Shown: positions 1-57,013 of the stretch, piece by piece
Layout: each line of letters begins with the position of its first letter
Numbering within the stretch: the stretch's first letter is position 1
Made by a program: the position numbers and the translations under genes
The notes under the pieces: generated by a model
What the model saw: only the letters and a program-made list of their open reading frames with translations
Told to the model about the DNA's origin: nothing
Databases searched by the model: none
Assembly (NCBI RefSeq): GCF_004010195.1
Contig: NC_057719.1
Span: 504,389 to 561,401, forward strand
Source of the DNA: Chiloscyllium plagiosum
Taxonomy: Eukaryota
Reading direction: 5' to 3'
DNA: 57,013 nucleotides

Positions 1-668
1 TTGACTGGTGTACAAGAACATCCAGATCTCTTTGTACTGCCCCTTTACATAAATTGATTCTATTGAGGTAGTAATCTGCCTTCCTGTTCTTGCCACCAAA
101 GTGGATAACCATACATTTATCCACATTAAACTGCATCTGCCATGCATCTGCCCACTCACCTAACTTGTCCAGGTCACCCTGTAATCTCCTAACATCCTCC
201 TCACATTTCACCCTGCCACCCAACTTTGTATCATCAGCAAATGTGTTAATGTTATTATAATACCATCTTCTATATCATTAACATATATTGTAAAAAGCTG
301 CGGTCCAAGTACTGATCCCTGCGGTACCCCACTGGTCACATATAAGATCAGACAGTTAGATAGGTTGGACTGTGAGAGCCTTTCCCTTGGATGGCAATGG
401 CGAGCACGAGGGGACATAGCATTAAACCGAGGGGGTGATAGATATAGGATGGATGTCAGAGGTAGTTTCTTTACTCAGAGAGTAATGGGGCATGGAACAG
501 CCTGCTTGCAACAGTCGTAGACTCTCCAATTCTAAGGGCATTTAAATTGTCATTAGATAGGCATATGGACAAGAGTGGAATAGTTAGATGGGCTTCAGAT
601 TGGTTCCAAAGGTCAGCACAACATCGAGGGCCAAAGAGCTTGTACTACACTGTAATGTTCTATGTTCT
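1..668. mobile_element. CR1 LINE fragments (RT on minus 1-340; 3' tail on plus 345-668)
   Basis: VTSGVPQGSVLGPQLFTIY motif; tail ending atgttctatgttcta. Confidence 0.85.
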
Positions 669-1272
669 ACTTTGGCTCAGAGTAGTTTTGTCAAGTTGCA
701 TGCAGGGTTTCTCTTTGTGAAATCAAGTGGGACTTCTCATCATATCTCACTAAACTTGTCTCATTGACTACTTAACCCACCTCAATGGTGCCCCTCACCC
801 AATTCTATCATGCAGTGTACCTGGAACAACTCACCACTGCTGGGGTATCCCGTAACAGACTGGAATCCTTGGCACTGGTGCCATCTTTAAAAGGCCAGAC
901 AGCGATAGGCTCAGAGTGAGTGAGTGAGGTAGCGCTGTGACAGAGTGAGGAGTTACAGCCTGGTCCAGTCCCTGAGCTGGGGGAGTTGGGTGATCCCTGA
1001 GCACGCAGTGCCCTTGCGGCAGTGTTACAATTACAGTTACCAGGGCAACCCGAGCAGCAGCTTGGAAGGGCAGAGTGTCCTGTAACTGAGTTGAGAGTGT
1101 GGTGCTGGAAAAGCACAGCAGGTCAGGCAATGTCTGAGGAGCAGGAGAATCAACATTTTAGGCATAAGCCCTTCATCATGTCCCTCTGGGATACACTTGT
1201 CCATTTCATAATCACCAACAGCACCACCACTCTCCTCAGCACCTTCCCATGTAACCGCAGAAGGTGGCCATT

Positions 1273-1590
1273 TTAGATTAGATTACTTACAGTGTGGAAA
1301 CAGGCCCTCTAGCCCAACAAGTCCACACCGACCCTCCGAAGAGCAACCCACCCAGACCCATTCCCCTACATTTACCCATTCATCTAACACTGTGGACAAT
1401 TTAGCATGGCCAATTCACCTGACCTGCACATCTTTGGACTGTGGGAGGAAACTGGAGCACGCAGAGGAAACCCACGCAGACACAGGGAGAATGTGCAAAT
1501 TCCACACAGACAATTGCCTGAGGCAGGAATTGAACCTGGGTCCCTGGTGCTGTGAGGCAGCAGTGCTAACCACTGAGCCACCGTGCCACC
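1273..1590 (-). mobile_element. HE1-type tRNA-derived SINE
   Basis: GGTGGCTCAGTGGTTAGCA A box, GGTTCAATTCC B box, CR1-like tail with ctaat repeats. Confidence 0.85.
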
Positions 1591-1750
1591 TTTTTAACAT
1601 AGTGCCCTGCTCACATGCTCACATGTCTGTCCTCGGCGTGCTGCGGTGTTCCTGTAAACACAGTGCAAACTGGAGGAACAACATCTCATCTTCAGACAAG
1701 GCACTTTACAGCCTTGTGGACTTCATATTGAGTTCAACACCTTTAACTTG
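1590..1750 (+). mobile_element. Penelope-like (Neptune-type) endonuclease C-terminal remnant
   Basis: Translates KLEEQHLIFRQGTLQPCGLHIEFN; related pieces at 1090-1270 and 3420-3660. Confidence 0.6.
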
Positions 1751-1772
1751 TGAATCATTTCTTCTCTTTCTT

Positions 1773-3360
1773 TTAGAGTCAGAGTCATAGAGATGTACAG
1801 CATGGAAATAGACCCTTCGCTCCAACTCGTCCATGCCGACCAGATATCCTAAATTAATCCAATCCCATTTCCCAGCACTTGTCTAATCTAAACCCTTCCT
1901 ATTCACTTACCCATCCAAATGCCTCTTAAATGTTGGATTTGTACCAGCCTCCACCACTTCCTCTGGCAGCTCATTCCATACACGTACCACCCTCTGTGTG
2001 AAAAAGTTGCCCCTTAGGTCTCTTTTATATCTTTCCCCTCTCACCCTAAACCTATGCCCTCTAGTTCTGGACTCCCAGACCCCAGGGAAAAGACTTTGTC
2101 TAATTATTCTATCCATGCCCCTCGTGATTTTATAAACCTCTATAAGGTCACCCCTCAGACTCTGATGCTCCACGGAAATTAGCCCCAGCCTGTTCAGCCT
2201 CTCCCTGTAGCTCAAATCCTCCAACCCTGGCAGCATCCTTGTAAACCTTTTCTGAACCCTTTCAAGTTTCACACCATCTTTCCGATAGGAAGGAGACCAG
2301 AATTGCACGCAATATTCCAACAGTGGCCTAACCAATGTCCTGTACAGCCGCAACATGACCTCCCAACCCCTGTACTCAATACTCTGGCTAATAAAGTAAA
2401 GCAAACCAAACTCCTATCTACCTGTGACTCCACTTTCAAGGAGCTATGGACCTGCACTCCAAGGTCTCTTTGTTCAGCAAAACTCCCTAGGACCTTGCCA
2501 TGAAGTACGGGTGGCACACTGGCTCAGTGGTTAGCACTGCTGTCTCACAGTACTAGGGACCTAGGTTCAATTCCCGCCTTGTGTGAATGTCTGTGTGGAG
2601 TTTGCACATTCTCCCTATGTCTGTGCGGGTTTCCTCTGGGTGCTTGCTTTCCTCCCACAATCCAAAGATATGCAGGTCAGGTGAATTGGTCATGCTAAAT
2701 TGCCTGTAGTGTTAAGCTGCATTAGTCAGGGGTAAATATAAGGTGGGGGAATGGATCTGGGTGGGTTACTTTTCAGAGGGTCAGTGTGGACTTGTTGGGC
2801 CTAATGGGTTATTTCCATACTGTAGGGAATCTAATCTATGTATAAGTCCTGCTCTGATTTGCTTTTCCAAATTGCAGCACCTTGTATTTATCTAAATTAA
2901 ACTCCATTTGCCACTTCTCAGCCCATTGGCCCATCTGATCAAGATCCCGTTGTAATCTGAGGTAACCTTCTTCGCTGTTCACTACACCTCCAATTTTGGT
3001 GTCATCTGCAAGCTTACTAACTATACCTCTTATGTTCACATCCAAATCATTTATATAAATGATCAAAAATAGAGGACCCAGCCCTGATCCTTGTGGCACT
3101 CCACTGGTCACAGGCCTCCAGTCCGAAAAACAACCCTCCACCACCACCCTCTGTCTTCTACCTTTGAGCCAGTTCTGTATCCAAATGGCTAGTTCTCCCT
3201 GTATTCCATGAGATCTAACCTTGCTAATCAGTCTCCCATGGGAAACCTTGTCAAGTGCCTTACTGAAGTCCATATAGATCACATCAACTGCTCTGCCCTC
3301 ATCAATCTTCTTTGTTACTTCTTCAAAAAACTCAATCAAGTTTGTGAGACATGATTTCCC
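1773..3360 (-). mobile_element. 5'-truncated CR1/HER1 LINE (RT and 3' UTR), interrupted by a SINE
   Basis: [35 protein letters not shown] motifs; ctatga tail. Confidence 0.92.
2508..2836 (+). mobile_element. HE1-type SINE nested in CR1
   Basis: A/B boxes, tail ending tctaatcta. Confidence 0.85.
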
Positions 3361-4130
3361 ATCCCACTTACTATCTTTTCAAGTCTGGCAGAAGACATAC
3401 CATTGTTCTGCCATTCTCACATTGCGATCCCTTAATCTGAACTATCAATATCTTTACTCCCCCAGTGCACAACAGCCACCAACTGCTCCCTGCTCCCTCC
3501 CCCCCCCCCTCCCAACTATAGCATCAATCTGCCCACTCCACACTTCAGCTCTGATGGAAACACTAGCTTGCTCTCTCCCCAGGGATGCTGCCTGATGCTG
3601 TGATCTCCTGCACTTGCTGTTTTCAGTACAGATTCCAGCATCTGCAGTAATTTGTTCCTAAAATAAATCCCCTGAGTCTCTTTGATAAATCTTCTCAGCA
3701 TCTTTACCCATTATCTTTAACAAGAAGAAACCAGGCTGTTTATGGTGGTCTAGACGTGGTTTCTAAGCATGGATCTACACAGGTTTAATGTAATGTTGCT
3801 ATTTTTAGTGATTTGTGTGTCAGTAATTCTGGATATCAGGTAGAAACTTGAAAAGAGAAATACACTTGTGCTCTTCCACATCTAGATCATTGTTCATCTC
3901 CCTCTTTCTCTTTTCCACCGCCAGTAACCATTCCCACAGCAGGATGGTTCCCAAGCTCTGGAATTCCCTTCCTAAAACTTCCTTTTCTTAAAGACCCTTT
4001 ATCCAAGCTACAGGTTTGAATCCAGCTTTAAGTTCCAATATGTCATTATCTCTTACTCAGCATGAGATTTTTTTCTGAATCATACTCCCATAGTAACCTT
4101 CTCCTATGATATAAATGAAAGTTCATTTAC

Positions 4131-4281
4131 CTTCAGCATCTGTACCTCAGGCTCGAGCTTTAAGCTGAATCCTGTCAGGACCTTTGGCTTGTTTTGAAAC
4201 TGTACCAGTGAGCTGTGTAATGACAGAATCTGTTCCTTCATTGATTCCAGTGCAGTGAAGGCCATTCTCAGTGAAGTCTCT
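4131..4281 (-). CDS. Nesprin-like helical exon ([41 protein letters not shown]...MLK)
   Basis: 151 nt, phase 2/0, AAG|GTAAAT donor, amphipathic-helix pattern. Confidence 0.8.
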
Positions 4282-7200
4282 CTGTAACAAACACAGGATC
4301 AATATGGCAACATTGGCCATGGACAATTAATTCATCTCTAGCTAGGTCTCACATTTACTGCCCATCTTTAAATGTCTCAGAGGGCAGTTAAGAGTCAACT
4401 CCATTGTGTGGCTCTGGAGTCACATGTGTGTGTCAGACCATGTAAGATGTCCCTCCCTAAAGGACAGTAGTGAATCAGATGGGTTTTAATGACAATTGTC
4501 ACCATTAGACCAGTTGTTTAATTCCAGCATCTACCAAGGTGGGGTTTGAACCCAGACCCTCAGGACATTAGGCTGGGGTACTGGATTACAGCTCAGTGAC
4601 ATTACACACCCCCACCACCTACCCTCTCCTCATCATAGTTGTCTACCACTTGGCAGTCAGTCTCTCATTCGTACAAGTGGGGAGATGTTGCTGTCGTGGT
4701 AATGTCACTCGGCTAGTGAGGTCCAGTCTCGTAGTCTAAAGCCAGGGGTTCAAATCCCATCTGCCCGAGCTACAACCAAAGTACTGAGTAATTGCAGTTC
4801 TGAAAAGGGGCCACTTGACCCTTGGAGGGCCGAAGGGCCCGTTCCTGTGCTGTATTGACCTGAAACATTAACTCAGATTTCTCTCCATAGTTGCTGCCAG
4901 ACCTGCTGAGCTTTTCCAGCAATTTCTATTTTTGTTTCTGATTTACAGCAACCACAGTTCTTTCGGTTTTTATTCAGTAACTGCTGCTTGCTTTGACATT
5001 TCAGGGAAAGTTGGTGAACGTCAACGTCCTGGACATTGTGGAGAGGTTGATCTGCTCCATTATATTGTATTTCCAGATGTGTATTTTACCTGGTTCTCCA
5101 GGACTAAGAATGGCTTCCTCCACTGGCATTACCCAGATATGACGGAGCATGTTGGTAATGTCATGGTGTGGAGACCCTTGCTAGATTTACTTTATTTTTC
5201 TCTTTTTTTTTGGTGAAACTATTTGTGAGGTTAGTGGTGAAGTCTGAACAGCTGCATGTTTTAAAAGAAGAGACAAACACAGGCGTCTGCAGTTGGTGGC
5301 TGGTCTGGAAGATAATGCAACTTTGTCACCATCTAAAGGACCCTGTGGACAATAGGGCATTGGGTGTTACCAGGCCCAGGGCAGGCATCTGGTTGGACGC
5401 TGAATTGGTCGGCCAACCACAGGGAACGCTGATTAAAAAGGAAGGGATACTGATTCTGATTGGCTTTGGCAGGTGTGGAGCGATGCTGGAATCTCCGAGA
5501 TTAGCTGCTGTGTTTTCTCTCTCTCGGGTTTTCTGTCCACTTTAAGAATCAGAGTCAAAGAGGTGTACAGCATGGAAACAGACCCTTCGGACCATACTGA
5601 CCAGATATCCTAATCTAATCTAGTCCCATTTGCCAGCACTTGGCCCATATCCCTCTGAACCTTTCCTATTCATACACCCATCAGATGCCTTTTAAATATT
5701 GTAATTGTACCAGCCTCCACCACTTCCTCTGGCAGCTCATTCCATAATTGTTGAATGTTCTGAGGAAGGAATCCCAGTCTGTATGAAATAAGTAAATAAT
5801 TCTGGAAGAATTCCAAAATTGTTCACATTCACCAGTGACTTTGAAGTTAGCTATACGATTTGCAACACAGCAAAATTAAAATATTCCCTCAAAATTGCCC
5901 ACCCATTTCCTCACCAGACTACAAATAGAATCATAGAATCCCGACAAGGTAGAAGTATGCCATTTGGCCCATCGATTCTACACCAACCCCCAAATAGCCT
6001 GGGAATAGCTCATTAAACAAGAGCTGCATGAAGGCTTCCATCCATTGTTTGAAACTGTTTAACTGAACTGACAAATTACAATTCTTTTATCGTCTTTCAA
6101 TTTATCCCTTAACTGGGTCTGTCTGTCTGTGTCTGAGTGGGGATGTATGCTCATAGAAGATTGGATTTAAATCATGGATATTTAAAATACTTTGGAATTC
6201 AGATTTGTACTCTAAAATTACAGTACAATTAAAAAATCTGTTAGTTTTTTTGAAGTTAGAAACTTGGAGTCCAAGATCCATTATGTTCGACTCAGGTTCG
6301 ATTCCAGCCTCAGTCGACTGTCTGTGTGGAGTTTGTACACTCTCCCCCTGTCTGAGTGGGTTTCCTCTGGGTGCTCCAGTTTCCTTCCACAGTCCAAAGG
6401 TGTGCAGGTCAGGTGGATTGGCCGTGGGAATTAGAAGGTTACAGGGATACGGTAGGGGGATGGGTCTGTTTGGGATGCTCTTTGGGGGTTGGTGTAGAAT
6501 CGATGGGCCAAATGGCATACTTCTACCTTGTCGGGATTCTATGATTCTATTTGTAGTCTGGTGAGGAAACGGGTGGGCAATTTTGAGGGAATATTTTAAT
6601 TTTGCTGTGTTGCAAATCCAGTTGATAGGAAGGCTTATTTGGTTTGGCTTGCTATCCCTGGGTCCTAACACTGGAATAGTAATCCAGACATCGAGAATAA
6701 TGCTCTGGGGACATGGTTCAAATCCCACTGTGAAGCCGAGGAATTTAATAAATCAATTAATGAATCTGGAGTTGAATGCTCATGTCAATGAAACTATTGT
6801 TTCAAGCTGTGAAACCCAAATGATTCACTAATCTGCCATCCTTACTAGCTCTGGCCTGCATGTGACTCCACAGCAACATGTGACTCCAGAGACACAGAAG
6901 AGGACCTTTGGAAAGGATTTCCTGACACTCCAGCCCCTAGATAGCAGAGAGCTGCTTTCACAACTTTAATGAGATTAACACAACCAACCATCCCCTCATC
7001 CTCTGGGTATCACTGTCACACAGATTGTACACTTTCCTAGTTATTTAGCTGAATTGGCCACTTCTTCACAAGCTACCTCAAAATCTGCTAACAATTCCTC
7101 ACTGCTTATCTTAGGAAATAGTAAGTCATCAATCTTAAACCTTACAGGACAGTATACTGAATATCCAGTACCTTTCAGAAATCTCATTCCCTGTCTTTAC

Positions 7201-10200
7201 GGTGTGGTCCTGTCTTTCAACGTCTGCCATGCTTCGACCTTCCTCCTCTCGAGTCTCTTTACCTTGCTGTGCCCTTTCACTGGGATCCACCAAGTCCAAA
7301 GTCATAATGTCAGCAAACTCCTAGGGAAAGAAACAGGACACATCCAACACTTTCAAATCCTGCACTGAGATAGGTTAAGGGTGAGAGGGGAAAGATATAA
7401 AAGAGACCTAAGGGGCAACTTTTTCACACAGAGGGTGGTACGTGTATGTAATGAGCTGCCAGAGGATGTGGTGGAGGCTGGTACAAGTGCAACATTTAAG
7501 AGGCATTTGGATGGGTATATGAATAGGAAGGGTTTGGAGGGATATGGGCCGGGTGCTGGTAGGTAGGACTAGATTGGTTTGGGATATCTGGTCGGCATGG
7601 ACAGGTTGGACCGAAGGGTCTGTTTCCATGCTGTACATCTCTATGACCCTATGACTCTATGAAATCACAAGTTCCTAGAAGGATTATTGTCAGTTTAAAT
7701 AGACTGAAGTCAGGGGACTGACCCTTCAGGGTGATGGTTCAGGTATAAACATGGGTTGAAATGACAACAGAGTCAATAATCTCTTCTGAAACATCAGAGG
7801 CAGTTTCTGTTTAGAATTGCTAAGTGTCTTACTGAGACACTGTTCACGATGTCTCATTGAAGATAAGCTTATTTTTATAAACAGAAAAGAAGGGAGGGCA
7901 TCAATTTGCCCCCCAGAGCCATCTGGTGACCAGAGTTTGAAATTACCTTGTGACTGTTTACATATCAAAACTGAATGGGAGATACAGGTACTGCCATTCA
8001 CAATGGGAAACATTGTCTCAAAAATGTCATCAAAATCTCTGACAACAAGAAATACAACTTACAGGAAATAATTAAATAGAAAGTATTTAAAACATATCTA
8101 CATAATTTACAGAAGAAGACTAGTTTAAACAGAAAGCTTCATTTCTCTTTAACTTTAGCAAGTATTTGATTGGTTAAGAGTACAGTAAGGATACCTGTTC
8201 AGTGCTGTGCACTGGTTTCCCTGAGTCCTTCCTCGTTGGATCATCAGTCAAGTTACTGCGTTCTAAATATTCCATTTGAGATTGGGAAAAATCAGCAAGC
8301 GGCCAAGTCACAGTCGTCGCAGACTCCTTTCCCGTCAATTCACCTTCATCTCGTGGTTCAAGGTCTTCATTCAGTGTTCTGACAAGTCTTGCTGCAGAAC
8401 CAGCTGACTGATTTCTCTCTGCATTTGAAGAGCAGCTCACTGATTGGGCAGAATTTTCCATTTCTTTGGAACTCTGAGGGATGTGAATTCTGGGAGGGAA
8501 CGCATCTCCTTCTGGGGTGGCAGTCTGATCGGCTCTGATTTGAAAAACTGGTGCTGACTCAGCAGAAGCCTCCTTTACTTGCTCCACCTGGCTCAAAGGC
8601 TCTCCCTCAAACTGCCCTGACAATCCAGGTTCAAGGGTAACATCCACTTCAGGGGAAATCATTTCTCCTGACGGAATGATTGCCTGGACACTACGCTGGC
8701 ATTCAGGACCCAGGGGCTGCACACCTGGGGGATTGAGCTCAGCAGGTTGGTGTCTGCGTGAGCCAGCTCTGCCTGTCTGCTCCTGTTCACTCACAGCATC
8801 CTGCGTATACTGAACAAAACAAGATTGTTGTGCTGGTTCAGAATTCTCCCGCAGCAGAGCAACAGCCTGCTGTCTCTCAGTCCAACCTTCTGGTTCAGAA
8901 AGAGCATGCTCAGGATTCCCTGGGTCACCAGTCTGTTCATGTGCCCACAGTTTCATTCCTTCCCTGTCCAATGAATCCACATTGTTTTGGGTCATGGTCT
9001 GCGTTGCTCCGGTTACAGACATTTCTGCAGGTGGGGTGTGGCCTTCACTTTGCTCACTGATGGGTAATCGGTCAGTATCACCTCTCGGGAGGCCATATGC
9101 CTCATCTTGATCAGTCTTTGCTCCTATGTTGGGAGGAGAAGATACCTTTCCACAACAGCCTCCTGTCTGTTCCTGTTCCCCCTGTATCGCTCCTTCCCAG
9201 TTCACTGAATCTTCCATTTTGCGAGGATCAGTCTGATCTGCTCCAATCAGAATCTCCTCTACAGACAGAGTGAGATCATCACCCCATTTTCTACCAGTCA
9301 TGTTCTCACGGATCTCTGCACTTTGGCCCTCAGATGCTCTCACCAATAATACAGTATTCTGAGCTACTGCATTCTCAGTTTGTTTCTCCACAGACAGTGG
9401 CTCTGTCACTGCACCATGAGAGGCATCACTCACTAGGCCATCAGCCTTCTCTCTCTCACTCAGATCCTTGCCTGACACTCCTGCTGAATCCTCCATGACT
9501 GTAGCATCACCCTGAAGTTCTCCACTCAGACTCATTGTCATCAAAGGGGCAGAAGATCCTGTGCTTGTCCTATCGCCATGTTCTCTCTCCCTCAGATGTT
9601 CTGGAGAGTCCACTCCAAGTGGGCCCAATGTCTGCACTTTCCCAGAATGAAGCTCTGTCCCTGATTGAGAAATCTTCTCTGATTCAAGGACGTTCAGCTC
9701 TTTCTCCATCACACACTTTCTTCCAGACTGAGCAGAATCTTCTGCTGTCAGGTCAGCATTGGTTCCTTCTTCACTGACAGAGTCTGGGAGTAACTGCCCA
9801 GAATCATCTTCTGGAAGGTCACACACCTTAATGTCTCCACTGAGGGCCAGTTCTGACAACTGACCAGAACCTGCCATTGTTGGATGGTCACATCTGTCTG
9901 TTCTAACTGGAGATGATGTTGATAATTGGGTGGGATCTTGTCTTGGCTGATTTCCAGTCAGCTCCCTTTCACTCACAGACACTGTTAGTGATTTCTGAGT
10001 GCCCTCCACAGGTAGGCCATAAGCCTGGTTCACCCCACTGGAATACTCTTTTGGAAGTTGATCTGTACTTTCTGTTGCTGCAGTGATTGTCTGCTCTTGG
10101 TCAAACACAAAGTCTGGGTTATCATGAGTAGGTAATTCTCCCATTAGGGTTTGGCTTCCGTTACTCTGAGATACTTCGACTAACTGAGGAAAGGCCTGCG

Positions 10201-13200
10201 TGAGTAGGCCATAACTGTGGTCTTGTTCACTCAGGGACCGCACAATGTTCTTTGCTACAGCTGTGTAGGTCTGGGTTTGTTCACTGATGGGTAATCGGTC
10301 AGTATCATTGCTCGGGAGGCCATATGCCTCATCTTGAACAGCCATTGCTCCTATTTTGGGAGAAAGAGATACCTTTCCCCAACGGCCTCCTGTCAGATTC
10401 TGTTCTCCCTGTATTACTCCTTCCCAGTTCAATGAATCTTTCATTTTGCGGGGATTGGTCTGATCTGCTCTAATCAGAATCTTCTCTACAGACAGAGTAA
10501 GATCGTCACCCCATTTTCCACTAGTCATACTCTCTTGGATGTCCTCACGTTGTCCCTGAGATTGTTTCTCCTCAGACAGTGGCTCTGCTGCTTCAGGAGT
10601 GGCATCACTCACTTGGCCATCAGCCTGAGGTCTCTCACTCAAATCCCCTCCTGACCCTACTGGTGAATCCTCCATGACTGTACTGTCACCCTGATTTTGT
10701 CCACTCAGACTCATTGTCATCAAAGGGGCAGAAGGCCTTGTGGTTAACCTCTCGCCATGTTCTCCCTCCCTCAGGCTTTCTGTAGCATCCACTCCAAGTG
10801 GGCCCAATGCCTGCACTTTCCCAGAATGAAGCTCTGTCCCTGATTGTGAAATCCTCTCTGATTCAAGGACGTTCAGCTCTTTCTCCATCACACACTCTCT
10901 TCCAGACTGAGCAGAATCTTCTACTGTCAGGTCAGCATTGGTTCCTTCTTCACTGACAGAGTCGGGGGGTAACTGCCCAGAATCCTCTCCTGGGAGGTCA
11001 CAAACTTCAATGTATCCACTGAGGGCCAGTTCTGACAACTGACCAGAACCTGCCACTATTGGATGGTCACATCTGTCTGTTCTAACTGGAGATGATGTTG
11101 ATAATTGGGTGGGATCTTGTCTTGATTGATTTCCAGTCAGCTCCCTTTCACTCACAGACACTGTTAGTGATTTCTGAGTGCCCTCCACAGGTAGGCCATA
11201 AGCCTGGTTCACCCCACTGGAATACTCTTTTGGAAGTTGATCTGTACTTCCTGTTGCTGCAGTGATTGTCTGCTCTTGGTCAAACACAAAGTCTGGGTTA
11301 TCATGAGTAGGTAATTCTCCCATTAGGGTTTGGCTTCCATTACTCTGAGATACTTCGACTAACTGAGGAAAGGCCTGCGTGAGTAGGCCATAACTGTGGT
11401 CTTGTTCACTCAGGGACTGCACAATGTTCTTTGCTACAGCTGTGTAGGTCTGGGTTTGTTCGCTGATGGGTAATCGGTCAGTATCACCTCTCGGGAGGCC
11501 ATATGCCTCATCTTGAACAGCCATTACTCCTATGTTGGGAGGAGTAGATACCTTTCCCCAATGGCCTCCTGTCAGTTCCTGTTCCCCCTGTATCGCTCCT
11601 TCCCAGTTCACTGAATCTTTCATTTTGCAGGGATCAGTCTGATCTGCTCCAATCAGAATCTCCTCTACTGGCAGAGTAAGATCATCATCCCATTTTCTAC
11701 CAGTCATTGTCTCACGGATCTCTGCACTTTGGCCCTCAGATGCTCTCACCAATAATACAGTATTCTGAGCTACTGCATTCTCAGTTTGTTTCTCCACAGA
11801 CAGTGGCTCTGTCACTGCACCATGAGAGGCATCACTCACTAGGCCATCAGCCTTCTCTCTCTCACTCAGATCCTTGCCTGACACTCCTGCTGAATCCTCC
11901 ATGACTGTAGCATCACCCTGAAGTTCTCCACTCAGACTCATTGTCATCAAAGGGGCAGAAGATCCTGTGCTTGTCCTATCGCCATGTTCTCTCTCCCTCA
12001 GATGTTCTGGAGAGTCCACTCCAAGTGGGCCCAATGTCTGCACTTTCCCAGAATGAAGCTCTGTCCCTGATTGAGAAATCTTCTCTGATTCAAGGACGTT
12101 CAGCTCTTTCTCCATCACACACTTTCTTCCAGACTGAGCAGAATCTTCTGCTGTCAGGTCAGCATTGGTTCCTTCTTCACTGACAGAGTCTGGGAGTAAC
12201 TGCCCAGAATCATCTTCTGGAAGGTCACACACCTTAATGTCTCCACTGAGGGCCAGTTCTGACAACTGACCAGAACCTGCCATTGTTGGATGGTCACATC
12301 TGTCTGTTCTAACTGGAGATGATGTTGATAATTGGGTGGGATCTTGTCTTGGCTGATTTCCAGTCAGCTCCCTTTCACTCACAGACACTGTTGGTGATTT
12401 CTGAGTGCCCTCCACAGGTAGGCCATAAGCCTGGTTCACCCCACTGGAATACTCTTTTGGAAGTTGATCTGTACTTTCTGTTGCTGCAGTGATTGTCTGC
12501 TCTTGGTCAAACACAAAGTCTGGGTTATCATGAGTAGGTAATTCTCCCATTAGGGTTTGGCTTCCGTTACTCTGAGATACTTCGACTAACTGAGGAAAGG
12601 CCTGCGTGAGTAGGCCATAACTGTGGTCTTGTTCACTCAGGGACTGCACAATGTTCTTTGCTACAGCCGTGTAGGTCTGGGTTTGTGCACTGATGGGTAA
12701 TCGGTCAGTATCATCGCTCGGGAGGCCATATGCCTCATCTTGAACAGCCATTGCTCTTAACTTGGAAGGAGTAGATACCTTTCTCCAACAGCCTCCTGTC
12801 AGCTCCTGTTCCCCCTCTATCGCTCCTTCCCAGTTCACTGAATCTTTCATTTTGCAGGGATCAGTCTGATCTGCTCCCAGCAGAATCTCCTCTACTGGCA
12901 GAGTGAGATCATCACCCCATTTTCTACCAGTCATGTTATCTTGGATCTCCTCAGGTTGGCCCTCAATTTGTTTCTCCTCAGTCAGTGACTCTGTCACTGC
13001 ACCAGGAGAGACATCACTCACTAGGCCATCAGCCTTCTCTCTCTCACTCAGATCCTTGCCTGACACTCCTGCTGAATCCTCCATGACTGTACTATTACCC
13101 TGAAGTTGTCCACTCAGACTCATTGTCATCAAAGGAACAGAAGATCCTGTGAATGTCCTATCGCCATGTTCTCTCTCCCTCAGATGTTCTGTAGAGACCA

Positions 13201-16200
13201 CTCCAAGTGGACTCAGTGTCTGCACTTTCCCAGAATGAAGCTCTGTCCCTGATTGCGAAATCTTCTCTAATTCAAGGACGTTCAGTTCTTTCTCCATCAC
13301 ACACTCTCTTCCAGACTGAGCAGAATCTTCTACTGTCAGGTCAGCATTGGTTCCTTCTTCACTGACAGAGTCTGGGAATAACTGCCCAGAATCCTCTCCT
13401 GGGAGGTCACACACTTTAATGTCTCCACTGAGGGCCAGTTCTGACAACTGACCAGAACCTGCCATTGTTGGATGGTCACATCTGTCTGTTCTAACTGGAG
13501 ATGATGTTGATAATTGGGTGGGATCTTGTCTTGGCTGATTTCCAGTCAGCTCCCTTTCACTCACAGACACTGTTGGTGATTTCTGAGTGCCCTCCACAGG
13601 TAGGCCATAAGCCTGGTTCACCCCACTGGAATACTTTTTTGGAAGTTGATCTGTACTTTCTGTTTCTGCAGTGATTGTCTGCTCTTGGTCAAACACAAAG
13701 TCTGGGTTATCATGAGTAGGTAATTCTCCCATTAGGGTTTGGCTTCCGTTACTCTGAGATACTTCGACTAACTGAGGAAAGGCCTGCGTGAGTAGGCCAT
13801 AACTGTGGTCTTGTTCACTCAGGGACTGCACAATGTTCTTTGCTACAGCCGTGTAGGTCTGGGTTTGTTCACTGATGGGTAATCGGTCAGTATCATCGCT
13901 CGGGAGGCCATATGCCTCATCTTGAACAGCCATTGCTCCTATGTTGGGAGGAGTAGATACCTTTCCCCAATGGCCTCCTGTCAGTTCATGCTCCCCCTGT
14001 TTCGATCCTTCCCAGTTCACCGAATCTTTCATTCTGCAGGGATCAGTCTGATCTGCTCTAATCAGAATCTCCTCTACCGACAGAGTAAGATCATCACCCC
14101 ATTTTCCACGGGTCATACTTTCTTGGATCTCCTCATGTTGGCCCTCAGATGATCTCACCAAACATACAGTATTCTGAGCTACTGCATTCTCAGTTTGTTT
14201 CTCCACAGACAGTAGCTCTGTCACTGCACCAGGAGAGGCATCACTCACTAGGCCATCAGCCTTATCTCTCTCACTCAGATCCTTGCCTGACACTCCTGCT
14301 GAATCCTCCATGACTGTAGCATCACCCTGGAGTTGTCCACTCGGACTCATTGTCATCAAAGGAACAGAAGATCCTGTGCTTGTCCTATCGCCATGTTCTC
14401 TCTCCCTCAGATGTTCTGTAGAGACCACTCCAAGTGGACTCAGTGTCTGCACTTTCCCAGAATGAAGCTCTGTCCCTGATTGCGAAATCTTCTCTGATTC
14501 AAGGAGGTTCAGCTCTTTCTCCATCACACACTTTCTTCCAGACTGAGCAGCATCCTCTGCTGTCAGGTCAGCATTGGTTCCTTCTTCACAGACAGAGTCT
14601 GGGAGTAACTGCCCAGAATCCTCTCCTGGGAGGTCACAAACTTCAATGTCTCCACTGAGGGCCAGTTCTGACAACTGACCAGAACCTGCCATTGTTGGAT
14701 GGTCACATCTGTCTGTTCTAACTGGAGATGATGTTGATAATTGTGTGGGACCTCGTCTTGATTGATTTCCGGTCAACTCCCTTTCACTCACAGACACTGG
14801 TGATTTCTGACTGCCGTCCTCAAGTAGGCCGTAACCCTGGTCTATTCCACTGGAATACTCTTTTGGAAGTTGAACTGTACTTTCTGTTGCTGCAGTGATT
14901 GTCTGCTCTTGGTCAAACACAAATTCTGGGTTGTCATGACTGGGTAACTCTCTCATTAGGGTTTGGTTTCCTTCAATATGATACTCTCCTGTCTGCTCTT
15001 GACCCCTCTGGATCGCTCCATTGAGGTTTACTGAACTTTTCATTGCGCAGGGATCTGTCTGATCTGCTCCAATCAGCGATTCTTTGTCACACGACGTGAG
15101 GCTTTCACCCTGTTTTCTACCAAATAAACTCTCTTGAGTGTCACTCACATCTGATTGGTCCTGAACTGCTACTGGCCATTCCACAGTGGCCTGTACTGTT
15201 GGTTTGTCAAGTTGTTCCTCTTCACTCAGAGACACTTCCACACTCGCAGGAATATCTTCACCCTGATCTCTTCCTGTCAAACTGAGCTGTTCAGTGAGAA
15301 ACCCTTTGCTGAACTCAGCAATTGCCTTTGTTCCTCGATGCGCAGCCTGCTGTTTCTTACTGAGAGCCATGACTGTCACTTGAGCAGGTTTCTCTGTTCG
15401 AGCTGTGTCCAAGGCTTTCTGCCCTGTCTTCTCTTTCTGTGACTGAACCAAGCAGTCACGTGTTTGGAGGCAACCCTGATGCTGCTTACTGGGAAATGCT
15501 GACGCTAACAGTGCTGACCCACCTCTGTGTGTGGTCTCCCCTTGGCCTTGCCCACTCAGTGAATCTTCCCCCAAGTGAGTGATGTCCACGTTTGGGAACA
15601 TTTCCATCTCACATTTTCCCATCGGGAGATATTTGGCCAGTTGGCCAGAATCGTCGGCAAGACCTTGACTTCTGGAAGAAATTGCCATTAAGTCAGTGTG
15701 ACTGCCCATTGCCTGGGCAGGGCCCTGATCCTCACCACTCGAAGACTGCATTTGCAATTGAGTAAAGTTCAAACCAGGAGCCTCAGTGTCCCCTCTCTGG
15801 GACATGGAGTAATGCTGACCAGTACGTTCTCCTTTCACAGTAGCAGGAGGCTCTCCATCCGTCAGACAGTGTGTCACTGATTGCTGACAGTCCCCTCTTT
15901 GTAACCAGTCACCCTGGAGTTTCCTACTCTGAGTCTCTTGGACAGATTGAGTTTGGCCTTCTCTGCCCAGGTCATCAATTCTAGTCCACTCTGTCCATGG
16001 TCCAGGGATTTCACTTGCTTCATTATCGCCCAGAATGTTTCTGTTGAGTTCTGCCGCTCCAAGTTGTGTGGAGGCCTGGCCTACTTTGGTCACAGGTTGG
16101 GCTGAATTCTCACCCCCTGGATCGTCAGCCTGTTCTGTTCGTCTTTTTGCCCATCCAGATGGTGCCTTCCTTGTTGCATCCTCAGTCAGATCCATTTCCC

Positions 16201-19200
16201 TTTGACACTCACTCTTCAATTCCCTGTTAAATTTACAATGCACTTGTCAGTCTGAGAACATGCATCTGCAAATTCTTGCAAAACCCCAGTAGGAGAAGAT
16301 ACAGTGAGGAAACGTGGTTTGGAAGGTTCTTTGGTGTTAACACCTTTTACACCAAAGAACTTTTCAAACCACGTTGCTGGGTGATTATAAAAACACATTT
16401 TGAATCAAGCCACAGCAAGAGATAATAGGTGAGGTGACCAAAAGCTTTGCCAGTGAGGTGGATTTTTATGCAGTGTTTTAAACAAGGACATTGAGGTAGA
16501 GATAGGGAGATGAGAGAGGGGACACTGAGATTGGAGTCCAGGCAGCTGAAGGTACAGCCAGCAATGCTGCAGCGATAGGAATCAAGAACAAACAGGAAGC
16601 TGGAATTATAGGAGCAGAGAGATCTCAGAGGGTAGAGGCAATTACAGAGATAGGGGGAGGGGGGAAAGGCCATGAAAGAATGTAAGAATAAGGAAGAACA
16701 TTTTAAAGCAGAGGTATCAGAGCCACAGAAGGTCAGCAAGCACATGATTAATATTATGAAGAGAACTTGTTTCAGATGAGCTCAGGTTTACAGAGAGTGG
16801 AAAGTGGTAGAGCATCCAGTGGAACACTGGAATAGCTGCATCAGGAGGGAACTGAGACATGGATGAGGGTTTCAGCTGTGGGTTGAGCTGAGGCAGGAGC
16901 ACTGAGGGTCAATGTTGTGGAGGTGGAAATGGTTAATCCTGCTCTCGGAGGAGAGATGTTGCATAGCCACTTCCAATGTAACATCAGTCAGTACCTCCTG
17001 GGAAAAATCCCCTCCTCCCATCAGGGGCTGATGAATATTAATGCAACCAACTAACCCCTTCCTCCCCACACCGATCCAATTGTGAGTGATCCTGCCAAAG
17101 AACTGGAACACCCTACAGCAGTGTGGGGAAAGGGACCAGTTCAGATTTCTCCATGTTGTTGAGAAATGGAGCTCATTCTGCAGCTAAGACTGTGGCCAGG
17201 ATTTAAGGCCAACACCATCCTTGCCTGATACAAACTCTCTGCACTGCTTCCCTTCGTTCCCTTCCTTCTCTCTTCTCTCACCCAATGGTGCTTGAGGCAA
17301 ACAAAGCATATGCTTATCGCTGGATTTTCCTGGAATAGACCCCGAGCCTATGGCCAACCTTTCTTTAAACGAAGACATTAATCTGCTTCTGCATGTTTCA
17401 TCAATTTAATCAGTAGGTTAGCAAAACAGTAGGACTCAAAACCTGGGGGAATTTGGAATTCACTTTTAAATGATTGTAAGAAAAAGTGAAGTCTCAGCAA
17501 AAGTGACCACGATGCTGTTGGATTATTGGAAGACACCCAGCGCCCTTACATGTCTACATGTGACTCCTGCTCTCACAACAATAAAATACTTAATTAAAAT
17601 ATTCCATTTCTATCAAATCCCCATGAATGGTCATGATTCATGAAGAACCCTCAGTGGAGGTGATTTTAGCATCAGTGCTGACCCTGTCTGTGGTGAGCTG
17701 ACTGGGTCCTGGAACCAGGAAAAACACTTGATGAGCTGTTGCTCCAGGTCAGTCTTACGATCCTCACAGGACTGCAGGGTGGCCTTTATTTCAGCATCAA
17801 CATTGCCATCACAGAGCTCCCTCATCGCTGCCAGGTGTTGTTGGGCTCGGGTCAAACTGCTGCCTTTGGAAAAGAACATCTAGGAAAAAACAGAAGAATC
17901 TTTGGGATAAAGAGCTACATTTCAACTCTCACAAGAGCTCAGCATCAGACCAGGAAGAGATGCAGGTATTTTTATTTATTTACAGAATATGGCCATCACT
18001 TTGGTCAACATTTATTGTCCATCTCCAATTGTCCTTGAACTGAATGCCTAACTAGGAACACTTCAGATGACTATTATGAGTCAAGCCACATTATCATGAT
18101 CTCAAGTCATCTGTAGGCCAGACTTGGTAAGGACAGTAGATTTCTTTTCCCTCCAGGACATGAGTGAACCAGATGAGTTTTTAGGACAATCCACAGTGGC
18201 CATCATTATACTGGATTTGTCGTCATTATGACCACATGGTCATCATTATACCCAATCTTAATTCCAGACGTGTATTGAATTTCAATGCTGCCTTTGACCA
18301 TGGTGGGATTACTATTCCCATCTCTAAATTATTTGCCTGAGATGCATTAGCCCAGTAACATTTCGAAAACTCCACCAAACAGATTGCTATCAAAGAGCGA
18401 CTCAGTCCCCAGGTGGGGATGGAATTACCTGGTGCCCATCAAGAAGGGACTGCACATGAGAGCTGTCCATTCCCTGATGGACCTCACACTCCTGAAGAGC
18501 CGCGTTGAATTTATTCTGCTCCACCTCAAACTTCATCCGATGAAGATGCGCATCCACCAATGATTGCACCTTCTGAAAACCAAACCAAAACCTGCCTCAA
18601 TATCACTCTTACCAGAAACAGGCCAATCGATGAACCTCCTCACTCACACCTTCTTCAATGAACTGCATCAACATAGCTTTCTCTCCCTTTCTCCCACAGG
18701 GACTTAGCCAACTCCTCCTTAAACACATCTTTGCTGTTCATTGTAACCATTCCCAGTGGTAACTAGCTCCACATTCTCCCAATTCTCAGGATAAAGGCAT
18801 GTCTCATGAATTCGCAGCTGAATTCACTGGAATTGCCTTACACTGCTGGACCCCAGTTTTGTCTCCCTTCCCAATGAGAACACTTCCTATGCATCTACCT
18901 CATTGAACCTTCGCACAATTTTTAAATCCTCCTCAGCATTCTCTTTTCTTGAGAGAAGAGCCCCGGCCTGCTGAGGCTCTCCTCATAATTATATTAGGAT
19001 GGGTTTCATTTTTTAAAATCTTGGTTTGCAAAGTCTCCAATGCGTCTGTATCTTTTTATAACATGGAATATGGAACTGTGCACAGTGCCCAAAGGAAGGC
19101 CCATAAACAAGATCCTCGTTTTTATTCTCCCTCTCTTGATCTTCCATTAAAGTTTTGCAAATATTTTGCCTTCAAGCTGCATCCTCGCCATCACAATCTT

Positions 19201-22200
19201 TGTGTGCGAGTGTAGGTTACGAGGCCCTCCTTTGAAGCTTTAGCTGTGGCTTAATGGGTCACTATCTTGATTCCAGATTGGATGTTTGCAAGTTCAACTC
19301 CCTCTCCACAAACCTGACCAGGGATTGGAGGCTGATACTCCTGTTGCAGGACTGAAGGAGTGCTGCACTGCTGAAGGTGTGAGCTGTCTCACGATAGATG
19401 TTAAACTCAAAACCTTTCAGGGCTCTCTTCTGAAGACGAGACAATATTCAACCTTAACCAAGTGAAAACAGAACATCTGCTCATTATCATATGGCCCTTT
19501 GTGGAATTCTATTTAGCAATCACATTTCCTACATTTGAACTCCAAAAAATATTTCACTGGCTGTCACATGCTTTGAGGAGAAAGTGAGGACTGCAGATGC
19601 TGGAGATCAGAACTGAAAATGTGTTGCTGGAAAAGCGCAGCAGGTCAGGCAGCATCCAGGGAACAGGAGAATCGACGTTTCAGGACTAAGCCCTTCTTCA
19701 GGATTCCTGAAGAAGGGCTTATGCCCGAAACGTCGATTCTCCTGTTCCCTGGATGCTGCCTGACCTGCTGCGCTTTTCCAGCAACACATTTTCAGCTCTG
19801 TCACATGCTTTGGACATGCTGAGGTTATCCAAGGTGCCATAACAATGCAAGTTATTTCTGTCCAGTGCATAATCATTTGGCTCTATGTTCGAGGTGATTG
19901 GTGGTAAAGGCATGAACCTGAATTGCTGAGCCGCGCTATTCGGCCCACACAGGGTCCGACATCGGCACACCGGCCGCAATTGTCTCACCTCCCAGTTTCG
20001 GCAGAGCTCTGCCCGCATTTCCTCAACAATCTGCTTCTTCTGAGGGGTTAACATCATTTTGATTTTATCTGTTGCTTCAAGAAAATGTTCAATGATTCCA
20101 GAATCAAAGCTCCTGATTGTTTCCTGTGAGGAACACAATATTAATCAGTCTCCGTTTACTGCCATTACATTGCCATAGCTTTTCAAGGGAGAAAGTTCTA
20201 GATTGTCACTGCCCTTCCTGTGAAGAAATGCTTCCTGATGTCGCCCCTAAACAGCCTGTCTCCATATTGACGGTTCAGTATCCTTGCTCCAGACTCCCTC
20301 TCACCCGAGGCAATACCTTCTCTTGGTCAGCCCAGTCAACTCCTTCAATTGTAGAGTCTATAGAAACATCTTTTGGCCTGAAATTATTCAATCAGACTGC
20401 CTCTTAATCTTCTATATGTGAGGAAATTCAATAAATTCAATAAAAGCTCCCTATTTAAACCCCTTAGTTCCAGAATTTCTAGCACCAATATTTCTCCTCT
20501 GTGGTTGTATGGAGTCGGAACAGAAGGTGCCCAACCTGTGACCCAGCCCATGGCCAATGGAGACCTGCAGGTGAGTGGCTACCTGGTGCTTCACAATGAG
20601 TTCCTCTGGGGACCCTCTGTCCTCGAGAAACTGCATGGCCCCTCCAATGCAGGCTTCTATCCTTCTCTTCGATTCTTCAAAGTCCCGTTTGACATCAACT
20701 TCTGACACTGTGCGCTCACCCACCTGGGCTGGCTCGGCACACGGCACGTCACTGCCCACCTAGGCCAGAGAGACGGAGGGTTAGGCACTGTTTCTCTCAT
20801 TAACACACACACACACACACACAGACACACATACACACACACACACACACACACAGACACACACACACACACACAGACACACAGACACACAATTCATGGA
20901 ACTACAGTTTCAGAGGAATATTCGTGTCATAAAACAAAGGTCAAGAGGACGTTTTATCAAAGTGATCTGAATAATCAGAGGCCATGATTAAGTAAATGTG
21001 GAGAAACACTTCCCAGTGGCAAATGATGGGTAACTCTTGAATATGTTCAAGAAAGAGATTGTTGGTTTTTCGATTTTTAAGGCATCAAGGATACAGAGAG
21101 AAAGCAGGAAGATGGCATTGGGATAGAATATCAGCCATGAATGGCCTACTCTTGCTCATTATTCTGATGTAGCCAGAAGGCACAGATTTAAAGTGACTGG
21201 CCAAAGAACTAGGGGTGAGATGGAATAAAAACCGTGAGTTCTTATGAATTGGAACATACAGGTGGTGGGAGCAGGTTAAATATGAGCTTTCAAATAGGAG
21301 TTTAATTTGTAAGTAAAGAGGAATTGCAATTAGAACATAAGAACTAGGAGCAGGAGTAGGCCGTCTCGTCCTTCGTGCCTGCTCTGCCACCTCAGTAAGA
21401 TCATGGCTGGTCTTTTCGTGGACTCAGATCCATTTATCCACGCTCTTACCATATCTCTTAACTTCTGTAATGTTCTAAAAATATGTTCCTTAGCTTTAAA
21501 AATGTTCACTGAAGTAGGGGCAACTATTTCGCTGGGCAGGGAATTCCACAGAATCACAACCCTCTGGGTGATGAAGTTCCCCCTCAATTCAGTCCTAAAC
21601 CTGCTCCCCCTAACTTTGAGGCTGTGCCCTCTTGTCTTAGTTTCACTCTCCAGTGGAAACATCCTCTCCACTTCTACCTTATCTGTTCCCTTCATAATTT
21701 TATATGTTTGTATAAGATTCCCCCTCATTCTTCTGAATTCCAATGAATATAATCCCAGTCTACGCAGCCTCTCCTCATACGGCAACCCCCTCAACTTCCA
21801 GAACCAACCCAGTGAACCCCCTCTGCACCCCCTCCCGGGCCAGTACATCCTTTCTCAAGTAAGGAGACCAAAACTGCACACAGTACTCCAGGTGTGGCCT
21901 CACCAGCACCCTTAGGGCTGCAACATAACCTCCCTGCTTTTAAACTCCATCCCTTTAGTAATGAAGGACAAAATTCTATTTTCCTTTTCTAATTACTTGT
22001 TGTACCTGCAAACCAACCTTCTGTGATTCATGTACAAAGACACCCAGGTCCCTTTGCACAGCAGCATGTAATTCTAAGGGGAAAGAGAAGTAGGTGAGTG
22101 GAATGACACCTCTTTCAGTATGATCGACTAAACCTCCTCATGAATCAGATTTAAAAGCTATTTGCTTCCCCATCGTCAAACTGGAATGTGCTGCCTGAGA

Positions 22201-25200
22201 GACGCACTCCCTCATGAATGCTGGAGACACTCAGACTGAAGACCAGCCAGAGAGAGTGTCACTGCGAGGCCAGGCCTCTGGATTACTGATGATGAAGCCT
22301 CTGGATTCCCGGCAAAACCTCTGAATTCCCTGTCCAGGACCTGGTGGCATCCTCAGTGCTTGGGAGCCTCCTGTGAAGTGCTTCTGTGGTGTTTCCTCCG
22401 GCATTTATAGTGGCCTGTCCCTGCCGCTTCCGGTTGTCAGTTTCAGCTGTCCGCTGTAGTGGCCGGTATATTGGGTCCAGGTCGATGTGTTTGTTGATGG
22501 AGTTTGTGGATGAGTGCAATGCTTCTAGGAATTCCCTGGCTGTTCTTTGTTTGGCTTGCCCTATAATGGTAGTGTTGTCCCAGTCGAATTCATGTTGCTT
22601 GTCGTCTGCGTGTGTGGCTACTAAGGATAGCTGGTCGTGTCGTTTCGTGGCTAGTTGATGTTCATGGATACGGATTGTTTGCTGTCTTCCTGTTTGTCCT
22701 ATATAGCGTTTTGTGCAGTCCTTGCATGGGATTTTGTACACTACATTAGTTTTGCTCATGAACAACTCACCAGAACGAAGGACCTGATACCCAGCATGAG
22801 CAAAACAAATATAGTGTACAAAATCCCATGCAAGGACTGCACAAAACACTACATAGGACAAACAGGAAGACAGCTAATGATCCGTATCCATGAACATCAA
22901 CTAGCCACGAAACGCCACGACCAGCTATCCTTAGTAGCCACACACGCAGACGACAAGCAACATGAATTCGACTGGGACAACACTACCATTATAGGGCAAG
23001 CCAAACAAAGAACAGCCAGGGAATTCTGAGAAGCATGGCACTCATCCACAAACTCCATCAACAAACACATCCACCTGGACCCAATATACCGGCCACTACA
23101 GCGGACAGCTGAAACTGACAACCGGAAGCGGCAGGGACAGGCCACTATAAATGCCGGAGGAAACACCACAGAAGTGGTTCACAGGAGGCTCCCAAGCACT
23201 GAGAGTGTCACTGCGAGGCCAGGCCTCTGGATTACTGATGATCAAGCCTCTGGATTCCCAGCAAAACCTCTGAATTCCCTGTCCAGGACCTGGGTTCCTG
23301 GCCCCTGCCTCTGGTGGGGAAATGGTCATCATTATACCTGATTTTAATTCCAGATTTTTGTTGGATTTGAATGTTGCCTTCTGCCAGGGTAGGATTACCA
23401 TCTCTATCCCTAAACTGTTTGGCTGGGATTCATTAGTGCAGGAACATTTCCACGACTCCACCAAACACAGAGCGATTCAGTCCCCAGGTGGGGATGGAAT
23501 TACCTGGTGCCCATCAAGAAGGGACTGCACGTGGGAGCTGTCCATTCCCTGATGGACCTCACACTCCTGAAGAGCTGCGTTGAATTTATTCTGCTCCACC
23601 TCAAACTTCATCCGATGAAGATGCGCATCCACCAATGATTGCACGTTCTGAAAAACAAACCAAAACCTGCCTCAATATCACTCTTACCAGAAACAGGCCA
23701 ATCCATGAACCTTTGAGGAGAAAGTGAGGTCTGCAGATGCTGGAGATCAGAGCTGAAAAATGTGTTACTGGAAAAGCGCAGCAGGTCAGGCAGCATCCAG
23801 GGAACAGGAGAATCGACGTTTCGGGCATAAGCCCTTCTTCAGAAGAAGGGCTTATGCCCGAAACGTCGATTCTCCTGTTCCCTGGATGCTGCCTGACCTG
23901 CTGCGCTTTTCCAGCAACACATTTCCAATCCATGAACTGCCTCACTCACACCTTCTTCAATGAACTGCATCAACATAGCTTTCTCTCCCTTTCTCCCACA
24001 GGGACTTAGCCAACTCCTCCTTAAACACATCTTTGCTGTTCATTGTAACCATTCCCAGTGGTAACTAGCTCCACATTCTTCCAATTCTCAGGATAAAGAC
24101 ATGTCTCATGAATTCGCAGCTGAATTTACTGGGATTGCCTTACACTTCTGGACCCCAGTTTTGTCTTCCCTTCCCAATGAGAACACTTCCTATGCATCTA
24201 CCTCATTGAACCTTCGCACAATTCTTAAATCCTCCTCAGCATTCTCTTTTCTTGAGAGAAGAGCCCCAGCCTGCTGAGGCTCTCCTCATAATTATATTAG
24301 GATGGGTTTCATTTTTTAAAATCTTGGTTTGCAAAGTCTCCAATGCGTCTGTATCTTTTTATAACATGGAATATGGAACTGTGCACAGTGCCCCATGGAT
24401 GGCCTATAAACAAGATCCTCGTTTTTATTCTCCCTCTCTTGATCTTCCATTAAAGTTTTGCAAATATTTTGCCTTCAAGCTGCATCCTCGCCATCACATC
24501 CTTTGTGTGTGAGTGTAGATTACCAGGCCCTCCCTTGAGGCTTTAGCTGTGGCTCAATAGGTCACTCTCTTGATTCTGAATTGAACGTTTGCAGGTTCAA
24601 CTCCCTCTCCACAAACCTGACCGGGAATTCAAGGCTGATGTTCCCGATGCTGTACTGCTGAAGGTGTAAGCTGTCTCACGATAGTTGTTAAACTTAAAAA
24701 CCTTCAGGGCTCTCTTTTGAAGAAGAGGGAATATTCACCCTTTACCAAGTGAAAACAGAACATCTGCTCATAATCACATTGCCCTTTGTGGAATCCTACT
24801 GTGTACAAATTAGCATCACATTTCCTACATTTGAACTTCAAAAAATACTTCATTGGCGTGGCCACTGTTGGAATATTGCGTGCAATTCTGGTCTCCTTCC
24901 TATCGGAAAGATGTTGTGAAGGGTTCAGAAAAGATTTACAAGGATGTTGCCAGGGTTGGAGGATTTGAGCTACAGGGAGAAGCCGAACAGGCTGGGACTG
25001 TTTTCCCTGGAGCGTCGGAGGCTGAGGGGTGACCTCATAGAGATTTACCAAATTATGAATCGCATGGATAGGGTAGATAGACAAAGTCTTTTCCCTGGGG
25101 TCGGGGAGTCCAGAACTAGAGGGCATAGGTTTAGGGTGAGGGGGGAAAGATATAAAAGAGACCTAAGGGGCAATGTTTTCACGCAGAGGGTGGTATGTGT

Positions 25201-28200
25201 ATGGCATCAGCTGCCAGAGGAAGTCATGGAGGCTGGTGCAATTGCAACATTTAAGAGGCATTTGGATGGGTGTATGAATAGGAAGGGTTTGGAGGGATAT
25301 GGGCCGGGTGCTGGCAAGTGGGACTAGATTGGGTTGGGATATCTGATCAGCATGGACGGATTGGACAGAAGGGTCTGTTTCCATGCTGTACATCTCTATG
25401 ATTCTATGACATGCTTTGGACATGCTGAGGTTATCCAAGGCGCCATAACAATGCAAGTTATTTCTGTCCAGTGAATAATCAGTTGGCTCTATGTTTGAGG
25501 TGATTGGTGGTAAAGGCGTGAACCTGAATTGCTGAGCCGCGCTATTCGGTCCACACAGGGTCCGACATCGGCACACCGGCCGCAATTGTCTCACCTCCCA
25601 GTTTCGGCAGAGCTCTGCCCGCATTTCCTCAACAATCTGCTTCTTCTGAGGGGTTAACACCATTGTGATTTTATCTGTTGCTTCAAGAAAATGTTCAATG
25701 ATTCCAGAATCAAAGCTCCTGATTGTTTCCTGTGAGGAACACAATATTAATCAGTCTCTGTTTACTGCCATTACATTGCCATAGCTTTTCAAGGGAGAAA
25801 GTTCTAGATTGTCACTGCCCTTCCTGTGAAGAAATGCTTCCTGATGTCGCCCCTAAACAGCCTGTCTCCATATTGACGGTTCAGTATCCTTGCTCCAGAC
25901 TCCCTCTCACCCGAGGCAATACCTTCTCTTGGTCAGCCCAGTCAACTCCTTCAATTGTAGAGTCTATAGGAACATCTTTTGGCCTGAAATTATTCAATCA
26001 GACTGCCTCTTAATCTTCTATATGTGAGGAAATACAATAAATGAATCCTCTGCTCCCTATTTAAACCCCTTAGTTCCAGAATTTCCAGCACCAATATTTC
26101 TCCTCTGTGGTTGTATGGAGTCGGAACAGAAGGTGCCCAACCTGTGACCCAGCCCATGGCCAATGGAGACCTGCAGGTGAGTGGCTACCTGGTGCTTCAC
26201 AATGAGTTCCTCTGGGGACCCTCTGTCCTCGAGGAACTGCATGGCCCCTCCAATGCAAGCTTCTATCCTTCTCTTCGATTCTTCAAAGTCCCGTTTGACA
26301 TCAACTTCTGACACCGTGCGCTCACTCACCTGGGCTGGCTCGGCACACGGCACGTCACTGCCCACCTAGGCCAGAGAGACGGAGGGTTAGGCACTGCTTC
26401 TCTCATTAACACACACACACACACACACACAGACACACACACACAGACACACACACACACACACTCTCTTTCTCTATCTCTCTCTCTCTCTCTCTCTCCA
26501 GGATCTACAATTTCAGAGGGATGTTAGTGTCTTAAAACAAAGGTCAAGAGGACGTTTCATCAAAGTGATCTGAATCATGAGAGGCCGTGATTAAGTAAAT
26601 GTGGAGAAACACTTCCCAGTGGCAAACGATGGGTAACTGTTGAACATGTTCAAGGAAGATTTATTTTTTCATGTTTTAAGGCATCAAGGATACAGAGAGA
26701 AAGCAGGAGGATGGCATTGGGATAGAATATCAGCCGTGAAGGGCCTACTCTTGCTCATTATTCTGATGTAGCCAGAAGGCACAGATTTAAAGTGACTGGC
26801 CAAAGAACTAGGGGTGAGATGGAATAAAAACTGTGAGTTCTTATGAATTGGAACATACAGGTGGTGGGAGCAGGTTAAATATGAGCTTCAAATAGGAGTT
26901 TAATTTGTTTGTAAAAAGGAATCACAATTCTAAGGAGAAAGAAAAGTAAATGAGTGGATTGACACCTCTTTCAGTATGATCGACTAAACCTCCTCGTGAA
27001 TCAGATTTAAAAGCTATTTGCTTCCATCGTCAAACTGGAATGTGCTGCCTGAGGGACGCAGTCCTCATGAATGCTGGAGACACTCAGACTGAAGACCAGC
27101 CAGAGAGAGAGTCCCTTATGTTACTGCTAGACTAGGTGTCTCGAATACTGCTGATTCAGCCACTGGATTACCAGTGCCAGCCTCTGGATTCCCTCTACCA
27201 CGTTGTGGATTGCCGGGTCAGGAACAATGTTTCAAAGAACAGTCACATTGAACTCAAAATATTAACTCTGCTTCTCGCTCCACAGATGTTGCAAGACCTG
27301 ATGAGTTTCATCAACATTTTCCTGGACCAACTCTGGATTTCTGGAGCAGTCATAGAGTCATGGAGATGTACAGCACGGAAACAGACCCTTCAGTCCAACC
27401 TGTCCATGCCAACCAGATATCCCAATCTAATCTAGTCCCATTTGCCAGCACCCAGCCCATATCCTTCCAAACCTTTCCTATTCATATATCCATCCAGATG
27501 CCTTTTAAATGTTGTAATTGTACCAGCCTCCACCACTTCCTCTGGAGCTCATTCCATTCACGTACCACCTTCTGTGTGAAAAAGTTGTCCCTTAGGTCCC
27601 TTTTATATCTTCCCCTCTCACTCTGAACCTATGCCCTCTAGTTCTGGACTCCCCCACCCCAAGTAAAATACCTTATCTATTTACCCTATCCATGCCCCTC
27701 ATGATTTTATAAACCTCTATAAGGTCACCCACTATCCCATCTACCTGCGATTCCACTTTCAAGGAGCTATGAATCTGCACTCCAAGGTCTCTTTGTTCAG
27801 CAACACTCCCTAGTTCCTTACCATTAAGTATATAAGTCCTGCTCTGATTTGCTTTTCCAAAATACAGTACCTCACGTTTATGTAAATTAAACTCCATCTG
27901 CCACTCCACAGTCCTTTGGCGCATCTGTTGTACTTTGAGGTAACCTTCTTCACTGTCCGCTACACCTCCAATTTTGGTGTCATTTGCAAACGTACTAACT
28001 ATACCTCCTATGTTCAAATCCAAATCATTTATAAAAATGAAAAGTAGCATTCCACTGGTCCCAAGCCTCCAGTCTAAAAAGCTACCCTCCACCACCACCC
28101 TCTATCTCCTACCATCGAGCCAGTTCTTTATCCAAATGGTTAGTACCCCCTGTTTTACCTGCAGTCTATGAGACTGGACAGAGGAAACCATAAAAAAGAC

Positions 28201-31200
28201 CTAGAATGATCAAAGAGACAATTGAAAATTTTTGTAAAGATACTGATATCTGAAAATCATCACAGAGTCAATAGGAAAAATTGATTATCTGGTTACCAAA
28301 CATGGAGACTCTGTCTGCTTCTTTGTGTCCTCGGCTGCTGCGTGTTCCTTAGAATAGTGCAGGAACTGTGAGATGTACGTTATTATTGACTTCTCATCAG
28401 GATTGCTGACAGCAATATCTGAGGAAAGAAAACCACTGCATCAAAGTGATAATAACATAAACCCCTAAACCCTTCATTATATAAACCCAATACCTTCACT
28501 GTGTAACCCCACAATCCTTTCTTTATACCAACCCAAATATCTTCACATACAAAAGCCCAAACCCTTCATCACATAACCCCCAAACCCTTTGTGATATAAA
28601 CCCCCAAATGCTTCATTACATAAACCCAAAATCCCTTCCTTATATAATCTCCCAGGTTCTTCATTATATAAATCTCCAATCCCTTAATATGTGAACAGTC
28701 AACCCCTTGATTATATAAACCCGAGTCACTTCATTATATAAACCTCCAGATCTGGATCAGATAAAGGAAAGAAACACGTGATTATATAAAACCCTAAACC
28801 CTCACCCAAATCGCTCATGGTGAAATCCTCCAAACCTAACAATTTATAAACATAATAAGCTTCAATTATATAAATAATTGATCAGATAAACTCCTGCACC
28901 TCTGAATTACATAACCGTCAAACCTGTCAATTACCTTTCTGTGTATAACTCGCTCCTGGATATCTGTTATTCTACATATAACCCTCCAAAACCCCCAATT
29001 AAATTCCAGTCTTGGCTTTCTATTATTTCACCTGTAAACTGCCCAAACCTAACTACTTTCCTCTCTTCCAATCTTTCTTCCTTCTTTCCCTCCTTGCCTC
29101 ACAGACGTTGGCCCTGACTCCTCTGTCTGACCCAGTTCTCACCCTGTGCTTCCAGCAGTCTGGGGATTTTCAGCTCCTGCTCTGCAACCTTGAAAACCAT
29201 TTCCAGGTTCTCCGTGTCTGACCTCTGCTTGAGCTCCGCCAGGTCCAGTAGGCCGGGTCGGAGAGCATTGATAATGGCAACAAAAGCCAGGCCATTTCTC
29301 CAACTGGTGCTGAAATCTCGGATAACGAATCCCAGGTCCCTGAAAGAGAGTATCTGTCATTTTTGTATCATGCATATCATATATTTGAAAGGGAGGATGT
29401 TCCTGATGGTGGATGTGTCCAGACCCAGGGGTCCCAGTCTGAGGATTTGGAGTGAGCCAATTAGGACAGAGATAAGGAGACATTTTTTCACCCAAAGAGC
29501 CTATGGTGAGCCTATGGAAGTCATTACCACAGGAAGTAGTTGATGTCAAAACATTGAATATATTCAAGCGGTGGCTAGATATAGCACTTGGGGTGAATGG
29601 GACCAAAGGTTATGGGGAGAAAGCAGCATTAGGCTATTGAGTTGGATGATCAGCCATGATGGTGATGAACGGTGAAGCAGACTCAAAGGGCTGAATAGCC
29701 TCCTCCTGATTCTATCTCCTATGTTTCGGTGTTTTTATATTCACAGAGCTGGGGAGGAACAGGTTTGGGGATTGGGAACTAAGTCGATAGCTCTTTCAAA
29801 GACTCAGCACCAGTATGAGGGGGCGAATGGCCTTCCTCCATATTACTGTAACTCCATGTGGGAATTGAACAATGATCCTTAACCATGAGCTCCTTACTCT
29901 GTCTTTTCCTGAACCCACTGCAGTAAAGTTGTTTCTGCTGACTTTTTCCGTCCTGCATGGATCAGTGTTTCCTCTCTCTGTGGAGATAATGCTGCTGGTG
30001 AGGAATTCAAAGCAGGTGAAGGCTCCATGGGGGTCTGTCTCAATGTGAGTCCACTGGCAAGTTTCTCAACCTGTTCAGAAAGATAACAAAATCAGGAGAG
30101 TCCTGGAAAGAGTAGATAGAGAAACTGTTCCAAATGGCAGAAGGATCAAGAATCAAAAGACACCAATTGACAGACACTGGGAAAAGAACTAAAGGTGACA
30201 TTGCTATAAATTCAGCCAATGGTATTATTGAAAGTCAGATTCCAGGCAGAGAGCTGGATTGACGATGCTGTGACTTTCAGAGGTGTGTTTTGCCCTGGTT
30301 TCTTTTAGAGAGAGATTGGGAGACAGGCGACAAGCAGTCAATGAGAAGATAAACAACTTGCGAAGCCTTGGATGTTTTTTAAAACTGGAACAATAGAAAC
30401 AGCCTGAATGGGTGTGGTCAAGCTCCCAGAGAACCCAGGGATTTTACGTTTAGCTTCGGCAGCTGTTATTGGGTCTCAGCAGGGTTGGAAGGCAATGAAT
30501 CTGTCTCAGCTGTTACATTCTCTCTCTAAGAATTGTCTTTTGATGTTCTTTCCTCCTGGATTGGAGAATGGCATGTGACATAATTTGCTTTCTGAATTTA
30601 CTTTTTTCCAAGGGTGTGTTTATGGGATGTTACTATATTGAATCAGTTATTGTTCAGTAGTAAAAATAACCTATTATTCTGTTAATTTTTCCAGTAGAGT
30701 TAAGTTATTCCAAGCTCTTCTTTCTTTTGTTAAATTTTTACTATGGTGTTTGAATAAATTGTATTTTGTTTAATGTCAAGTAGTTTTTCACCAATCAAAT
30801 CGCATCTGGAACAGAGCACCTCACATTTACCTTTAAGATAAGAAAAGATTCGGGTCTAGTTTACTTTCTTAATATATTTTGAGGGACTCTGATCTGGTCC
30901 ATGATGTTACAACATGGGGTAAGCCCTTCTGCTAATTAAACCAAGCATAGAGAAAAGCTCACCTCGCCTCTTAACCTATTAAAGTATGAGTGACAGAGAA
31001 CTACCCCAAATTTCACTAGTTAAACAAAAAAAATTTTATTCTTTAACTCCAAGAATGAACATTAAATAACTATTCACAACCCTAATCCTCCTTACTCTTT
31101 ACAAAATGTTATCTACCTCCCACTCTATGACAATGCACTGATCGGATAAAGTCCCTATTAAATTTACAAGAAATCAATTTTCAAAACCAGCCAGCAGTGT

Positions 31201-34200
31201 CGTTCCTCCACTGTAGATCTCCCTGGATCACCTTTGGTTTTCTGCTGCACAGATTTTTCATGTATTACAAAAGGTACCTATTAGAGAGACTGTTTTGAAT
31301 AGCAGTCATTCGATGGCAGAAGCTACTCTTTTTTTGGCTAACTGCCCAAAATGCCTGCTTTTATACCCCAAAACATCGGATCATCTCATTGGTTTGATGT
31401 TGCCAAAACAGTAAAATTCAAATTTGACTGGGTTTTTGTATCTTGGGGCATAATCTAAACTAAGAGAAAGTGAGGACTGCAGATGCTGGAGATCAGCTCA
31501 TTCCTGATGAAGGCCTCTTGCCCAAAATGTCTCTTCTCCTGCTCCTCAGATGCTGCCTGACCTGCTGTGCTTTACTAGCACCACACTCTCAGCTCGCATA
31601 ATTTAAACTGATTGGCTAAATTTACATTGTTGTGAAAACAACTCAGTATCTGAGTTACAGTTTAAATATTACATCTTCAAATTGTCAAATACACTTTGCG
31701 CTGCAGTCAGTCACATGACAGGTGCTTGCCAGCTTTTCACCTTTCACTCTCTCTTAAAGGTGAAAATGTGTTGCTGGAAAGGCGCAGCAGGTCAGGCAGC
31801 ATCCAGGGAACAGGAGAATCGACGTTTCGGGCATAAGCCCTTCTTCAGGAAACTCTCTCTTAAAGGTACAGTATATGCCTCCAACTTCATAACAATAACA
31901 ACAGACTATAAGTTTTATTTTTGCAATTTGGTTACTGTGGTGGTCAGTCACTGAACAGTTTCACATGAGGTTACAAATGTACTTTAAACAAAAGAACATC
32001 AAAGTTTACTACACAAAAATGTTTCAAAAATTCAAAGCTATAAAACACAGTTGGGAAAAGGATAATCATAAGCATCAAAAATAAAGACTCAGCCCATTTT
32101 CCAAGTAATATCCTTTATAAGCATTCAACCCAAGTGAAATATCACTTCAACTTTCACTCCTTATTTTCCGACTCAACTGATGAGGTTGCAAACACTTATT
32201 TCAGGTGATTTTCTGAATATTCCCAGATGTGATTCTCTCCATCTCCCCGAAGCTGAACTAAGGGCTGGAGCTAAAGCTTTCTTTTCAGCTCTGATGGTTT
32301 GCCTGGAGACAGTCTGACAGGTTTGGATCTTTACTTCTGAACTTCAGCCTACTTCCAGCTAATAGAACATGCTACTAGTTATGTCTCTAGCTCTCTTACG
32401 GGACTCTCTTGTGATACAGTGGTAATGTCCCCACCCCTGGACTAAGAGACCCAGAGTCAAGTCCCACCTGCTCCAGAGGTGTGTAATAACATTAATGATC
32501 AGGTTTATTAGAAATTATCTTCCTGGGGGGTGTTGACCTCTGGACAGAGAGCTAGGAAGGCTGGAAACAGGATGTTGCAGACAGCTGGCCTGACACAGCA
32601 GGGTGAATGGCCTCCTTCTGAACTGTAATCATTCTATAGTACACAGCGGGCTCCAGCATATAGTCTACAACCTCCACTAGGAACCACACAACAATTGGCT
32701 TTACCCCACATAAACAAACACCTTTAACCATTCTGTACAGAGTCACACAGTTTTTACAGCATCTAAAGAGGCTCTTTGGCCCATTGTGTCCATGCTGGTC
32801 CATGCTAATCCCGCTTTCCTGCTCTTGGTCTGTTGCTTTTTCGTGGCATGGTGTTCCAAATGCTCATGTAAATAGTTCTTCAGTATCTTGAGGATTCCTG
32901 CCTCTACCACCCTTTCAGACAGTGAGTTCCAGGTACCCATAAGCCCTTAGCTGATTTTCTATCTTCAAATCCCTACCATTTCACAAATAATTAGCTGTTC
33001 CCCTGCCCCTCGCCCTCTGGCGTCCCTCCTGTGGCCAGAGAGGGCTTGAAACTTAATGTCACAGCTCCTGCAATCCCACTGCAACCTTGGGTACATTTCA
33101 ATCGGGCCACCTGCATTTATCTATTTTCAAGCCAGTTAATAAAAACTGCTAATACTCTCCATGTACAGGAGGGGTTCACTCTGAGCTGTGAGAAACAACA
33201 TCCCCATTGCAACAAAACCAATGGTAATCCCACCCCCAAACCCAGCGCGTCTCAGTTTCACATTGGGGTAAGGCTATAGCTCACATGTGTGGTTACTGAA
33301 ATGGGAATCTACTGGAATGGGATTTTGGAGTATCCGGTTTCAGGGAGCCGGAGTGTGGAGAATAGTGTAGGGCATTTCTCAGTGCTGGGTGCTCCTTTGG
33401 CAGAGATAACGGTGCAGGTGTAGGAACTGAATCCTTTAAAATGACTCTCTGGCTAAGATTAGCTAGATATTAGTGAAATCAGGTGAGAGTAGTGTTAGAA
33501 TTTCGGAGCTTACGTCCATAGTCACCTAATATAATCAGTCTACCAATCGTAAGGAATTTTCAGGTATCTGAAAGTTTGTTGAGAAGCAGCCATTTAGATA
33601 TGATACATGAGGGAATCCAACAAATAAACATGTAACCCTTGACAGCATGGAGTGCTAACATGTGTGGATCTCATTAAAGTTGTAAAGGCAACATTCTGCT
33701 CTCTCATGGAAATGTCGGGGAACTCTTCCCTGGGTCTTCCCTCCACCTCTGCTGGTCCTCCTTCCAGCTGAAGAAGAACAGCTTCCTGAAGAAGAGTGAC
33801 CATTATAAGGACCGCTTGACAAGGAATGCTTACAGTACAACGACTCTCTGAGTGACATCGGTGAACCAGGTGGGCTTTTAACAATAACCAATTAGATCTT
33901 TGCAACCATCATCACTTTATTGAATATTCCAGATTTATAAATTGAATTTAAATCAGCTATCCCAATGGGATTTGAACCCACATCCTAAGAGCATTAATCA
34001 GAGTACCTGGATCATTAGCCCACTGACATTCCTACTACAGCATCATCTCTTGAGGTGGTGCCAAGAGAGAAAGACAGCCTTTACCCCAAAGAATCTAGTA
34101 AAATACACACCTGGAAATACAATATAATGGACCAAATCAGCCCCAAGATGACGGTAGGATTCCCATCCACAATGTCCAGGACATTAATGTTCACCAACTT

Positions 34201-37200
34201 TATCTGAAATATCAAAGCAAGCAGCATTACTGAATAATTCGGGTTGTAGCTCTGGCAAAAAGTGAATACCCTAGCACATCAAAAAACAGAAAATGAAATA
34301 ACTGACCGATTTACTCCTTAAAAAGTTCAGAGCAGTTGTGACGTTGCTCATCCAGTGAATGGGATTGGAATGTGCTCTATCATGTGCCTACAGGAAAACA
34401 AACCAAAAATGTGTTACGTCACATTACAATGAACAACATCTCCATCCCTCATCCTTCACCGGTCTCAGATCATCTCAGGTTTCTCATTAGACTCCCTGCT
34501 TTCAGTGTGCCTCCAAACTCCATTTCCAACTATTTCAAATATTTGTGGATAATCCCTTGAATCATGGTTCTGCCCTGGCACAGTAATGAAATAGATTTCA
34601 TTAAAATTAATCTCACTATACATTAAAAGTGAAATCCTGTGTGTGCATGTGAGAAAGGTAAAGTCTCCCTCCCTGCCCACCTTGAGCTCTCTGAAGCCAC
34701 TGACTAATACATCTTTCTCCAACACCTCTCCAACAATTCACAGGAAACACCAGGCTCACTGAGGTCACGAGGTTCCAACAAGCTAACACCAAGGAACCAC
34801 GTGGCACCATGTGGACCATCTTATCAACACAGTGGTTAGAAAAGGAGAAGGTTTTAGCTCAGAAAACATGACAATTTAACCTGTTTCCACATTGTAGGGA
34901 TTCTAAGGATTCAGCTGAAGGTGGATGAGGGGACAATGGCCATCACAAGTTGCTGTGTCCTGTCCACTGACTGAAAGGGTGATTAATTTAGCATAAACTG
35001 TGAAACAGAACACATCAACAAGTGCTCAGGGACAGAGAGCATTCCTCATCAAGCGGTCCTTGTACTGGTCACTCTTCTTCAGGAAGTTGTCTTCTTCAGA
35101 TGGAAGATGGACCAGCAGAGGTGGAGGGAAGACCCAGGGAAGAGTTCCCCTAAATTTTACTGAGGGAGCAGAATGTTTCCTTTACAACTTTAATGAGATC
35201 CACACATGTTAGCACTCCGTGTTAACAAGGGTTACATGTTTATTTGTTGGATTCACTCATGTATCATATCTAAATGGCTGCCTCTCAACAAACTTTCAAT
35301 ACCTGAAAATTCCTTACGAATAGACTGATTATGTTAGGTGACTGTGGATGTAAACTCCCAAACTCTAACACTACTCTTATCTGATTTCACTGATATCTAT
35401 CTAATCTTAGCCAGAGAGTCACTTTAAAGGATTCTACACCTGCACCGTTATCTACGGTGTCCCCTATCTATGACCACTCCTATTTCTCAGTACATATGTA
35501 CATTAAGGACACCCCTGCCTCTCTTCATTCCTCTCTGTCTTTAAATTATCGAATGGCTTATCTGACATCCAGGACTGGAGCAGCAACAATTCCCTCAAAT
35601 TAATTATTTGAAAGGCTGAAAAATCATGATCCACTCCCTGCTCCAAACTCTTATTAGTGGTTCCAACCCTCTCCCTGGCAACAGTTGATATTAAACCAAT
35701 ATGTTCACAATCTTGGCATTACATTTAGTCCTGAGATGCACTTCTGCCCCAATACCCCCGCCATCACTAAGATCAACCGTTTCCACCTCAGTGACATCAG
35801 CCGGCTTCACCTGGGTCTTGGCCTATCTACGGCTCAAGACCTTATTCATGCCCTTTTGACCTCTCTACTCAGTCTTTCCAATGCACCACTGACAGGTCTC
35901 CCACCTTCTATCTCTCATCAACTTGAGGCAATCTAAATCGTTGCTCTCCATGTCTTAACTCACTGAGCCACGGTGCCAGGCTCAGTGCCAAAGACCTGAC
36001 AACTATGGCGTTCCCTGGTAGGCCGTCCCCACCAGCAGTATCCAAAATGGTATACTTCTTGCTGAGGGGAATTCCTGCTCTGTCTGTTGGTTCTCTTTCC
36101 TTCCCCTGACAGTAACCCAGTTGTCCTTATCCTGTGTCTGGGGAGTGACCACCTCTCTGTACCTCCTCTCAATTTACCCTTCAGCCTCCCGGATGATCCG
36201 CAGTTTATCCAGCTCCAGCTTCAGTTCCCTAACCCGGATTTCAAGGAGCTGGAGTTGGGTGCACTTCTTGCAGATGTGGTTGACAGAGACATGTGTCGTG
36301 TCTCTCACCTGCCACATTGTGCAGGAAGAACATGCAATTGCCCTAACAGAGATCATGGTACGTATTGGCACCAATGATATAGCCAAGAAAGGGACTGGGG
36401 ATCTGAAACGTGACTGCAGAGAGTTAGGTTGGAAGCTGAAGAGCAGGACGAGTAGAGTGGTGATCTCAGGTTTGCTACCGGTGCCTCGAGATAGTGAGAT
36501 GAGGAACAGTCAGCGAATGCAGCTGAACACGTGGCTGCGAGGCTGGTGCAGGAGGGAGGGCTTCAGATACCTAGACCATTGGGATACCTTCTGGGGAAGG
36601 TGGGACCTGTACATGAAGGACAGGTTGCATCTGAACTAGAGGGGCACAAATCTCCTGGGTGGGAGATGTGCTCATGTGATTCGGGAGGATTTAAACTAGT
36701 TTGGCGATGGGGGGGGGGGGAGCCAGAGCTACACATCTGAGAGGAGGGCAGTTGTAGATGGGGCAGTGACAGGATGTACTGAATCTATCGGGAAGGTTTC
36801 TCACGAGATGAAACAAAGGAATCGGTTAAAATGTGTTTGCTTTAACGCTAGGAGTGTCAGAAATAAGTGTGATGTACTTAGAGCATGGATTAGTATTTGG
36901 GGCTATGATGTTGTGGCCATAACAGAGACGTGGGTTTCACAGGGGCAGGAATGGTTGCTAGATGTTCCAGGGTTTATAACGTTTATAAAGAACAGGGAGG
37001 GTGGAAAAAAGAGGAGGGGTGTAGCATTGCTAATCAGAGAGTGCATCACAGCTACAGAAATGAGGGTTGTTGAGGAAGGTTTGTCTACTGAGTCAGTATG
37101 GGTGGAAGTTAGGAACAGCAAGGGAGCAGCCACCTTATTGGGGGTTTTCACAGACCACCTAATCGCAGTAGGGAGATCAAAGAGCTCATAGGCAGGCAGA

Positions 37201-40200
37201 TTTTGGAAAAATGCAAAAGTAGCAGGGTTGTTGTCATGGGTGATTTCAACTTTCCCAATATTGACTGGAACCTACCTAGTGCAGATGGTTTGGATGGAGT
37301 GATTTTTGTCAGGTGTGTTCAGGAGGGTTTCCTGACTCTGTATGTAGACAGGCTGACGAGGGGAGAGGCCATTTTGGATTTGGTGCTCGGCAATGAGCCA
37401 GGACAGGTGTCAGATCTCGCGGTGCGAGAACACTTTGGTGACAGTGACCATAACTGCCTCACATTTACCATAGCCATGGAGAGGGAAAGGAGCAGTGACC
37501 AAGGGAAGATAGTTAATTGGGGAAAAGGAAATTATGATGCTGTCAGACGGAAGTTGGGAAGAACAGATTGGGAACAATTGCTCCACAGAAAGGGCACAGC
37601 AGACATATGGAGACTGTTTAAGGAGCAGTTGTTGCGAGAGATACATAAATTTGTTCCTCTGAGACAGGCAAGAAGGGGTAAGATTAAGGAGCCTTGGATG
37701 ACAAGATCAGAGGAGCTTCTTATCAAAAGGAAGAAGGCAGCTTACGTAAGGTGGAGGAAGCAAGGATCTAGCACAGCTTTAGATAATTACCGGCTTACTA
37801 GAAAGGAGCTCAGAAATAGACTGAGGAGAGCCAGAAGGGAGCATGAAAAAGGCTTGACAGAAAGGATTAGGGAGAACCCAAAGGCATTTTACTCACACGT
37901 GAGGAATAGAGAATGATCAGGGAGAAGGTAGGGCCGATCAGTGATAGCGGAGGGAACTTGTGCGTGGAGTCTGAGCAGATAGGGGAAGCCCTAAATGAGT
38001 TTTTTGCTTTGGTTTTCACTAAGGAAAGGGACCTTGTTGTGAATGAGAATTTGGAGGAGCTGGGAAACAGGCTTGAACAGATCAATATTGATAAAGTTAA
38101 TATGCTGGACATTTTGGCAAACATTAAGATTTTAAGTCCCCAGGGCCAGACCAGATTTATCCTAGGCTGCTCTGAGAAGTGAAAAAAGGAGGTTGCTAAG
38201 CCACTGGCAAAAATCTTTGCTTCCTCACTTTCCATGAGAGTCGTACCAGAGGATTGGAGGAAAATTGTTCCTATTTTCAAGAAGGGGAATATGGAAATCC
38301 GTGACAATTACAGACCAGTAAGTCTTACATCTGTGGTCAGCAAGGTTTTGGAAAGAATTCTGAGGGATAGGATTTATGACTATTTGGCAAGGCATAGCAT
38401 GATTAAAGGCAGTCAGCATGGCTTTGTGAGGGGCAGGTCATGCCTCACAAATCTTATTCAGTTCTTTGAGGAGGTGATGAGACAGGTCGATGAAGGTCGA
38501 GAAATGGATGTGGTGTATATGGATTTCAGCAAAGCACTTGATAAGGTTCCCCATGGTAGGCTCATTCATAAAGTCAGGAAGTATGGGATACAGGGAGATT
38601 TGGCTGTCTGGATTCAGAATTGGTTGGTGGACAGAAGGCAGAGTGTGGTTATAGATGGAAAGTATTCTGCCACACGGCTCTATGCTTGGGCCTCTGCTTT
38701 TGTAGTTTTTATAAATGACTTGGATGAGGAGGTTGAGGGGTGGGTTAGTAAATTTGCTGATGACACAAAGGTTGGAGGTGTCATCGATAGTGTAGAGGGC
38801 TACTGCAGGCTGCAGAGCGACATAGACAGGATGCAGAGCTGGGCTGGGAAATCGCAGATGGAGTTCAGCCTGGATAAATGTGAAGTGATGCATTTTGGAA
38901 GGTCGAACTCGAATGCTGAATATCAGATTAAAGACAGGATTCTTGACAGTGTGGAGGAAAAGAGCGATCTTGGTGTTCAAGTGCATAGATCCCTCAAAGT
39001 TGCCACCCAAGTGGATAGGGTTGTTAAGAAAGCATATGGTGTTTTGGCATTCATTAACAGGGAGATTGAGTTTAAGAGCTGTGAGGTTTTGCTACAGCTC
39101 TACAAGTCCCTGGTGAAACCACACTTGAAATATTGTGTCTTGTTCTGGATGCCCTACAATAGGAAAGATACAGAGGCTTTAGAGAGGGTGCAAAGAAGGT
39201 TTACCAGGATGCTGCCTGGACTGGAGGACTTGCCTTACAAAGAGAGGTTGAATAAGCTCAGACTTTTCTCTCTGGAGAGAAAGAGGTAGACAAGTGACCT
39301 GATCGAGGTATACAAGGTAATGAGAGGCATGGATAGAGTCAATGGCCAGAGACTTTTCCCCAGAGCAGGATTTAAGGTGTTAGGAGCAACGTATAGAGGG
39401 GACAATTGTGGTAGGTTCTTTACGCAGAGAGTTGTGAGTGCATGGAATGCGTTACCAGCGGTGGTGGTGGACGCAGAGTCATTAGGGACATTTAAGTGAC
39501 TGCTGGACATGCACATGGATAGCAGTGAATTGAAGGGTGCGTAGGTTAGGTTATTTTATTTTACATTAGGATTAATCCGCGGCACGACATCATGGGCCAA
39601 AGTGCCTGTTCGGTGCTGTACTTTTCTATGTTCTATGTTATAATTAGGAATCACTGCTTCAAAATTGAGGTACACATTTACATGTTAAATTAAAATTGAG
39701 GAGTGTACATATCTCATTTGGGGATGTGAGAGACTATTGTAATAATTCTTTTCTCGCAGAGTTGTGAGACTTTGGAACTCTCTCTCTGAAAGAGTCCTTG
39801 AACATTTTTAAGGTAGAGGTGGATAGATTCTTGGCAAAAAATAAGGGGTAAAAGGTTATCAGTTGTAGGCAGGAATGCAGATTTGAGGTTACAATCTGCT
39901 CAACTAGGATCTTATTAAAGATGAAGCAGGCTTGAGGGGCCAAGTGGCCCTTTTCCATCTGTTTATTTGTATGCCCAGCAAGCATCTCCTTCCCCTTCAG
40001 TAGTGAGCTCCACATCCTCACCATTCTCTGAGGCAAGGGTTTTCCCAGTTGGATTTATTAGGATCTCTCTTATACTGACAGCCACTAGTTTTGCTCTCCC
40101 TCGGAAATGCCAACCCCCTTGATAATTTTAAAAAGCCTCCTCTTTTCTAAAGAAAAGATCCCCAGCCTGTTCAGTCTCTTCCTGGAAGAAAGTGAGGACT

Positions 40201-43200
40201 GCAGATGTTGGAGAGTTAGAGTTGATAAAGCGTGGCACTGGAGAAAGTACAGCAGGTCAGGCAGCATCAGAGGAGCAGGAGAGTCAACATTTCAGGCATA
40301 AGGCCTTCTTCAGGTCCTGAAGAAGGGTCCTGCCTGAAACATTGACCATCCTGCTCCTCAGATGCTGCTTGACCTGCTGTACTTTCTCCTATCACCTTTA
40401 CTCTATCACCTTTCAGACTCTTCCTGATAGCCGTCACTGTAGATGTGACTGGAATCAGTTGGTGAGGAATGGGAGAGGTTGTTGGATTAAATCTTGAGGA
40501 ATGCAAATGGAGTTGGCAGCCTTAGGTTCAAGCAGGCTGAATGGCCTTTTCATTGGTCTCTGTGTTGTGACCTAGCTCATCACACTAAGGCCTCAGGCTG
40601 ATTAACTCCACCAGTTACTGTATTGCTCAGTTCCTTTCTCACCATCTGTTGTCCTGACAGAACCTCCAGTAAATCCAAGAGTCTGTGTCCATCCCGAAGA
40701 TCCTGGAACAAGTCCTGGATGACAGATGGGGGTTTGTGCTGTTAGGATGGAACAGAAGAATGTTAGTCTGATTCATTTTACACAGCCACACCCCTCCATT
40801 CACTGAGCGGCTCACTGCATAGCACTCTTGCCTCAAGGTATGATGGGACTCAAATCCCACTCCAGAGCCTTGAGTATTTTTTAGTTCATTTGTGGGATGC
40901 TGGTGTCACTGGCAGAGGGCAGTTGCGAGTCAACCACATTGCTATGGTTCAGGAGTCACAAGTAGGTCAGACCAGGGTAAGGATGGCAGATGTTCATTAG
41001 TGAACCAGACAGGGTTTCCCCAACAACCTATGATTGTTTCATGGTCATGTTTTGACTCTTAAGTCCAGATTTTTACTGATTTCAAACTTCACCGTCTGCC
41101 GTGGTAGATTCAAATTTAAAACATTACCTGAGTTTCTGTAATAGACTAGCGATAATACCACTGGCCATCACCTCCTCTATTATAAAACATTAATATACAA
41201 TTGAAAATCTTTTTAGTATCAAACTTGAGGGAGAGAGTGGGAGCTGCACTGTCAAGTGAGATGTTAAACCTCACAGGTGGATCCCGCGGCACCAAGTCCA
41301 CAAAGAGGACTGATTCGCAAGATGACGGTTTTGTTTTATGAAGAGAGATTGAGCAATTCAGACTGAAATTCTCTGGAGTTGAGAAGAATGAGAAAGAGAT
41401 TTAATTGAGGTATAAAAGATGCTAAAGCAGATTGAAGAAAGTAGGCACAGAGGGGACGTTTCCTCATGTGGGGCAATCTAGAACGCGAGGTCATTGTTCA
41501 GGGATAAGGGGAAGCAGATTTAAAACAGAGATGAGAAGAAACTACTCTGTCAAAGGACTGTGAATCTGTGGAAGTGCAGTGGCTGCTGAGACTTCAAGCA
41601 AATTTAAAGAGGAGATTGACAGAAGTTTTAATCAGTAATGAATTGAAGGGTTATGGAGAGAGGGCAGGAAAGTGGAGTTGAGGCCAAGATGAGATCATGA
41701 TTTGGAGGTGCCGGTGTTGGACTGGGGTGAACAAACTTAAAAATCACACAACACCAGGTTATAGTCCAACAGGTTTAATTGGAAGCACTAGCTTTCAGAG
41801 CGCTGCTTCTCCGCAACTACTCGATGAAGGAGCAGCGCTCCGAAAGCTAGTGTTTCCAATTAAACCTGGTGGACTATAACCTGGTGTTGTGTGATTTTTA
41901 AAGATGAGATCAGGCATGAGCGGGATTGAGGGGCTGAATTGCCCACACCTACTCCTGGTTCTTATGTTGTTGTGTTCTCCATAGCTTCCCCAGCCGATAT
42001 ATATCAATCAACCAATATCATTAATGTAAGTGATCTCCTCATTGCCTGTTTACTGTGTAGAGGCTGGATGATGTATGTCCTGTGTTACAGCAGGAAGTAC
42101 ACCTCAACAGTATCTCACTGGGACTTTGGAATGTTCCAAGTTTGTGGCGCTATAGAAATGCATCTGAAATTTGCGTCATCCCTTAACTCTTACCTTTGCT
42201 AGTTGTGCGTTGACCCAGTTTGTGAAAGTCCGGTTTTGAACCTTTTCATGTTCAGCTGTAAAATGTAAGATATGCGCAGTTATAAAAGCATTCTGACACC
42301 CTCCCAGCTCATCGAAGTAACAGCAAGGACAAGGTGAACTGTGTTCAAGGGTATGGAAAGAAGGGAAGGTAGAAATTACAGGGTGTTGACATGGTGGGGG
42401 AGCCAGGAGACTGGAGAAACATTCATTATGGCCTTGTACATAAAGGCTATAAAGATAAATCCAGTAATTACAAACCGGTCATTTAACTTCAATGGTGTTT
42501 GAACATCTAGAAACAACAATTTGTGTTAAAATTAGTAGTCACATGGAGAAGACAAGGTGGTTAAGAAGAGTCAGCATGGATTTCTAAAGAGGAAATTGTG
42601 TTTAACTTGCTGGACCTTTTTTGAAGTTATGAGGGCAATGATGCTGATGCGGTGTACAGTGTACAGTGACTTTCAAAAGGCATTATTCATATTTATATCA
42701 TTCTCTCACAGAATGTGGACCATTTTCTGAACAAAAAAGGCTTCGGAAATCTGAAGATTTGGAAATCCTCTTTCTCTTAGGGTTAACGTGTAGGTTCAGT
42801 TGGCAGTTAGAAAGGTAAGTGCAATGTTAGCATTCATTTCAACAGGGCTAGAATACAAGAGCAGAGATGCCCTGCTGGGGCTGTATAAGGCTCTGGTCAG
42901 ATCACAATTGGAATATTGTGAGCAGTTTGGGCCCCTTATCTAAGGAAGGATTTGCTGGTGTTGGAGAGGTCCAGAGGAGGTTCCCAAGAGTGATCCCAGT
43001 GATGAAGGGCTTGTCATATGAGAAGTGGTTGAGGTCTTTGGGTCTGTACTCGGGATCAAGTTTAGAAAGATAAGGAGGGTTCTGATTGAAACTTCCAGAA
43101 TACTGAGAGGCCTAGATAGAGTGGATGTGGAGAAGATGTTTCCACTAGCAGCAGAGAATAGGACCAAAGGGCATAGCCTGAGAGTGAATGGACAGCCCTT

Positions 43201-45979
43201 AGGAACTGAGATGAGGTGGAATTTCTTCAGCCAGACGGTGGGGAATCTGTGGAACTCACTGCCGCAGAAGGCTGTAGAGGCCAAGCTTTCTAGTGTTTTA
43301 AGACAGATAGATAGGCTCTTGATTGGTGACAAGATCAAGGGCTATGAGGAGAAGGCAAGAAAATGGGGTTGAGAAACATATCAACCATGATTGAATGGTG
43401 GAGCAGACTCAGTGGGCCAAATAACCTAATTCTGCTCCTATATCTTATGGCCTTAAGTAGTCCAACTTCTATAGGTTGACCCTACTGCCCTTAGGTTGAC
43501 CCAGGATTTTGACCCAGTGACAGTGTCAGAATGACAATATATTTCTAAGTCAGGTTGGTGACTGGCTCAGAGGGGAATCTGTCAGTGGTGTCCCTAGTAT
43601 CTGCTGTTCTTGTCCTTCTAGATGGGAATGGTCATGGATTTGGAAGGTGCTGTCTGAGGAGGCGAATCTCTGTGGTATATTTTGAGGATGGTACACACTG
43701 CCGCTACTGAACGACAGTGACAGAGAGAGTAAATCATAGAATGATAGAGTACAGAGGAGGCTGGATGCCAAACCTACGCTTAATTTAAACTCAACCTACT
43801 TTCCAATATTGGGCCCACAGCTGTGAATGTTTTGACATTTCAGGTGCTCATCCGAGTACTTTTTAGAGGTTGTGATATTTCACCTCAACCACCCTCCTGG
43901 CAGTGCACGCCAGAACCTTAACACCCTCTGGATGCAGTACTTTTTTAATTCACCTAAACCTTCTGCTTTCCACCTTAAAAGTGTGCCTCCTTGTTTTTTT
44001 TTTCCCAAGGGAGACTCTTCTTCTTCCTCCTCCTCACAGTACACTGGATGTGGGCAGCCAGCTCAGAGTCAGTCCACTGACACAAATGGAGAATCCTTCA
44101 CTCTGATCCAGCTCCCTCAGAGCCAGCTCTCAGAGTGAACAGAACCTCTGATACTCCTGTTTCTTTTTTTAACCCATGTGATACTCCTGTTTAATTTTTT
44201 TGCCTCCTTCTTAATAATCCTTCAAATAAGGGGAACAGCTGCTTTCTATTCACCCTGTCCACGCCGCTCACAATCTTATACACCTCCAGTAAGCAGGTGG
44301 GACTTCACCTCAGGTCCAGAGGTAGGGACATTACCAGTTCACCACAAAACAGCCCCTCCCAGTAGAATTAACAAAAGCAAGATCTAACTGTTCCTATGTG
44401 TATTTAAATGAGTAATTAGACATAATTAAGTAACAATTGCAATATCCTTTGATTCCTGAAAAACTAGGGTTTATATTTATAGGAACTAAATGGAATATTA
44501 AAGTTTCTGAGTCCAAAATCACAATGTTACTATTTACACGTGATCAGCTTTTACATACGTGTACAGTAATCTCTTGATAACAAGCAGCACTGTATTAGTG
44601 ATAAAGAAGTAACCTGCTAGATCAAGTTGGGGCAAGTCAATCAGTTGGCAGGTACCTCACATCTTGCTGAATGTTTAAACCTGTTTAAGAACAAAATGAG
44701 TATGTTGGAATTCTCCAGTTTCAGATTACCCCTTTGCTTGAGTCTCCATGCTTCATGTGCAAGTCTCTACAAGGTGATCACATCACCTTCTCCACCTTCA
44801 AACACTCACTGTTACCCATGCCACATACTCGCATTCTCAAACCCCTCGGACTGCCCGAGAGTCTCCAGAAAGTTTTTAAAAATGCTCTCTTGCTCCAGGA
44901 CACCTTCTGAGGAGATATGGCTGTTAAGTCTCAAAGCATTTCCTGATGGTTATAACTGGTGCGTGACCACTGACTGGAAGTAGCTGGGGAGAAAAAGCAG
45001 TTTTATGTTTAGATAGAAATAAGATTGTGTACCACGTGACCTCTTACAACCATCTTACAGCCAATTTAATAAAGAATTAGTTGGGATAAGGCTGTTGTCT
45101 TGCGAGCACATAATATGGAGCTAAATCTTATCCAATTTTGGCAAAGTGCTAATTTTTAATGGGTTTCATGGATGGTTTTTCTCGATGAGGCCTGGCACGT
45201 TTTATTGCATTATTGTTGTAAATTTGCCTTGTTAACTCCTTACTTGCCCCCCTTTGTCTGATGCTGGCCTGATTCCACAACACGCCAAAGCCTAAAGTAC
45301 TTGCTGCTGTCATGACATCCCAGGATTCCTGGTGTTGGCACCATCTTTAAAGGGCTGTGTGCACCCAGTCAAGCACCAGCTGCCCTGCATGGTTCAGGAT
45401 ATCGGTCCCGGACTTGGTAGATATGGGGAAACTGGCGTCCTGCTTCACAGGTAGGGAGCTGGAGGTGGGCGGGTTGATGCAGGTGAGGGACATCCTTTTC
45501 TCTCAGGTACAATAATGAAGGCCATGACACTAGACCCTGGCAGCCTAGTCTGAGGTTAACAGACTGGTCAGTGCAGTCTCAGCTGTCTGGACGAATGCCC
45601 AGCCCTGTATAAAGAAAGTCAATGACCTTCTCCACTCCAACAATTCAACTGCCACCATCCTCTCTCTCTAACATATCACATTCACTCTCCCTCTCCATCT
45701 CCCACCAAGGCTCATGCTCCACTACTCTCATTATCACATATTCTGCATATCAATAAGGTAAGATTAAGTAAAAATGAGGGTGACAATGACACAGTAATCC
45801 CCATTAATAGGCCTCTCATTGCTCCCTAGTGTGAATCTTGTCTCAATGTCCGGATCTCAGTTAGAAATTGCAACTTGTTGCTCCCAATGTAAGGAAAGGC
45901 CTCGCTCGACTTCTCACACCATTCTTCCAAATTTCTCACCATGGTCCGTGTCGTCAGGGAATAGGAAGATTCTGATCAT
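4131..45979 (-). CDS. SYNE2: Nesprin-family (SYNE2-like) giant actin-binding spectrin-repeat protein, multi-exon gene, 3'-incomplete (continues past left edge; no KASH exon in window)
   Basis: Manually joined GT-AG exons with matching phases: 45979-45940, 42255-42194, 40738-40643, 34387-34307, 34203-34111, 30070-29898, 29339-29143, 28418-28297, 26365-26189, 25729-25595, 23647-23504, 20759-20583, 20123-19989, 18572-18429, 17879-17683, 16223-8195, 7320-7172, 4281-4131 (sum 10302 nt). CH1/CH2 motifs [83 protein letters not shown] resemble nesprin-2. The exact paralog is uncertain. Confidence 0.8.
5545..5745 (-). mobile_element. CR1 3' tail
   Basis: Matches the 3' end of 1773-1980. Confidence 0.8.
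6290..6550 (+). mobile_element. 5'-truncated HE1-like SINE
   Basis: GGTTCGATTCC B box, HE1 core, attctatgattctat tail. Confidence 0.75.
7172..7320 (-). CDS. Nesprin-like gene exon ([16 protein letters not shown]...NEISE)
   Basis: tttctttccctag acceptor, AAG|GTACTG donor, 149 nt, phase 0/2, open. Confidence 0.8.
7368..7662 (+). mobile_element. CR1 3' end
   Basis: [19 protein letters not shown]...FKRHLD; ctatga repeats. Confidence 0.88.
8195..16223 (-). CDS. Giant about 8.0-kb internal exon: about 2,676 aa Ser/Glu/Gly/Gln/Thr/Asp-rich, probably disordered, with about 400-aa tandem repeats
   Basis: Stop-free ORF 8174-16243 with no TE content; acceptor tttaacAG at 16224-16225 (phase 2, fits upstream exon); donor CAG|GTATCC at 8195 (phase 0, fits downstream exon). 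Confidence 0.88.
9050..15130 (-). repeat. Coding tandem repeat, about 5 units of about 1.2 kb with a 2406-bp higher-order dimer
   Basis: Marker positions 10153, 11332, 12559, 13741, 14965; spacings 1179/1227/1182/1224; identical antisense ORFs at 9535 and 11941. Confidence 0.95.
16430..16935 (-). mobile_element. Old L2-like LINE 3' remnant
   Basis: Degenerate similarity to L2 3' ends (...ttaaaacactgc...gcttttggtcacct); related remnant at 35560-35950 (+). Confidence 0.45.
17282..17388 (-). CDS. Possible alternative 107-nt exon ([14 protein letters not shown]...QAPL)
   Basis: CAG acceptor, TGG|GTGAGA donor, open in phase 2 in / phase 1 out; no homology support. Confidence 0.35.
17683..17879 (-). 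CDS. Nesprin exon ([23 protein letters not shown]...SSPQTG)
   Basis: Strong tttttttcctag acceptor, phase 0; helical translation; donor AGG|GTCAGC (phase 2) is less certain. Confidence 0.8.
18429..18572 (-). CDS. Spectrin-repeat module exon C, copy 2
   Basis: Near-identical to 23504-23647, intact. Confidence 0.85.
19576..19797. mobile_element. Short palindromic Penelope-derived insertion with hammerhead-like core
   Basis: TSD ctgtcacatgctttg (19561-19575/19798-19812); about 90-bp inverted arms. Confidence 0.8.
19707..19734 (+). ncRNA. Minimal hammerhead ribozyme-like motif
   Basis: CTGAAGA-A-GGGC-TTAT-GCCC-GAAAC-GTC: CUGANGA box, 4-bp stem II, GAAA box, palindromic ACGU, GUC site. Confidence 0.6.
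19989..20123 (-). CDS. Spectrin-repeat module exon B, copy 2
   Basis: Near-identical to 25595-25729 (KIKMML vs KITMVL), intact. Confidence 0.82.
20583..20759 (-). CDS. Spectrin-repeat module exon A, copy 2
   Basis: Near-identical to 26189-26365, splice sites and frame intact. Confidence 0.8.
20803..20890. repeat. (CA)n microsatellite; paralog (CA)n(CT)n at 26409-26497
   Basis: Direct inspection. Confidence 0.95.
21331..22068 (-). mobile_element. CR1 3' fragment present only in duplication copy 2
   Basis: [20 protein letters not shown]; empty site at about 26925. Confidence 0.9.
22345..23203. mobile_element. Penelope-like element fragment (GIY-YIG endonuclease) in inverted hairpin configuration
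   Basis: [20 protein letters not shown]...RIHEH...AREFLE on both strands; arms 22352-22760 and 22795-23203; flanked by a 93-bp direct repeat. Confidence 0.9.
23504..23647 (-). CDS. Spectrin-repeat module exon C, copy 1
   Basis: 144 nt, phase 0/0, [29 protein letters not shown]...GHQ, CAG|GTAAT donor. Confidence 0.87.
23711..23924. mobile_element. Short palindromic Penelope-derived insertion; intact hammerhead-like core on minus strand (23815-23842)
   Basis: TSD ccaatccatgaac; empty site visible in the paralogous copy at about 18622-18640. Confidence 0.8.
24540..24857 (+). mobile_element. Ancient Deu-domain-like SINE remnant (paralogous copy about 19240-19575)
   Basis: tttgtggaatcctactgtgtacaaatt...catttcctacatt...cttcaaaaaatacttcattggc resembles the SacSINE/AmnSINE Deu domain as recalled. 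Confidence 0.5.
24858..25409 (+). mobile_element. CR1 3' fragment present only in duplication copy 1
   Basis: [17 protein letters not shown]; ctatgattctatg tail. Confidence 0.9.
25595..25729 (-). CDS. Spectrin-repeat module exon B, copy 1
   Basis: 135 nt, phase 0/0, ETIRSFD...LCRNWE, GAG|GTGAG donor. Confidence 0.87.
26189..26365 (-). CDS. Spectrin-repeat module exon A, copy 1
   Basis: 177 nt, phase 0/0; FEESKRRIE...[14 protein letters not shown] resembles a nesprin spectrin repeat. Confidence 0.85.
27349..28150 (-). mobile_element. Internally deleted CR1 fragment
   Basis: [16 protein letters not shown] motifs and 3' tail. Confidence 0.88.
28297..28418 (-). CDS. Nesprin CH2 C-terminal exon ([23 protein letters not shown]...)
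   Basis: 122 nt, phase 1/0, PDEKSI.TY..QF motif. Confidence 0.93.
28450..28990. repeat. Degenerate AT-rich minisatellite (about 25-bp unit, core ttcattatataaaccc)
   Basis: Recurrent ccttcattatataaacccc variants. Confidence 0.75.
29143..29339 (-). CDS. Nesprin CH2 exon ([25 protein letters not shown]...[13 protein letters not shown])
   Basis: 197 nt, phase 2/1, canonical CH2 motifs. Confidence 0.95.
29385..29725 (+). mobile_element. CR1 3' end
   Basis: [12 protein letters not shown]; tail tcctatgttt. Confidence 0.8.
29898..30070 (-). CDS. Nesprin CH1-CH2 linker and start of CH2 (VEKLASG...[14 protein letters not shown])
   Basis: 173 nt, phase 0/2, Ser/Pro-rich linker typical of nesprin/calmin ABDs, GTAAGG donor. 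Confidence 0.92.
31462..31595. mobile_element. Degenerate Penelope-derived short insertion
   Basis: TSD gcataat(c/t)taaact; same terminal gagaaagtgaggactgcagatgctggag; decayed CTGATGA core. Confidence 0.7.
31762..31851 (-). mobile_element. Single-arm Penelope-derived insertion with intact hammerhead-like core (31821-31848)
   Basis: 16-bp TSD actctctcttaaaggt; minus strand reads CTGAAGAAGGGCTTATGCCCGAAACGTC. Confidence 0.78.
34111..34203 (-). CDS. Nesprin CH1 exon ([31 protein letters not shown])
   Basis: 93 nt, canonical CH1 C-terminal motif, CAG|GTGTGT donor. Confidence 0.95.
34307..34387 (-). CDS. Nesprin CH1 exon ([27 protein letters not shown])
   Basis: 81 nt, ttttcctgtag acceptor, N...AL.FL motif. 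Confidence 0.88.
35960..39640 (+). mobile_element. Near-full-length decayed CR1 LINE (ORF1 zinc-finger/leucine-zipper plus SGNH esterase; ORF2 APE and RT) with inverted 5' end
   Basis: [18 protein letters not shown] on minus; [49 protein letters not shown] on plus; stops and frameshifts. Confidence 0.93.
40185..40411. mobile_element. Older palindromic Penelope-derived insertion
   Basis: TSD ttcag(t/a)ctcttcctg; imperfect inverted arms centred on cttcttcaggtcctgaagaag. Confidence 0.72.
40643..40738 (-). CDS. Nesprin CH1 exon ([32 protein letters not shown])
   Basis: 96 nt, phase 0/0, ATG|GTGAG donor, DL..D..DG..LL.LLEVLSG motif. Confidence 0.95.
41330..41970 (+). mobile_element. CR1 3' fragment
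   Basis: tatgaagagagattgag...ttcttatgtt tail. Confidence 0.8.
41698..41900. mobile_element. Palindromic Penelope-derived insertion, second family
   Basis: TSD aagatgagatca; arms about 41737-41809 and 41828-41901; GATGA-A-GGAGC-AGC-GCTCC-GAAAGCTA core; nested in a CR1 tail. Confidence 0.75.
42194..42255 (-). CDS. Nesprin CH1 exon ([20 protein letters not shown])
   Basis: ttttacag acceptor, AAG|GTAAGA donor, CH1 helix A motif. Confidence 0.92.
42400..43450 (+). mobile_element. CR1 fragments
   Basis: RT remnant and [15 protein letters not shown] 3' end. Confidence 0.82.
45940..45979 (-). CDS. Candidate first coding exon ([13 protein letters not shown])
   Basis: GACACCATG Kozak-like context, 40 nt, strong G|GTGAG donor, phase 1 matching the next exon. 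No homology support. Confidence 0.5.
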
Positions 45980-46259
45980 GGTGTCAAGAGTGGAGCTGAG
46001 ATTGAGGGTTGAAGATCTGTATGGAAGTACAGCTATTTAAAGAGGAACAGAGGAACGTTCAGAGCTGCTGAAAGCTGCTGAAATGTCGTAGAAAAACAGC
46101 AAAGAAGTAAGTCCTAGCTGAAAACACTTTGTGAGTCTTCCTCCCCTGGTGCTGGTCGAAATGAAAGGTTATATGGAACGCTGTTTTCTACATACAATGG
46201 TAAAACCATGACAGGGACACGAGGGATGTTGAGGTGGGGGAAACATGTGTGAATACTCT

Positions 46260-48292
46260 CGGGCAGGTCAACATAATGAAGAAGGAAGTGTCAGAGGTAT
46301 TGTAATGGATTAACATAGAAAAGACCCCAGAATCAGATGGGATCCATCCCAGGAAACTGTGGGAGGCAGTAGCTGGGTCCTGAACAGATATTAGATTAGA
46401 TTACTTACAGTGTGGAAACAGGCCCTTCGGCCCAACAAGTCCACACCAAACCTCAGAAGCACAACCCACCCAGACCCATGCCCCTACATTTACCTCTTCA
46501 CCGAACACTACAGGCAATTTAGCATGGCCAATTCACCTAACCTGCACATTTTTGGACTGTGGGAGGAAACCCACGCAGACACGGGGAGAATGTGCAAACG
46601 CCATATGGTCAGTCACCTGAGGTGGGAATTGAACTCAGGTCTCTGGCGCTGTGAGGCAGCAGTGCTAACCACTGTGCCACTGTGCCGACCATATCTTTGC
46701 ATTCTGTCTGGCTTCAGATGAGGTTCCAGACAATTGGAAAATGATCAATGTTGTTCCTTTTTTTTAAGAGGCACCTGAGGTGGGAATTGAACTCAGGTCT
46801 CTGGCGCTGTGTGCCGACCATATCTTTGCATTCTGTCTGGCTTCAGATGAGGTTCCAGACAATTGGAAAATGATCAATGTTGTTCCTTTTTTTTAAGAGG
46901 AAAACAGAGATAATCCAGGTAATTACAAGTCAGTGAGCCTGACATTAGTGGAGGGAAGACTTTGGAGAAGATAATGAAAGACAGGATTTATTCACATTTG
47001 GAAATGAATGGAATTGTTAATGATAGGCAACATGGGTTTGTGTGGGAAAGGTCATGTCTCACCAATTTGATTGAGTTTTTTCAGGTGACAAGAATGATTG
47101 ATGTGGGAAGGGCGGTGGATGTTGTCTACATGGACTTTAGTAAGGTATTTGATAAGGTACCTCATGGAAGTCTGGTATAACAGGTAGAGTCTCGTGGGAC
47201 CTGGAGTGAGCTGGCTGGATGGATATATAAATGGCTTCATCATAGAAGACAGAGAATAGTAGTGGAAGTGTGCTTTTCTGAATGGAAATTAGTAACTAGT
47301 GTTGTTCCACAGGAATCAGGGCTGGGACCTTTGATGTATGTAATATATTAAATGATCTGGAGGAAAATGAAAGTGATCTGCTTACTAAGTTTGTAGATGA
47401 CATCAAAATTATCAAAGCTGCAGACAGTGAGGAAGGTTGTCAAATGATACTGCGGGATACAGATGGATTGCAGACTTGAGCAGAGAAATGGCTAATGGAA
47501 TTTAATCCAGACATCCAGATCCAGGAAGATCAAATGCAGGTGTGAATTATACAATAATGGCAGAACGCTCAGGAGCATTGATATACAGAGGGATCTGGGT
47601 GAACAGGTCCACAGATCCCTGAACATGGCAACACAGGAGGATATCGTGGTCAAGAGGGCACACAGCACAATTGCCTTCATTGACCAGGGTATTGAATTTA
47701 AAAGTTGGCAAGTTATGTTACAACTGTATAAAACCTTAGTTAGGCCACATTTAGAATATTACATGCAGTTCTGATCACCACACAAGAGGACATGGATGCT
47801 TTGGAGAGGGTGCAGTGAAGGTTTACCAGGATGTTGCCTGGTCTGGGGGGTTTTAGCTATGAGGAGAGTTTGGAATAACTCAGATTGCTTTCACTGGAAA
47901 GGCAGAGGCTGAGGAATGACTTACTCGAGGTCTACAAATTATGAGAGGCATAGGTAGGGTCGATAGTCAGAAGCTTTTTCTCAGGGTGCAAAAATCAACT
48001 ACAAAAGGGCACAGGTTCAAGGTGAGAGGTTTAGGGGAAAAGTGCAGGGCAAACTTTTCACCCAGAGGGTGGTGGTTACCCGGAACACACTGCCAGTGAA
48101 GGTGGGGGAAGCAGGCATGTTAGCAAAGTTTAAGGAGTATCTTGATAGACACATGAACGGGAGGTGAATAGAGGGATAGAAACTGTTTATGGGGCAATAA
48201 GTAGTGAATCTACAAATGTATTAGGAATCAATGCAGGCTGTGTTGGGCCGAAGAGCCTGTGTCTGTGTTGTATTGTATTGGATTGTATTGAA
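46260..48292 (+). mobile_element. Decayed CR1 ORF2 RT region with nested HE1 SINE (46393-46688, minus)
   Basis: RQHGF, YMDFSK, DKVPH motifs; ttgta-repeat tail. Confidence 0.88.
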
Positions 48293-49599
48293 TGAACATT
48301 GCCAAGCTGAGAGACCTGGCTCCTGATTGTGAGCTTTGTGACTATTCCTTCCAGTGTCCTACAGCGTTTTCTGAAAGGAGTAATCAGTGTCCCACAGAGA
48401 TCACATGTAGCAACATTGAAAGATCGAAAATAGGAGCAGCATTCAGCCCTTTGAGCCTACTCTGCATTCAATGTGATCGTGGGTGAACTCAGTACCCTGT
48501 TCCCAATTTCTCATCACAGCATTCCATCCCTTTAGCCCTATGAACTACATCTAACACCTTCCTGAAAACATTCAATGTTTTGGCCTCAACCGCTTTCTGT
48601 GGCAGAGAATTCCACAGGGTCCCCATTATCTCCAGAGTTTGGTGTTAGCAGGGATTTAGAGCAGTCATGTCTGTCCTAGATGCTCCTCAAGCCTGACACT
48701 TTCTTGAATCTCACGAGGGGCCTCAGCAACTGCTGGACTCTCCCTGTCACCAGGTGCTGAACGCTCCTGGGTTTAAATAATCATCACAACTATGAAGTCA
48801 CAAGTCACTAAACGTGGCCAGAAACACCCTCTTCCCACAATATGCAGTGAAAATTTGGAATTGTGTGACTGAAACATAAAGCTTCTGTGATGGATGGGAA
48901 TCCTGCAAAACTAAGATCCCAAGATTTTTGAAAGGCAAGGCTATTTTTGGTTTACAGAACGAACTCAGGTGTATTGAGTTAGAATAAAAAATAGTCTTGG
49001 TTTAATGGACTTGAGGGGCTGAATGGCCTCCTTTGTTTCCAGCCTCTGTCAGTGCACACAGATCCTGAGATGTTTACTGACAAACAGCAGAATCTCTGAG
49101 TGGATTATGCAACGATTATATTACTGGGTTAGATGCTGAGGCTATTAACAATTTCAAATCCCACTGTGAGAAATTTGAGAATTTTAATTAAAATAAAAGT
49201 CTAGGTAAATCATGAAGCAGTTGCATTGTTGTAAGAATACATTTGGTTTAATAATACCCTCTTGGGATATGTGGTCATCCTCCAGCCTCCATGCCAACTG
49301 TCTTCTGAAGTAACCTGGCGTGTCACAGTGACACCCACATCCAAGTAAAATAAAGGCAGACAAGTTCCCTGCTTAGGACAGTGCTAAACATAACCCCCTA
49401 CCCATCCCATTGCTCACATTCTACACCAGACAGTAAACAGCAATGAGTATAATCGGTAAGGACAAGGACAGATGGAGAGAAGTAGGTCAGAGCACAAAGA
49501 CATCGTTGTTATCAGCTCTGTAGGATGAATCCTCAGACACAACACAAGATGGTGATGTGTGCCTCAGCCTTGCACTCCACTGGAGCAGACTAAACCAAT

Positions 49600-49793
49600 G
49601 AGGTAAAAACAATGATTGCAGATGCTGGAAACCAGATTCTGGATCAGTGGTGCTGGAAGAGCACAGCAATTCAGGCAGCATCCGAGGACAGGCAAAATCG
49701 ATGTTTCGGGCAAAAGCCCTTTTGCCCGAAACATCGATTTTGCTGCTCGTCGGATGCTGCCTGAATTGCTGTGCTCTTCCAGCACCACTGATC
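49600..49793. mobile_element. Palindromic Penelope-derived insertion, third subfamily
   Basis: TSD cagactaaaccaat; inverted arms centred on gggcaaaagcccttttgccc. Confidence 0.75.
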
Positions 49794-50111
49794 CAGACTA
49801 AACCAATAGCAATCAAACCACCTCCTCCCCTATAACTCTTCATACACCACCTCCGGCCACTGCTTTCTCACTCAACAGTTTCTATTACCCGGACAAAGAT
49901 CCCAGCCATGTCCCAATCCCCAGCCCAATTTCATATTTCTTTGTTGGTAATTCTTGCGAGCAAGGTTCCAGGGTAGCCTGGATTAACAATGCCGGAGCTA
50001 ACAATGTCAGAACAGGCCATTTGGCCCAAATACAATGTCTGGTGTTCATGGTTCATTTGAACCTCCTCCTATCTTTCCACATCTATATCCACCACTCTAA
50101 CTTTCTAATTG

Positions 50112-53100
50112 TACCTGAACTGGAGGGCACAAATGTCTCGGGTGGAAGATTTGCTCGTGTGGTTCGGGAGGATTTAAACTAGTTTGGCAACGGGTTGGGA
50201 GCCAGAGCCACATATCTGACAGGGGGTAGTTGTAGATTGGGCAGTGACAGGATGTAGTGAATCTATCGGGAAGGTTTTTCACATGATAAAACAAAGGAAT
50301 CGGTTAAAGTGTGTCTGCTTTAACACAAGGAGTGTCAGAAATAAGAGTGATGAACTTAGAGCATGGATCAGTACTTGGGGCTATGATGTTGTGGACATAA
50401 CTGAGACGTGGGTTTCACTGGGGCAGGAATGGTTGCTCGATGTTCCAGGGTTTATAACATTTATAAAGAACAGGGAGGGTGGAAAAAGAGGAGAGGGTAT
50501 AACATTGCTAATCAGAGAGTGCATCACAGCTACAGAAATGAGGGTTGTTGAGGAAGGTTTGTCTACTGATGGTTTGGATGGAGCCATTTTTGTCAGGTGT
50601 GTTCAGGAGGGTTTCCTGACTCTGTATGTAGACAGGCCGATGAGGGGAGAGGCCATTTTGAGTTTGGTGATCGGCAATGAGCCAGGACAGGTGTCAGATC
50701 TCGCGGTGGGAGAACACTTTGGTGACCACAACTGCCTCACATTTACCACAGCCATGGAGAGGGAAAGGAGCAGTTACCAAGGGAAGATATTTAATTGAGG
50801 AAAAGGAAATTATGACGCTATCAGACAGGAATTGGGAAGTACAGATTGGGAACAATTGCTTCAAAGAAAGGGCACAACAGACATGTGGAGGCTATTTAAG
50901 GAGCACTTGTTGCGAGTGATGCACAAATTTGTTCCTCTGAGACAGGCGAAAAGGGGTAAGATTAAGGAGCCTTGGATGACGAGAACAAAGGAACCTCTTG
51001 CCAAAAGGAAGAAGGCAGCATACGTAAGGTGGAGAAAGCAAGGATCTAGCACAGCTTTAGAAAATTACAGGCTTACTAGAAAAGAGCTCAGAAATGGACT
51101 GAGGAGAGCCAGGAGGGAGCATGAAAAAGGCTTGGCAGGAAGGATTAGGGAGAACCCAAAGTTCCCTGTTCTCATTGGCAAGAAGAAAGCTAAGAGGTAA
51201 TTTGATAGAGACATAAAAGATGATCAGAGGATTAGATAGGTTGGACAGTGAAAGTCTTTTTCCTAGGATGATGACATCAGCGTGTACGAGGCGGAATAAC
51301 TACAAATTGAGGGGTGATAGATTTAAGACAGATGTCAGAGGCAGGTTCTTTATGCAGAGAGTGGTAAGGGCGTGGAATGCACTACCTGCTAATGTAGTCA
51401 ACTCAGCCACATTAGGGAGATTTAAACAACCCTTAGATAAACATATGGATGATTTTGGATAGTGGACGGGGCAAATTGAGAACAGTTCACAGGTCGGCGC
51501 AACATCGAGGGCCGAAGGGCCTGTCCTGTGCTGTATTGTTCTATTAGATTAGATTAGATTACTTACAGTGTGGAAACAGGCCCTTCGGCCCAACAAGTCC
51601 ACACCGACCCGCCGAAGCGCAACCCACCCAGACCCACTCCCCTACATTTACCCCTTCACCTAACACTACGGGCAATTTAGCATGGCCAATTCACCTAACC
51701 TGCACATTTTTGGACTGTGGGAGGAAGCCGGAGCACCCGGAGGAAATCCACACAGGCACGGGGAGAATGTGCAAACTCCACACAGTCAGTTGCTTGTTCT
51801 AAAGACATTTTGCTCATACATGAGGAATAAAAGAATGATCAGGGAGAAGGTAGGGCCAGTCAGTGATAGCGGAGGGAACTTGTGCGTGGAGTCTGAACAG
51901 ATTGGGAAGCCCTAAATGTGTTTTTTGCTTCGGTTTTCACTAAGGAAAGGGACCTTGTTGTGAATGAGAACTTTGAGGAACTGGCAAACACGGTGGCTCA
52001 GTGGTTAGCACTGTTGCCTCACAGCACCAGGGTCCCAGGTTAGATTCCAGCCTCAGGGTGACTGTCTGTGTGGAGTTTGCACATTCTCCCCGTGTCTGTG
52101 TGGGTTTCCTTTGGGTGCTCTGGTTTTCTCCCACAGTCCAAAGATGTGCAGGTCAGATGAATGGGACATGCTAAATTGCCCATAGTGTTAGGTGGGTTAC
52201 TCTTCGGAGGACTGGTTGGACTGAAGGGCCTGTTTCCACACAGTAGAGAATCTAATCTAATCTTTAAACAGGCTTAAACTGATCAAGATTGATGACGCTG
52301 ATGTGCTGGAAATTTTGGCAAACATTCCAGTTACAAGTGGAGTTCCGCAGGGATCAGTTCTGGGTCCTCTGCTGTTTGTAATTTTTATTAATGACTTGGA
52401 TGAGGGAGTCGAAGGGTGGGTCAGTAAATTTGCAAATGATACAAAGATTGGTGGAGTTATGGATAGTGAGGAGGGCTGTTGTCGGCTGCAAAGAGACTTA
52501 GATATGATGCAGAGCTGGGCTGAGGACTGGCAGATGGAGTTCAACCCTGCCAAGTGTGAGGTTGTCCATTTTGAAAAGACAAATAAGAATGCGGAATACA
52601 GGGTTAACGGTAGGGTTCTTAGTAAGGTGGAGGAACAGAGGGATCTTGGGGTCTATGTTCATAGATCTTTGAAAGTTGCCACTCAGGTGGATAGAGCTTG
52701 TAAGAAGGCCTATGGTGTATTAGCGTTCATTAGCAGAGAAGCAAGAAAGGAGGTTGCTAAGCTGCTGGTGAAGATCTTTGCTTCCTCACTCTCCATGGGA
52801 GTCGTACTGGAGAATTGGAGGATGGCGAATGTTGTTCCTCTTTTCAAAAAGGGGAATAAGGAAATCCCTGGCAATTACAGACAAGTCGGTCTTACGTCTG
52901 CAGTCAGCAAGGTTTTGGAAAGAATTCTGAGGGATAGGAATTATGACTATTTGGTAAAGCATAGAGTGACTAAAGGCAGTCAGCATGGCTTTGTGAGGGG
53001 CAGGTCATATCTCAGTAATCTTATTGAGTTCTTTGAGGAAGTGACGAGACAGGTTGACGAAGGCCGAGCAGTGGATGTGCTGTATATGGACTTCAGGAAG

Positions 53101-54225
53101 GCATTTCCCCATGGTAGGCTCATTCATAAAGTCAGGAAGTATGGGATACAGGGAGATTTGGCTGTCTGGATTCAGAATTGGTTGACAGAGAGAAAGCAGA
53201 GAGTGGTTGTAGATGGAAAATATCCTGCCTGGACGTCAATGGTGAGTGGTGTCCCATAGGCCTCTGTTCTTGGGCCTCTGCTCTTTGTGGTTTTTATAAA
53301 TGACTTGGATGAGGAGGTTGAGGGTGGGTTAGTAAATTTGCCGATGACACAAAGGTTGGAGGTGCCGTTGATAGTGTCGAGGGCTATTGCAGGCTGCAGC
53401 GCGACATAGACAGGATGCAGAGCTGGGCTGGGAAATCGCAGATGGAGTTCAACCTGGATAAATGTGAGGTGTTGCATTTTGGAAGGTTGAACTTGAATAT
53501 AGGATTAAAGACCGGATTCTTGGCAGTGTGGAGGAACAGAGGGATCTTGGTGTTCAAATACATAGATCCCTCAAAGTTGCCACCCAAGTGGATAGGGTTG
53601 TAAAGAAAGCATATGGTGTTTTTATTAACAGGGGAATCGAGTTTAAGAGCACGAGGTTTTGCTGCAGCTCTACAAGTCCCTGATGAGACCACACTTGGAA
53701 TATTGTGTCCAGTTCGGGTTGCCCTATTATAGAAAAGATATAGAGGCTTTGGAGAGGGTGCAAAGAAGGTTTACCAGGATTCTGCCTGGACTGGAGGGCT
53801 TGCCTTACAAAGTGAGGGTGAATAAGCTCGGACATTTCTCTCTGGAGAGAAGGAGGAAGAGAGGTGACCTGATCGAGGCATACAAGTTATGAGAGGCATG
53901 GATAGAGTCAATAGCCAGAGACTTTTCCCCAGGGCAGGATTGACTGGCATGAGGGGTCATAGTGTTAAGATATTAGGAGGAAGGTATAAAGGAGATATCA
54001 GAGGTAGGTTCTTTACACAGAGAGTTGTGAATGCATGGAATGTGTTGCCAGCAGTGGTGGTGGAAGCAGAGTCATTAGGGACATTTAAGCAACTGCTGGA
54101 CATGCACATGGAGAGCAGTGAATTGAAGGGTACGTAGGTTAGGTATTTTAGATTCGGATCAATTCTTGGCACAACTCCATGAGCCGAAGGGCCTGTTCTG
54201 TGCTGAACTTTTCTATCTTCTATGT
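50112..54225 (+). mobile_element. CR1 copy of the same family as 35960-39640, with nested CR1 pieces (about 51160-51543, 52327-52738) and SINEs (51546-51790 minus; 51985-52263 plus)
   Basis: Near-identical APE/RT translations, interrupted and resumed at insertion junctions. Confidence 0.9.
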
Positions 54226-54452
54226 TTTCCCTCACAACAATAAATATTTGCTTTGTTTCTACTCTCGCAAAATCTTTCAGAATTTTAAAGATGTCTGTTT
54301 GGTAGTGCTGTATATCTCTATGACGTTATGGTAACTGCCCCTCCCACACCAGTGTTTACCAAGGGAAAAGTGACACAGCTAGTCTATCCTTTCCTGATAT
54401 GTGAACCCAATCTAAAGATGAAATCTATAACTTGGAGATACATATGCGCAAG

Positions 54453-55366
54453 AGATGGATGCAGATGGAAGCTGATGGAAGCTGATGGAAGCAGTTGGAA
54501 GCAGATGGATGCAGATGGAAGCTGATGGAAGCAGCTGGAAGCTGATGGATGCAGATGGAAGCAGATGGAAGCAGATGGAAGCTGATGGAAGCTGATGGAA
54601 GTAGATGGAAGCAGATGGAAGCTGATGGAAGCTGATGGAAGCTGATGGAAGCTGATGGAAGTAGATGGAAGCAGATGGAAGCTGATGGAAGTAGATGGAA
54701 GTAGATGGAAGCTGATGGAAGCTGATGGAAGCAGATGGAAGCTGAGGGAAGCTGATGGAAGTGGATGGAAGCAGATGGAAGCTGAAGGAAGCTGATGGAA
54801 TAAGATGGAAGCAGATGGAATCAGATGGATGCAGATGGAAGCTGATGGAAGCTGATGGAAGCAGATGGAAGCAGAAGGAAGAAGATGGATGCAGATGGAA
54901 GCTGATGGAAGCTGATGGAAGCAGATGGAAGCAGATGGAAGCTGATGGAAGCTGATGGTTGCAGATGGAAGCAGATGGATGCAGATGAAAGCTAATGGAT
55001 GCAGATGGAAGCTGATGGAAGCAGATGGATGCAGATGGAAGCAGATGGAAGCTGATGGAAGCTGATGGAAGCTGATGGAAGCAGATGGAAGCAGATGGAA
55101 GCAGATGGAAGCTGATGGAAGCTGATGGAAGCTGATGGAAGTAGATGGAAGTAGATGGAAGCTGATGGAAGCAGATGGAAGTAGATGGAAGCAGATGGAA
55201 GCTGATGGAAGTAGATGGAAGTAGATGGAAGCTGATGGACGCTAATGGAAGCAGATGGAAGCAGATGGAAGCAGATGGATGCAGATGGAAGCTGATGGAA
55301 ACTGATGGAAGTAGATGGAAGTAGATGGAAGCTGATGGAAGCTGATGGAAGCTGATGGAAGCAGAT
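54453..55366. repeat. 10-bp tandem satellite (GCTGATGGAA/GCAGATGGAA/GTAGATGGAA)
   Basis: About 90 units in strict 10-bp register, running into the gap. Confidence 0.98.
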
Positions 55367-55866
55367 NNNNNNNNNNNNNNNNNNNNNNNNNNNNNNNNNN
55401 NNNNNNNNNNNNNNNNNNNNNNNNNNNNNNNNNNNNNNNNNNNNNNNNNNNNNNNNNNNNNNNNNNNNNNNNNNNNNNNNNNNNNNNNNNNNNNNNNNNN
55501 NNNNNNNNNNNNNNNNNNNNNNNNNNNNNNNNNNNNNNNNNNNNNNNNNNNNNNNNNNNNNNNNNNNNNNNNNNNNNNNNNNNNNNNNNNNNNNNNNNNN
55601 NNNNNNNNNNNNNNNNNNNNNNNNNNNNNNNNNNNNNNNNNNNNNNNNNNNNNNNNNNNNNNNNNNNNNNNNNNNNNNNNNNNNNNNNNNNNNNNNNNNN
55701 NNNNNNNNNNNNNNNNNNNNNNNNNNNNNNNNNNNNNNNNNNNNNNNNNNNNNNNNNNNNNNNNNNNNNNNNNNNNNNNNNNNNNNNNNNNNNNNNNNNN
55801 NNNNNNNNNNNNNNNNNNNNNNNNNNNNNNNNNNNNNNNNNNNNNNNNNNNNNNNNNNNNNNNNNN
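55367..55866. other. Assembly gap (500 N)
   Basis: N run. Confidence 1.
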
Positions 55867-56002
55867 CCAACATGCCCATAATGACTACAGCCCCAAAGTG
55901 ACAACATAACACCCCGACACTGTGAAAGACACTCTTATAGATTCTTCATATCTTATTAAAGGCAATGGTTTACTGTCAGGTTTAAGTGGATTTGACACAG
56001 AC

Positions 56003-56199
56003 CGTGTGCAGTGTTCTAGAAGCTTCTCCAGTCGATGCAGTTGGTGATTGACCTGGTTGTTGATGGAGAGCCAACTTTCCTCCAGGTTATGGACCTGTGT
56101 ACCCAGCTCTGGGCAGCTCACAATGCCCAGGAGAGTGTGCCCGCTGCTCAGTCTCTGTTCCACTTGGGCCTGGGTCCTAGTGAGGCTGCTCCTGATCGC
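56003..56199 (-). CDS. Orphan spectrin-repeat-like exon beyond the assembly gap
   Basis: Pyrimidine-rich acceptor ...tgacAG; AIRSSLTRTQAQVEQRLSSGHTLL...ELGTQVHNLEESWLSINNQVNHQLHRLEKLL has the spectrin helix B/C pattern (G..L, L...W..I.......LE). Confidence 0.6.
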
Positions 56200-56409
56200 C
56201 TGTCACATGGAACAACAGCATTCAGCGAGAAAACAAGGAAAAAAATATCAAACTAACAAAACAATGTTCATTTCCAGTGCTCAAGGACGAAAAGGCAAAT
56301 CATTTGCAGTTTGGACACATACCCGCAGCTCTCAACATTGGCCTCTCATCGTTAACCCCCACCCTCCACATCTTCACCCCAACTTGCCACCACCTCCACC
56401 CCCCCCACC

Positions 56410-57013
56410 TGAAGTGCATCTACTATAATGCAAGGAGTACAGTGTGTAAGGTAAATGAACCTAGGGCTTGGATTGGTGCCTGGGAGCATGGCGTTATTGT
56501 AATCACAGAGACTTGGTTGAAGGAAGGGCATGATGATTGGCAACTAAATGTTCCAGGATATAGATGCTTCAGACAGGACAGGGAGGGAAGTAAAAGAGGG
56601 GCTGGAGTTGCATTGCTGGTCAGGGACGATATCACGGTTGTGCTAAAGGGGGAATCTATGGTGGTCTTGGTTAGTGAGGCATTATGGGTGGAGCTGAGAA
56701 ATAAGAAGGGTGCAGTTACATTGTTGGAGCTGTATTACAGACCTCCCAACAGTGAGCTTGAGGTAGAAGAACAAATAGGTAAACAGATTATGAATAGATG
56801 TAGAGGCAATAGGGTAGTGGTGATCGGAGATTTTAATTTTCCCAACATTGAATGGGATACACTTAGCGTCAGAGATCTGGATGGAGCAGAATTTGTACGA
56901 AGCGTCCAGAAGAGTTTTCTAGAGCAGTATGTCAATAGTCCGATGAGGGAAGGGGCCATATTGGACCTGGTACTGGGGAACGAGCCAGGACAGGTGGTAG
57001 AAGTTGCAGTGGG
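56410..57013 (+). mobile_element. CR1 ORF2 APE endonuclease region, truncated by window edge
   Basis: YYNARS, ITETWL, YYRPP, IGDFNFP, ILDLVL motifs. Confidence 0.9.

What the first reader, a model, noticed from the sequence alone, without database searches (positions are those of the whole stretch)
8195..16223. 8-kb repeat-built, probably disordered exon inserted in a nesprin rod
Seen: one stop-free, TE-free exon of about 2,676 codons, phase-compatible with nesprin-like exons on both sides, rich in S/E/G/Q/T/D and lacking spectrin heptads. Known: nesprin-1/2 giant rods are mostly spectrin repeats encoded by small exons, whereas giant exons define special isoforms in titin, ankyrins and AHNAK. 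Inference: this may be an extensible entropic spacer between the actin-binding head and the rest of the rod, i.e. an undescribed spring-like LINC-type linker.
Basis: partly seen in the sequence, partly recalled or inferred. Interest (0 to 1): 0.85.

Follow-up and report, generated by a model that had tools for sequence, protein, structure and literature searches.

The report
Giant disordered repeat exon, shark nesprin-2
An 8-kb exon in this shark genome is a real, expressed part of the nuclear-tether gene nesprin-2 that adds about 2,700 floppy, acidic, repeat-built residues where other vertebrates have only a short linker; public shark gene models already contain it, but nobody seems to have studied it.

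Summary
Window 16223..8195 (minus strand) is one 8,029-nt exon with canonical AG and GT sites. It is the only long open frame in the region. It contains five tandem units of 337-409 residues plus a partial sixth.

The gene is the shark orthologue of nesprin-2 (SYNE2). It has paired CH domains and a spectrin rod, and its KASH exon lies on another contig of the same assembly. RNA contigs cover the exon. Two of them, from two studies, end exactly at the predicted 5' junction; depth arithmetic indicates that they bridge it.

AlphaFold2 finds no fold in a unit (pLDDT 36). The neighbouring spectrin segment, given an equally shallow alignment, scores 83. The exon is acidic (pI 4.4), and its sequence was found only in sharks.

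The same exon is already in RefSeq models of at least ten shark species, at about 1,000 to 4,650 residues with one to about ten units. Rays have about 530 residues at this site, and mouse has at most about 119. It is therefore a lineage-expanded disordered linker.

The "entropic spring" role is plausible but untested. Worm ANC-1 and fly Msp300 are precedents for lineage-specific repeats in nesprins. Verdict: real, moderately interesting, a new member of a known kind.

The parts
8195..16223 (-). Giant coding exon of the nesprin-2 orthologue, 8,029 nt (2,676 codons plus 1 nt). It enters after 2 nt of a codon and ends on a codon boundary.
   Evidence: Open frame. AG at 16225-16224 and GT at 8194-8193. 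Colinear with P0009 residues 824-3498. Covered by RNA contigs from 14100 to 16222.
15068..16223 (-). Non-repeated N-terminal part of the exon, about 385 aa.
   Evidence: 92 % identical to P0009 824-1205. 37-59 % identical to the same part in eight other shark models.
14057..15067 (-). Repeat unit 1, 337 aa. It lacks profile positions 30-100.
12875..14056 (-). Repeat unit 2, 394 aa.
11648..12874 (-). Repeat unit 3, 409 aa. This is the unit folded with AlphaFold2.
   Evidence: AlphaFold2 pLDDT 36.4.
10469..11647 (-). Repeat unit 4, 393 aa.
9242..10468 (-). Repeat unit 5, 409 aa. 97.6 % nucleotide identity to unit 3.
9023..9241 (-). Partial sixth unit, the first 73 profile positions.
8195..9022 (-). 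Non-repeated C-terminal part of the exon, about 276 aa. Its last about 50 aa are the only part with a detectable match in a ray.
   Evidence: P0009 92 %; Pristis P0013 residues 927-978, 36.5 % over 52 aa, E 2e-5.
17683..17879 (-). Upstream exon, 197 nt. It ends with 2 nt of a Gly codon that is completed by base 16223.
   Evidence: Sequence. 97 % to P0002/P0009. RNA contig X4 record 27 lies on 17682-17881.
7172..7320 (-). Downstream exon, 149 nt, starting on a codon boundary.
   Evidence: Sequence. 86 % to P0009 3499-3548.
4131..4292 (-). Next downstream rod exon. Boundaries are approximate, taken from tblastn.
   Evidence: 92.6 % to P0009 3545-3598.
18426..20759 (-). Three-exon spectrin-repeat module, copy B: about 20759-20583, 20141-19980 and 18578-18426.
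   Evidence: tblastn. Spliced joint 18572>19989 in 4 of 4 runs.
23501..26365 (-). Three-exon spectrin-repeat module, copy A, a tandem duplicate of copy B: about 26365-26189, 25747-25595 and 23653-23501.
   Evidence: tblastn. X12 record 10 joins the first exon of copy B to a sequence like the last exon of copy A.
28291..42256 (-). Exons of the paired CH (actin-binding) domains: about 42256-42194, 40741-40640, 34387-34304, 34203-34108, 30103-29897, 29338-29144 and 28425-28291.
   Evidence: tblastn, 86-100 % to P0002 residues 27-303. Pfam CH domain PF00307 on P0002, E 6e-45.

Best explanation
**What it is.** The region is a real, transcribed, obligatory coding exon of the shark orthologue of nesprin-2 (SYNE2), the giant outer-nuclear-membrane tether of the LINC complex.
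- It encodes about 2,676 residues of acidic, intrinsically disordered polypeptide.
- It sits after the CH-CH actin-binding head and the first spectrin repeats, and before the remaining spectrin rod and the KASH anchor.
- It is the enlarged version of a short acidic non-spectrin linker that other jawed vertebrates carry at the same site.
- It grew by tandem duplication (unequal crossing-over and conversion) of a unit of about 400 aa, and unit number differs between shark lineages from 1 to about 10.

**Why it is obligatory.** The exon starts after 2 nt of a codon and ends on a codon boundary. It cannot be skipped without a frameshift, so every head-to-KASH isoform must carry it.

**Mechanism I commit to (inferred, not shown).** The chain acts as a long compliant tether in series with the stiff spectrin rod.
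- Contour length is about 1 micrometre. The relaxed end-to-end distance is only about 30-45 nm (worm-like-chain estimate).
- This would widen the reach of the actin-binding head and buffer low forces.
- It would also display five copies of a set of conserved short blocks that may bind partners.

**Likelihoods.** Identity as a nesprin-2 exon, about 0.95. Disorder, about 0.8. A selected tether or scaffold function rather than tolerated ballast, about 0.4.
For: **Gene identity**
- Window exons match the CH-CH head of C. punctatum P0002 at 86-100 %, and the Pfam CH domain is found on the homologues.
- A search with the N-terminal 556 residues of S. canicula P0004 listed 120 proteins. All named non-chondrichthyan ones were nesprin-2 or SYNE2, and none was nesprin-1.
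- Full-length shark models carry spectrin families and KASH (PF10541): P0009 7,656 aa, P0010 6,040 aa, P0011 6,666 aa.
- The KASH exon of P0009 is 76/76 identical to contig C88408 of this same assembly.

**Expression and splicing**
- Contigs of X1, X2 and X4 cover all 9 bins between 14100 and 16322. X4 record 26 is 1,424 nt of uninterrupted exon.
- X1 record 6 stops at 16222 with 96 letters left over. X4 record 27 stops at 17682 with 59 letters left over.
- The binned depths fit those leftovers lying on the other exon. For X1, 3.4 x 96/247 = 1.32, as tabulated. For X4, 11.4 x 118/247 + 14.4 x 59/247 = 8.89 against 8.88 tabulated.
- The GT..AG joint 18572>19989 appears in 4 of 4 runs, which shows the material is spliced RNA.

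**Obligatory inclusion**
- Skipping joins GG to GAGTTTGCTGACATTATGA, giving a stop after 6 codons.
- All long RefSeq isoforms examined contain the array: 6 of 6 C. punctatum, 6 of 6 Mustelus and 2 of 2 S. torazame.

**Disorder**
- AlphaFold2 on a unit with a 12-sequence alignment gave mean pLDDT 36.4 and pTM 0.12, with 409 of 409 residues below 50.
- The control was the adjacent spectrin segment with an 11-sequence, more divergent alignment. It gave pLDDT 82.7 and pTM 0.71, all helical.
- The exon lies on the disordered side of the charge-hydropathy boundary, with net charge -0.091 per residue and pI 4.4.
- No credible Pfam domain and no usable ESM Atlas hit.

**Expansion of an older linker.** The exon-equivalent segment is 2,675 aa in C. 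punctatum, about 1,018 in Stegostoma, 4,650 in S. torazame, 2,400 in S. canicula, 2,000 in Mustelus, 1,820 in Cetorhinus, 1,100 in Heterodontus and 1,460 in Heptranchias. It is about 515-550 aa in three rays, and at most about 119 aa in mouse and about 110 in a turtle.

**Ongoing rearrangement.** Some units pair as orthologues with C. punctatum units, while others are closest to a unit of their own species. Units 3 and 5 are 95 % identical.
Against: **Function is untested.** No assay, tissue pattern, protein evidence or force measurement exists.

**Limits of the RNA evidence**
- It comes from assembled contigs of runs whose RNA label is a guess.
- The 5' junction does not appear among the joints listed (73 rows were cut) and rests on my depth arithmetic.
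They rest on gene models and canonical sites only.
- X2 and X12 gave no junction evidence.

**Signs against a purely entropic spacer.** Units from sharks as distant as Heptranchias align colinearly with few gaps at 37-48 % identity, and 19 columns are invariant. That suggests sequence-specific constraint.

**Signs against strong selection**
- dN/dS between units within the exon is 0.61-1.03.
- Unit number varies about ten-fold between species.
- No tested motif class is enriched over shuffles, apart from a weak [FWY]..[LIV] excess (z 2.7) that the repeats themselves inflate.

**Other caveats**
- The AlphaFold2 alignment is shallow (12 rows).
- One model, Carcharodon P0012, lacks the exon together with about 295 downstream residues. 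This could be a gap artefact or a real isoform.
Confidence: 0.7

Rival explanations
1. Tolerated ballast. The array is a functionally neutral runaway expansion of a permissive linker. The only selection is against stops and frameshifts, because the exon cannot be skipped and the KASH anchor lies downstream.
For: - dN/dS between units is 0.61-1.03.
- Unit number ranges from 1 to about 10 among sharks, and Chiloscyllium-like genomes differ in unit order.
- No motif class is enriched.
- Other nesprin-2 models carry unrelated low-complexity insertions at other sites: Q/P-rich stretches of 700-1,400 aa in four teleosts, and different repeats in two frogs. The rod therefore seems generally permissive.
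Against: - Colinear conservation at 37-48 % identity with few gaps between distant sharks, with 19 invariant columns.
- The open frame is kept over 3 to 14 kb in every shark model seen.
- Conversion between units makes the within-exon dN/dS unreliable.
Confidence: 0.3
2. Isoform-specific exon. As with the giant exons of ankyrin-G and ankyrin-B, the exon is included only in some tissues. Most nesprin-2 protein lacks it, for example through internal promoters downstream or transcripts that end upstream.
For: - Nesprin genes are known to make many shorter isoforms from internal starts (general knowledge, recalled).
- The Carcharodon model P0012 lacks the exon.
- The contig data cannot give inclusion levels.
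Against: - Skipping gives a stop after 6 codons, so no head-to-KASH isoform can omit it.
- 14 of 14 long RefSeq isoforms in three species contain it.
- Contigs of two studies end exactly at the junction.
Confidence: 0.15
3. Each unit is a folded domain of a new family, as reported for the beta-rich repeats of fly Msp300-PE. AlphaFold2 missed it because the alignment is shallow.
For: - The alignment across sharks is unusually gap-poor.
- Two weak helices are predicted, at residues 68-80 and 246-265.
Against: - pLDDT is below 50 at 409 of 409 residues, whereas an equally shallow control reached 82.7.
- Order-promoting residues make up 0.24-0.25 of the exon, against 0.30-0.35 in the CH and rod segments.
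- The Atlas recognition score of 698 is in the range of shuffled sequences.
Confidence: 0.05
4. It is not a real exon: a chance open frame, a pseudo-exon, or an assembly artefact of collapsed or expanded repeats.
For: - The scaffold around the gene is imperfect. There is an N gap, a misplaced 3' exon at 56202-56002, and the KASH exon is on another contig.
- Unit number in repeat arrays is prone to assembly error.
Against: - The chance probability of the open frame is about 1e-56.
- Both splice sites are canonical.
- RNA contigs cover it.
- An independent assembly of C. punctatum gives 2,675 aa with the same five-unit layout.
Confidence: 0.01

Closest known systems
RefSeq and GenBank gene models of elasmobranch nesprin-2. 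Examples: C. punctatum XP_072424107.1 'uncharacterized protein isoform X4' (P0009), Stegostoma tigrinum XP_059504896.1 'nesprin-2' (P0010), Mustelus asterias XP_078090644.1 (P0011), S. canicula XP_038646361.1 (P0004), Heptranchias perlo XP_067848297.1 (P0006), Heterodontus francisci XP_067895925.1 (P0007).
   Same: The same exon at the same position in the same gene. P0009 is 92 % identical in the unique parts and has the same five-unit layout.
   Different: Unit number and exon length differ, from about 1,000 to 4,650 aa. These are automatic models. I found no description of the exon in the papers searched.
Nesprin-2 (SYNE2) of bony vertebrates, for example mouse E9QP46 (P0095).
   Same: Orthologous gene with a CH-CH head, spectrin rod and KASH. 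There is an acidic, disorder-side, non-spectrin stretch at the homologous site, mouse 1044-1162 (net charge -0.092 per residue, pI 4.5).
   Different: At most about 119 aa there, against 2,676 aa here. It has no repeats and no detectable sequence similarity to the shark units: one search found 6 hits in 1.84 billion representatives, all from sharks.
C. elegans ANC-1: six tandem repeats of 903 residues (PMC8139857, passages read).
   Same: A nesprin-1/2 orthologue whose middle is a lineage-specific array of long tandem repeats, nearly identical at the nucleotide level. In the worm these repeats are needed for function.
   Different: The ANC-1 repeats are predicted helical and spectrin-like and replace most of the rod. 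The shark units are predicted disordered and sit beside a normal spectrin rod. There is no sequence similarity.
Drosophila Msp300-PE: tandem repeats of 108 aa x about 20 and 101 aa x about 19 (PMC11230431, passages read).
   Same: Lineage-restricted, negatively charged tandem repeats inside a nesprin.
   Different: They occur in a CH-less, KASH-less isoform and were predicted by AlphaFold 3 to form beta sandwiches with disordered loops. The units are four times shorter, and no homology was found.
Giant exons of ankyrin-G (480 kDa) and ankyrin-B (440 kDa), and the PEVK spring of titin (recalled, not looked up here).
   Same: Multi-kilobase exons, or an exon cluster in titin, that add long extended or disordered segments to cytoskeletal linker proteins.
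   Different: The ankyrin exons are frame-preserving, neuron-specific cassettes; this exon is not frame-preserving. P+E+V+K make up only about 25 % of residues here, so it is not PEVK-like.

Membership tests
Nesprin-2 (SYNE2) giant isoform | Paired N-terminal calponin-homology domains | tested here: met
   Window exons 42256-28291 align at 86-100 % to residues 27-303 of P0002. Pfam PF00307 is found on P0002, P0004, P0005 and P0006 with two stretches each, E 1e-40 to 1e-45.
Nesprin-2 (SYNE2) giant isoform | Long rod of spectrin repeats | tested here: met
   Precomputed Pfam PF00435, PF25034 and PF25035 on P0009, P0010 and P0011. AlphaFold2 of the segment just upstream of the exon is all helical, pLDDT 82.7. 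Downstream rod exons lie on the same scaffold down to C10:450532.
Nesprin-2 (SYNE2) giant isoform | C-terminal transmembrane and KASH domain | tested here: met
   PF10541 is on P0009, P0010 and P0011. The last 76 residues of P0009 are 100 % identical to G000:C88408 in this assembly. Caveat: that contig is not joined to the window's scaffold.
Nesprin-2 (SYNE2) giant isoform | Closer to nesprin-2 than to nesprin-1 | tested here: met
   Among the 120 proteins listed, every named entry outside chondrichthyans is nesprin-2 or SYNE2, at 48-56 % identity. A second CH-bearing locus with its own KASH exon lies on contig C9; its CH2 exon is only 47 % identical. No tree or synteny test was done.
Intrinsically disordered linker | No stable predicted fold, with a folded control under the same conditions | tested here: met
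   pLDDT 36.4 and pTM 0.12 for the unit, against 82.7 and 0.71 for the control.
Intrinsically disordered linker | Low mean hydropathy with high net charge (charge-hydropathy plot) | tested here: met
   Mean hydropathy 0.420, below the boundary of 0.446. Net charge -0.091 per residue. The margin is modest, and one rod segment also falls on that side.
Entropic spring (titin PEVK type) | PEVK-type composition | tested here: not met
   P 5.4, E 9.8, V 6.2 and K 3.7 %, about 25 % in total.
Entropic spring (titin PEVK type) | Worm-like-chain elasticity under force, without unfolding events | not testable with these tools
   Only a contour-length estimate (about 1,017 nm) and a relaxed size (about 29-45 nm) could be computed.
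Giant cassette exons (ankyrin-G/B type) | Frame-preserving exon that can be included or skipped | tested here: not met
   8,029 nt is 3n+1. Skipping gives a stop after 6 codons.
Giant cassette exons (ankyrin-G/B type) | Tissue-restricted inclusion | not tested
   The runs are coded and held as contigs, so no tissue or level information was available.
Lineage-specific tandem repeats of nesprin orthologues (ANC-1, Msp300-PE) | Array of long, near-identical tandem repeats inside a CH/KASH giant, restricted to one lineage | tested here: met
   Five units, 88-98 % nucleotide identity. Relatives were found only in sharks: 6 of 6 hits, 5 of 5.
Lineage-specific tandem repeats of nesprin orthologues (ANC-1, Msp300-PE) | Sequence homology to the ANC-1 or Msp300 repeats | tested here: not met
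   The exhaustive HMMER search returned shark proteins only. This is an analogy, not common descent.

The most novel reading that the evidence does not exclude
The array is a selected, length-tunable mechanical element. By adding or dropping 400-residue units, shark lineages would set how much slack (about 0.15 micrometre of contour length per unit) lies between the actin-binding head and the spectrin rod of nesprin-2. This would adapt nucleus-to-actin coupling to their large cells and nuclei. The conserved blocks in each unit would meanwhile form a multivalent docking array for a still unknown partner.
Probability: 0.15. Interest if true: 0.7.

Novelty: new member of a known kind. Interest (0 to 1): 0.4.

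Why it matters
Giant nesprins are usually treated as spectrin-repeat rods whose length sets the distance over which the nucleus is coupled to actin. This exon would give sharks a nesprin-2 with about a micrometre of floppy chain in series with the rod.

Copy number varies naturally between species, from one to about ten units. That makes a ready-made comparative series for two questions:
- Does linker length and compliance matter for LINC-complex mechanics?
- Do the short linkers at the same site in human SYNE2 have a role?

It also adds a vertebrate case to the worm and fly examples of lineage-specific repeat arrays in nesprins. That suggests the family is unusually prone to such expansions, or makes unusual use of them.

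On the practical side, several RefSeq entries that carry the exon are labelled 'uncharacterized protein' or, in one skate, 'calmin'. They could be renamed nesprin-2.

Tried and rejected
- **Tandem Repeats Finder** found nothing. Its longest period is 500 and the units are 1.2 kb. The repeats were found with the repeat finder and k-mer offsets instead.
- **Pfam on the exon**. The only hit above cut-off is DUF6808 (27.3 bits against 24.4). No single stretch passes on its own, and the score is summed over the repeats, so I treat it as spurious. The other three hits have E of 0.05 or worse.
- **The search for homologous proteins, 'longer'**: none. Only proteins of 4,709-5,000 aa were searched, so this says nothing.
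- **The look-up of sequencing runs**: no RNA holder listed. All holders are labelled 'RNA?' or '?'.
- **Parts without contig cover**. The intron bins 16817-17557 are uncovered in all four runs, and some exon bins are uncovered in X12. I do not use these as evidence.
- **Joints table**. It was cut (73 rows not shown) and does not display 16222>17682. I could not repeat the call because the cap is 1.
- **Choice of stretch laid.** I laid only 14100-21500, to keep the internal 1.2-kb repeats and the second spectrin-module copy out of the stretch. The 3' junction and the repeat core therefore remain unexamined in reads.
- **ESM Atlas**: no usable hit.
- **Motif counts against 300 shuffles**. CK2-type sites, SP/TP, W[DE] and acidic dileucine are not enriched. 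An idea that the conserved ...SVNWE... block is a kinesin-light-chain W-acidic motif rests only on recall and did not fit the pattern as I remember it, so I dropped it.
- **Earlier findings** by place and by sequence: nothing.
- **Call errors.** One search had a strand-format error and exceeded the 3,000-residue limit. Neither bears on the finding.
- **Complex prediction** was not used. No binding claim is made.

Full report
**1.

On the minus strand a single open frame runs from 16246 to 8174, 2,690 codons stop to stop. No other frame of 150 aa or more overlaps 7000-18000 on either strand (translation).

An AG at 16225-16224 precedes base 16223, and a GT at 8194-8193 follows base 8195. The exon is therefore 8,029 nt, that is one base plus 2,676 codons. 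By my arithmetic, a stop-free run of this length has a chance probability of about 1e-56.

The composition is as described: S 11.0, E 9.8, G 8.8, L 8.6, Q 8.0, T 8.0 and D 6.9 %.

The exon is built from five tandem units of 337, 394, 409, 393 and 409 residues plus a 73-residue partial sixth, flanked by unique parts of about 385 and 276 residues. DNA periods alternate between 1179 and 1227 nt, and units are 88-98 % identical at the nucleotide level.

The unit is not a dispersed element. In the 3.56-Gb assembly that holds the window, all 8 matches to one unit's DNA lie inside this exon.

**2. The gene is the nesprin-2 orthologue**

tblastn with the closest relatives maps the following exons on the minus strand of the window:
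- seven exons of a paired CH domain (42256-28291);
- two tandem copies of a three-exon spectrin module (26365-23501 and 20759-18426);
- exon 17879-17683;
- the giant exon;
- rod exons at 7320-7172 and about 4292-4131.

Further rod exons continue on the same scaffold down to C10:450532.

A search with the N-terminal 556 residues of the catshark protein P0004 returned 893 proteins at E of 1e-20 or better. Among the 120 listed are full-length shark models with CH, spectrin and KASH families:
- C. punctatum P0009, 7,656 aa;
- Stegostoma 'nesprin-2' P0010, 6,040 aa;
- Mustelus P0011, 6,666 aa.

Outside chondrichthyans, only entries named nesprin-2 or SYNE2, or left unnamed, appear in that list. None is nesprin-1.

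The KASH exon of P0009 is 76/76 identical to a small unplaced contig (C88408) of this assembly. The gene therefore ends in KASH, although the assembly does not show it contiguously. A second CH-plus-KASH locus on contig C9 is presumably the nesprin-1 gene; I did not test that.

Identity to C. punctatum proteins is 86-100 % in most exons and 92 % in the unique parts of the giant exon. This places the window in or near the genus Chiloscyllium (inference).

**3. The exon is transcribed and spliced**

I laid contigs of four runs (three studies, two organism labels) on 14100-21500.
- All four show the GT..AG joint 18572>19989, so they are spliced RNA although their label is a guess.
- X1, X2 and X4 cover every bin of the exon between 14100 and 16322. 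One X4 contig (record 26) is 1,424 nt of uninterrupted exon.
- X1 record 6 aligns up to 16222 and has 96 further letters. X4 record 27 aligns on 17682-17881 and has 59 further letters.

The joint itself is not in the truncated joints table. The binned depths, however, match to three figures what is expected if those letters lie on the partner exon:
- X1: 3.4 x 96/247 = 1.32, as tabulated.
- X4: 11.4 x 118/247 + 14.4 x 59/247 = 8.89, against 8.88 tabulated.

I therefore infer that contigs of two studies bridge 17683|16223. The one-base offset arises because the G fits on either side of the junction. X2 and X12 gave no junction evidence.

**4. The exon cannot be a cassette**

It begins after two bases of a Gly codon and ends on a codon boundary. 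Joining 17683 to 7320 reads GG-GAGTTTGCTGACATTATGA and stops after six codons.

All long RefSeq isoforms I could inspect contain the array: 6 of 6 for C. punctatum, 6 of 6 for Mustelus and 2 of 2 for S. torazame. The one model without it, Carcharodon P0012, also lacks about 295 downstream residues. It may reflect a gap.

**5. It is predicted to be disordered**

- AlphaFold2 on unit 3, with an alignment of the five window units and one unit from each of seven other sharks, gave mean pLDDT 36.4 and pTM 0.12. Every residue was below 50.
- As a control I folded the 218 residues just upstream of the exon in P0009, with an equally shallow and more divergent alignment (11 rows). This gave pLDDT 82.7 and pTM 0.71, all helical. 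The low score of the unit is therefore not simply an effect of alignment depth.
- The exon lies on the disordered side of the charge-hydropathy boundary, with net charge -0.091 per residue, pI 4.4 and P+G 14 %, against 6-8 % in the rod.
- There is no credible Pfam family and no usable Atlas hit.

**6. Distribution and history**

An exhaustive HMMER search of 1.84 billion representatives with a double unit found six proteins, all from sharks. A word-based search found five.

| Species or group | Length of the exon-equivalent segment | Units |
|---|---|---|
| C. punctatum | 2,675 aa | 5 |
| Stegostoma | about 1,018 aa | 1 |
| S. canicula | about 2,400 aa | 4-5 |
| S. torazame | about 4,650 aa | 9-10 |
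| Mustelus | about 2,000 aa | about 3 |
| Cetorhinus | about 1,820 aa | about 3 |
| Heterodontus | about 1,100 aa | 1 |
| Heptranchias | about 1,460 aa | 1, plus its own 17-aa micro-repeat |
| Three rays | about 515-550 aa, P/G-rich | none detected |
| Mouse | at most about 119 aa | none |
| Turtle | about 110 aa | none |

These figures come from mapping the flanks and a unit profile onto the models.

In the rays, only the last about 50 residues match the shark exon. In mouse, the segment between the same flanks is acidic and on the disorder side.

The simplest history is this. A short acidic linker, ancestral to jawed-vertebrate nesprin-2, lengthened in elasmobranchs. It reached about 1,000 residues in the shark ancestor. 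It was then amplified independently in several shark lineages.

Unit comparison with C. punctatum shows partly orthologous units and partly within-species homogenisation; units 3 and 5 are 95 % identical.

dN/dS between units is 0.61-1.03. Even so, units from distant sharks align with few gaps at 37-48 % identity, with 19 invariant columns. Constraint is thus weak but not absent.

**7. How it probably works**

Shown:
- an obligatory, expressed, disordered, acidic segment;
- of variable length;
- placed between the actin-binding head (with its first spectrin repeats) and the rod.

Inferred: with a contour length of about 1,017 nm and a relaxed size of about 29-45 nm (standard polymer estimate), it would act as a long, soft tether in series with a rod that is otherwise stiff. 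This would enlarge the capture radius of the head and delay force transmission until the slack is taken up. The repeated conserved blocks could also serve as a multivalent docking array, although no known motif class is enriched.

The main rival is that the array is tolerated ballast in a permissive linker. Unrelated low-complexity insertions in teleost and frog nesprin-2 models fit that view.

**8. Comparison with what is known**

The exon itself is already present in automatic gene models, but I found no paper on it. I ran these full-text searches:
- 'nesprin' with 'giant exon';
- 'nesprin-2' with 'spectrin repeats', 'disordered', 'evolution' and 'exon';
- 'nesprin' with 'shark' (33 papers, 10 listed, none about sharks by title or abstract);
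- 'SYNE2' with 'elasmobranch' (none).

Functionally the nearest precedents are the six 903-residue repeats of C. elegans ANC-1 (PMC8139857, passages read) and the acidic 101- and 108-residue repeats of Drosophila Msp300-PE (PMC11230431, passages read). Both are lineage-specific arrays inside nesprin orthologues. They are predicted helical and beta-rich respectively, and neither is related in sequence to the shark units.

I did not check it.

The ankyrin exons are frame-preserving cassettes, and PEVK composition is not met here.

**9. Verdict**

The feature is real, and its identity as a nesprin exon was correctly guessed. It is best described as a shark-specific, repeat-amplified disordered linker of nesprin-2. 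It is a new member of the known kind 'lineage-specific repeat arrays in giant KASH proteins', annotated but unstudied. The spring hypothesis is reasonable and testable but unsupported by any direct evidence. Interest is moderate.

Noticed in passing
window 18426-20759 and 23501-26365 (minus strand): A three-exon spectrin-repeat module (about 152 aa) is tandemly duplicated with a 5.1-5.6 kb period. The window has two copies. C. punctatum P0009 and Stegostoma P0010 show three, and the Hemiscyllium model P0003 shows four. Other sharks show one. An RNA contig (X12 record 10) joins the first exon of copy B to a sequence like the last exon of copy A, so both copies appear to be in the mRNA.
   Followed up: partly
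window 56002-56202 (minus strand), just beyond the 500-N gap at 55367-55866: An exon 100 % identical to residues 5630-5696 of P0009, from the far 3' part of the same nesprin-2 gene, lies upstream of the gene's first CH exon. This points to misordered contigs in the scaffold, or less likely a partial duplication.
   Followed up: partly
G000:C88408 (locus L002): The KASH exon of this gene sits on a small unplaced contig rather than on scaffold C10. The locus is therefore fragmented in this assembly.
   Followed up: partly
window 19534-20027: A short intronic element reaches summed contig depths of 4,000-240,000 in all four RNA runs, with many rearranged joints. It is probably a very abundant SINE-like or other dispersed repeat.
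   Followed up: no
window 1-3400 and 21300-22900 (minus-strand frames): Open frames with reverse-transcriptase-like sequence, apparently LINE-type remnants, lie in introns of the gene (by eye only).
   Followed up: no
window 54387-55241: A long low-complexity tandem array, whose minus-strand frames read a repeated ...SASICFHLLP... pattern, lies directly next to the N gap.
   Followed up: no
proteins P0032, P0114, P0066, P0035 (teleosts) and P0086, P0087 (frogs): Other nesprin-2 models carry unrelated large insertions relative to mouse. The teleosts have Q/P-rich stretches of 700-1,400 aa near mouse residues 670-850. The two frogs have different repeat arrays, one of them a 13-aa repeat, further along the rod. 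Large disordered insertions seem to recur in this gene.
   Followed up: partly
protein P0016 (Amblyraja radiata, 3,727 aa): A skate protein named 'calmin' by its source groups with the elasmobranch nesprin-2 N-termini (48 % identity over 67 % of the query). It may be misnamed.
   Followed up: no

Follow-up and report, generated by a model that had tools for sequence, protein, structure and literature searches.

A giant coding exon of a shark nesprin-2-like gene carries a kilobase-scale tandem repeat with exchange among units and, it seems, selection on the reading frame only

One exon of a nesprin-2-like gene of Chiloscyllium plagiosum codes for five tandem units and part of a sixth. The most probable explanation, which we hold with fair confidence, is a coding tandem repeat that forms a length-variable disordered spacer and whose units undergo unequal exchange and conversion while selection acts on the frame only. 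Where units of 1.2 kb recombine out of register, whole units would be gained or lost and tracts copied from one unit to another; stops and frameshifts would be purged by selection, and amino-acid changes would drift. The alternation of long and short units would be what remains of a 45-nt deletion in two units that predates the split from the sister species and has since been overlaid by conversion, most recently between U3 and U5. We infer that the segment is disordered and constitutively used, that recombination is the mechanism, and that the spacer may serve as an extensible tether. The features of the window, by which we mean the whole analysed stretch of 57,013 nucleotides, are collected in Table 1.

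Table 1. Features of the nesprin-2-like gene and its repeat array, in window coordinates
Feature	Position	Strand	Remarks
Tandem calponin-homology actin-binding head, seven exons	28291..42256 (tblastn bounds)	-	42256-42194, 40741-40640, 34387-34304, 34203-34108, 30103-29897, 29338-29144, 28425-28291
Rod module copy A, three exons	23501..26365	-	26365-26189, 25729-25595, 23650-23501
Rod module copy B, three exons	18426..20759	-	~152 aa; 20759-20583, 20123-19989, 18575-18426
Preceding exon	17683..17879	-	197 nt, phase-2 donor; 98% to P0002 residues 851-916
Giant coding exon	8195..16223	-	8029 nt = 1 nt + 2676 codons, phase 2 to phase 0; nesprin-2-like gene
Possible much older degenerate unit copy	15068..15892	-	5' part of exon
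U1	14057..15067	-	337 aa, long type; without 213 nt at start; 3-nt deletion
U2	12875..14056	-	394 aa, short: 45-nt deletion; mosaic
U3	11648..12874	-	409 aa, long
U4	10469..11647	-	393 aa, short: 45-nt and 3-nt deletions; 3' third diverged, ~10470-10817
U5	9242..10468	-	409 aa, long
Partial sixth unit	9049..9241	-	~64 codons
45-nt ancestral segment of long units	9332..9376; also ~11738-11782, ~14147-14191	-	absent from U2 and U4
Near-identical tract	9304..10238 vs 11710-12644	.	offset 2406; 934/935 nt identical (runs 683 + 251), U5 vs U3
Following exon	7172..7320	-	86% to P0004 residues 1437-1486; covered in X1 and X16
Rod exon further downstream	4131..4292 (tblastn bounds)	-	93% to P0004 residues 1483-1536

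The host gene is a shark nesprin-2-like gene of the giant-nesprin type. Its head exons in the window match the Pfam CH domain (E 2.7e-14 and 1.3e-3) and also CH domains in the PDB, and each of the models P0004-P0008 has two CH stretches. The giant exon is located between the actin-binding head with the first rod repeats and the remaining spectrin rod. All six matches found among 1.84 billion representatives were shark models, two of them named 'nesprin-2-like'; ray, chimaera and bony-fish orthologues were absent from the homologues returned, the longest proteins searched being about 5000 aa, and the search at 4709-5000 aa gave no match. The Heterodontus orthologue P0007 matched nesprin-2 (PDB 6XF1; E 6.5e-30, 106 bits, 216 aa) better than nesprin-1 (PDB 6XF2; E 4e-14, 53.6 bits, 131 aa), in a comparison of fragments of unequal length that concerns a rod part outside the window. 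P0009 carries PF00435 in precomputed annotation. The five shark models scanned (P0004-P0008) gave no KASH match, and the window itself ends within the rod. The gene may be a shark paralogue rather than a one-to-one SYNE2 orthologue.

The giant exon (16223-8195) has an AG acceptor and a GT donor, and its boundaries match those of shark models. Spliced to its neighbours it yields no stop, whereas skipping it brings a stop within 6 codons. The public runs X1 and X16, labelled 'DNA?', were taken as RNA from their coverage pattern: in both, the intron bins 7736-8159 are at zero depth and coverage at the 3' end is confined to exons. One X1 contig of 5206 nt departs from the genome at 8194, and the next exon is covered at equal depth (19.9). 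Splicing of the giant exon at its 3' end is thus strongly indicated. The raw RNA run X21 (single-cell polyA, about 2% read) gave no coverage of the exon. X1 also has a depth dip at 9326-9925; such dips alone are no finding.

The units, from U1 to U5, measure 1011, 1182, 1227, 1179 and 1227 nt, and all lie with the partial sixth in one stop-free exon. Only one of the six reading frames is open across the array; the other five contain 58-146 stops. Tandem Repeats Finder, with its period limit of 500, missed the array. An earlier sequence-only reading of this DNA had given unit spacings of 1179, 1227, 1182 and 1224 nt, all multiples of 3, which we recovered exactly with one anchor. Its equality 1179+1227 = 1182+1224 = 2406 depends on that anchor, since others give 1182+1227 = 2409, and it arises because U4 and U1 carry two unrelated 3-nt deletions. 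The reading had also described an extra segment of about 15 aa in the long units. The difference of 45 nt (15 aa) from U2 and U4 is real, but the models of Hemiscyllium, Rhincodon, C. punctatum, Scyliorhinus, Cetorhinus and Heptranchias all have the segment at the corresponding position and that of Heterodontus has a shorter form, so it is ancestral and the short units are deletions. Beyond that reading, U1 lacks 213 nt at its start; in the tree it falls with the first unit of relatives (Hemiscyllium, C. punctatum; support 95/92). The possible older copy at 15068-15892 shows a weak likeness to the unit: over about 275 aa, 23% of residues are identical (pairwise E 2e-8, composition correction off).

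The exon protein is acidic (net charge -244). Its FoldIndex is below 0 in 79% of windows, only slightly negative at -0.07. AlphaFold on U3 gave a mean pLDDT of 37.4, with 407 of 409 residues below 50, which gives weak support for disorder, the alignment having a depth of 11 rows; no beta structure was predicted in this model. No stretch of the exon passes Pfam on its own. DUF6808 did reach 27.3 bits for the whole protein (cut-off 24.4), and we took this as an additive repeat artefact. The ESM Atlas search returned no usable match. The exon segment is probably a disordered spacer as judged from these predictions. Contour length per residue is roughly 0.36 nm as a general figure, and the spacer would then extend to about 1 micrometre.

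The five gaps in the unit alignment (213, 3, 45, 3 and 45 nt) are all divisible by 3; the two of 45 nt are probably one event. Changes between units comprise 58 synonymous and 154 non-synonymous ones, against 58.3 synonymous expected (p=1.0), and not one nonsense change against 9.3 expected (P ~9e-5). Pairwise dN/dS among U1-U5 is 0.62-1.06. Between C. punctatum P0004 and Heterodontus P0007 the exon is 42% identical, against 71% for the CH head and 66% for the rod that comes after it. Between units, amino-acid replacements thus behave as neutral, and only the reading frame seems to be under selection. With units whose length is divisible by 3, and an exon whose omission breaks the frame, selection can act against stops and frameshifts alone. 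The frame-preserving selection proposed by the sequence-only reading is supported, and the array offers a clean case of frame-only selection, with neutral amino acids and stops excluded.

It is possible, though we do not favour it, that the spacer is neutral bloat with no role of its own and a drifting length. Neutral amino-acid evolution fits this, as do an exon length ranging from 1069 to 2676 aa in six models and the second, independent tandem amplification in the same gene. On the other hand, the exon is open in seven of the eight other shark models examined (the Carcharodon model lacks it), and in C. elegans ANC-1 with fewer repeats is reported to lead to impaired nuclear anchorage (PMC8139857), although the ANC-1 repeats are helical.

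The identity of units at the DNA level is 97.6% for U3/U5, 94.9% for U2/U3, 92.1% for U2/U4 and 90.8% for U1/U3. The earlier claim that units two apart are near-identical therefore holds for U3/U5 only, the neighbours U2/U3 being closer than the other two pairs. Within U3/U5 the identity run covers 82 polymorphic sites, and none of 10,000 permutations gave one as long; these units differ at 19 of their first 120 nt and 6 of the last 90. The run test on six pairs gave p <=1e-4 in three, p 0.01-0.03 in two and no significance in one. The units are mosaic, and the U3/U5 tract points to a recent event of conversion or duplication between these two. Such clustered identity tracts agree with the unequal crossing-over or conversion suggested previously. 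The remark that one short unit is more diverged was also correct: U4 at ~10470-10817 has 40 differences in 259 nt from U3 or U5.

The same reading went further and proposed a long/short dimer structure with satellite-like exchange, possibly with protein length polymorphism in 802-aa steps. In a true dimer repeat, duplication would proceed by long-short pairs and alleles would be 2406 nt (802 aa) apart. We think this unlikely. The order L-S-L-S-L is strict in the five units; among the 10 possible orders of three long and two short units, one alternates strictly. U2 and U4 have the same 45-nt gap and five common sites; however, the 35 informative sites divide into 13 for U3+U5, 7 for U1+U4, 6 for U1+U2, 5 for U2+U4 and 4 for other pairs, U1+U4 and U1+U2 being as frequent as U2+U4. 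On either side of the gap lies a short CTGAG direct repeat, a microhomology at which the 45-nt deletion could recur. In favour of the dimer, 802 is the commonest 12-mer offset in the exon protein, the short type is found in a second organism's run too, and the catshark has a composite period; against it, U2/U4 are less alike than the neighbours U2/U3, and the near-identical tract, at 935 nt, is shorter than one unit. The five sites and the common deletion uniting U2+U4 leave room for a dimer stage in the history of the array. Length polymorphism in steps of 802 aa is unsupported, the periods in other sharks being a monomer of 410/412 aa, the catshark composite of 610/639, 245 and 450. An alpha-satellite higher-order repeat consists of diverged monomers in recurring order. 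The array likewise has diverged monomers, in an order that may recur, but it has only 2.5 periods, codes for protein, and its short monomers are no closer to each other than to neighbours.

Other sharks have expanded the same unit separately. In a tree and identity matrix of 17 unit cores, all four catshark and all three basking shark cores grouped by lineage (100/100), and full cores are 91-96% alike within the catshark as compared with 45-61% between orders. The exception is the terminal unit U1, which groups with its orthologues. Within-lineage likeness and exchange tracts together make the array fit a concertedly evolving coding tandem repeat. The Hemiscyllium model ends early, within unit 2. 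We did not accept the one-unit models of C. punctatum and the whale shark as showing the ancestral state: run X16, which equals the C. punctatum protein at all 12 amino-acid-changing letters (among 15 letters tested), contains several unit types, the short one included. The one-unit model of the whale shark is located on a 7996-nt contig.

Could the units be functional modules, carrying binding or phosphorylation motifs or the short helix of residues 244-267, with selection acting on how many there are? The same unit is expanded in at least three shark orders, 33 alignment columns are invariant over 11 rows, and C. punctatum and Heterodontus keep 42% identity in the exon. We nevertheless consider this doubtful in view of the neutral changes between units and the lack of any Pfam stretch or Atlas match, and pre-existing terminal redundancy can seed recurrent duplication without selection.

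The array is real in independent runs, and the worry about an assembly artefact is largely answered, with the exception of the exact count of five. The independent DNA run X7 contains several unit types, with both U1-type and U4-type gaps, the 3-nt gap of U1 is present in X1 and X7, record 11 of X16 skips the 45-nt segment (9331-9376), and X7 has variant combinations not in the window. In the read-depth check proposed earlier, the X7 depth of 3.5-4.3x fits about four units, against five assembled, though depth is no copy number. That the array is real but one unit, or the near-identity of U3 and U5, stems from consensus mixing or false duplication appears distinctly improbable: 934 of 935 identical bases, the depth of X7, the letters of U2/U3/U5 at 9946-9947 that are absent from the X1 and X7 contigs examined, and the scaffolding gap and out-of-order exon in the window point that way, but U3 and U5 do differ at their ends, a U3/U5-like X7 contig (with 2 letters foreign to U3/U5) has about 2.5 times single-copy depth, 8 kb are free of frameshifts, and contigs prove presence, not absence. 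The scaffolding gap of the window is accompanied by one exon out of order.

The preferred reading, a disordered spacer under frame-only selection, can be compared with known systems. Like Nesprin-2 Giant (SYNE2), the shark gene encodes a tandem CH head and, behind it, a spectrin-type rod, and 6XF1 is the best nesprin match of the Heterodontus orthologue; in contrast, it carries an acidic repeat exon of 1100-2700 aa early in the rod. Human nesprin-2 probably has only a short linker at the corresponding place. In mammalian nesprin-2G, SR20, SR24-25, SR45-46, SR54 and the adaptive domain are described as unstructured or weak (PMC12846774; PMC11844729). ANC-1 of C. elegans has six 903-aa repeats, almost 100% conserved (PMC8139857). 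It, too, is a giant nesprin whose large tandem repeats have been homogenised in the DNA, but its repeats are predicted there to be helical, spectrin-like and near-exact, whereas the shark units of 400 aa are 88-98% alike (DNA), mosaic and without a predicted fold. Drosophila Msp300-PE shares lineage-restricted, negatively charged nesprin tandem repeats; the fly units are about 100 aa, are predicted beta sandwiches and belong to an isoform without CH domains (PMC11230431). Mucin coding VNTRs also have a large repeat exon (PMC13345508), and volatile disordered protein repeats have similar units with signs of recombination (PMC5100051). The shark unit differs in being kilobase-sized and part of a cytoskeletal tether.

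If the preferred reading is true, the force path of a vertebrate giant nesprin can accommodate a disordered insert of 1000-2700 residues and has acquired it repeatedly, the pattern of worm ANC-1 and fly Msp300 reaches vertebrates, and sharks would provide a natural length series for testing tether length in nuclear positioning. A bolder idea, which we regard as improbable, is a titin-PEVK-like entropic spring near the actin-binding end of shark nesprin-2, its length tuned by whole-unit gain or loss, recurrently across shark orders and between individuals, with long/short pairs as one mode of growth. The higher-order-repeat aspect is modest in itself. The array helps to account for truncated, collapsed or unnamed shark nesprin-2 models in databases.

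The repeat array lies in one giant minus-strand exon of a nesprin-2-like gene; spliced in silico to its neighbours this exon leaves no stops, and its skipping alone shifts the frame. On the minus strand 2690 codons run without a stop from 16246 to 8177, and the remaining five frames carry 58-146 stops across the array. Minus-strand exons upstream of it encode tandem calponin-homology (CH) domains. When 1124 aa from the 5' end of the frame were compared with 1.84 billion representatives, all six matches were shark models: Chiloscyllium punctatum, Hemiscyllium ocellatum, Scyliorhinus, Cetorhinus, and Heterodontus and Heptranchias, both named 'nesprin-2-like'. Rhincodon and Carcharodon models came from separate searches, outside these six. 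In its unique 5' part the exon shares 91.6% identity with Hemiscyllium and 67% with whale shark (Rhincodon), which points to a bamboo shark as the probable source. Among PDB matches of the Heterodontus rod, nesprin-2 (6XF1, E 6.5e-30) is better than nesprin-1 (6XF2, E 4e-14).

Features of the window, with repeat units in coding order
Feature	Position	Strand	Details
Giant exon	16223-8195	-	8029 nt, phase 2 to phase 0
U1, first			1011 nt
U2, second			1182 nt
U3, third			1227 nt
U4, fourth			1179 nt
U5, fifth			1227 nt
Partial sixth unit, after U5			~64 codons
Three-exon ~152-aa rod module, tandem duplicate	18236-21331, 23322-26929
Degenerate 23/24-bp minisatellite	28457-28752		just upstream of last CH exon
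Decayed LINE reverse-transcriptase elements	36600-39640, 50100-54230, many shorter pieces		introns
10-bp tandem repeat	54453-55366		~91 copies, adjoins assembly gap
Distal nesprin-2-like exon	56002-56196	-	Carcharodon residues 2378-2442, 65%, E 2e-17
Weak match to CH exon 34203-34108	4990-5079	+ (opposite)	E 0.003-0.008

The units were delimited by cutting at a conserved motif. U2 and U4 (the short units) both lack one identical 45-nt stretch flanked by a CTGAG direct repeat, and U1 and U4 each carry a 3-nt deletion, unrelated to one another. Because of the two 3-nt deletions the unit spacings depend on the anchor: the alternation 1179, 1227, 1182, 1224 of the sequence-only reading is recovered from one of eight anchors, but two others give 1227 as the last step, and the equality of its paired sums at 2406 is therefore partly coincidence. 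The same reading took a 15-aa segment as an extra of the long units; it is not, since the matching units of six further shark models contain it and those of a seventh have a shorter version. The long type is therefore the ancestral one.

How far does the array follow the proposed dimer-like higher order? Near-identity of units two apart holds for U3/U5 (97.6%; 934 of 935 bases identical over 9304-10238), but U2/U4 (92.1%) and U1/U3 (90.8%) fall below the neighbours U2/U3 (94.9%). The 963 gap-free columns contain 35 informative sites, of which 13 join U3+U5, 7 U1+U4, 6 U1+U2, 5 U2+U4 and 4 other pairs. The closest-matching unit switches along the unit length, and agreement runs exceed chance in three of six unit pairs (p <= 1e-4). 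The divergence noticed in U4 was borne out, in the final third of the unit. We read the array as a mosaic, built by recurrent exchange, in which some long/short ancestry can still be traced. It follows a dimer order only weakly, and that reading is only partly right; protein length polymorphism in steps of 802 aa is at most hypothetical.

Four of 24 listed public sequencing runs were examined over 7100-10275, one period plus the 3' flank. An assembly artefact would suit the mean depth of the DNA run X7, 3.5-4.3x unique DNA and closer to four units than five, though depth is no copy number; but this independent DNA has both a U1-type gap (9985, depth 8.9) and a U4-type gap (9406, depth 9.1). 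It also yielded an internal-start contig at depth 26.6, where unique DNA has 8.8. A further contig, at depth 22.5, resembles U3/U5 but for two letters absent from both; U1, U2 and U4 of the window differ from it at 11, 10 and 15 sites. A multi-unit array with these unit types therefore exists independently of the assembly, and unit composition seems to differ between animals.

X7 covers the intron, unlike X1 (organism A) and X16 (organism B), whose coverage is confined to exons, with zero depth in all four intron bins (7736-8159). A 5206-nt X1 contig departs from the genome at 8194, and the next exon carries equal depth. Together, exon-only coverage and this departure, rather than the joint itself, indicate that the 3' end of the exon is spliced; both runs are labelled 'DNA?'. 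The array is probably expressed; against this, raw single-cell RNA (X21, ~2% read) gave no coverage of the exon. One X16 contig skips 9331-9376, so the short type is older than the A/B split. All 12 amino-acid-changing letters tested in X16 match the C. punctatum protein, so the one-unit model of that species is likely a collapse. Two more observations count against the array as assembled: at mid-unit (9326-9925) X1 has a single path, or unit type, at depth 22-27 versus 94-136 on both sides, such dips being no finding, and the window's U2/U3/U5 letters at 9946-9947 were seen in neither X1 nor X7.

Units differ by at least 213 substitutions. Of the 212 scored, 58 are synonymous, where the mutation spectrum predicts 58.3 (p=1.0). 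Stop-creating changes number 0 against 9.3 expected (P ~9e-5), and all five gaps have lengths divisible by 3. Frame-preserving selection, as first proposed, was thus upheld, and the synonymous/non-synonymous check adds that selection appears to guard the frame but not the residues. Between C. punctatum and Heterodontus identity is 42% in the exon, 71% in the CH head and 66% in the rod after the exon. The array is real, coding and under frame-only selection.

Across sharks the exon encodes 2676 aa with five cores in the window, 2422 aa with four in catshark (Scyliorhinus), 1837 aa with three in basking shark (Cetorhinus) and, with one core each, 1462 aa in Heptranchias, 1101 aa in Heterodontus and 1069 aa in the C. 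punctatum model. Hemiscyllium and whale shark models also have one core each. In a tree of 17 cores, those of catshark and of basking shark form separate groups (100/100 each), U2-U5 of the window group together (93/93), and U1 joins its orthologues (95/92). Periods also differ: a 410-aa unit within composite periods of 610/639 aa in catshark, 412 and 245 aa in basking shark, 450 aa plus a 17-aa microrepeat in Heptranchias. One and the same unit thus expanded, or was homogenised, separately in at least three shark orders; a plausible seed would be terminal redundancy (a unit plus a partial copy) as in Heterodontus. The Hemiscyllium model (P0002) ends inside unit 2, where its last 10 residues switch reading frame (window ~13770-13865), as if a brief GT-AG intron had been removed there or annotation had bridged a break.

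S, E, G, Q, T and D abound in the protein encoded by the exon, which has a net charge of -244 and FoldIndex below 0 in 79% of windows. AlphaFold gave pLDDT 37 and one low-confidence helix, weak evidence from an alignment of 11 rows, and Pfam and ESM Atlas held no usable match. We infer a disordered spacer in the actin-nucleus force path; such a long insert would increase slack in the tether. That its length is merely tolerated is slightly favoured over tuning for function. Mammalian nesprin-2G is described as absorbing shocks by the unfolding of its spectrin repeats (PMC12846774), worm ANC-1 has six near-exact 903-aa repeats, with anchorage impaired when fewer (PMC8139857), and fly Msp300-PE has acidic, lineage-restricted ~100-aa repeats (PMC11230431). 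PMC3646009 and PMC11844729 were also consulted. Known classes include volatile disordered repeats with recombination (PMC5100051) and mucin VNTR exons (PMC13345508). Titles and abstract openings in the openly accessible nesprin-2/shark and SYNE2/cartilaginous-fish literature do not describe the shark exon.

The two genomic copies of the rod module are 88-94% alike, their exons differing at 10 of 462 nt; the Hemiscyllium model has four copies, four other shark models one and two models none. This is a second amplification in the gene, independent of the exon array. In all five shark models with the module it follows the CH head within 40-44 aa (window 28291 to 26365). Mammalian nesprin-2 has several hundred additional rod residues between the CH head and the corresponding point, so early spectrin repeats may be missing from the shark protein.

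Overall the window consists of vertebrate DNA with many LINE fragments, whose reverse-transcriptase elements we take to be CR1-like, SINE-like fragments scattered through introns, and one 500-N gap. Past this gap (55367-55866) and on the strand of the CH exons, the distal exon sits upstream of them, probably through scaffolding mis-ordered over the gap, or else as a tandem paralogue. The opposite-strand match is possibly a displaced CH-exon fragment.

Follow-up and report, generated by a model that had tools for sequence, protein, structure and literature searches.

Endonuclease-positive (EN+) Penelope-like elements (PLEs) are on record as carrying head-to-head inverted pLTRs with a tail (PMC3846280, PMC8557442, PMC11167929), and the insertions described in the first two of these reports show junction palindromes, solo pLTRs, an optional 30-40-bp tail at one end and a short, variable target-site duplication (TSD). 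The origin of the inverted pLTRs and one-sided tails has been called undefined (PMC8557442, PMC11167929). The Poseidon element PAc of Anolis nicks and extends both target strands and is modelled as a dimer; uncleaved RNA is its substrate, no RNA reads are found at the cleavage site, and hammerhead cleavage is dispensable (PMC11167929). Two internal reverse transcriptase (RT) start sites lie downstream of the PAc hammerhead and bracket the tail, and inverted copies are left unexplained there. In the part of PMC4209133 drawn on here, metazoan PLE hammerheads are minimal, with no helix III, a palindromic 15.2-16.2, a short helix I, an extra base after A9 and a G10.1-C11.1 pair, and they occur mostly as single motifs from truncated PLEs, with some opposite-strand pairs 100-700 bp apart; sharks are not named in that part. 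Animal non-LTR retrozymes, found in a chondrichthyan, are non-coding, derive from PLE pLTRs and carry a type I hammerhead (bioRxiv 10.64898/2026.07.22.740005). Retrozymes are built as head-to-tail tandem repeats, whereas the inserts described below are single or head-to-head. In L1 twin priming, priming from a second nick takes place internally on the same RNA and leaves an abutting inverted piece within one TSD, with no sequence duplication and no fixed second priming site.

The DNA analysed here, referred to as the window, is a 57,013-nucleotide stretch of Chiloscyllium plagiosum contig NC_057719.1 (positions 504,389 to 561,401). A sequence-only reading had proposed at least seven short inserts from about three sequence families, each within a 12-16-bp TSD. 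The seven listed all proved real, at 90-227 bp, with direct repeats of that length, and three families (A, B and C) were recovered. The young family A copies are the palindromes at 19576..19797 (TSD 19561-19575 and 19798-19812, 15 bp) and 23711..23924 (23698-23710 and 23925-23937, 13 bp) and a single arm on the minus strand at 31762..31851 (31746-31761 and 31852-31867, 16 bp). Older family A copies comprise 31462..31595 (31448-31461 and 31596-31609, 14 bp with one mismatch), in which an inverted tail is joined to one arm, and the palindrome at 40185..40411 (40170-40184 and 40412-40426, 15 bp with one mismatch). Family B is represented by the palindrome at 49600..49793 (49586-49599 and 49794-49807, 14 bp), with 73-81% identity to family A, and family C by the palindrome at 41698..41900 (41686-41697 and 41901-41912, 12 bp), which gave no match to A or B. 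Only 32 of 20000 random segments were framed by a 12-nt repeat when one mismatch and 5 nt of slack were allowed. A tandem duplication in the window supplies an empty paralogous site for the 23711 insert at 18623..18635 on the plus strand, holding a single TSD copy with one mismatch. The short, variable TSD of EN+ PLEs is seen in 7/7 inserts; the TSDs are longer than the 8-10 bp of A. vaga. The same duplication provides a second site without the 19576 insert, although a LINE lies there within about 3 nt. Microhomology of 3-5 nt with the TSD was seen at three junctions.

Every arm is a PLE terminal module: a minimal hammerhead, then about 85-90 nt up to a near outer end, then an optional tail of about 35-47 nt. 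The earlier reading of minimal hammerhead cores holds; the motifs are of minimal type I with a palindromic ACGT or AGCT at stem III, and five intact cores were found in the window against 0.015 per shuffled window (200 shuffles). A search of the window against Rfam returned no hammerhead match, only sub-threshold miRNA and snoRNA matches. In the intact core at 19707..19734 (plus strand), CTGAAGA is followed by an extra A, a 4-bp stem II and GAAA-CG-TC, all features given in PMC4209133, and cleavage would be expected after 19734, that is, after +27 counted from core position C3. The single arm at 31762 also has an intact core (C3 at 31848), and the family C motif combines stem III AGCT with a CUA triplet. 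Stem II is 4-5 bp here, in contrast to the hammerheads of PMC4209133, and opposite-strand motifs touch instead of lying 100 bp or more apart. As ribozymes these hammerheads are putative, assigned by motif: family A has a weak natural helix I (two pairs, a mismatch and one pair), folding of seven arms gave no z-score below -1.4, and the hammerhead is the minimum-energy structure in just one case, the minus strand of 19576, with a 6-bp helix I contributed by the junction itself.

The inner boundary of the arms is tightly placed. Across 13 arms from eight loci, 5' ends fall between -7 and +11 from C3, 17-35 nt upstream of the expected cleavage site; taken once per locus (n=8, seven of them picked for shortness by the earlier reading), they span 13 nt (P about 2e-5 if ends were uniform over -30 to +60, a crude null). 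Of the 13 ends, four were placed by eye, and automatic end-calling halted early on four arms with clustered substitutions, for which ends were taken from alignments. Three older relics (3545, 4797, 27228), one of which seems to continue upstream, were excluded from these statistics. In 19576, the antisense left arm (C3 at 19701) carries the tail and runs from -2, read by eye from the alignment, to +125, while the sense right arm (C3 at 19707) runs from -4 to +90, with a 1-nt overlap at the centre. In 23711 the tailed left arm spans 0 to +131 and the right arm +2 to +84, again overlapping by 1 nt, and the lone arm of 31762 extends from -3 to +86 with no tail. The 40185 arms begin at -1 (left) and -2 (right) with no overlap, those of 41698 at about +7 (left) and +2 (right) with 12 nt at the centre outside both arms, and those of 49600 at +6 and +11 with a 3-nt overlap, both carrying a core-breaking G-to-A change. 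The inversion centres differ: just upstream of C3 in 19576 and 40185, at C3/G5 in 23711, and within the core or stem II in 41698 and 49600. Refining the earlier placement at or within the motif, the centres lie at the motif front, and none is at the GUC/CUA site. Such clustering at the hammerhead front sets these inserts apart from described EN+ PLE insertions, as does the fact that the whole insert here consists of two pLTR stubs with no ORF.

Outer ends also cluster. Near ends lie at +79 to +91 in 7/8 cases (that of 40185 is ambiguous) and far ends at +119 to +131 in 5/5 tail-bearing palindrome arms, giving one arm an extra 35-47 nt in the 4/5 palindromes where it could be measured. These two clusters correspond to the pair of RT start sites on either side of the 30-40-nt PAc tail (PMC11167929), placed about 30 nt nearer the core here. 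The optional one-ended tail of PLEs is present in four palindromes and in 31462, and the inverted, 5'-truncated copy joined head-to-head is present in 5/7 inserts (19576, 23711, 40185, 41698, 49600), with one further inversion of the tail alone. In this last insert, the inverted 35-nt tail (31462-31496) and a sense arm from -7 to +91 abut in parental order, with a 1-nt overlap and no duplicated sequence. The arrangement resembles that of L1 twin priming and may have arisen in the same manner; the palindromes, by comparison, duplicate sequence and would have a fixed second priming site, which L1 inversions do not.

Matching contigs number about 10^5 in each of three related organisms (the counts for X1 and X14 are lower bounds), an abundance per run that also distinguishes these inserts from the EN+ PLE insertions on record. 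The tail end at 31464 is sharp in at least 1079 contigs of X1 and 848 reads of X21. Before the core, 521 reads and at least 792 contigs have loose ends with about 5 letters in common. These ends agree with one another as well as unique flanks do (0.33-0.35 against 0.35-0.36 in contigs, 0.49 against 0.47 in reads), which is below the level of contiguous element sequence (0.56-0.58). Low agreement before the core could also stem from mixed subfamilies. The RNA-read consensus before the core is coherent for 30 letters, indicating that a sizeable share of copies continues further upstream. No strand switch at the core was seen among the 15 of 780 joints shown. No accumulation of RNA ends was flagged in a poly(A) single-cell library, a library type that displays them poorly, and this result carries no weight here.

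An autonomous partner encoding RT and GIY-YIG and sharing the end of family A, B or C had been anticipated, and none was confirmed in the window or by homology searches. The eighth locus, absent from the earlier list, is an older family A arm on the minus strand at 1092..1178, spanning +1 to about +87. It stands head-to-head with ORF-like scraps at 1180-1266 and 1598-1750, which may be of Neptune-type PLE origin. Homology searches with these scraps (1178-1270 and 1598-1750) gave no match, no TSD was found at this locus, and a peptide from the family A arm found no longer homologue. No ORF starting in the hammerhead was found in family A, unlike in PAc. A separate PLE family is present at 22345..23200, where a GIY-YIG-coding 3' end forms a head-to-head fold-back of 856 bp, with a 93-bp flanking direct repeat and outer ends inside its own hammerhead-like core; it shows that PLE fold-backs occur in the window and is not the partner of families A-C. 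DNA pattern scans gave 0 matches in viral_contigs, metagenome_contigs and genome_contigs, and a protein-profile scan of metagenomes gave two identical distant loci without an inverted repeat.

We conclude that the inserts are very probably ORF-less insertion products of EN+ PLEs comprising the terminal pLTR module only. They are not a new class of element, as the head-to-head stub pattern with a tail has already been described for PLEs, and the PLE link drawn in the sequence-only reading holds, the inserts being retrotransposed pieces with minimal hammerheads, variable TSDs and no DNA-transposon signature. That they form by double priming at two RT start sites toward an RNA 5' end before the core is about an even call, and together these two statements are probably the best overall explanation. 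In such a scheme, the GIY-YIG nuclease would nick both target strands 12-16 nt apart; priming by one target 3' end at about +120 to +130, the far start site, would produce the tail, the second 3' end would be extended from the near site at about +80 to +90, and both cDNAs would run toward the 5' end of an uncleaved RNA a few bases before the hammerhead core. One cDNA alone would yield a single arm (31762), a far cDNA halting at the near primer would yield an abutting tail and arm (31462), and a palindrome with a 0-3 nt overlap would result if the far cDNA displaced the near one or copied the second RNA of a dimer. The template may be a short transcript of the pLTR alone or the 5' pLTR within a full transcript, and the hammerhead would mark the boundary, taken to be the RNA start, through its position and not by cutting. 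Stalling of RT at the ribozyme fold was rejected as the cause of the 5' ends because these lie upstream of the stems, not 3' of them. The boundary was also considered as a 3' splice site, by analogy with helix I of D. virilis; family A lacks an AG immediately before helix I, although two older relics have one.

The sequence-only reading had instead proposed non-autonomous ribozyme units whose centre is set by the cleaved RNA end or by stem II. Real minimal hammerhead motifs in three families, ends clustered at the motif and about 10^5 matching contigs per run speak for it. A ribozyme-defined RNA end is not supported, however: with cleavage the core would be lost along with the upstream fragment, yet 0/13 arms end at the cleavage site and all keep sequence upstream of it; PAc, too, inserts in vitro with no need of cleavage. 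Nor are the palindromes supported as replicating units, since the young family A arms (19576, 23711, 31762) are 95-100% identical in inserts with differing centres and ends. A whole-palindrome transcript should, by inference, fold as one long hairpin, and the window holds no head-to-tail hammerhead arrays of the retrozyme kind. This model is largely refuted within the window and very unlikely overall. Less improbable, though still unlikely, is snap-back, in which a single cDNA, or else the antisense template suggested for A. vaga, would bend back on itself close to the hammerhead and serve as its own template, the nuclease resolving the second end at the near site. Self-priming has been proposed for PLE junction palindromes (PMC3846280), 49600 has its centre at stem II with a 3-nt overlap, and the paired arms are of one family in 5/5 palindromes, with private variants common to both in 40185 and 49600. 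This pairing of like arms also speaks for double priming, although the shared variants fit fold-back or gene conversion too. Yet the only other palindrome centred on stem II, and loosely so, is 41698, the implied loops are 0-2 nt in 4/5, the abutting tail and arm of 31462 go unexplained, and the tail-less arm reaches further upstream in 3/5 palindromes (19576, 40185, 41698), which snap-back cannot produce; stem II fold-back is not supported as a general route. Arm differences of 1-2 nt could reflect later erosion.

A SINE-like RNA template of about 135 nt, with its own promoter before the hammerhead, is possible but doubtful; it is compatible with double priming, as palindromes would still form at insertion, and would make the family truly non-autonomous. 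Consistent with it, 8/8 window loci of families A-C end at the core, abundance is very high in three organisms, and TCATTC at -6 to -1 fits the initiator consensus, although this match is short and lies in pyrimidine-rich sequence. The Penelope of D. virilis has an internal Inr/DPE promoter (PMC2377424), but its start lies about 120 nt upstream of helix I. Moreover, 31462 and the read consensus continue past the predicted +1, and RNA reads come from both strands (mean depth 925 versus 641 in one bin), as for read-through. A tRNA-derived SINE was rejected: ARAGORN, which misses decayed heads, found 0 genes, and the inserts have no A-rich or repeat tail. Size and hairpin shape recall MITEs of a DNA transposon or an inverted duplication at the DNA level after insertion, and long palindromes can arise through replication errors. 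Against this, TSDs vary from 12 to 16 bp where terminal inverted repeats with a fixed TSD length had been named as the contrary outcome, the tail makes the ends asymmetric, a single-arm copy has its own TSD, the empty site places both arms within one TSD pair, and centres are not copied along with a whole unit. Variable TSDs and the one-sided tail refute a MITE, and this origin is the most remote of those considered.

Listings of the openly searchable literature showed no publication that treats twin priming in PLEs or describes ORF-less inverted pLTR doublets from sharks. The testable additions here are the 5' boundary before the hammerhead and the twin-priming clue. Within 100-230 bp, and in very large numbers, the inserts display both priming sites, the TSD and the RNA-proximal end, and counting junction classes in one assembly can separate the snap-back, two-RNA and twin-priming models. 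The inserts mimic MITEs and miRNA hairpins, a hazard for annotation, and are a possible source of double-stranded RNA. More broadly, we tentatively suggest that PLEs may integrate by programmed twin priming, in which a dimeric RT-nuclease primes both target nicks at two fixed sites on a single uncleaved RNA that begins at the front of hammerhead helix I. If so, one rule would explain the tail, the inverted pLTRs and the solo stubs, the choice of the far-primed RT to stop or displace would decide between a tail-only inversion and a full palindrome, and shark genomes would hold ~10^5 natural products as test material.

All seven inserts described in the sequence-only reading (named here by their starts: 19576, 23711, 31462, 31762, 40185, 41698 and 49600) were found in the window, each flanked by a direct repeat (TSD) of 12-16 bp, two of these with one mismatch; such TSD-like framing arose by chance in 32 of 20,000 random segments. 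Palindromes make up five of the seven; of the other two, 31762 has just one arm and 31462 consists of an inverted tail plus one arm, where an arm is one copy of the terminal pLTR module of a Penelope-like element (PLE). The fixed TSD length named as evidence for a MITE-like DNA transposon was not seen, the TSDs varying between 12 and 16 bp. A tandem segmental duplication (18236-22331 and 23322-27194, 85-94% identical), in which insertions are specific to each copy, supplies an empty site for 23711. The counterpart of the 19576 site also lacks the insert and instead has a LINE (24858-25402) about 3 nt away, so that the same spot was hit twice independently. Searching the entire window with a profile yielded one further family A arm, at 1092-1178, together with three diverged, older pLTR-like relics (3545-3662, 4797-4975 and 27228-27345). 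The relics, whose ends could not be placed clearly, were not counted. Two of these relics have a splice-acceptor-like AG two bases before the core, and the relic at 4797-4975 has a 42-nt insertion within loop II.

The proposed scan with a minimal hammerhead descriptor (CTGAnGA, a stem of at least 4 pairs, GAAA, a pairable dinucleotide and UH) returned five cores in the window versus 0.015 per shuffled window, and the inserts can be described as carrying a putative PLE-type minimal hammerhead. The cores of family A (GAAA-CG-TC) and family C (GAAA-GC-TA; insert 41698) are palindromic; an additional base follows A9 and stem II begins with a G-C pair, features that PMC4209133 also gives for PLE minimal hammerheads. 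An Rfam search of the window gave no model matching the hammerhead, family A has a weak natural helix I, and an intact core is absent from 8 of 13 arms. At 19669-19708 (minus strand), the inversion junction of 19576 makes a 6-bp helix I, better than that of the parent, and the minus strand is therefore predicted to fold as a hammerhead in isolation.

With C3 of the core as position 0, cleavage is expected after +27. The 13 arm 5' (inner) ends lie at -7, -4, -3, -2, -2, -1, 0, +1, +2, +2, +6, +7 and +11, none of them at the cleavage site, which goes against the ribozyme-defined RNA end previously proposed. Eight of these positions came from automatic end-calling and four from alignments (19576 left, 31462, 40185 right and 41698 left), while the 41698 right end was taken as the first base of the core match, with 12 unassigned central bases that could shift it to about -10. 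Taking one 5' end per locus, the ends span 13 nt over eight loci (a crude uniform null gives P about 2e-5, with seven of the eight loci picked by the earlier reader). The outer ends fall into two groups, at +79 to +91 and at +119 to +131, and the stretch between them is the PLE tail. The right arm of 40185 finishes in a short tandem-duplicated stretch without a match to the parent (40389-40411), possibly slippage at priming.

Sequencing runs of related organisms were matched to 31400-31900 for 4 of the 24 runs listed. Matches numbered 109201 of 23.6 million contigs (X1), 68269 of 35.3 million contigs (X9), 63196 of 20.1 million contigs (X14) and 3606 of 13.0 million RNA reads (X21, on both strands), none of these counts being a copy number; X1 is possibly the sample from which the window itself comes. 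The tail end at 31464 was a top boundary in all four runs, and the 15 joints listed of 780 were all tail-to-arm. Ahead of the core, the loose ends have about five letters in common (TGAGG, plus strand), the same as the 31462 lead-in, and beyond these they agree no better than unique flanks. This supports a common boundary no more than about 10 nt from the core, though mixed subfamilies would give a similar picture. The RNA-read consensus ahead of the core is coherent for 30 letters, so many copies extend further upstream.

As to how the palindromes formed, a hammerhead-cleaved RNA template, as first suggested, would have lost the core, yet the arms retain it. Nor is the mirror half part of an inherited unit: 19576, 23711 and 31762 have arms of 95-100% identity but differing centres and ends, and the mirror half was therefore made at each insertion. 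Among the palindromes, 49600 (family B) is the only one that fits the suggested fold-back at stem II. A cDNA that folds back and copies itself has also been considered, and the private variants common to both arms in 40185 and 49600 fit this route, as they do one template or conversion. Such a snap-back, however, would have to begin in the tail-bearing arm, where its loop would then remain, whereas in 19576, 40185 and 41698 it is the tail-less arm that extends further upstream (arm differences of 1-2 nt may be erosion), and the implied loops are just 0-2 nt in four cases.

In 31462, the 3' end of the arm meets the 5' end of the tail directly, in the order of the parent and sharing one base. 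Twin priming of L1 on one RNA leaves an analogous abutting pattern, and by that analogy 31462 would carry its signature. Because three facts speak against the originally proposed route, and because of this abutment, we infer two joined cDNAs: both would be primed, extended as far as an RNA 5' end lying at the front of helix I, and then joined. That PLEs in general integrate by twin priming is a tentative and rather doubtful proposition.

The autonomous partner expected to share the 3' end of these short, ORF-less stubs was not found by homology searches with sequences from the window. The 1092-1178 arm has a head-to-head junction with ORF scraps. These carry motifs that look Neptune-type, but homology searches gave no match for them. 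Nested SINE/LINE copies break up the stretch 1092-3660, which comprises this inverted family A arm, the ORF scraps and an older end resembling a pLTR, and which may be a single old PLE insertion or a chimera drawn from two families. A PLE GIY-YIG end at 22345-23200 (Pfam GIY-YIG E 0.03) forms an 856-bp fold-back with its copies head-to-head. It codes for a piece 82-91% identical to RT-bearing or related proteins of Chiloscyllium punctatum and Hemiscyllium ocellatum, which makes a bamboo or carpet shark the probable host, and it represents a PLE family other than that of the stubs. It breaks the stub rule, as both outer ends fall within its own hammerhead-like core, not downstream of it, and a 93-bp direct repeat flanks it. 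LINE fragments abound in the window, as seen from Pfam matches to RT and endonuclease. A 2690-codon stop-free frame at 8174-16246 (minus strand), with about five internal repeats at 1179-1227-bp spacing and no convincing Pfam family, is probably a giant host exon, and a 10-bp satellite of 91 copies (54453-55366) runs into a 500-N gap (55367-55866).

Retrozyme identity was rejected because no head-to-tail array is present in the window, such arrays being characteristic of retrozymes in bioRxiv 10.64898/2026.07.22.740005; the inserts are not MITEs either. Head-to-head inverted pLTRs with a tail are described as typical of PLEs in PMC8557442, and PMC3846280, on A. vaga PLEs, reports that they have palindromes at the junction, a tail and TSDs of 8-10 bp, and proposes self-priming. 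The stub tail resembles that of the Anolis element PAc, which lies between two RT start sites that are internal. According to PMC11167929, both strands are nicked and extended by PAc, which is modelled as dimeric and whose insertion proceeds without hammerhead cleavage. Precedents for a boundary at helix I are the internal promoter of D. virilis Penelope (PMC2377424) and its intron ending at helix I (PMC4209133), neither of which fits family A cleanly. The latter paper also has the majority of motifs as single, probably from truncated PLEs, with some pairs on opposite strands. A literature search, repeat databases and supplements aside, turned up neither a description of ORF-less doublets in sharks nor one of twin priming in PLEs. 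The inserts work like PLE pLTR insertions and qualify as such by four of five sequence tests, with the link to a PLE ORF outside those four, and they belong to a known kind of PLE insertion rather than to a new class.

Follow-up and report, generated by a model that had tools for sequence, protein, structure and literature searches.

Introduction

In two earlier studies, nesprin-2 is a tether of the outer nuclear membrane that reaches F-actin through its CH domains, SUN proteins through KASH, and kinesin light chain through the LEWD stretch (PMC11844729, PMC3646009). Mini versions with the CH domains, a few repeats, and KASH rescue depletion in one of these accounts (PMC11844729); in the other, the repeats of nesprin-2 are less conserved than those of nesprin-1, with repeats 11-13 and 49-53 of nesprin-2 proposed as binding regions and repeats 3-5 standing out in nesprin-1 (PMC3646009). 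Calmin is described as consisting of CH domains, a disordered middle, and an ER transmembrane anchor, and the ancestral SYNE3 gene is believed to be the source of the CH domains of CLMN (PMC12416146). The literature on shark, elasmobranch, or cartilaginous-fish nesprins and on SYNE2-ESR2 synteny, mainly freely accessible papers, yielded no description of the architecture of a shark nesprin-2.

Here we analyzed a 57,013-nucleotide stretch of Chiloscyllium plagiosum DNA (the window), and propose from sequence comparison, with a probability of roughly 0.9, that the gene it carries is the shark orthologue of SYNE2 (nesprin-2 giant), which is a known gene with a new structural form and no new gene family. 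Like the nesprin-2 giant of bony vertebrates (gar W5MW17, Xenopus XP_002933763.3, thrush A0A8C3V6R4), it has a CH pair with a long linker and a rod that is colinear apart from internal gaps and falls in the same clade, and its orthologues keep the region matching PDB 6XF1, LEWD, and a nesprin-2-like KASH end. Unlike these proteins, it has lost about 400-510 aa of early repeats, a linker of ~60-70 aa has become 600-2,700 aa of repeats, and a large part of the center is absent from the ray models (gar 1690-3474 corresponds to Hypanus 1576-1645), which when complete reach 2,401-4,830 aa, against 6,666-7,504 aa for bony-vertebrate nesprin-2. Nesprin-1 giant of Hemiscyllium ocellatum (XP_060687141.1) likewise has two CH domains and a rod block homologous to that of the window gene at 22% identity, but the two genes lie in different clades and on different chromosomes, and within this shark family the early repeats are retained in SYNE1. 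As in calmin, a disordered region follows the CH-CH pair (PMC12416146); the window gene, however, has a spectrin-type rod and its orthologues a KASH domain, for which nesprin-3 is a poorer match than nesprin-2 (30.5 vs. 49.0 bits). The closest engineered parallel is mini-nesprin-2G, in which the CH domains and the C-terminal part are likewise kept and most of the rod is dispensable (PMC11844729); mini-nesprin-2G keeps the first two repeats, which are lost in the shark gene, and the shark protein adds a giant insert.

Exon Organization of the Locus

Seventeen minus-strand exons, running from 42255 to 4146 and all bounded by AG/GT, gave 3,416 stop-free codons when spliced (table 1). The total becomes 3,429 if the first exon of the first-pass annotation is added, and the model of that annotation had 3,434. 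We rejected its start exon (45979-45940) as the orthologous first exon, because the N-terminal exon of four other sharks matched nothing in the window, with local scores of 32-34 at best vs. self-scores of 101-133. Exons C, E, and G gave Pfam CH matches, exon F holds the long linker between the CH domains, and Pfam finds two CH stretches in orthologues; the order in the window was CH1-CH2, then directly the rod block that starts near residue 800 in other vertebrates, the giant repeat exon, and rod again. The closest database proteins were H. ocellatum XP_060684994.1 and its Chiloscyllium punctatum counterpart (97% in the CH alignment). The top Atlas cluster for the CH-plus-cassette part was 'Nesprin-2 (Fragment)' (0.93), which we took as a lead only, and the Pfam suggestions HEAT_GCN1 and DH_ALS2 on the cassette were dismissed as noise, no single stretch passing. 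SYNE2 adjoins ESR2, and no neighbor gene was found in the window.

Table 1. Features of the nesprin locus, with window coordinates.
Feature	Coordinates	Strand	Evidence and remarks
Intact later-rod exon, same gene family	56003..56199	-	Gar SYNE2 ~4853-4911; upstream of CH exons
Exon B, CH1 start	42194..42255	-	AG/GT; 95% to Carcharodon, 100% to C. punctatum orthologue
Exon C, CH1	40643..40738	-	Pfam CH E=0.0013; orthologue matches
Exon D, CH1	34307..34387	-	Orthologue matches
Exon E, CH1 end	34111..34203	-	Pfam CH E=0.0028
Exon F, long inter-CH linker and CH2 start	29898..30070	-	Orthologue matches; a contig piece of run X5 ends at the donor
Exon G, CH2	29143..29339	-	Pfam CH E=3e-14
Exon H, CH2 end, phase-0 donor at the deletion junction	28297..28418	-	
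Intron replacing the lost spectrin-repeat exons	26366..28296	-	1,931 bp; LINE-like fragments and GA/GT microsatellite
Cassette copy 1	23504..26365	-	Exons I 26365-26189, J 25729-25595, K 23647-23504; 152 aa of rod
Cassette copy 2	18429..20759	-	Exons I2 20759-20583, J2 20123-19989, K2 18572-18429
Exon L, end of retained rod block	17683..17879	-	Orthologue matches; spliced to exon M in a contig of run X1
Giant exon M	8195..16223	-	8,029 bp, 2,676 aa stop-free; about six units of ~340-410 aa
Exon N, after the insert	7172..7320	-	86% to C. punctatum 1437-1486; 46% to Heptranchias
Exon O, rod resumes, last exon found in window	4146..4281	-	93% C. punctatum, 65% Heptranchias, 53% rays

One further exon of the family (56199-56003) had AG/GT ends and matched Carcharodon 2378-2441 at 64%, thrush at 46%, and Hypanus at 45%; it lies upstream of the CH exons, beyond a gap of 500 N (~55367-55866), and is likely a misplaced contig. 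The gap is adjoined by a 10-bp satellite of ~900 bp (54450-55366). Two long LINE-like copies (36022-39639 and 50109-54226) carry plus-strand open reading frames resembling reverse transcriptase and are 85-91% alike in parts.

Loss of the Early Spectrin Repeats

The first-pass annotation had reported an in-phase join of the CH2-end exon (28297) to 26365 across a short, repeat-rich intron, and had read it as a deletion of the early spectrin repeats; all of this was borne out. Exon H ends and exon I starts in phase 0, and the intron between them holds repeats and is without nesprin coding sequence, its longest open stretch on the coding strand (ORF 28101-27676, 142 aa) presumably representing a fragment of LINE reverse transcriptase. 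When the intervening block was searched by tblastn against the whole window with chimaera, gar, bird, and shark SYNE1 queries, the best match reached only E=0.2; in the control search, the retained block of the chimaera matched exons I, J, K, and L at E values of 5e-10 to 7e-7. In the window, the CH2-end motif and the retained block are 56 aa apart, against 496 in chimaera, 564 in gar, 527 in thrush, 568 in Xenopus, 456 in lizard, and 640 in shark SYNE1, which puts the lost block at ~440 residues relative to chimaera and ~510 relative to gar. A spectrin repeat has ~106 aa, and at this size the loss would amount to about four to five repeats. The block itself was measured in residues.

The same H-to-I join is present in the H. 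ocellatum RefSeq model XP_060684994.1. It was absent among the RNA joints listed for the region 16000-35000 (4 of 24 runs, swamped by repeats), which is evidence neither for nor against it; run X1 came from a relative, and its RNA nature is a guess.

A Duplicated Three-Exon Cassette

The rod block directly behind the junction begins with three exons (I, J, and K) that occur as a cassette twice in the window, four times in H. ocellatum, and not at all in the C. punctatum model. Copy 1 aligns to chimaera ~751-904, gar 816-932, and thrush 793-915. Copy 2 differs from it by 10 nucleotides and 4 amino acids, and the flanks are 88-94% identical with shifting offsets; since they also carry different insertions, and since H. 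ocellatum has four copies, an artefact of collapse or haplotypes is unlikely. The duplication spans 18236-26929, and its 152-aa unit is not a whole number of spectrin repeats. A contig spliced from K to I was recovered from run X5. Copy-2-type letters were found at the K exon of copy 1 in DNA run X13, and thus the K-I join of run X5 fits splicing between the copies; alternatively, the contig may be a back-splice.

The Giant Repeat Exon and Its Variation

In exon M, a short motif recurs six times at a spacing of 337-409 aa. The exon has four long self-matches, each offset by a multiple of 3, among them a 2,406-bp higher-order repeat (94%). In the encoded stretch, S, E, G, Q, T, and D abound and aromatics are scarce, and on account of this composition it is predicted to be disordered. 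Tandem Repeats Finder returned 0 rows for the exon, the repeat period being above its 500-bp limit; no stretch passed in Pfam, where a DUF6808 suggestion was taken as noise, and one repeat unit was without a usable match in the Atlas. Exon L is joined to exon M in the X1 contig. Between the corresponding rod blocks, gar has ~70 aa, thrush ~60, Pristis and Hypanus ~620-650, Heptranchias 1,460, and Cetorhinus 1,840. A repeat insert predicted to be disordered is thus a feature of most shark and ray versions examined; the Carcharodon model skips it, through either splicing or annotation.

Phylogenetic Position of the Gene

From the fast-evolving CH domains and the missing repeats, the first-pass annotation had suggested a nesprin paralog separate from SYNE2, to be sought by CH-domain phylogeny. 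The phylogeny pointed elsewhere. In the CH tree (43 rows, 262 columns, with SYNE1 and SYNE2 rows hand-picked from the matches by name and score), chimaera and elasmobranchs (96/90) formed the sister group of 14 SYNE2 rows from bony vertebrates, and the clade uniting both had 100/99. The tree of the retained block, with 26 of the 28 rows tried (two gave no match), had the same arrangement, with 97/97 against SYNE1. This arrangement follows the species tree, a grouping of the window lineage with SYNE1 occurred in neither tree, and an AU test on a 22-row subset rejected a position outside SYNE1 plus SYNE2 (p=0.0033). The separate-paralog reading is thus unsupported, the immediate outgroup being the undeleted chimaera orthologue and the whole lineage being sister to bony-vertebrate SYNE2. 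Against that reading, the first-pass annotation had set a sole SYNE2 aligning colinearly without a gap: the data do point to SYNE2, but to a gapped one. Both trees were built without calmin or SYNE3 rows. Because calmin is absent from the tree and the ESR2 linkage unread, we allow a small probability of hidden paralogy. In the CH tree, the stem leading to bony-vertebrate SYNE2 is short and weakly supported (86/77), and an ancient sister duplicate with reciprocal loss could therefore give the same tree shape. Aligning 10 full-length sequences with MAFFT yielded nothing informative.

The block lost from the sharks was scored in the chimaera as well. It reached 725 against paddlefish SYNE2, above the 691 of thrush against paddlefish SYNE2, and 501 against shark SYNE1. 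Its scores against the SYNE2 of thrush (433), Xenopus (392), and lizard (482) were all below that of shark SYNE1, as expected from fast tetrapod SYNE2 rates, though this gives no support to the SYNE2 assignment.

The FHOD1-binding region, LEWD, and the terminal KASH were seen in orthologues only, outside the window. Hypanus 2590-4813 is colinear with gar SYNE2 4597-6864 (36%), and its 26-residue LEWD stretch is identical to that of gar. It matches nesprin-2 of PDB 6XF1, which we take to be the FHOD1-binding part, with 100.5 bits. The Pfam KASH match of Hypanus has E=3e-23, and its KASH scored 49.0 bits with nesprin-2, 45.7 and 45.1 with nesprin-1, and 30.5 with nesprin-3, the last requiring a gap, in a comparison made without a full-length SYNE1 C-terminus. 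Nesprin-4, for which KASH structures are presumably present in the PDB, gave no match at E up to 10. Since nesprin-2 and nesprin-1 are only 3 bits apart, the KASH domain argues against nesprin-3 and nesprin-4 more than it argues for nesprin-2. LEWD and KASH are found in all four ray species with models reaching the end, and Pfam KASH in both that were scanned. SYNE1 of H. ocellatum (XP_060687141.1), which keeps the early repeats, lies on a 114.7-Mb contig, and the orthologue of the window gene lies on one of 120.5 Mb.

Distribution of the Loss in Cartilaginous Fishes

The early block is missing from the orthologous models of all 13 elasmobranch species retrieved: H. ocellatum, C. punctatum, Carcharodon, Cetorhinus, Scyliorhinus, Heptranchias, Mobula, Hypanus, Hemitrygon, Pristis, Narcine, Amblyraja, and Leucoraja. 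When the chimaera block was compared with 16 models (those of the 13 species, two isoforms, and that of the window itself), the best match had E=0.043; the deletions in the other species are known from predicted gene models. The nearest outgroup, Callorhinchus milii LOC103189761 (XP_007908456.2), is 59% identical to the window gene over the CH region and 42% over the cassette and also has a ~630-aa repeat-rich stretch at the insert position, but unlike the window gene it keeps the early repeats (aa ~293-750, with Pfam Spectrin_SYNE1 at 526-704). Because the block is absent from 13 of 13 elasmobranchs and present in the chimaera, parsimony places the loss on the elasmobranch stem. The early repeats were likely lost as one in-frame multi-exon block in the ancestor of sharks and rays, as far as gene models and sequence comparison can tell.

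A length-free phmmer search with the retained block, itself incomplete, gave 24 matches with no undeleted elasmobranch SYNE2 among them; the sole elasmobranch match with the block at its canonical position was H. ocellatum SYNE1, at 48 bits. One SYNE2-clade model was retrieved per species in these searches, which were incomplete and not genome-wide. A further central gap of ~1,600-1,900 aa (gar ~1690-3500) was observed in two elasmobranchs, Hypanus and Scyliorhinus, and in an older chimaera model; part of this region is kept in Heptranchias. In Amblyraja radiata, the cassette and downstream rod are internally repeated (294-333 and 1151-1190, with gar 1336-1690 matched twice). The shortest complete orthologue seen, Narcine bancroftii XP_069771897.1, goes from CH to KASH in 2,401 aa and, if the model is right, would be a natural mini-nesprin-2.

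Alternative Origins of the Gene

The gene might instead be a third giant nesprin that gave rise to calmin and nesprin-3 elsewhere but was never split in cartilaginous fishes, where the true SYNE2 would have been lost or missed. Such a gene would combine in a single chain CH domains that bind actin, a disordered block like that of calmin, a spectrin rod, and KASH; in the window gene, a giant low-complexity exon follows soon after the CH domains. It is a real alternative because the CH domains of calmin are thought to derive from the ancestral SYNE3 gene (PMC12416146). The tree shape is compatible with a close ancient sister of SYNE2, and the Amblyraja orthologue (XP_032882344.1) is called 'calmin' by NCBI, most other orthologues being labeled 'nesprin-2-like' or 'uncharacterized'. 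However, this Amblyraja row nests among the rays inside the SYNE2 clade of the CH tree, and of the best 120 of 335 matches to the chimaera CH region (proteins of 386-1,231 aa), none is named calmin and all score highest against a SYNE2 or SYNE1 reference. The ray KASH fits nesprin-2 better than nesprin-3 (49.0 vs. a gapped 30.5), and LEWD, listed for nesprins 1, 2, and 4 in PMC11844729, is present. An unsplit third nesprin would also require the absence of SYNE2 from all 14 chondrichthyan species sampled, and we regard it as distinctly unlikely.

We give a still smaller chance to a whole-genome-duplication copy of the SYNE4 lineage that retained its CH domains. The long elasmobranch branches in the CH tree would suit such a copy, but the ray KASH found no nesprin-4 counterpart (E up to 10). 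The SYNE4 region presumably lies in small, gene-loss-prone duplicate segments; the orthologues of the window gene, by contrast, are on large chromosomes, for example one of 70.8 Mb in little skate. In PMC10115646, macrochromosomes are those over 40 Mb, and ohnologues kept only in chondrichthyans form a category, to which a SYNE4-lineage copy could belong.

Comparably slim is the prospect of a cartilaginous-fish duplicate of SYNE2 beside an undeleted SYNE2. A tandem copy would leave a later-rod exon upstream on the same strand, as found at 56199-56003, but this exon lies beyond the 500-N gap by the 10-bp satellite and the true first exon is missing, which argues for misordered contigs. An undeleted sister should moreover score at least the 153 bits of the chimaera against the retained block, and none appeared among the 24 matches of the length-free search; only one model per species was retrieved. 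That the early exons are merely missing from the assembly is barely credible, since, despite the imperfect assembly nearby (the gap at ~55367-55866 and the displaced exon) and an H-I junction not among the RNA joints listed, the sequence from 28297 to 26365 is gap-free and the block is absent from the models of 13 independent species.

Implications for Nesprin-2 Function and Evolution

If the gene is the shark SYNE2, its product would by orthology act like nesprin-2 giant, with the CH pair on F-actin and KASH on SUN proteins in the nuclear envelope, and its LEWD would bind kinesin light chain. That both ends of the deletion are in phase 0 and that a long rod is not strictly required (PMC11844729) probably explains why the deletion was tolerated. 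A loss of early repeats in SYNE2 and not in SYNE1 also fits the pattern of repeat conservation in PMC3646009. Judging from its composition, the 2,676-aa insert may serve as a soft, flexible, extensible spacer that replaces folded repeats.

The best reading of these results is a natural deletion experiment on nesprin-2 giant that has run since before the shark-ray split, which PMC10115646 dates to ~286 million years ago. On this reading the early repeats could be dispensed with; what was kept comprises the CH pair, the part matching the FHOD1-binding structure, LEWD, and KASH, and a formerly short linker became an insert that varies about fourfold among species. The database label 'calmin' for the skate gene should be taken with caution. 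The shark and ray proteins would thus offer a map of what a tether between nucleus and actin needs, and a means to test whether force can be carried by a disordered spacer in place of folded repeats.
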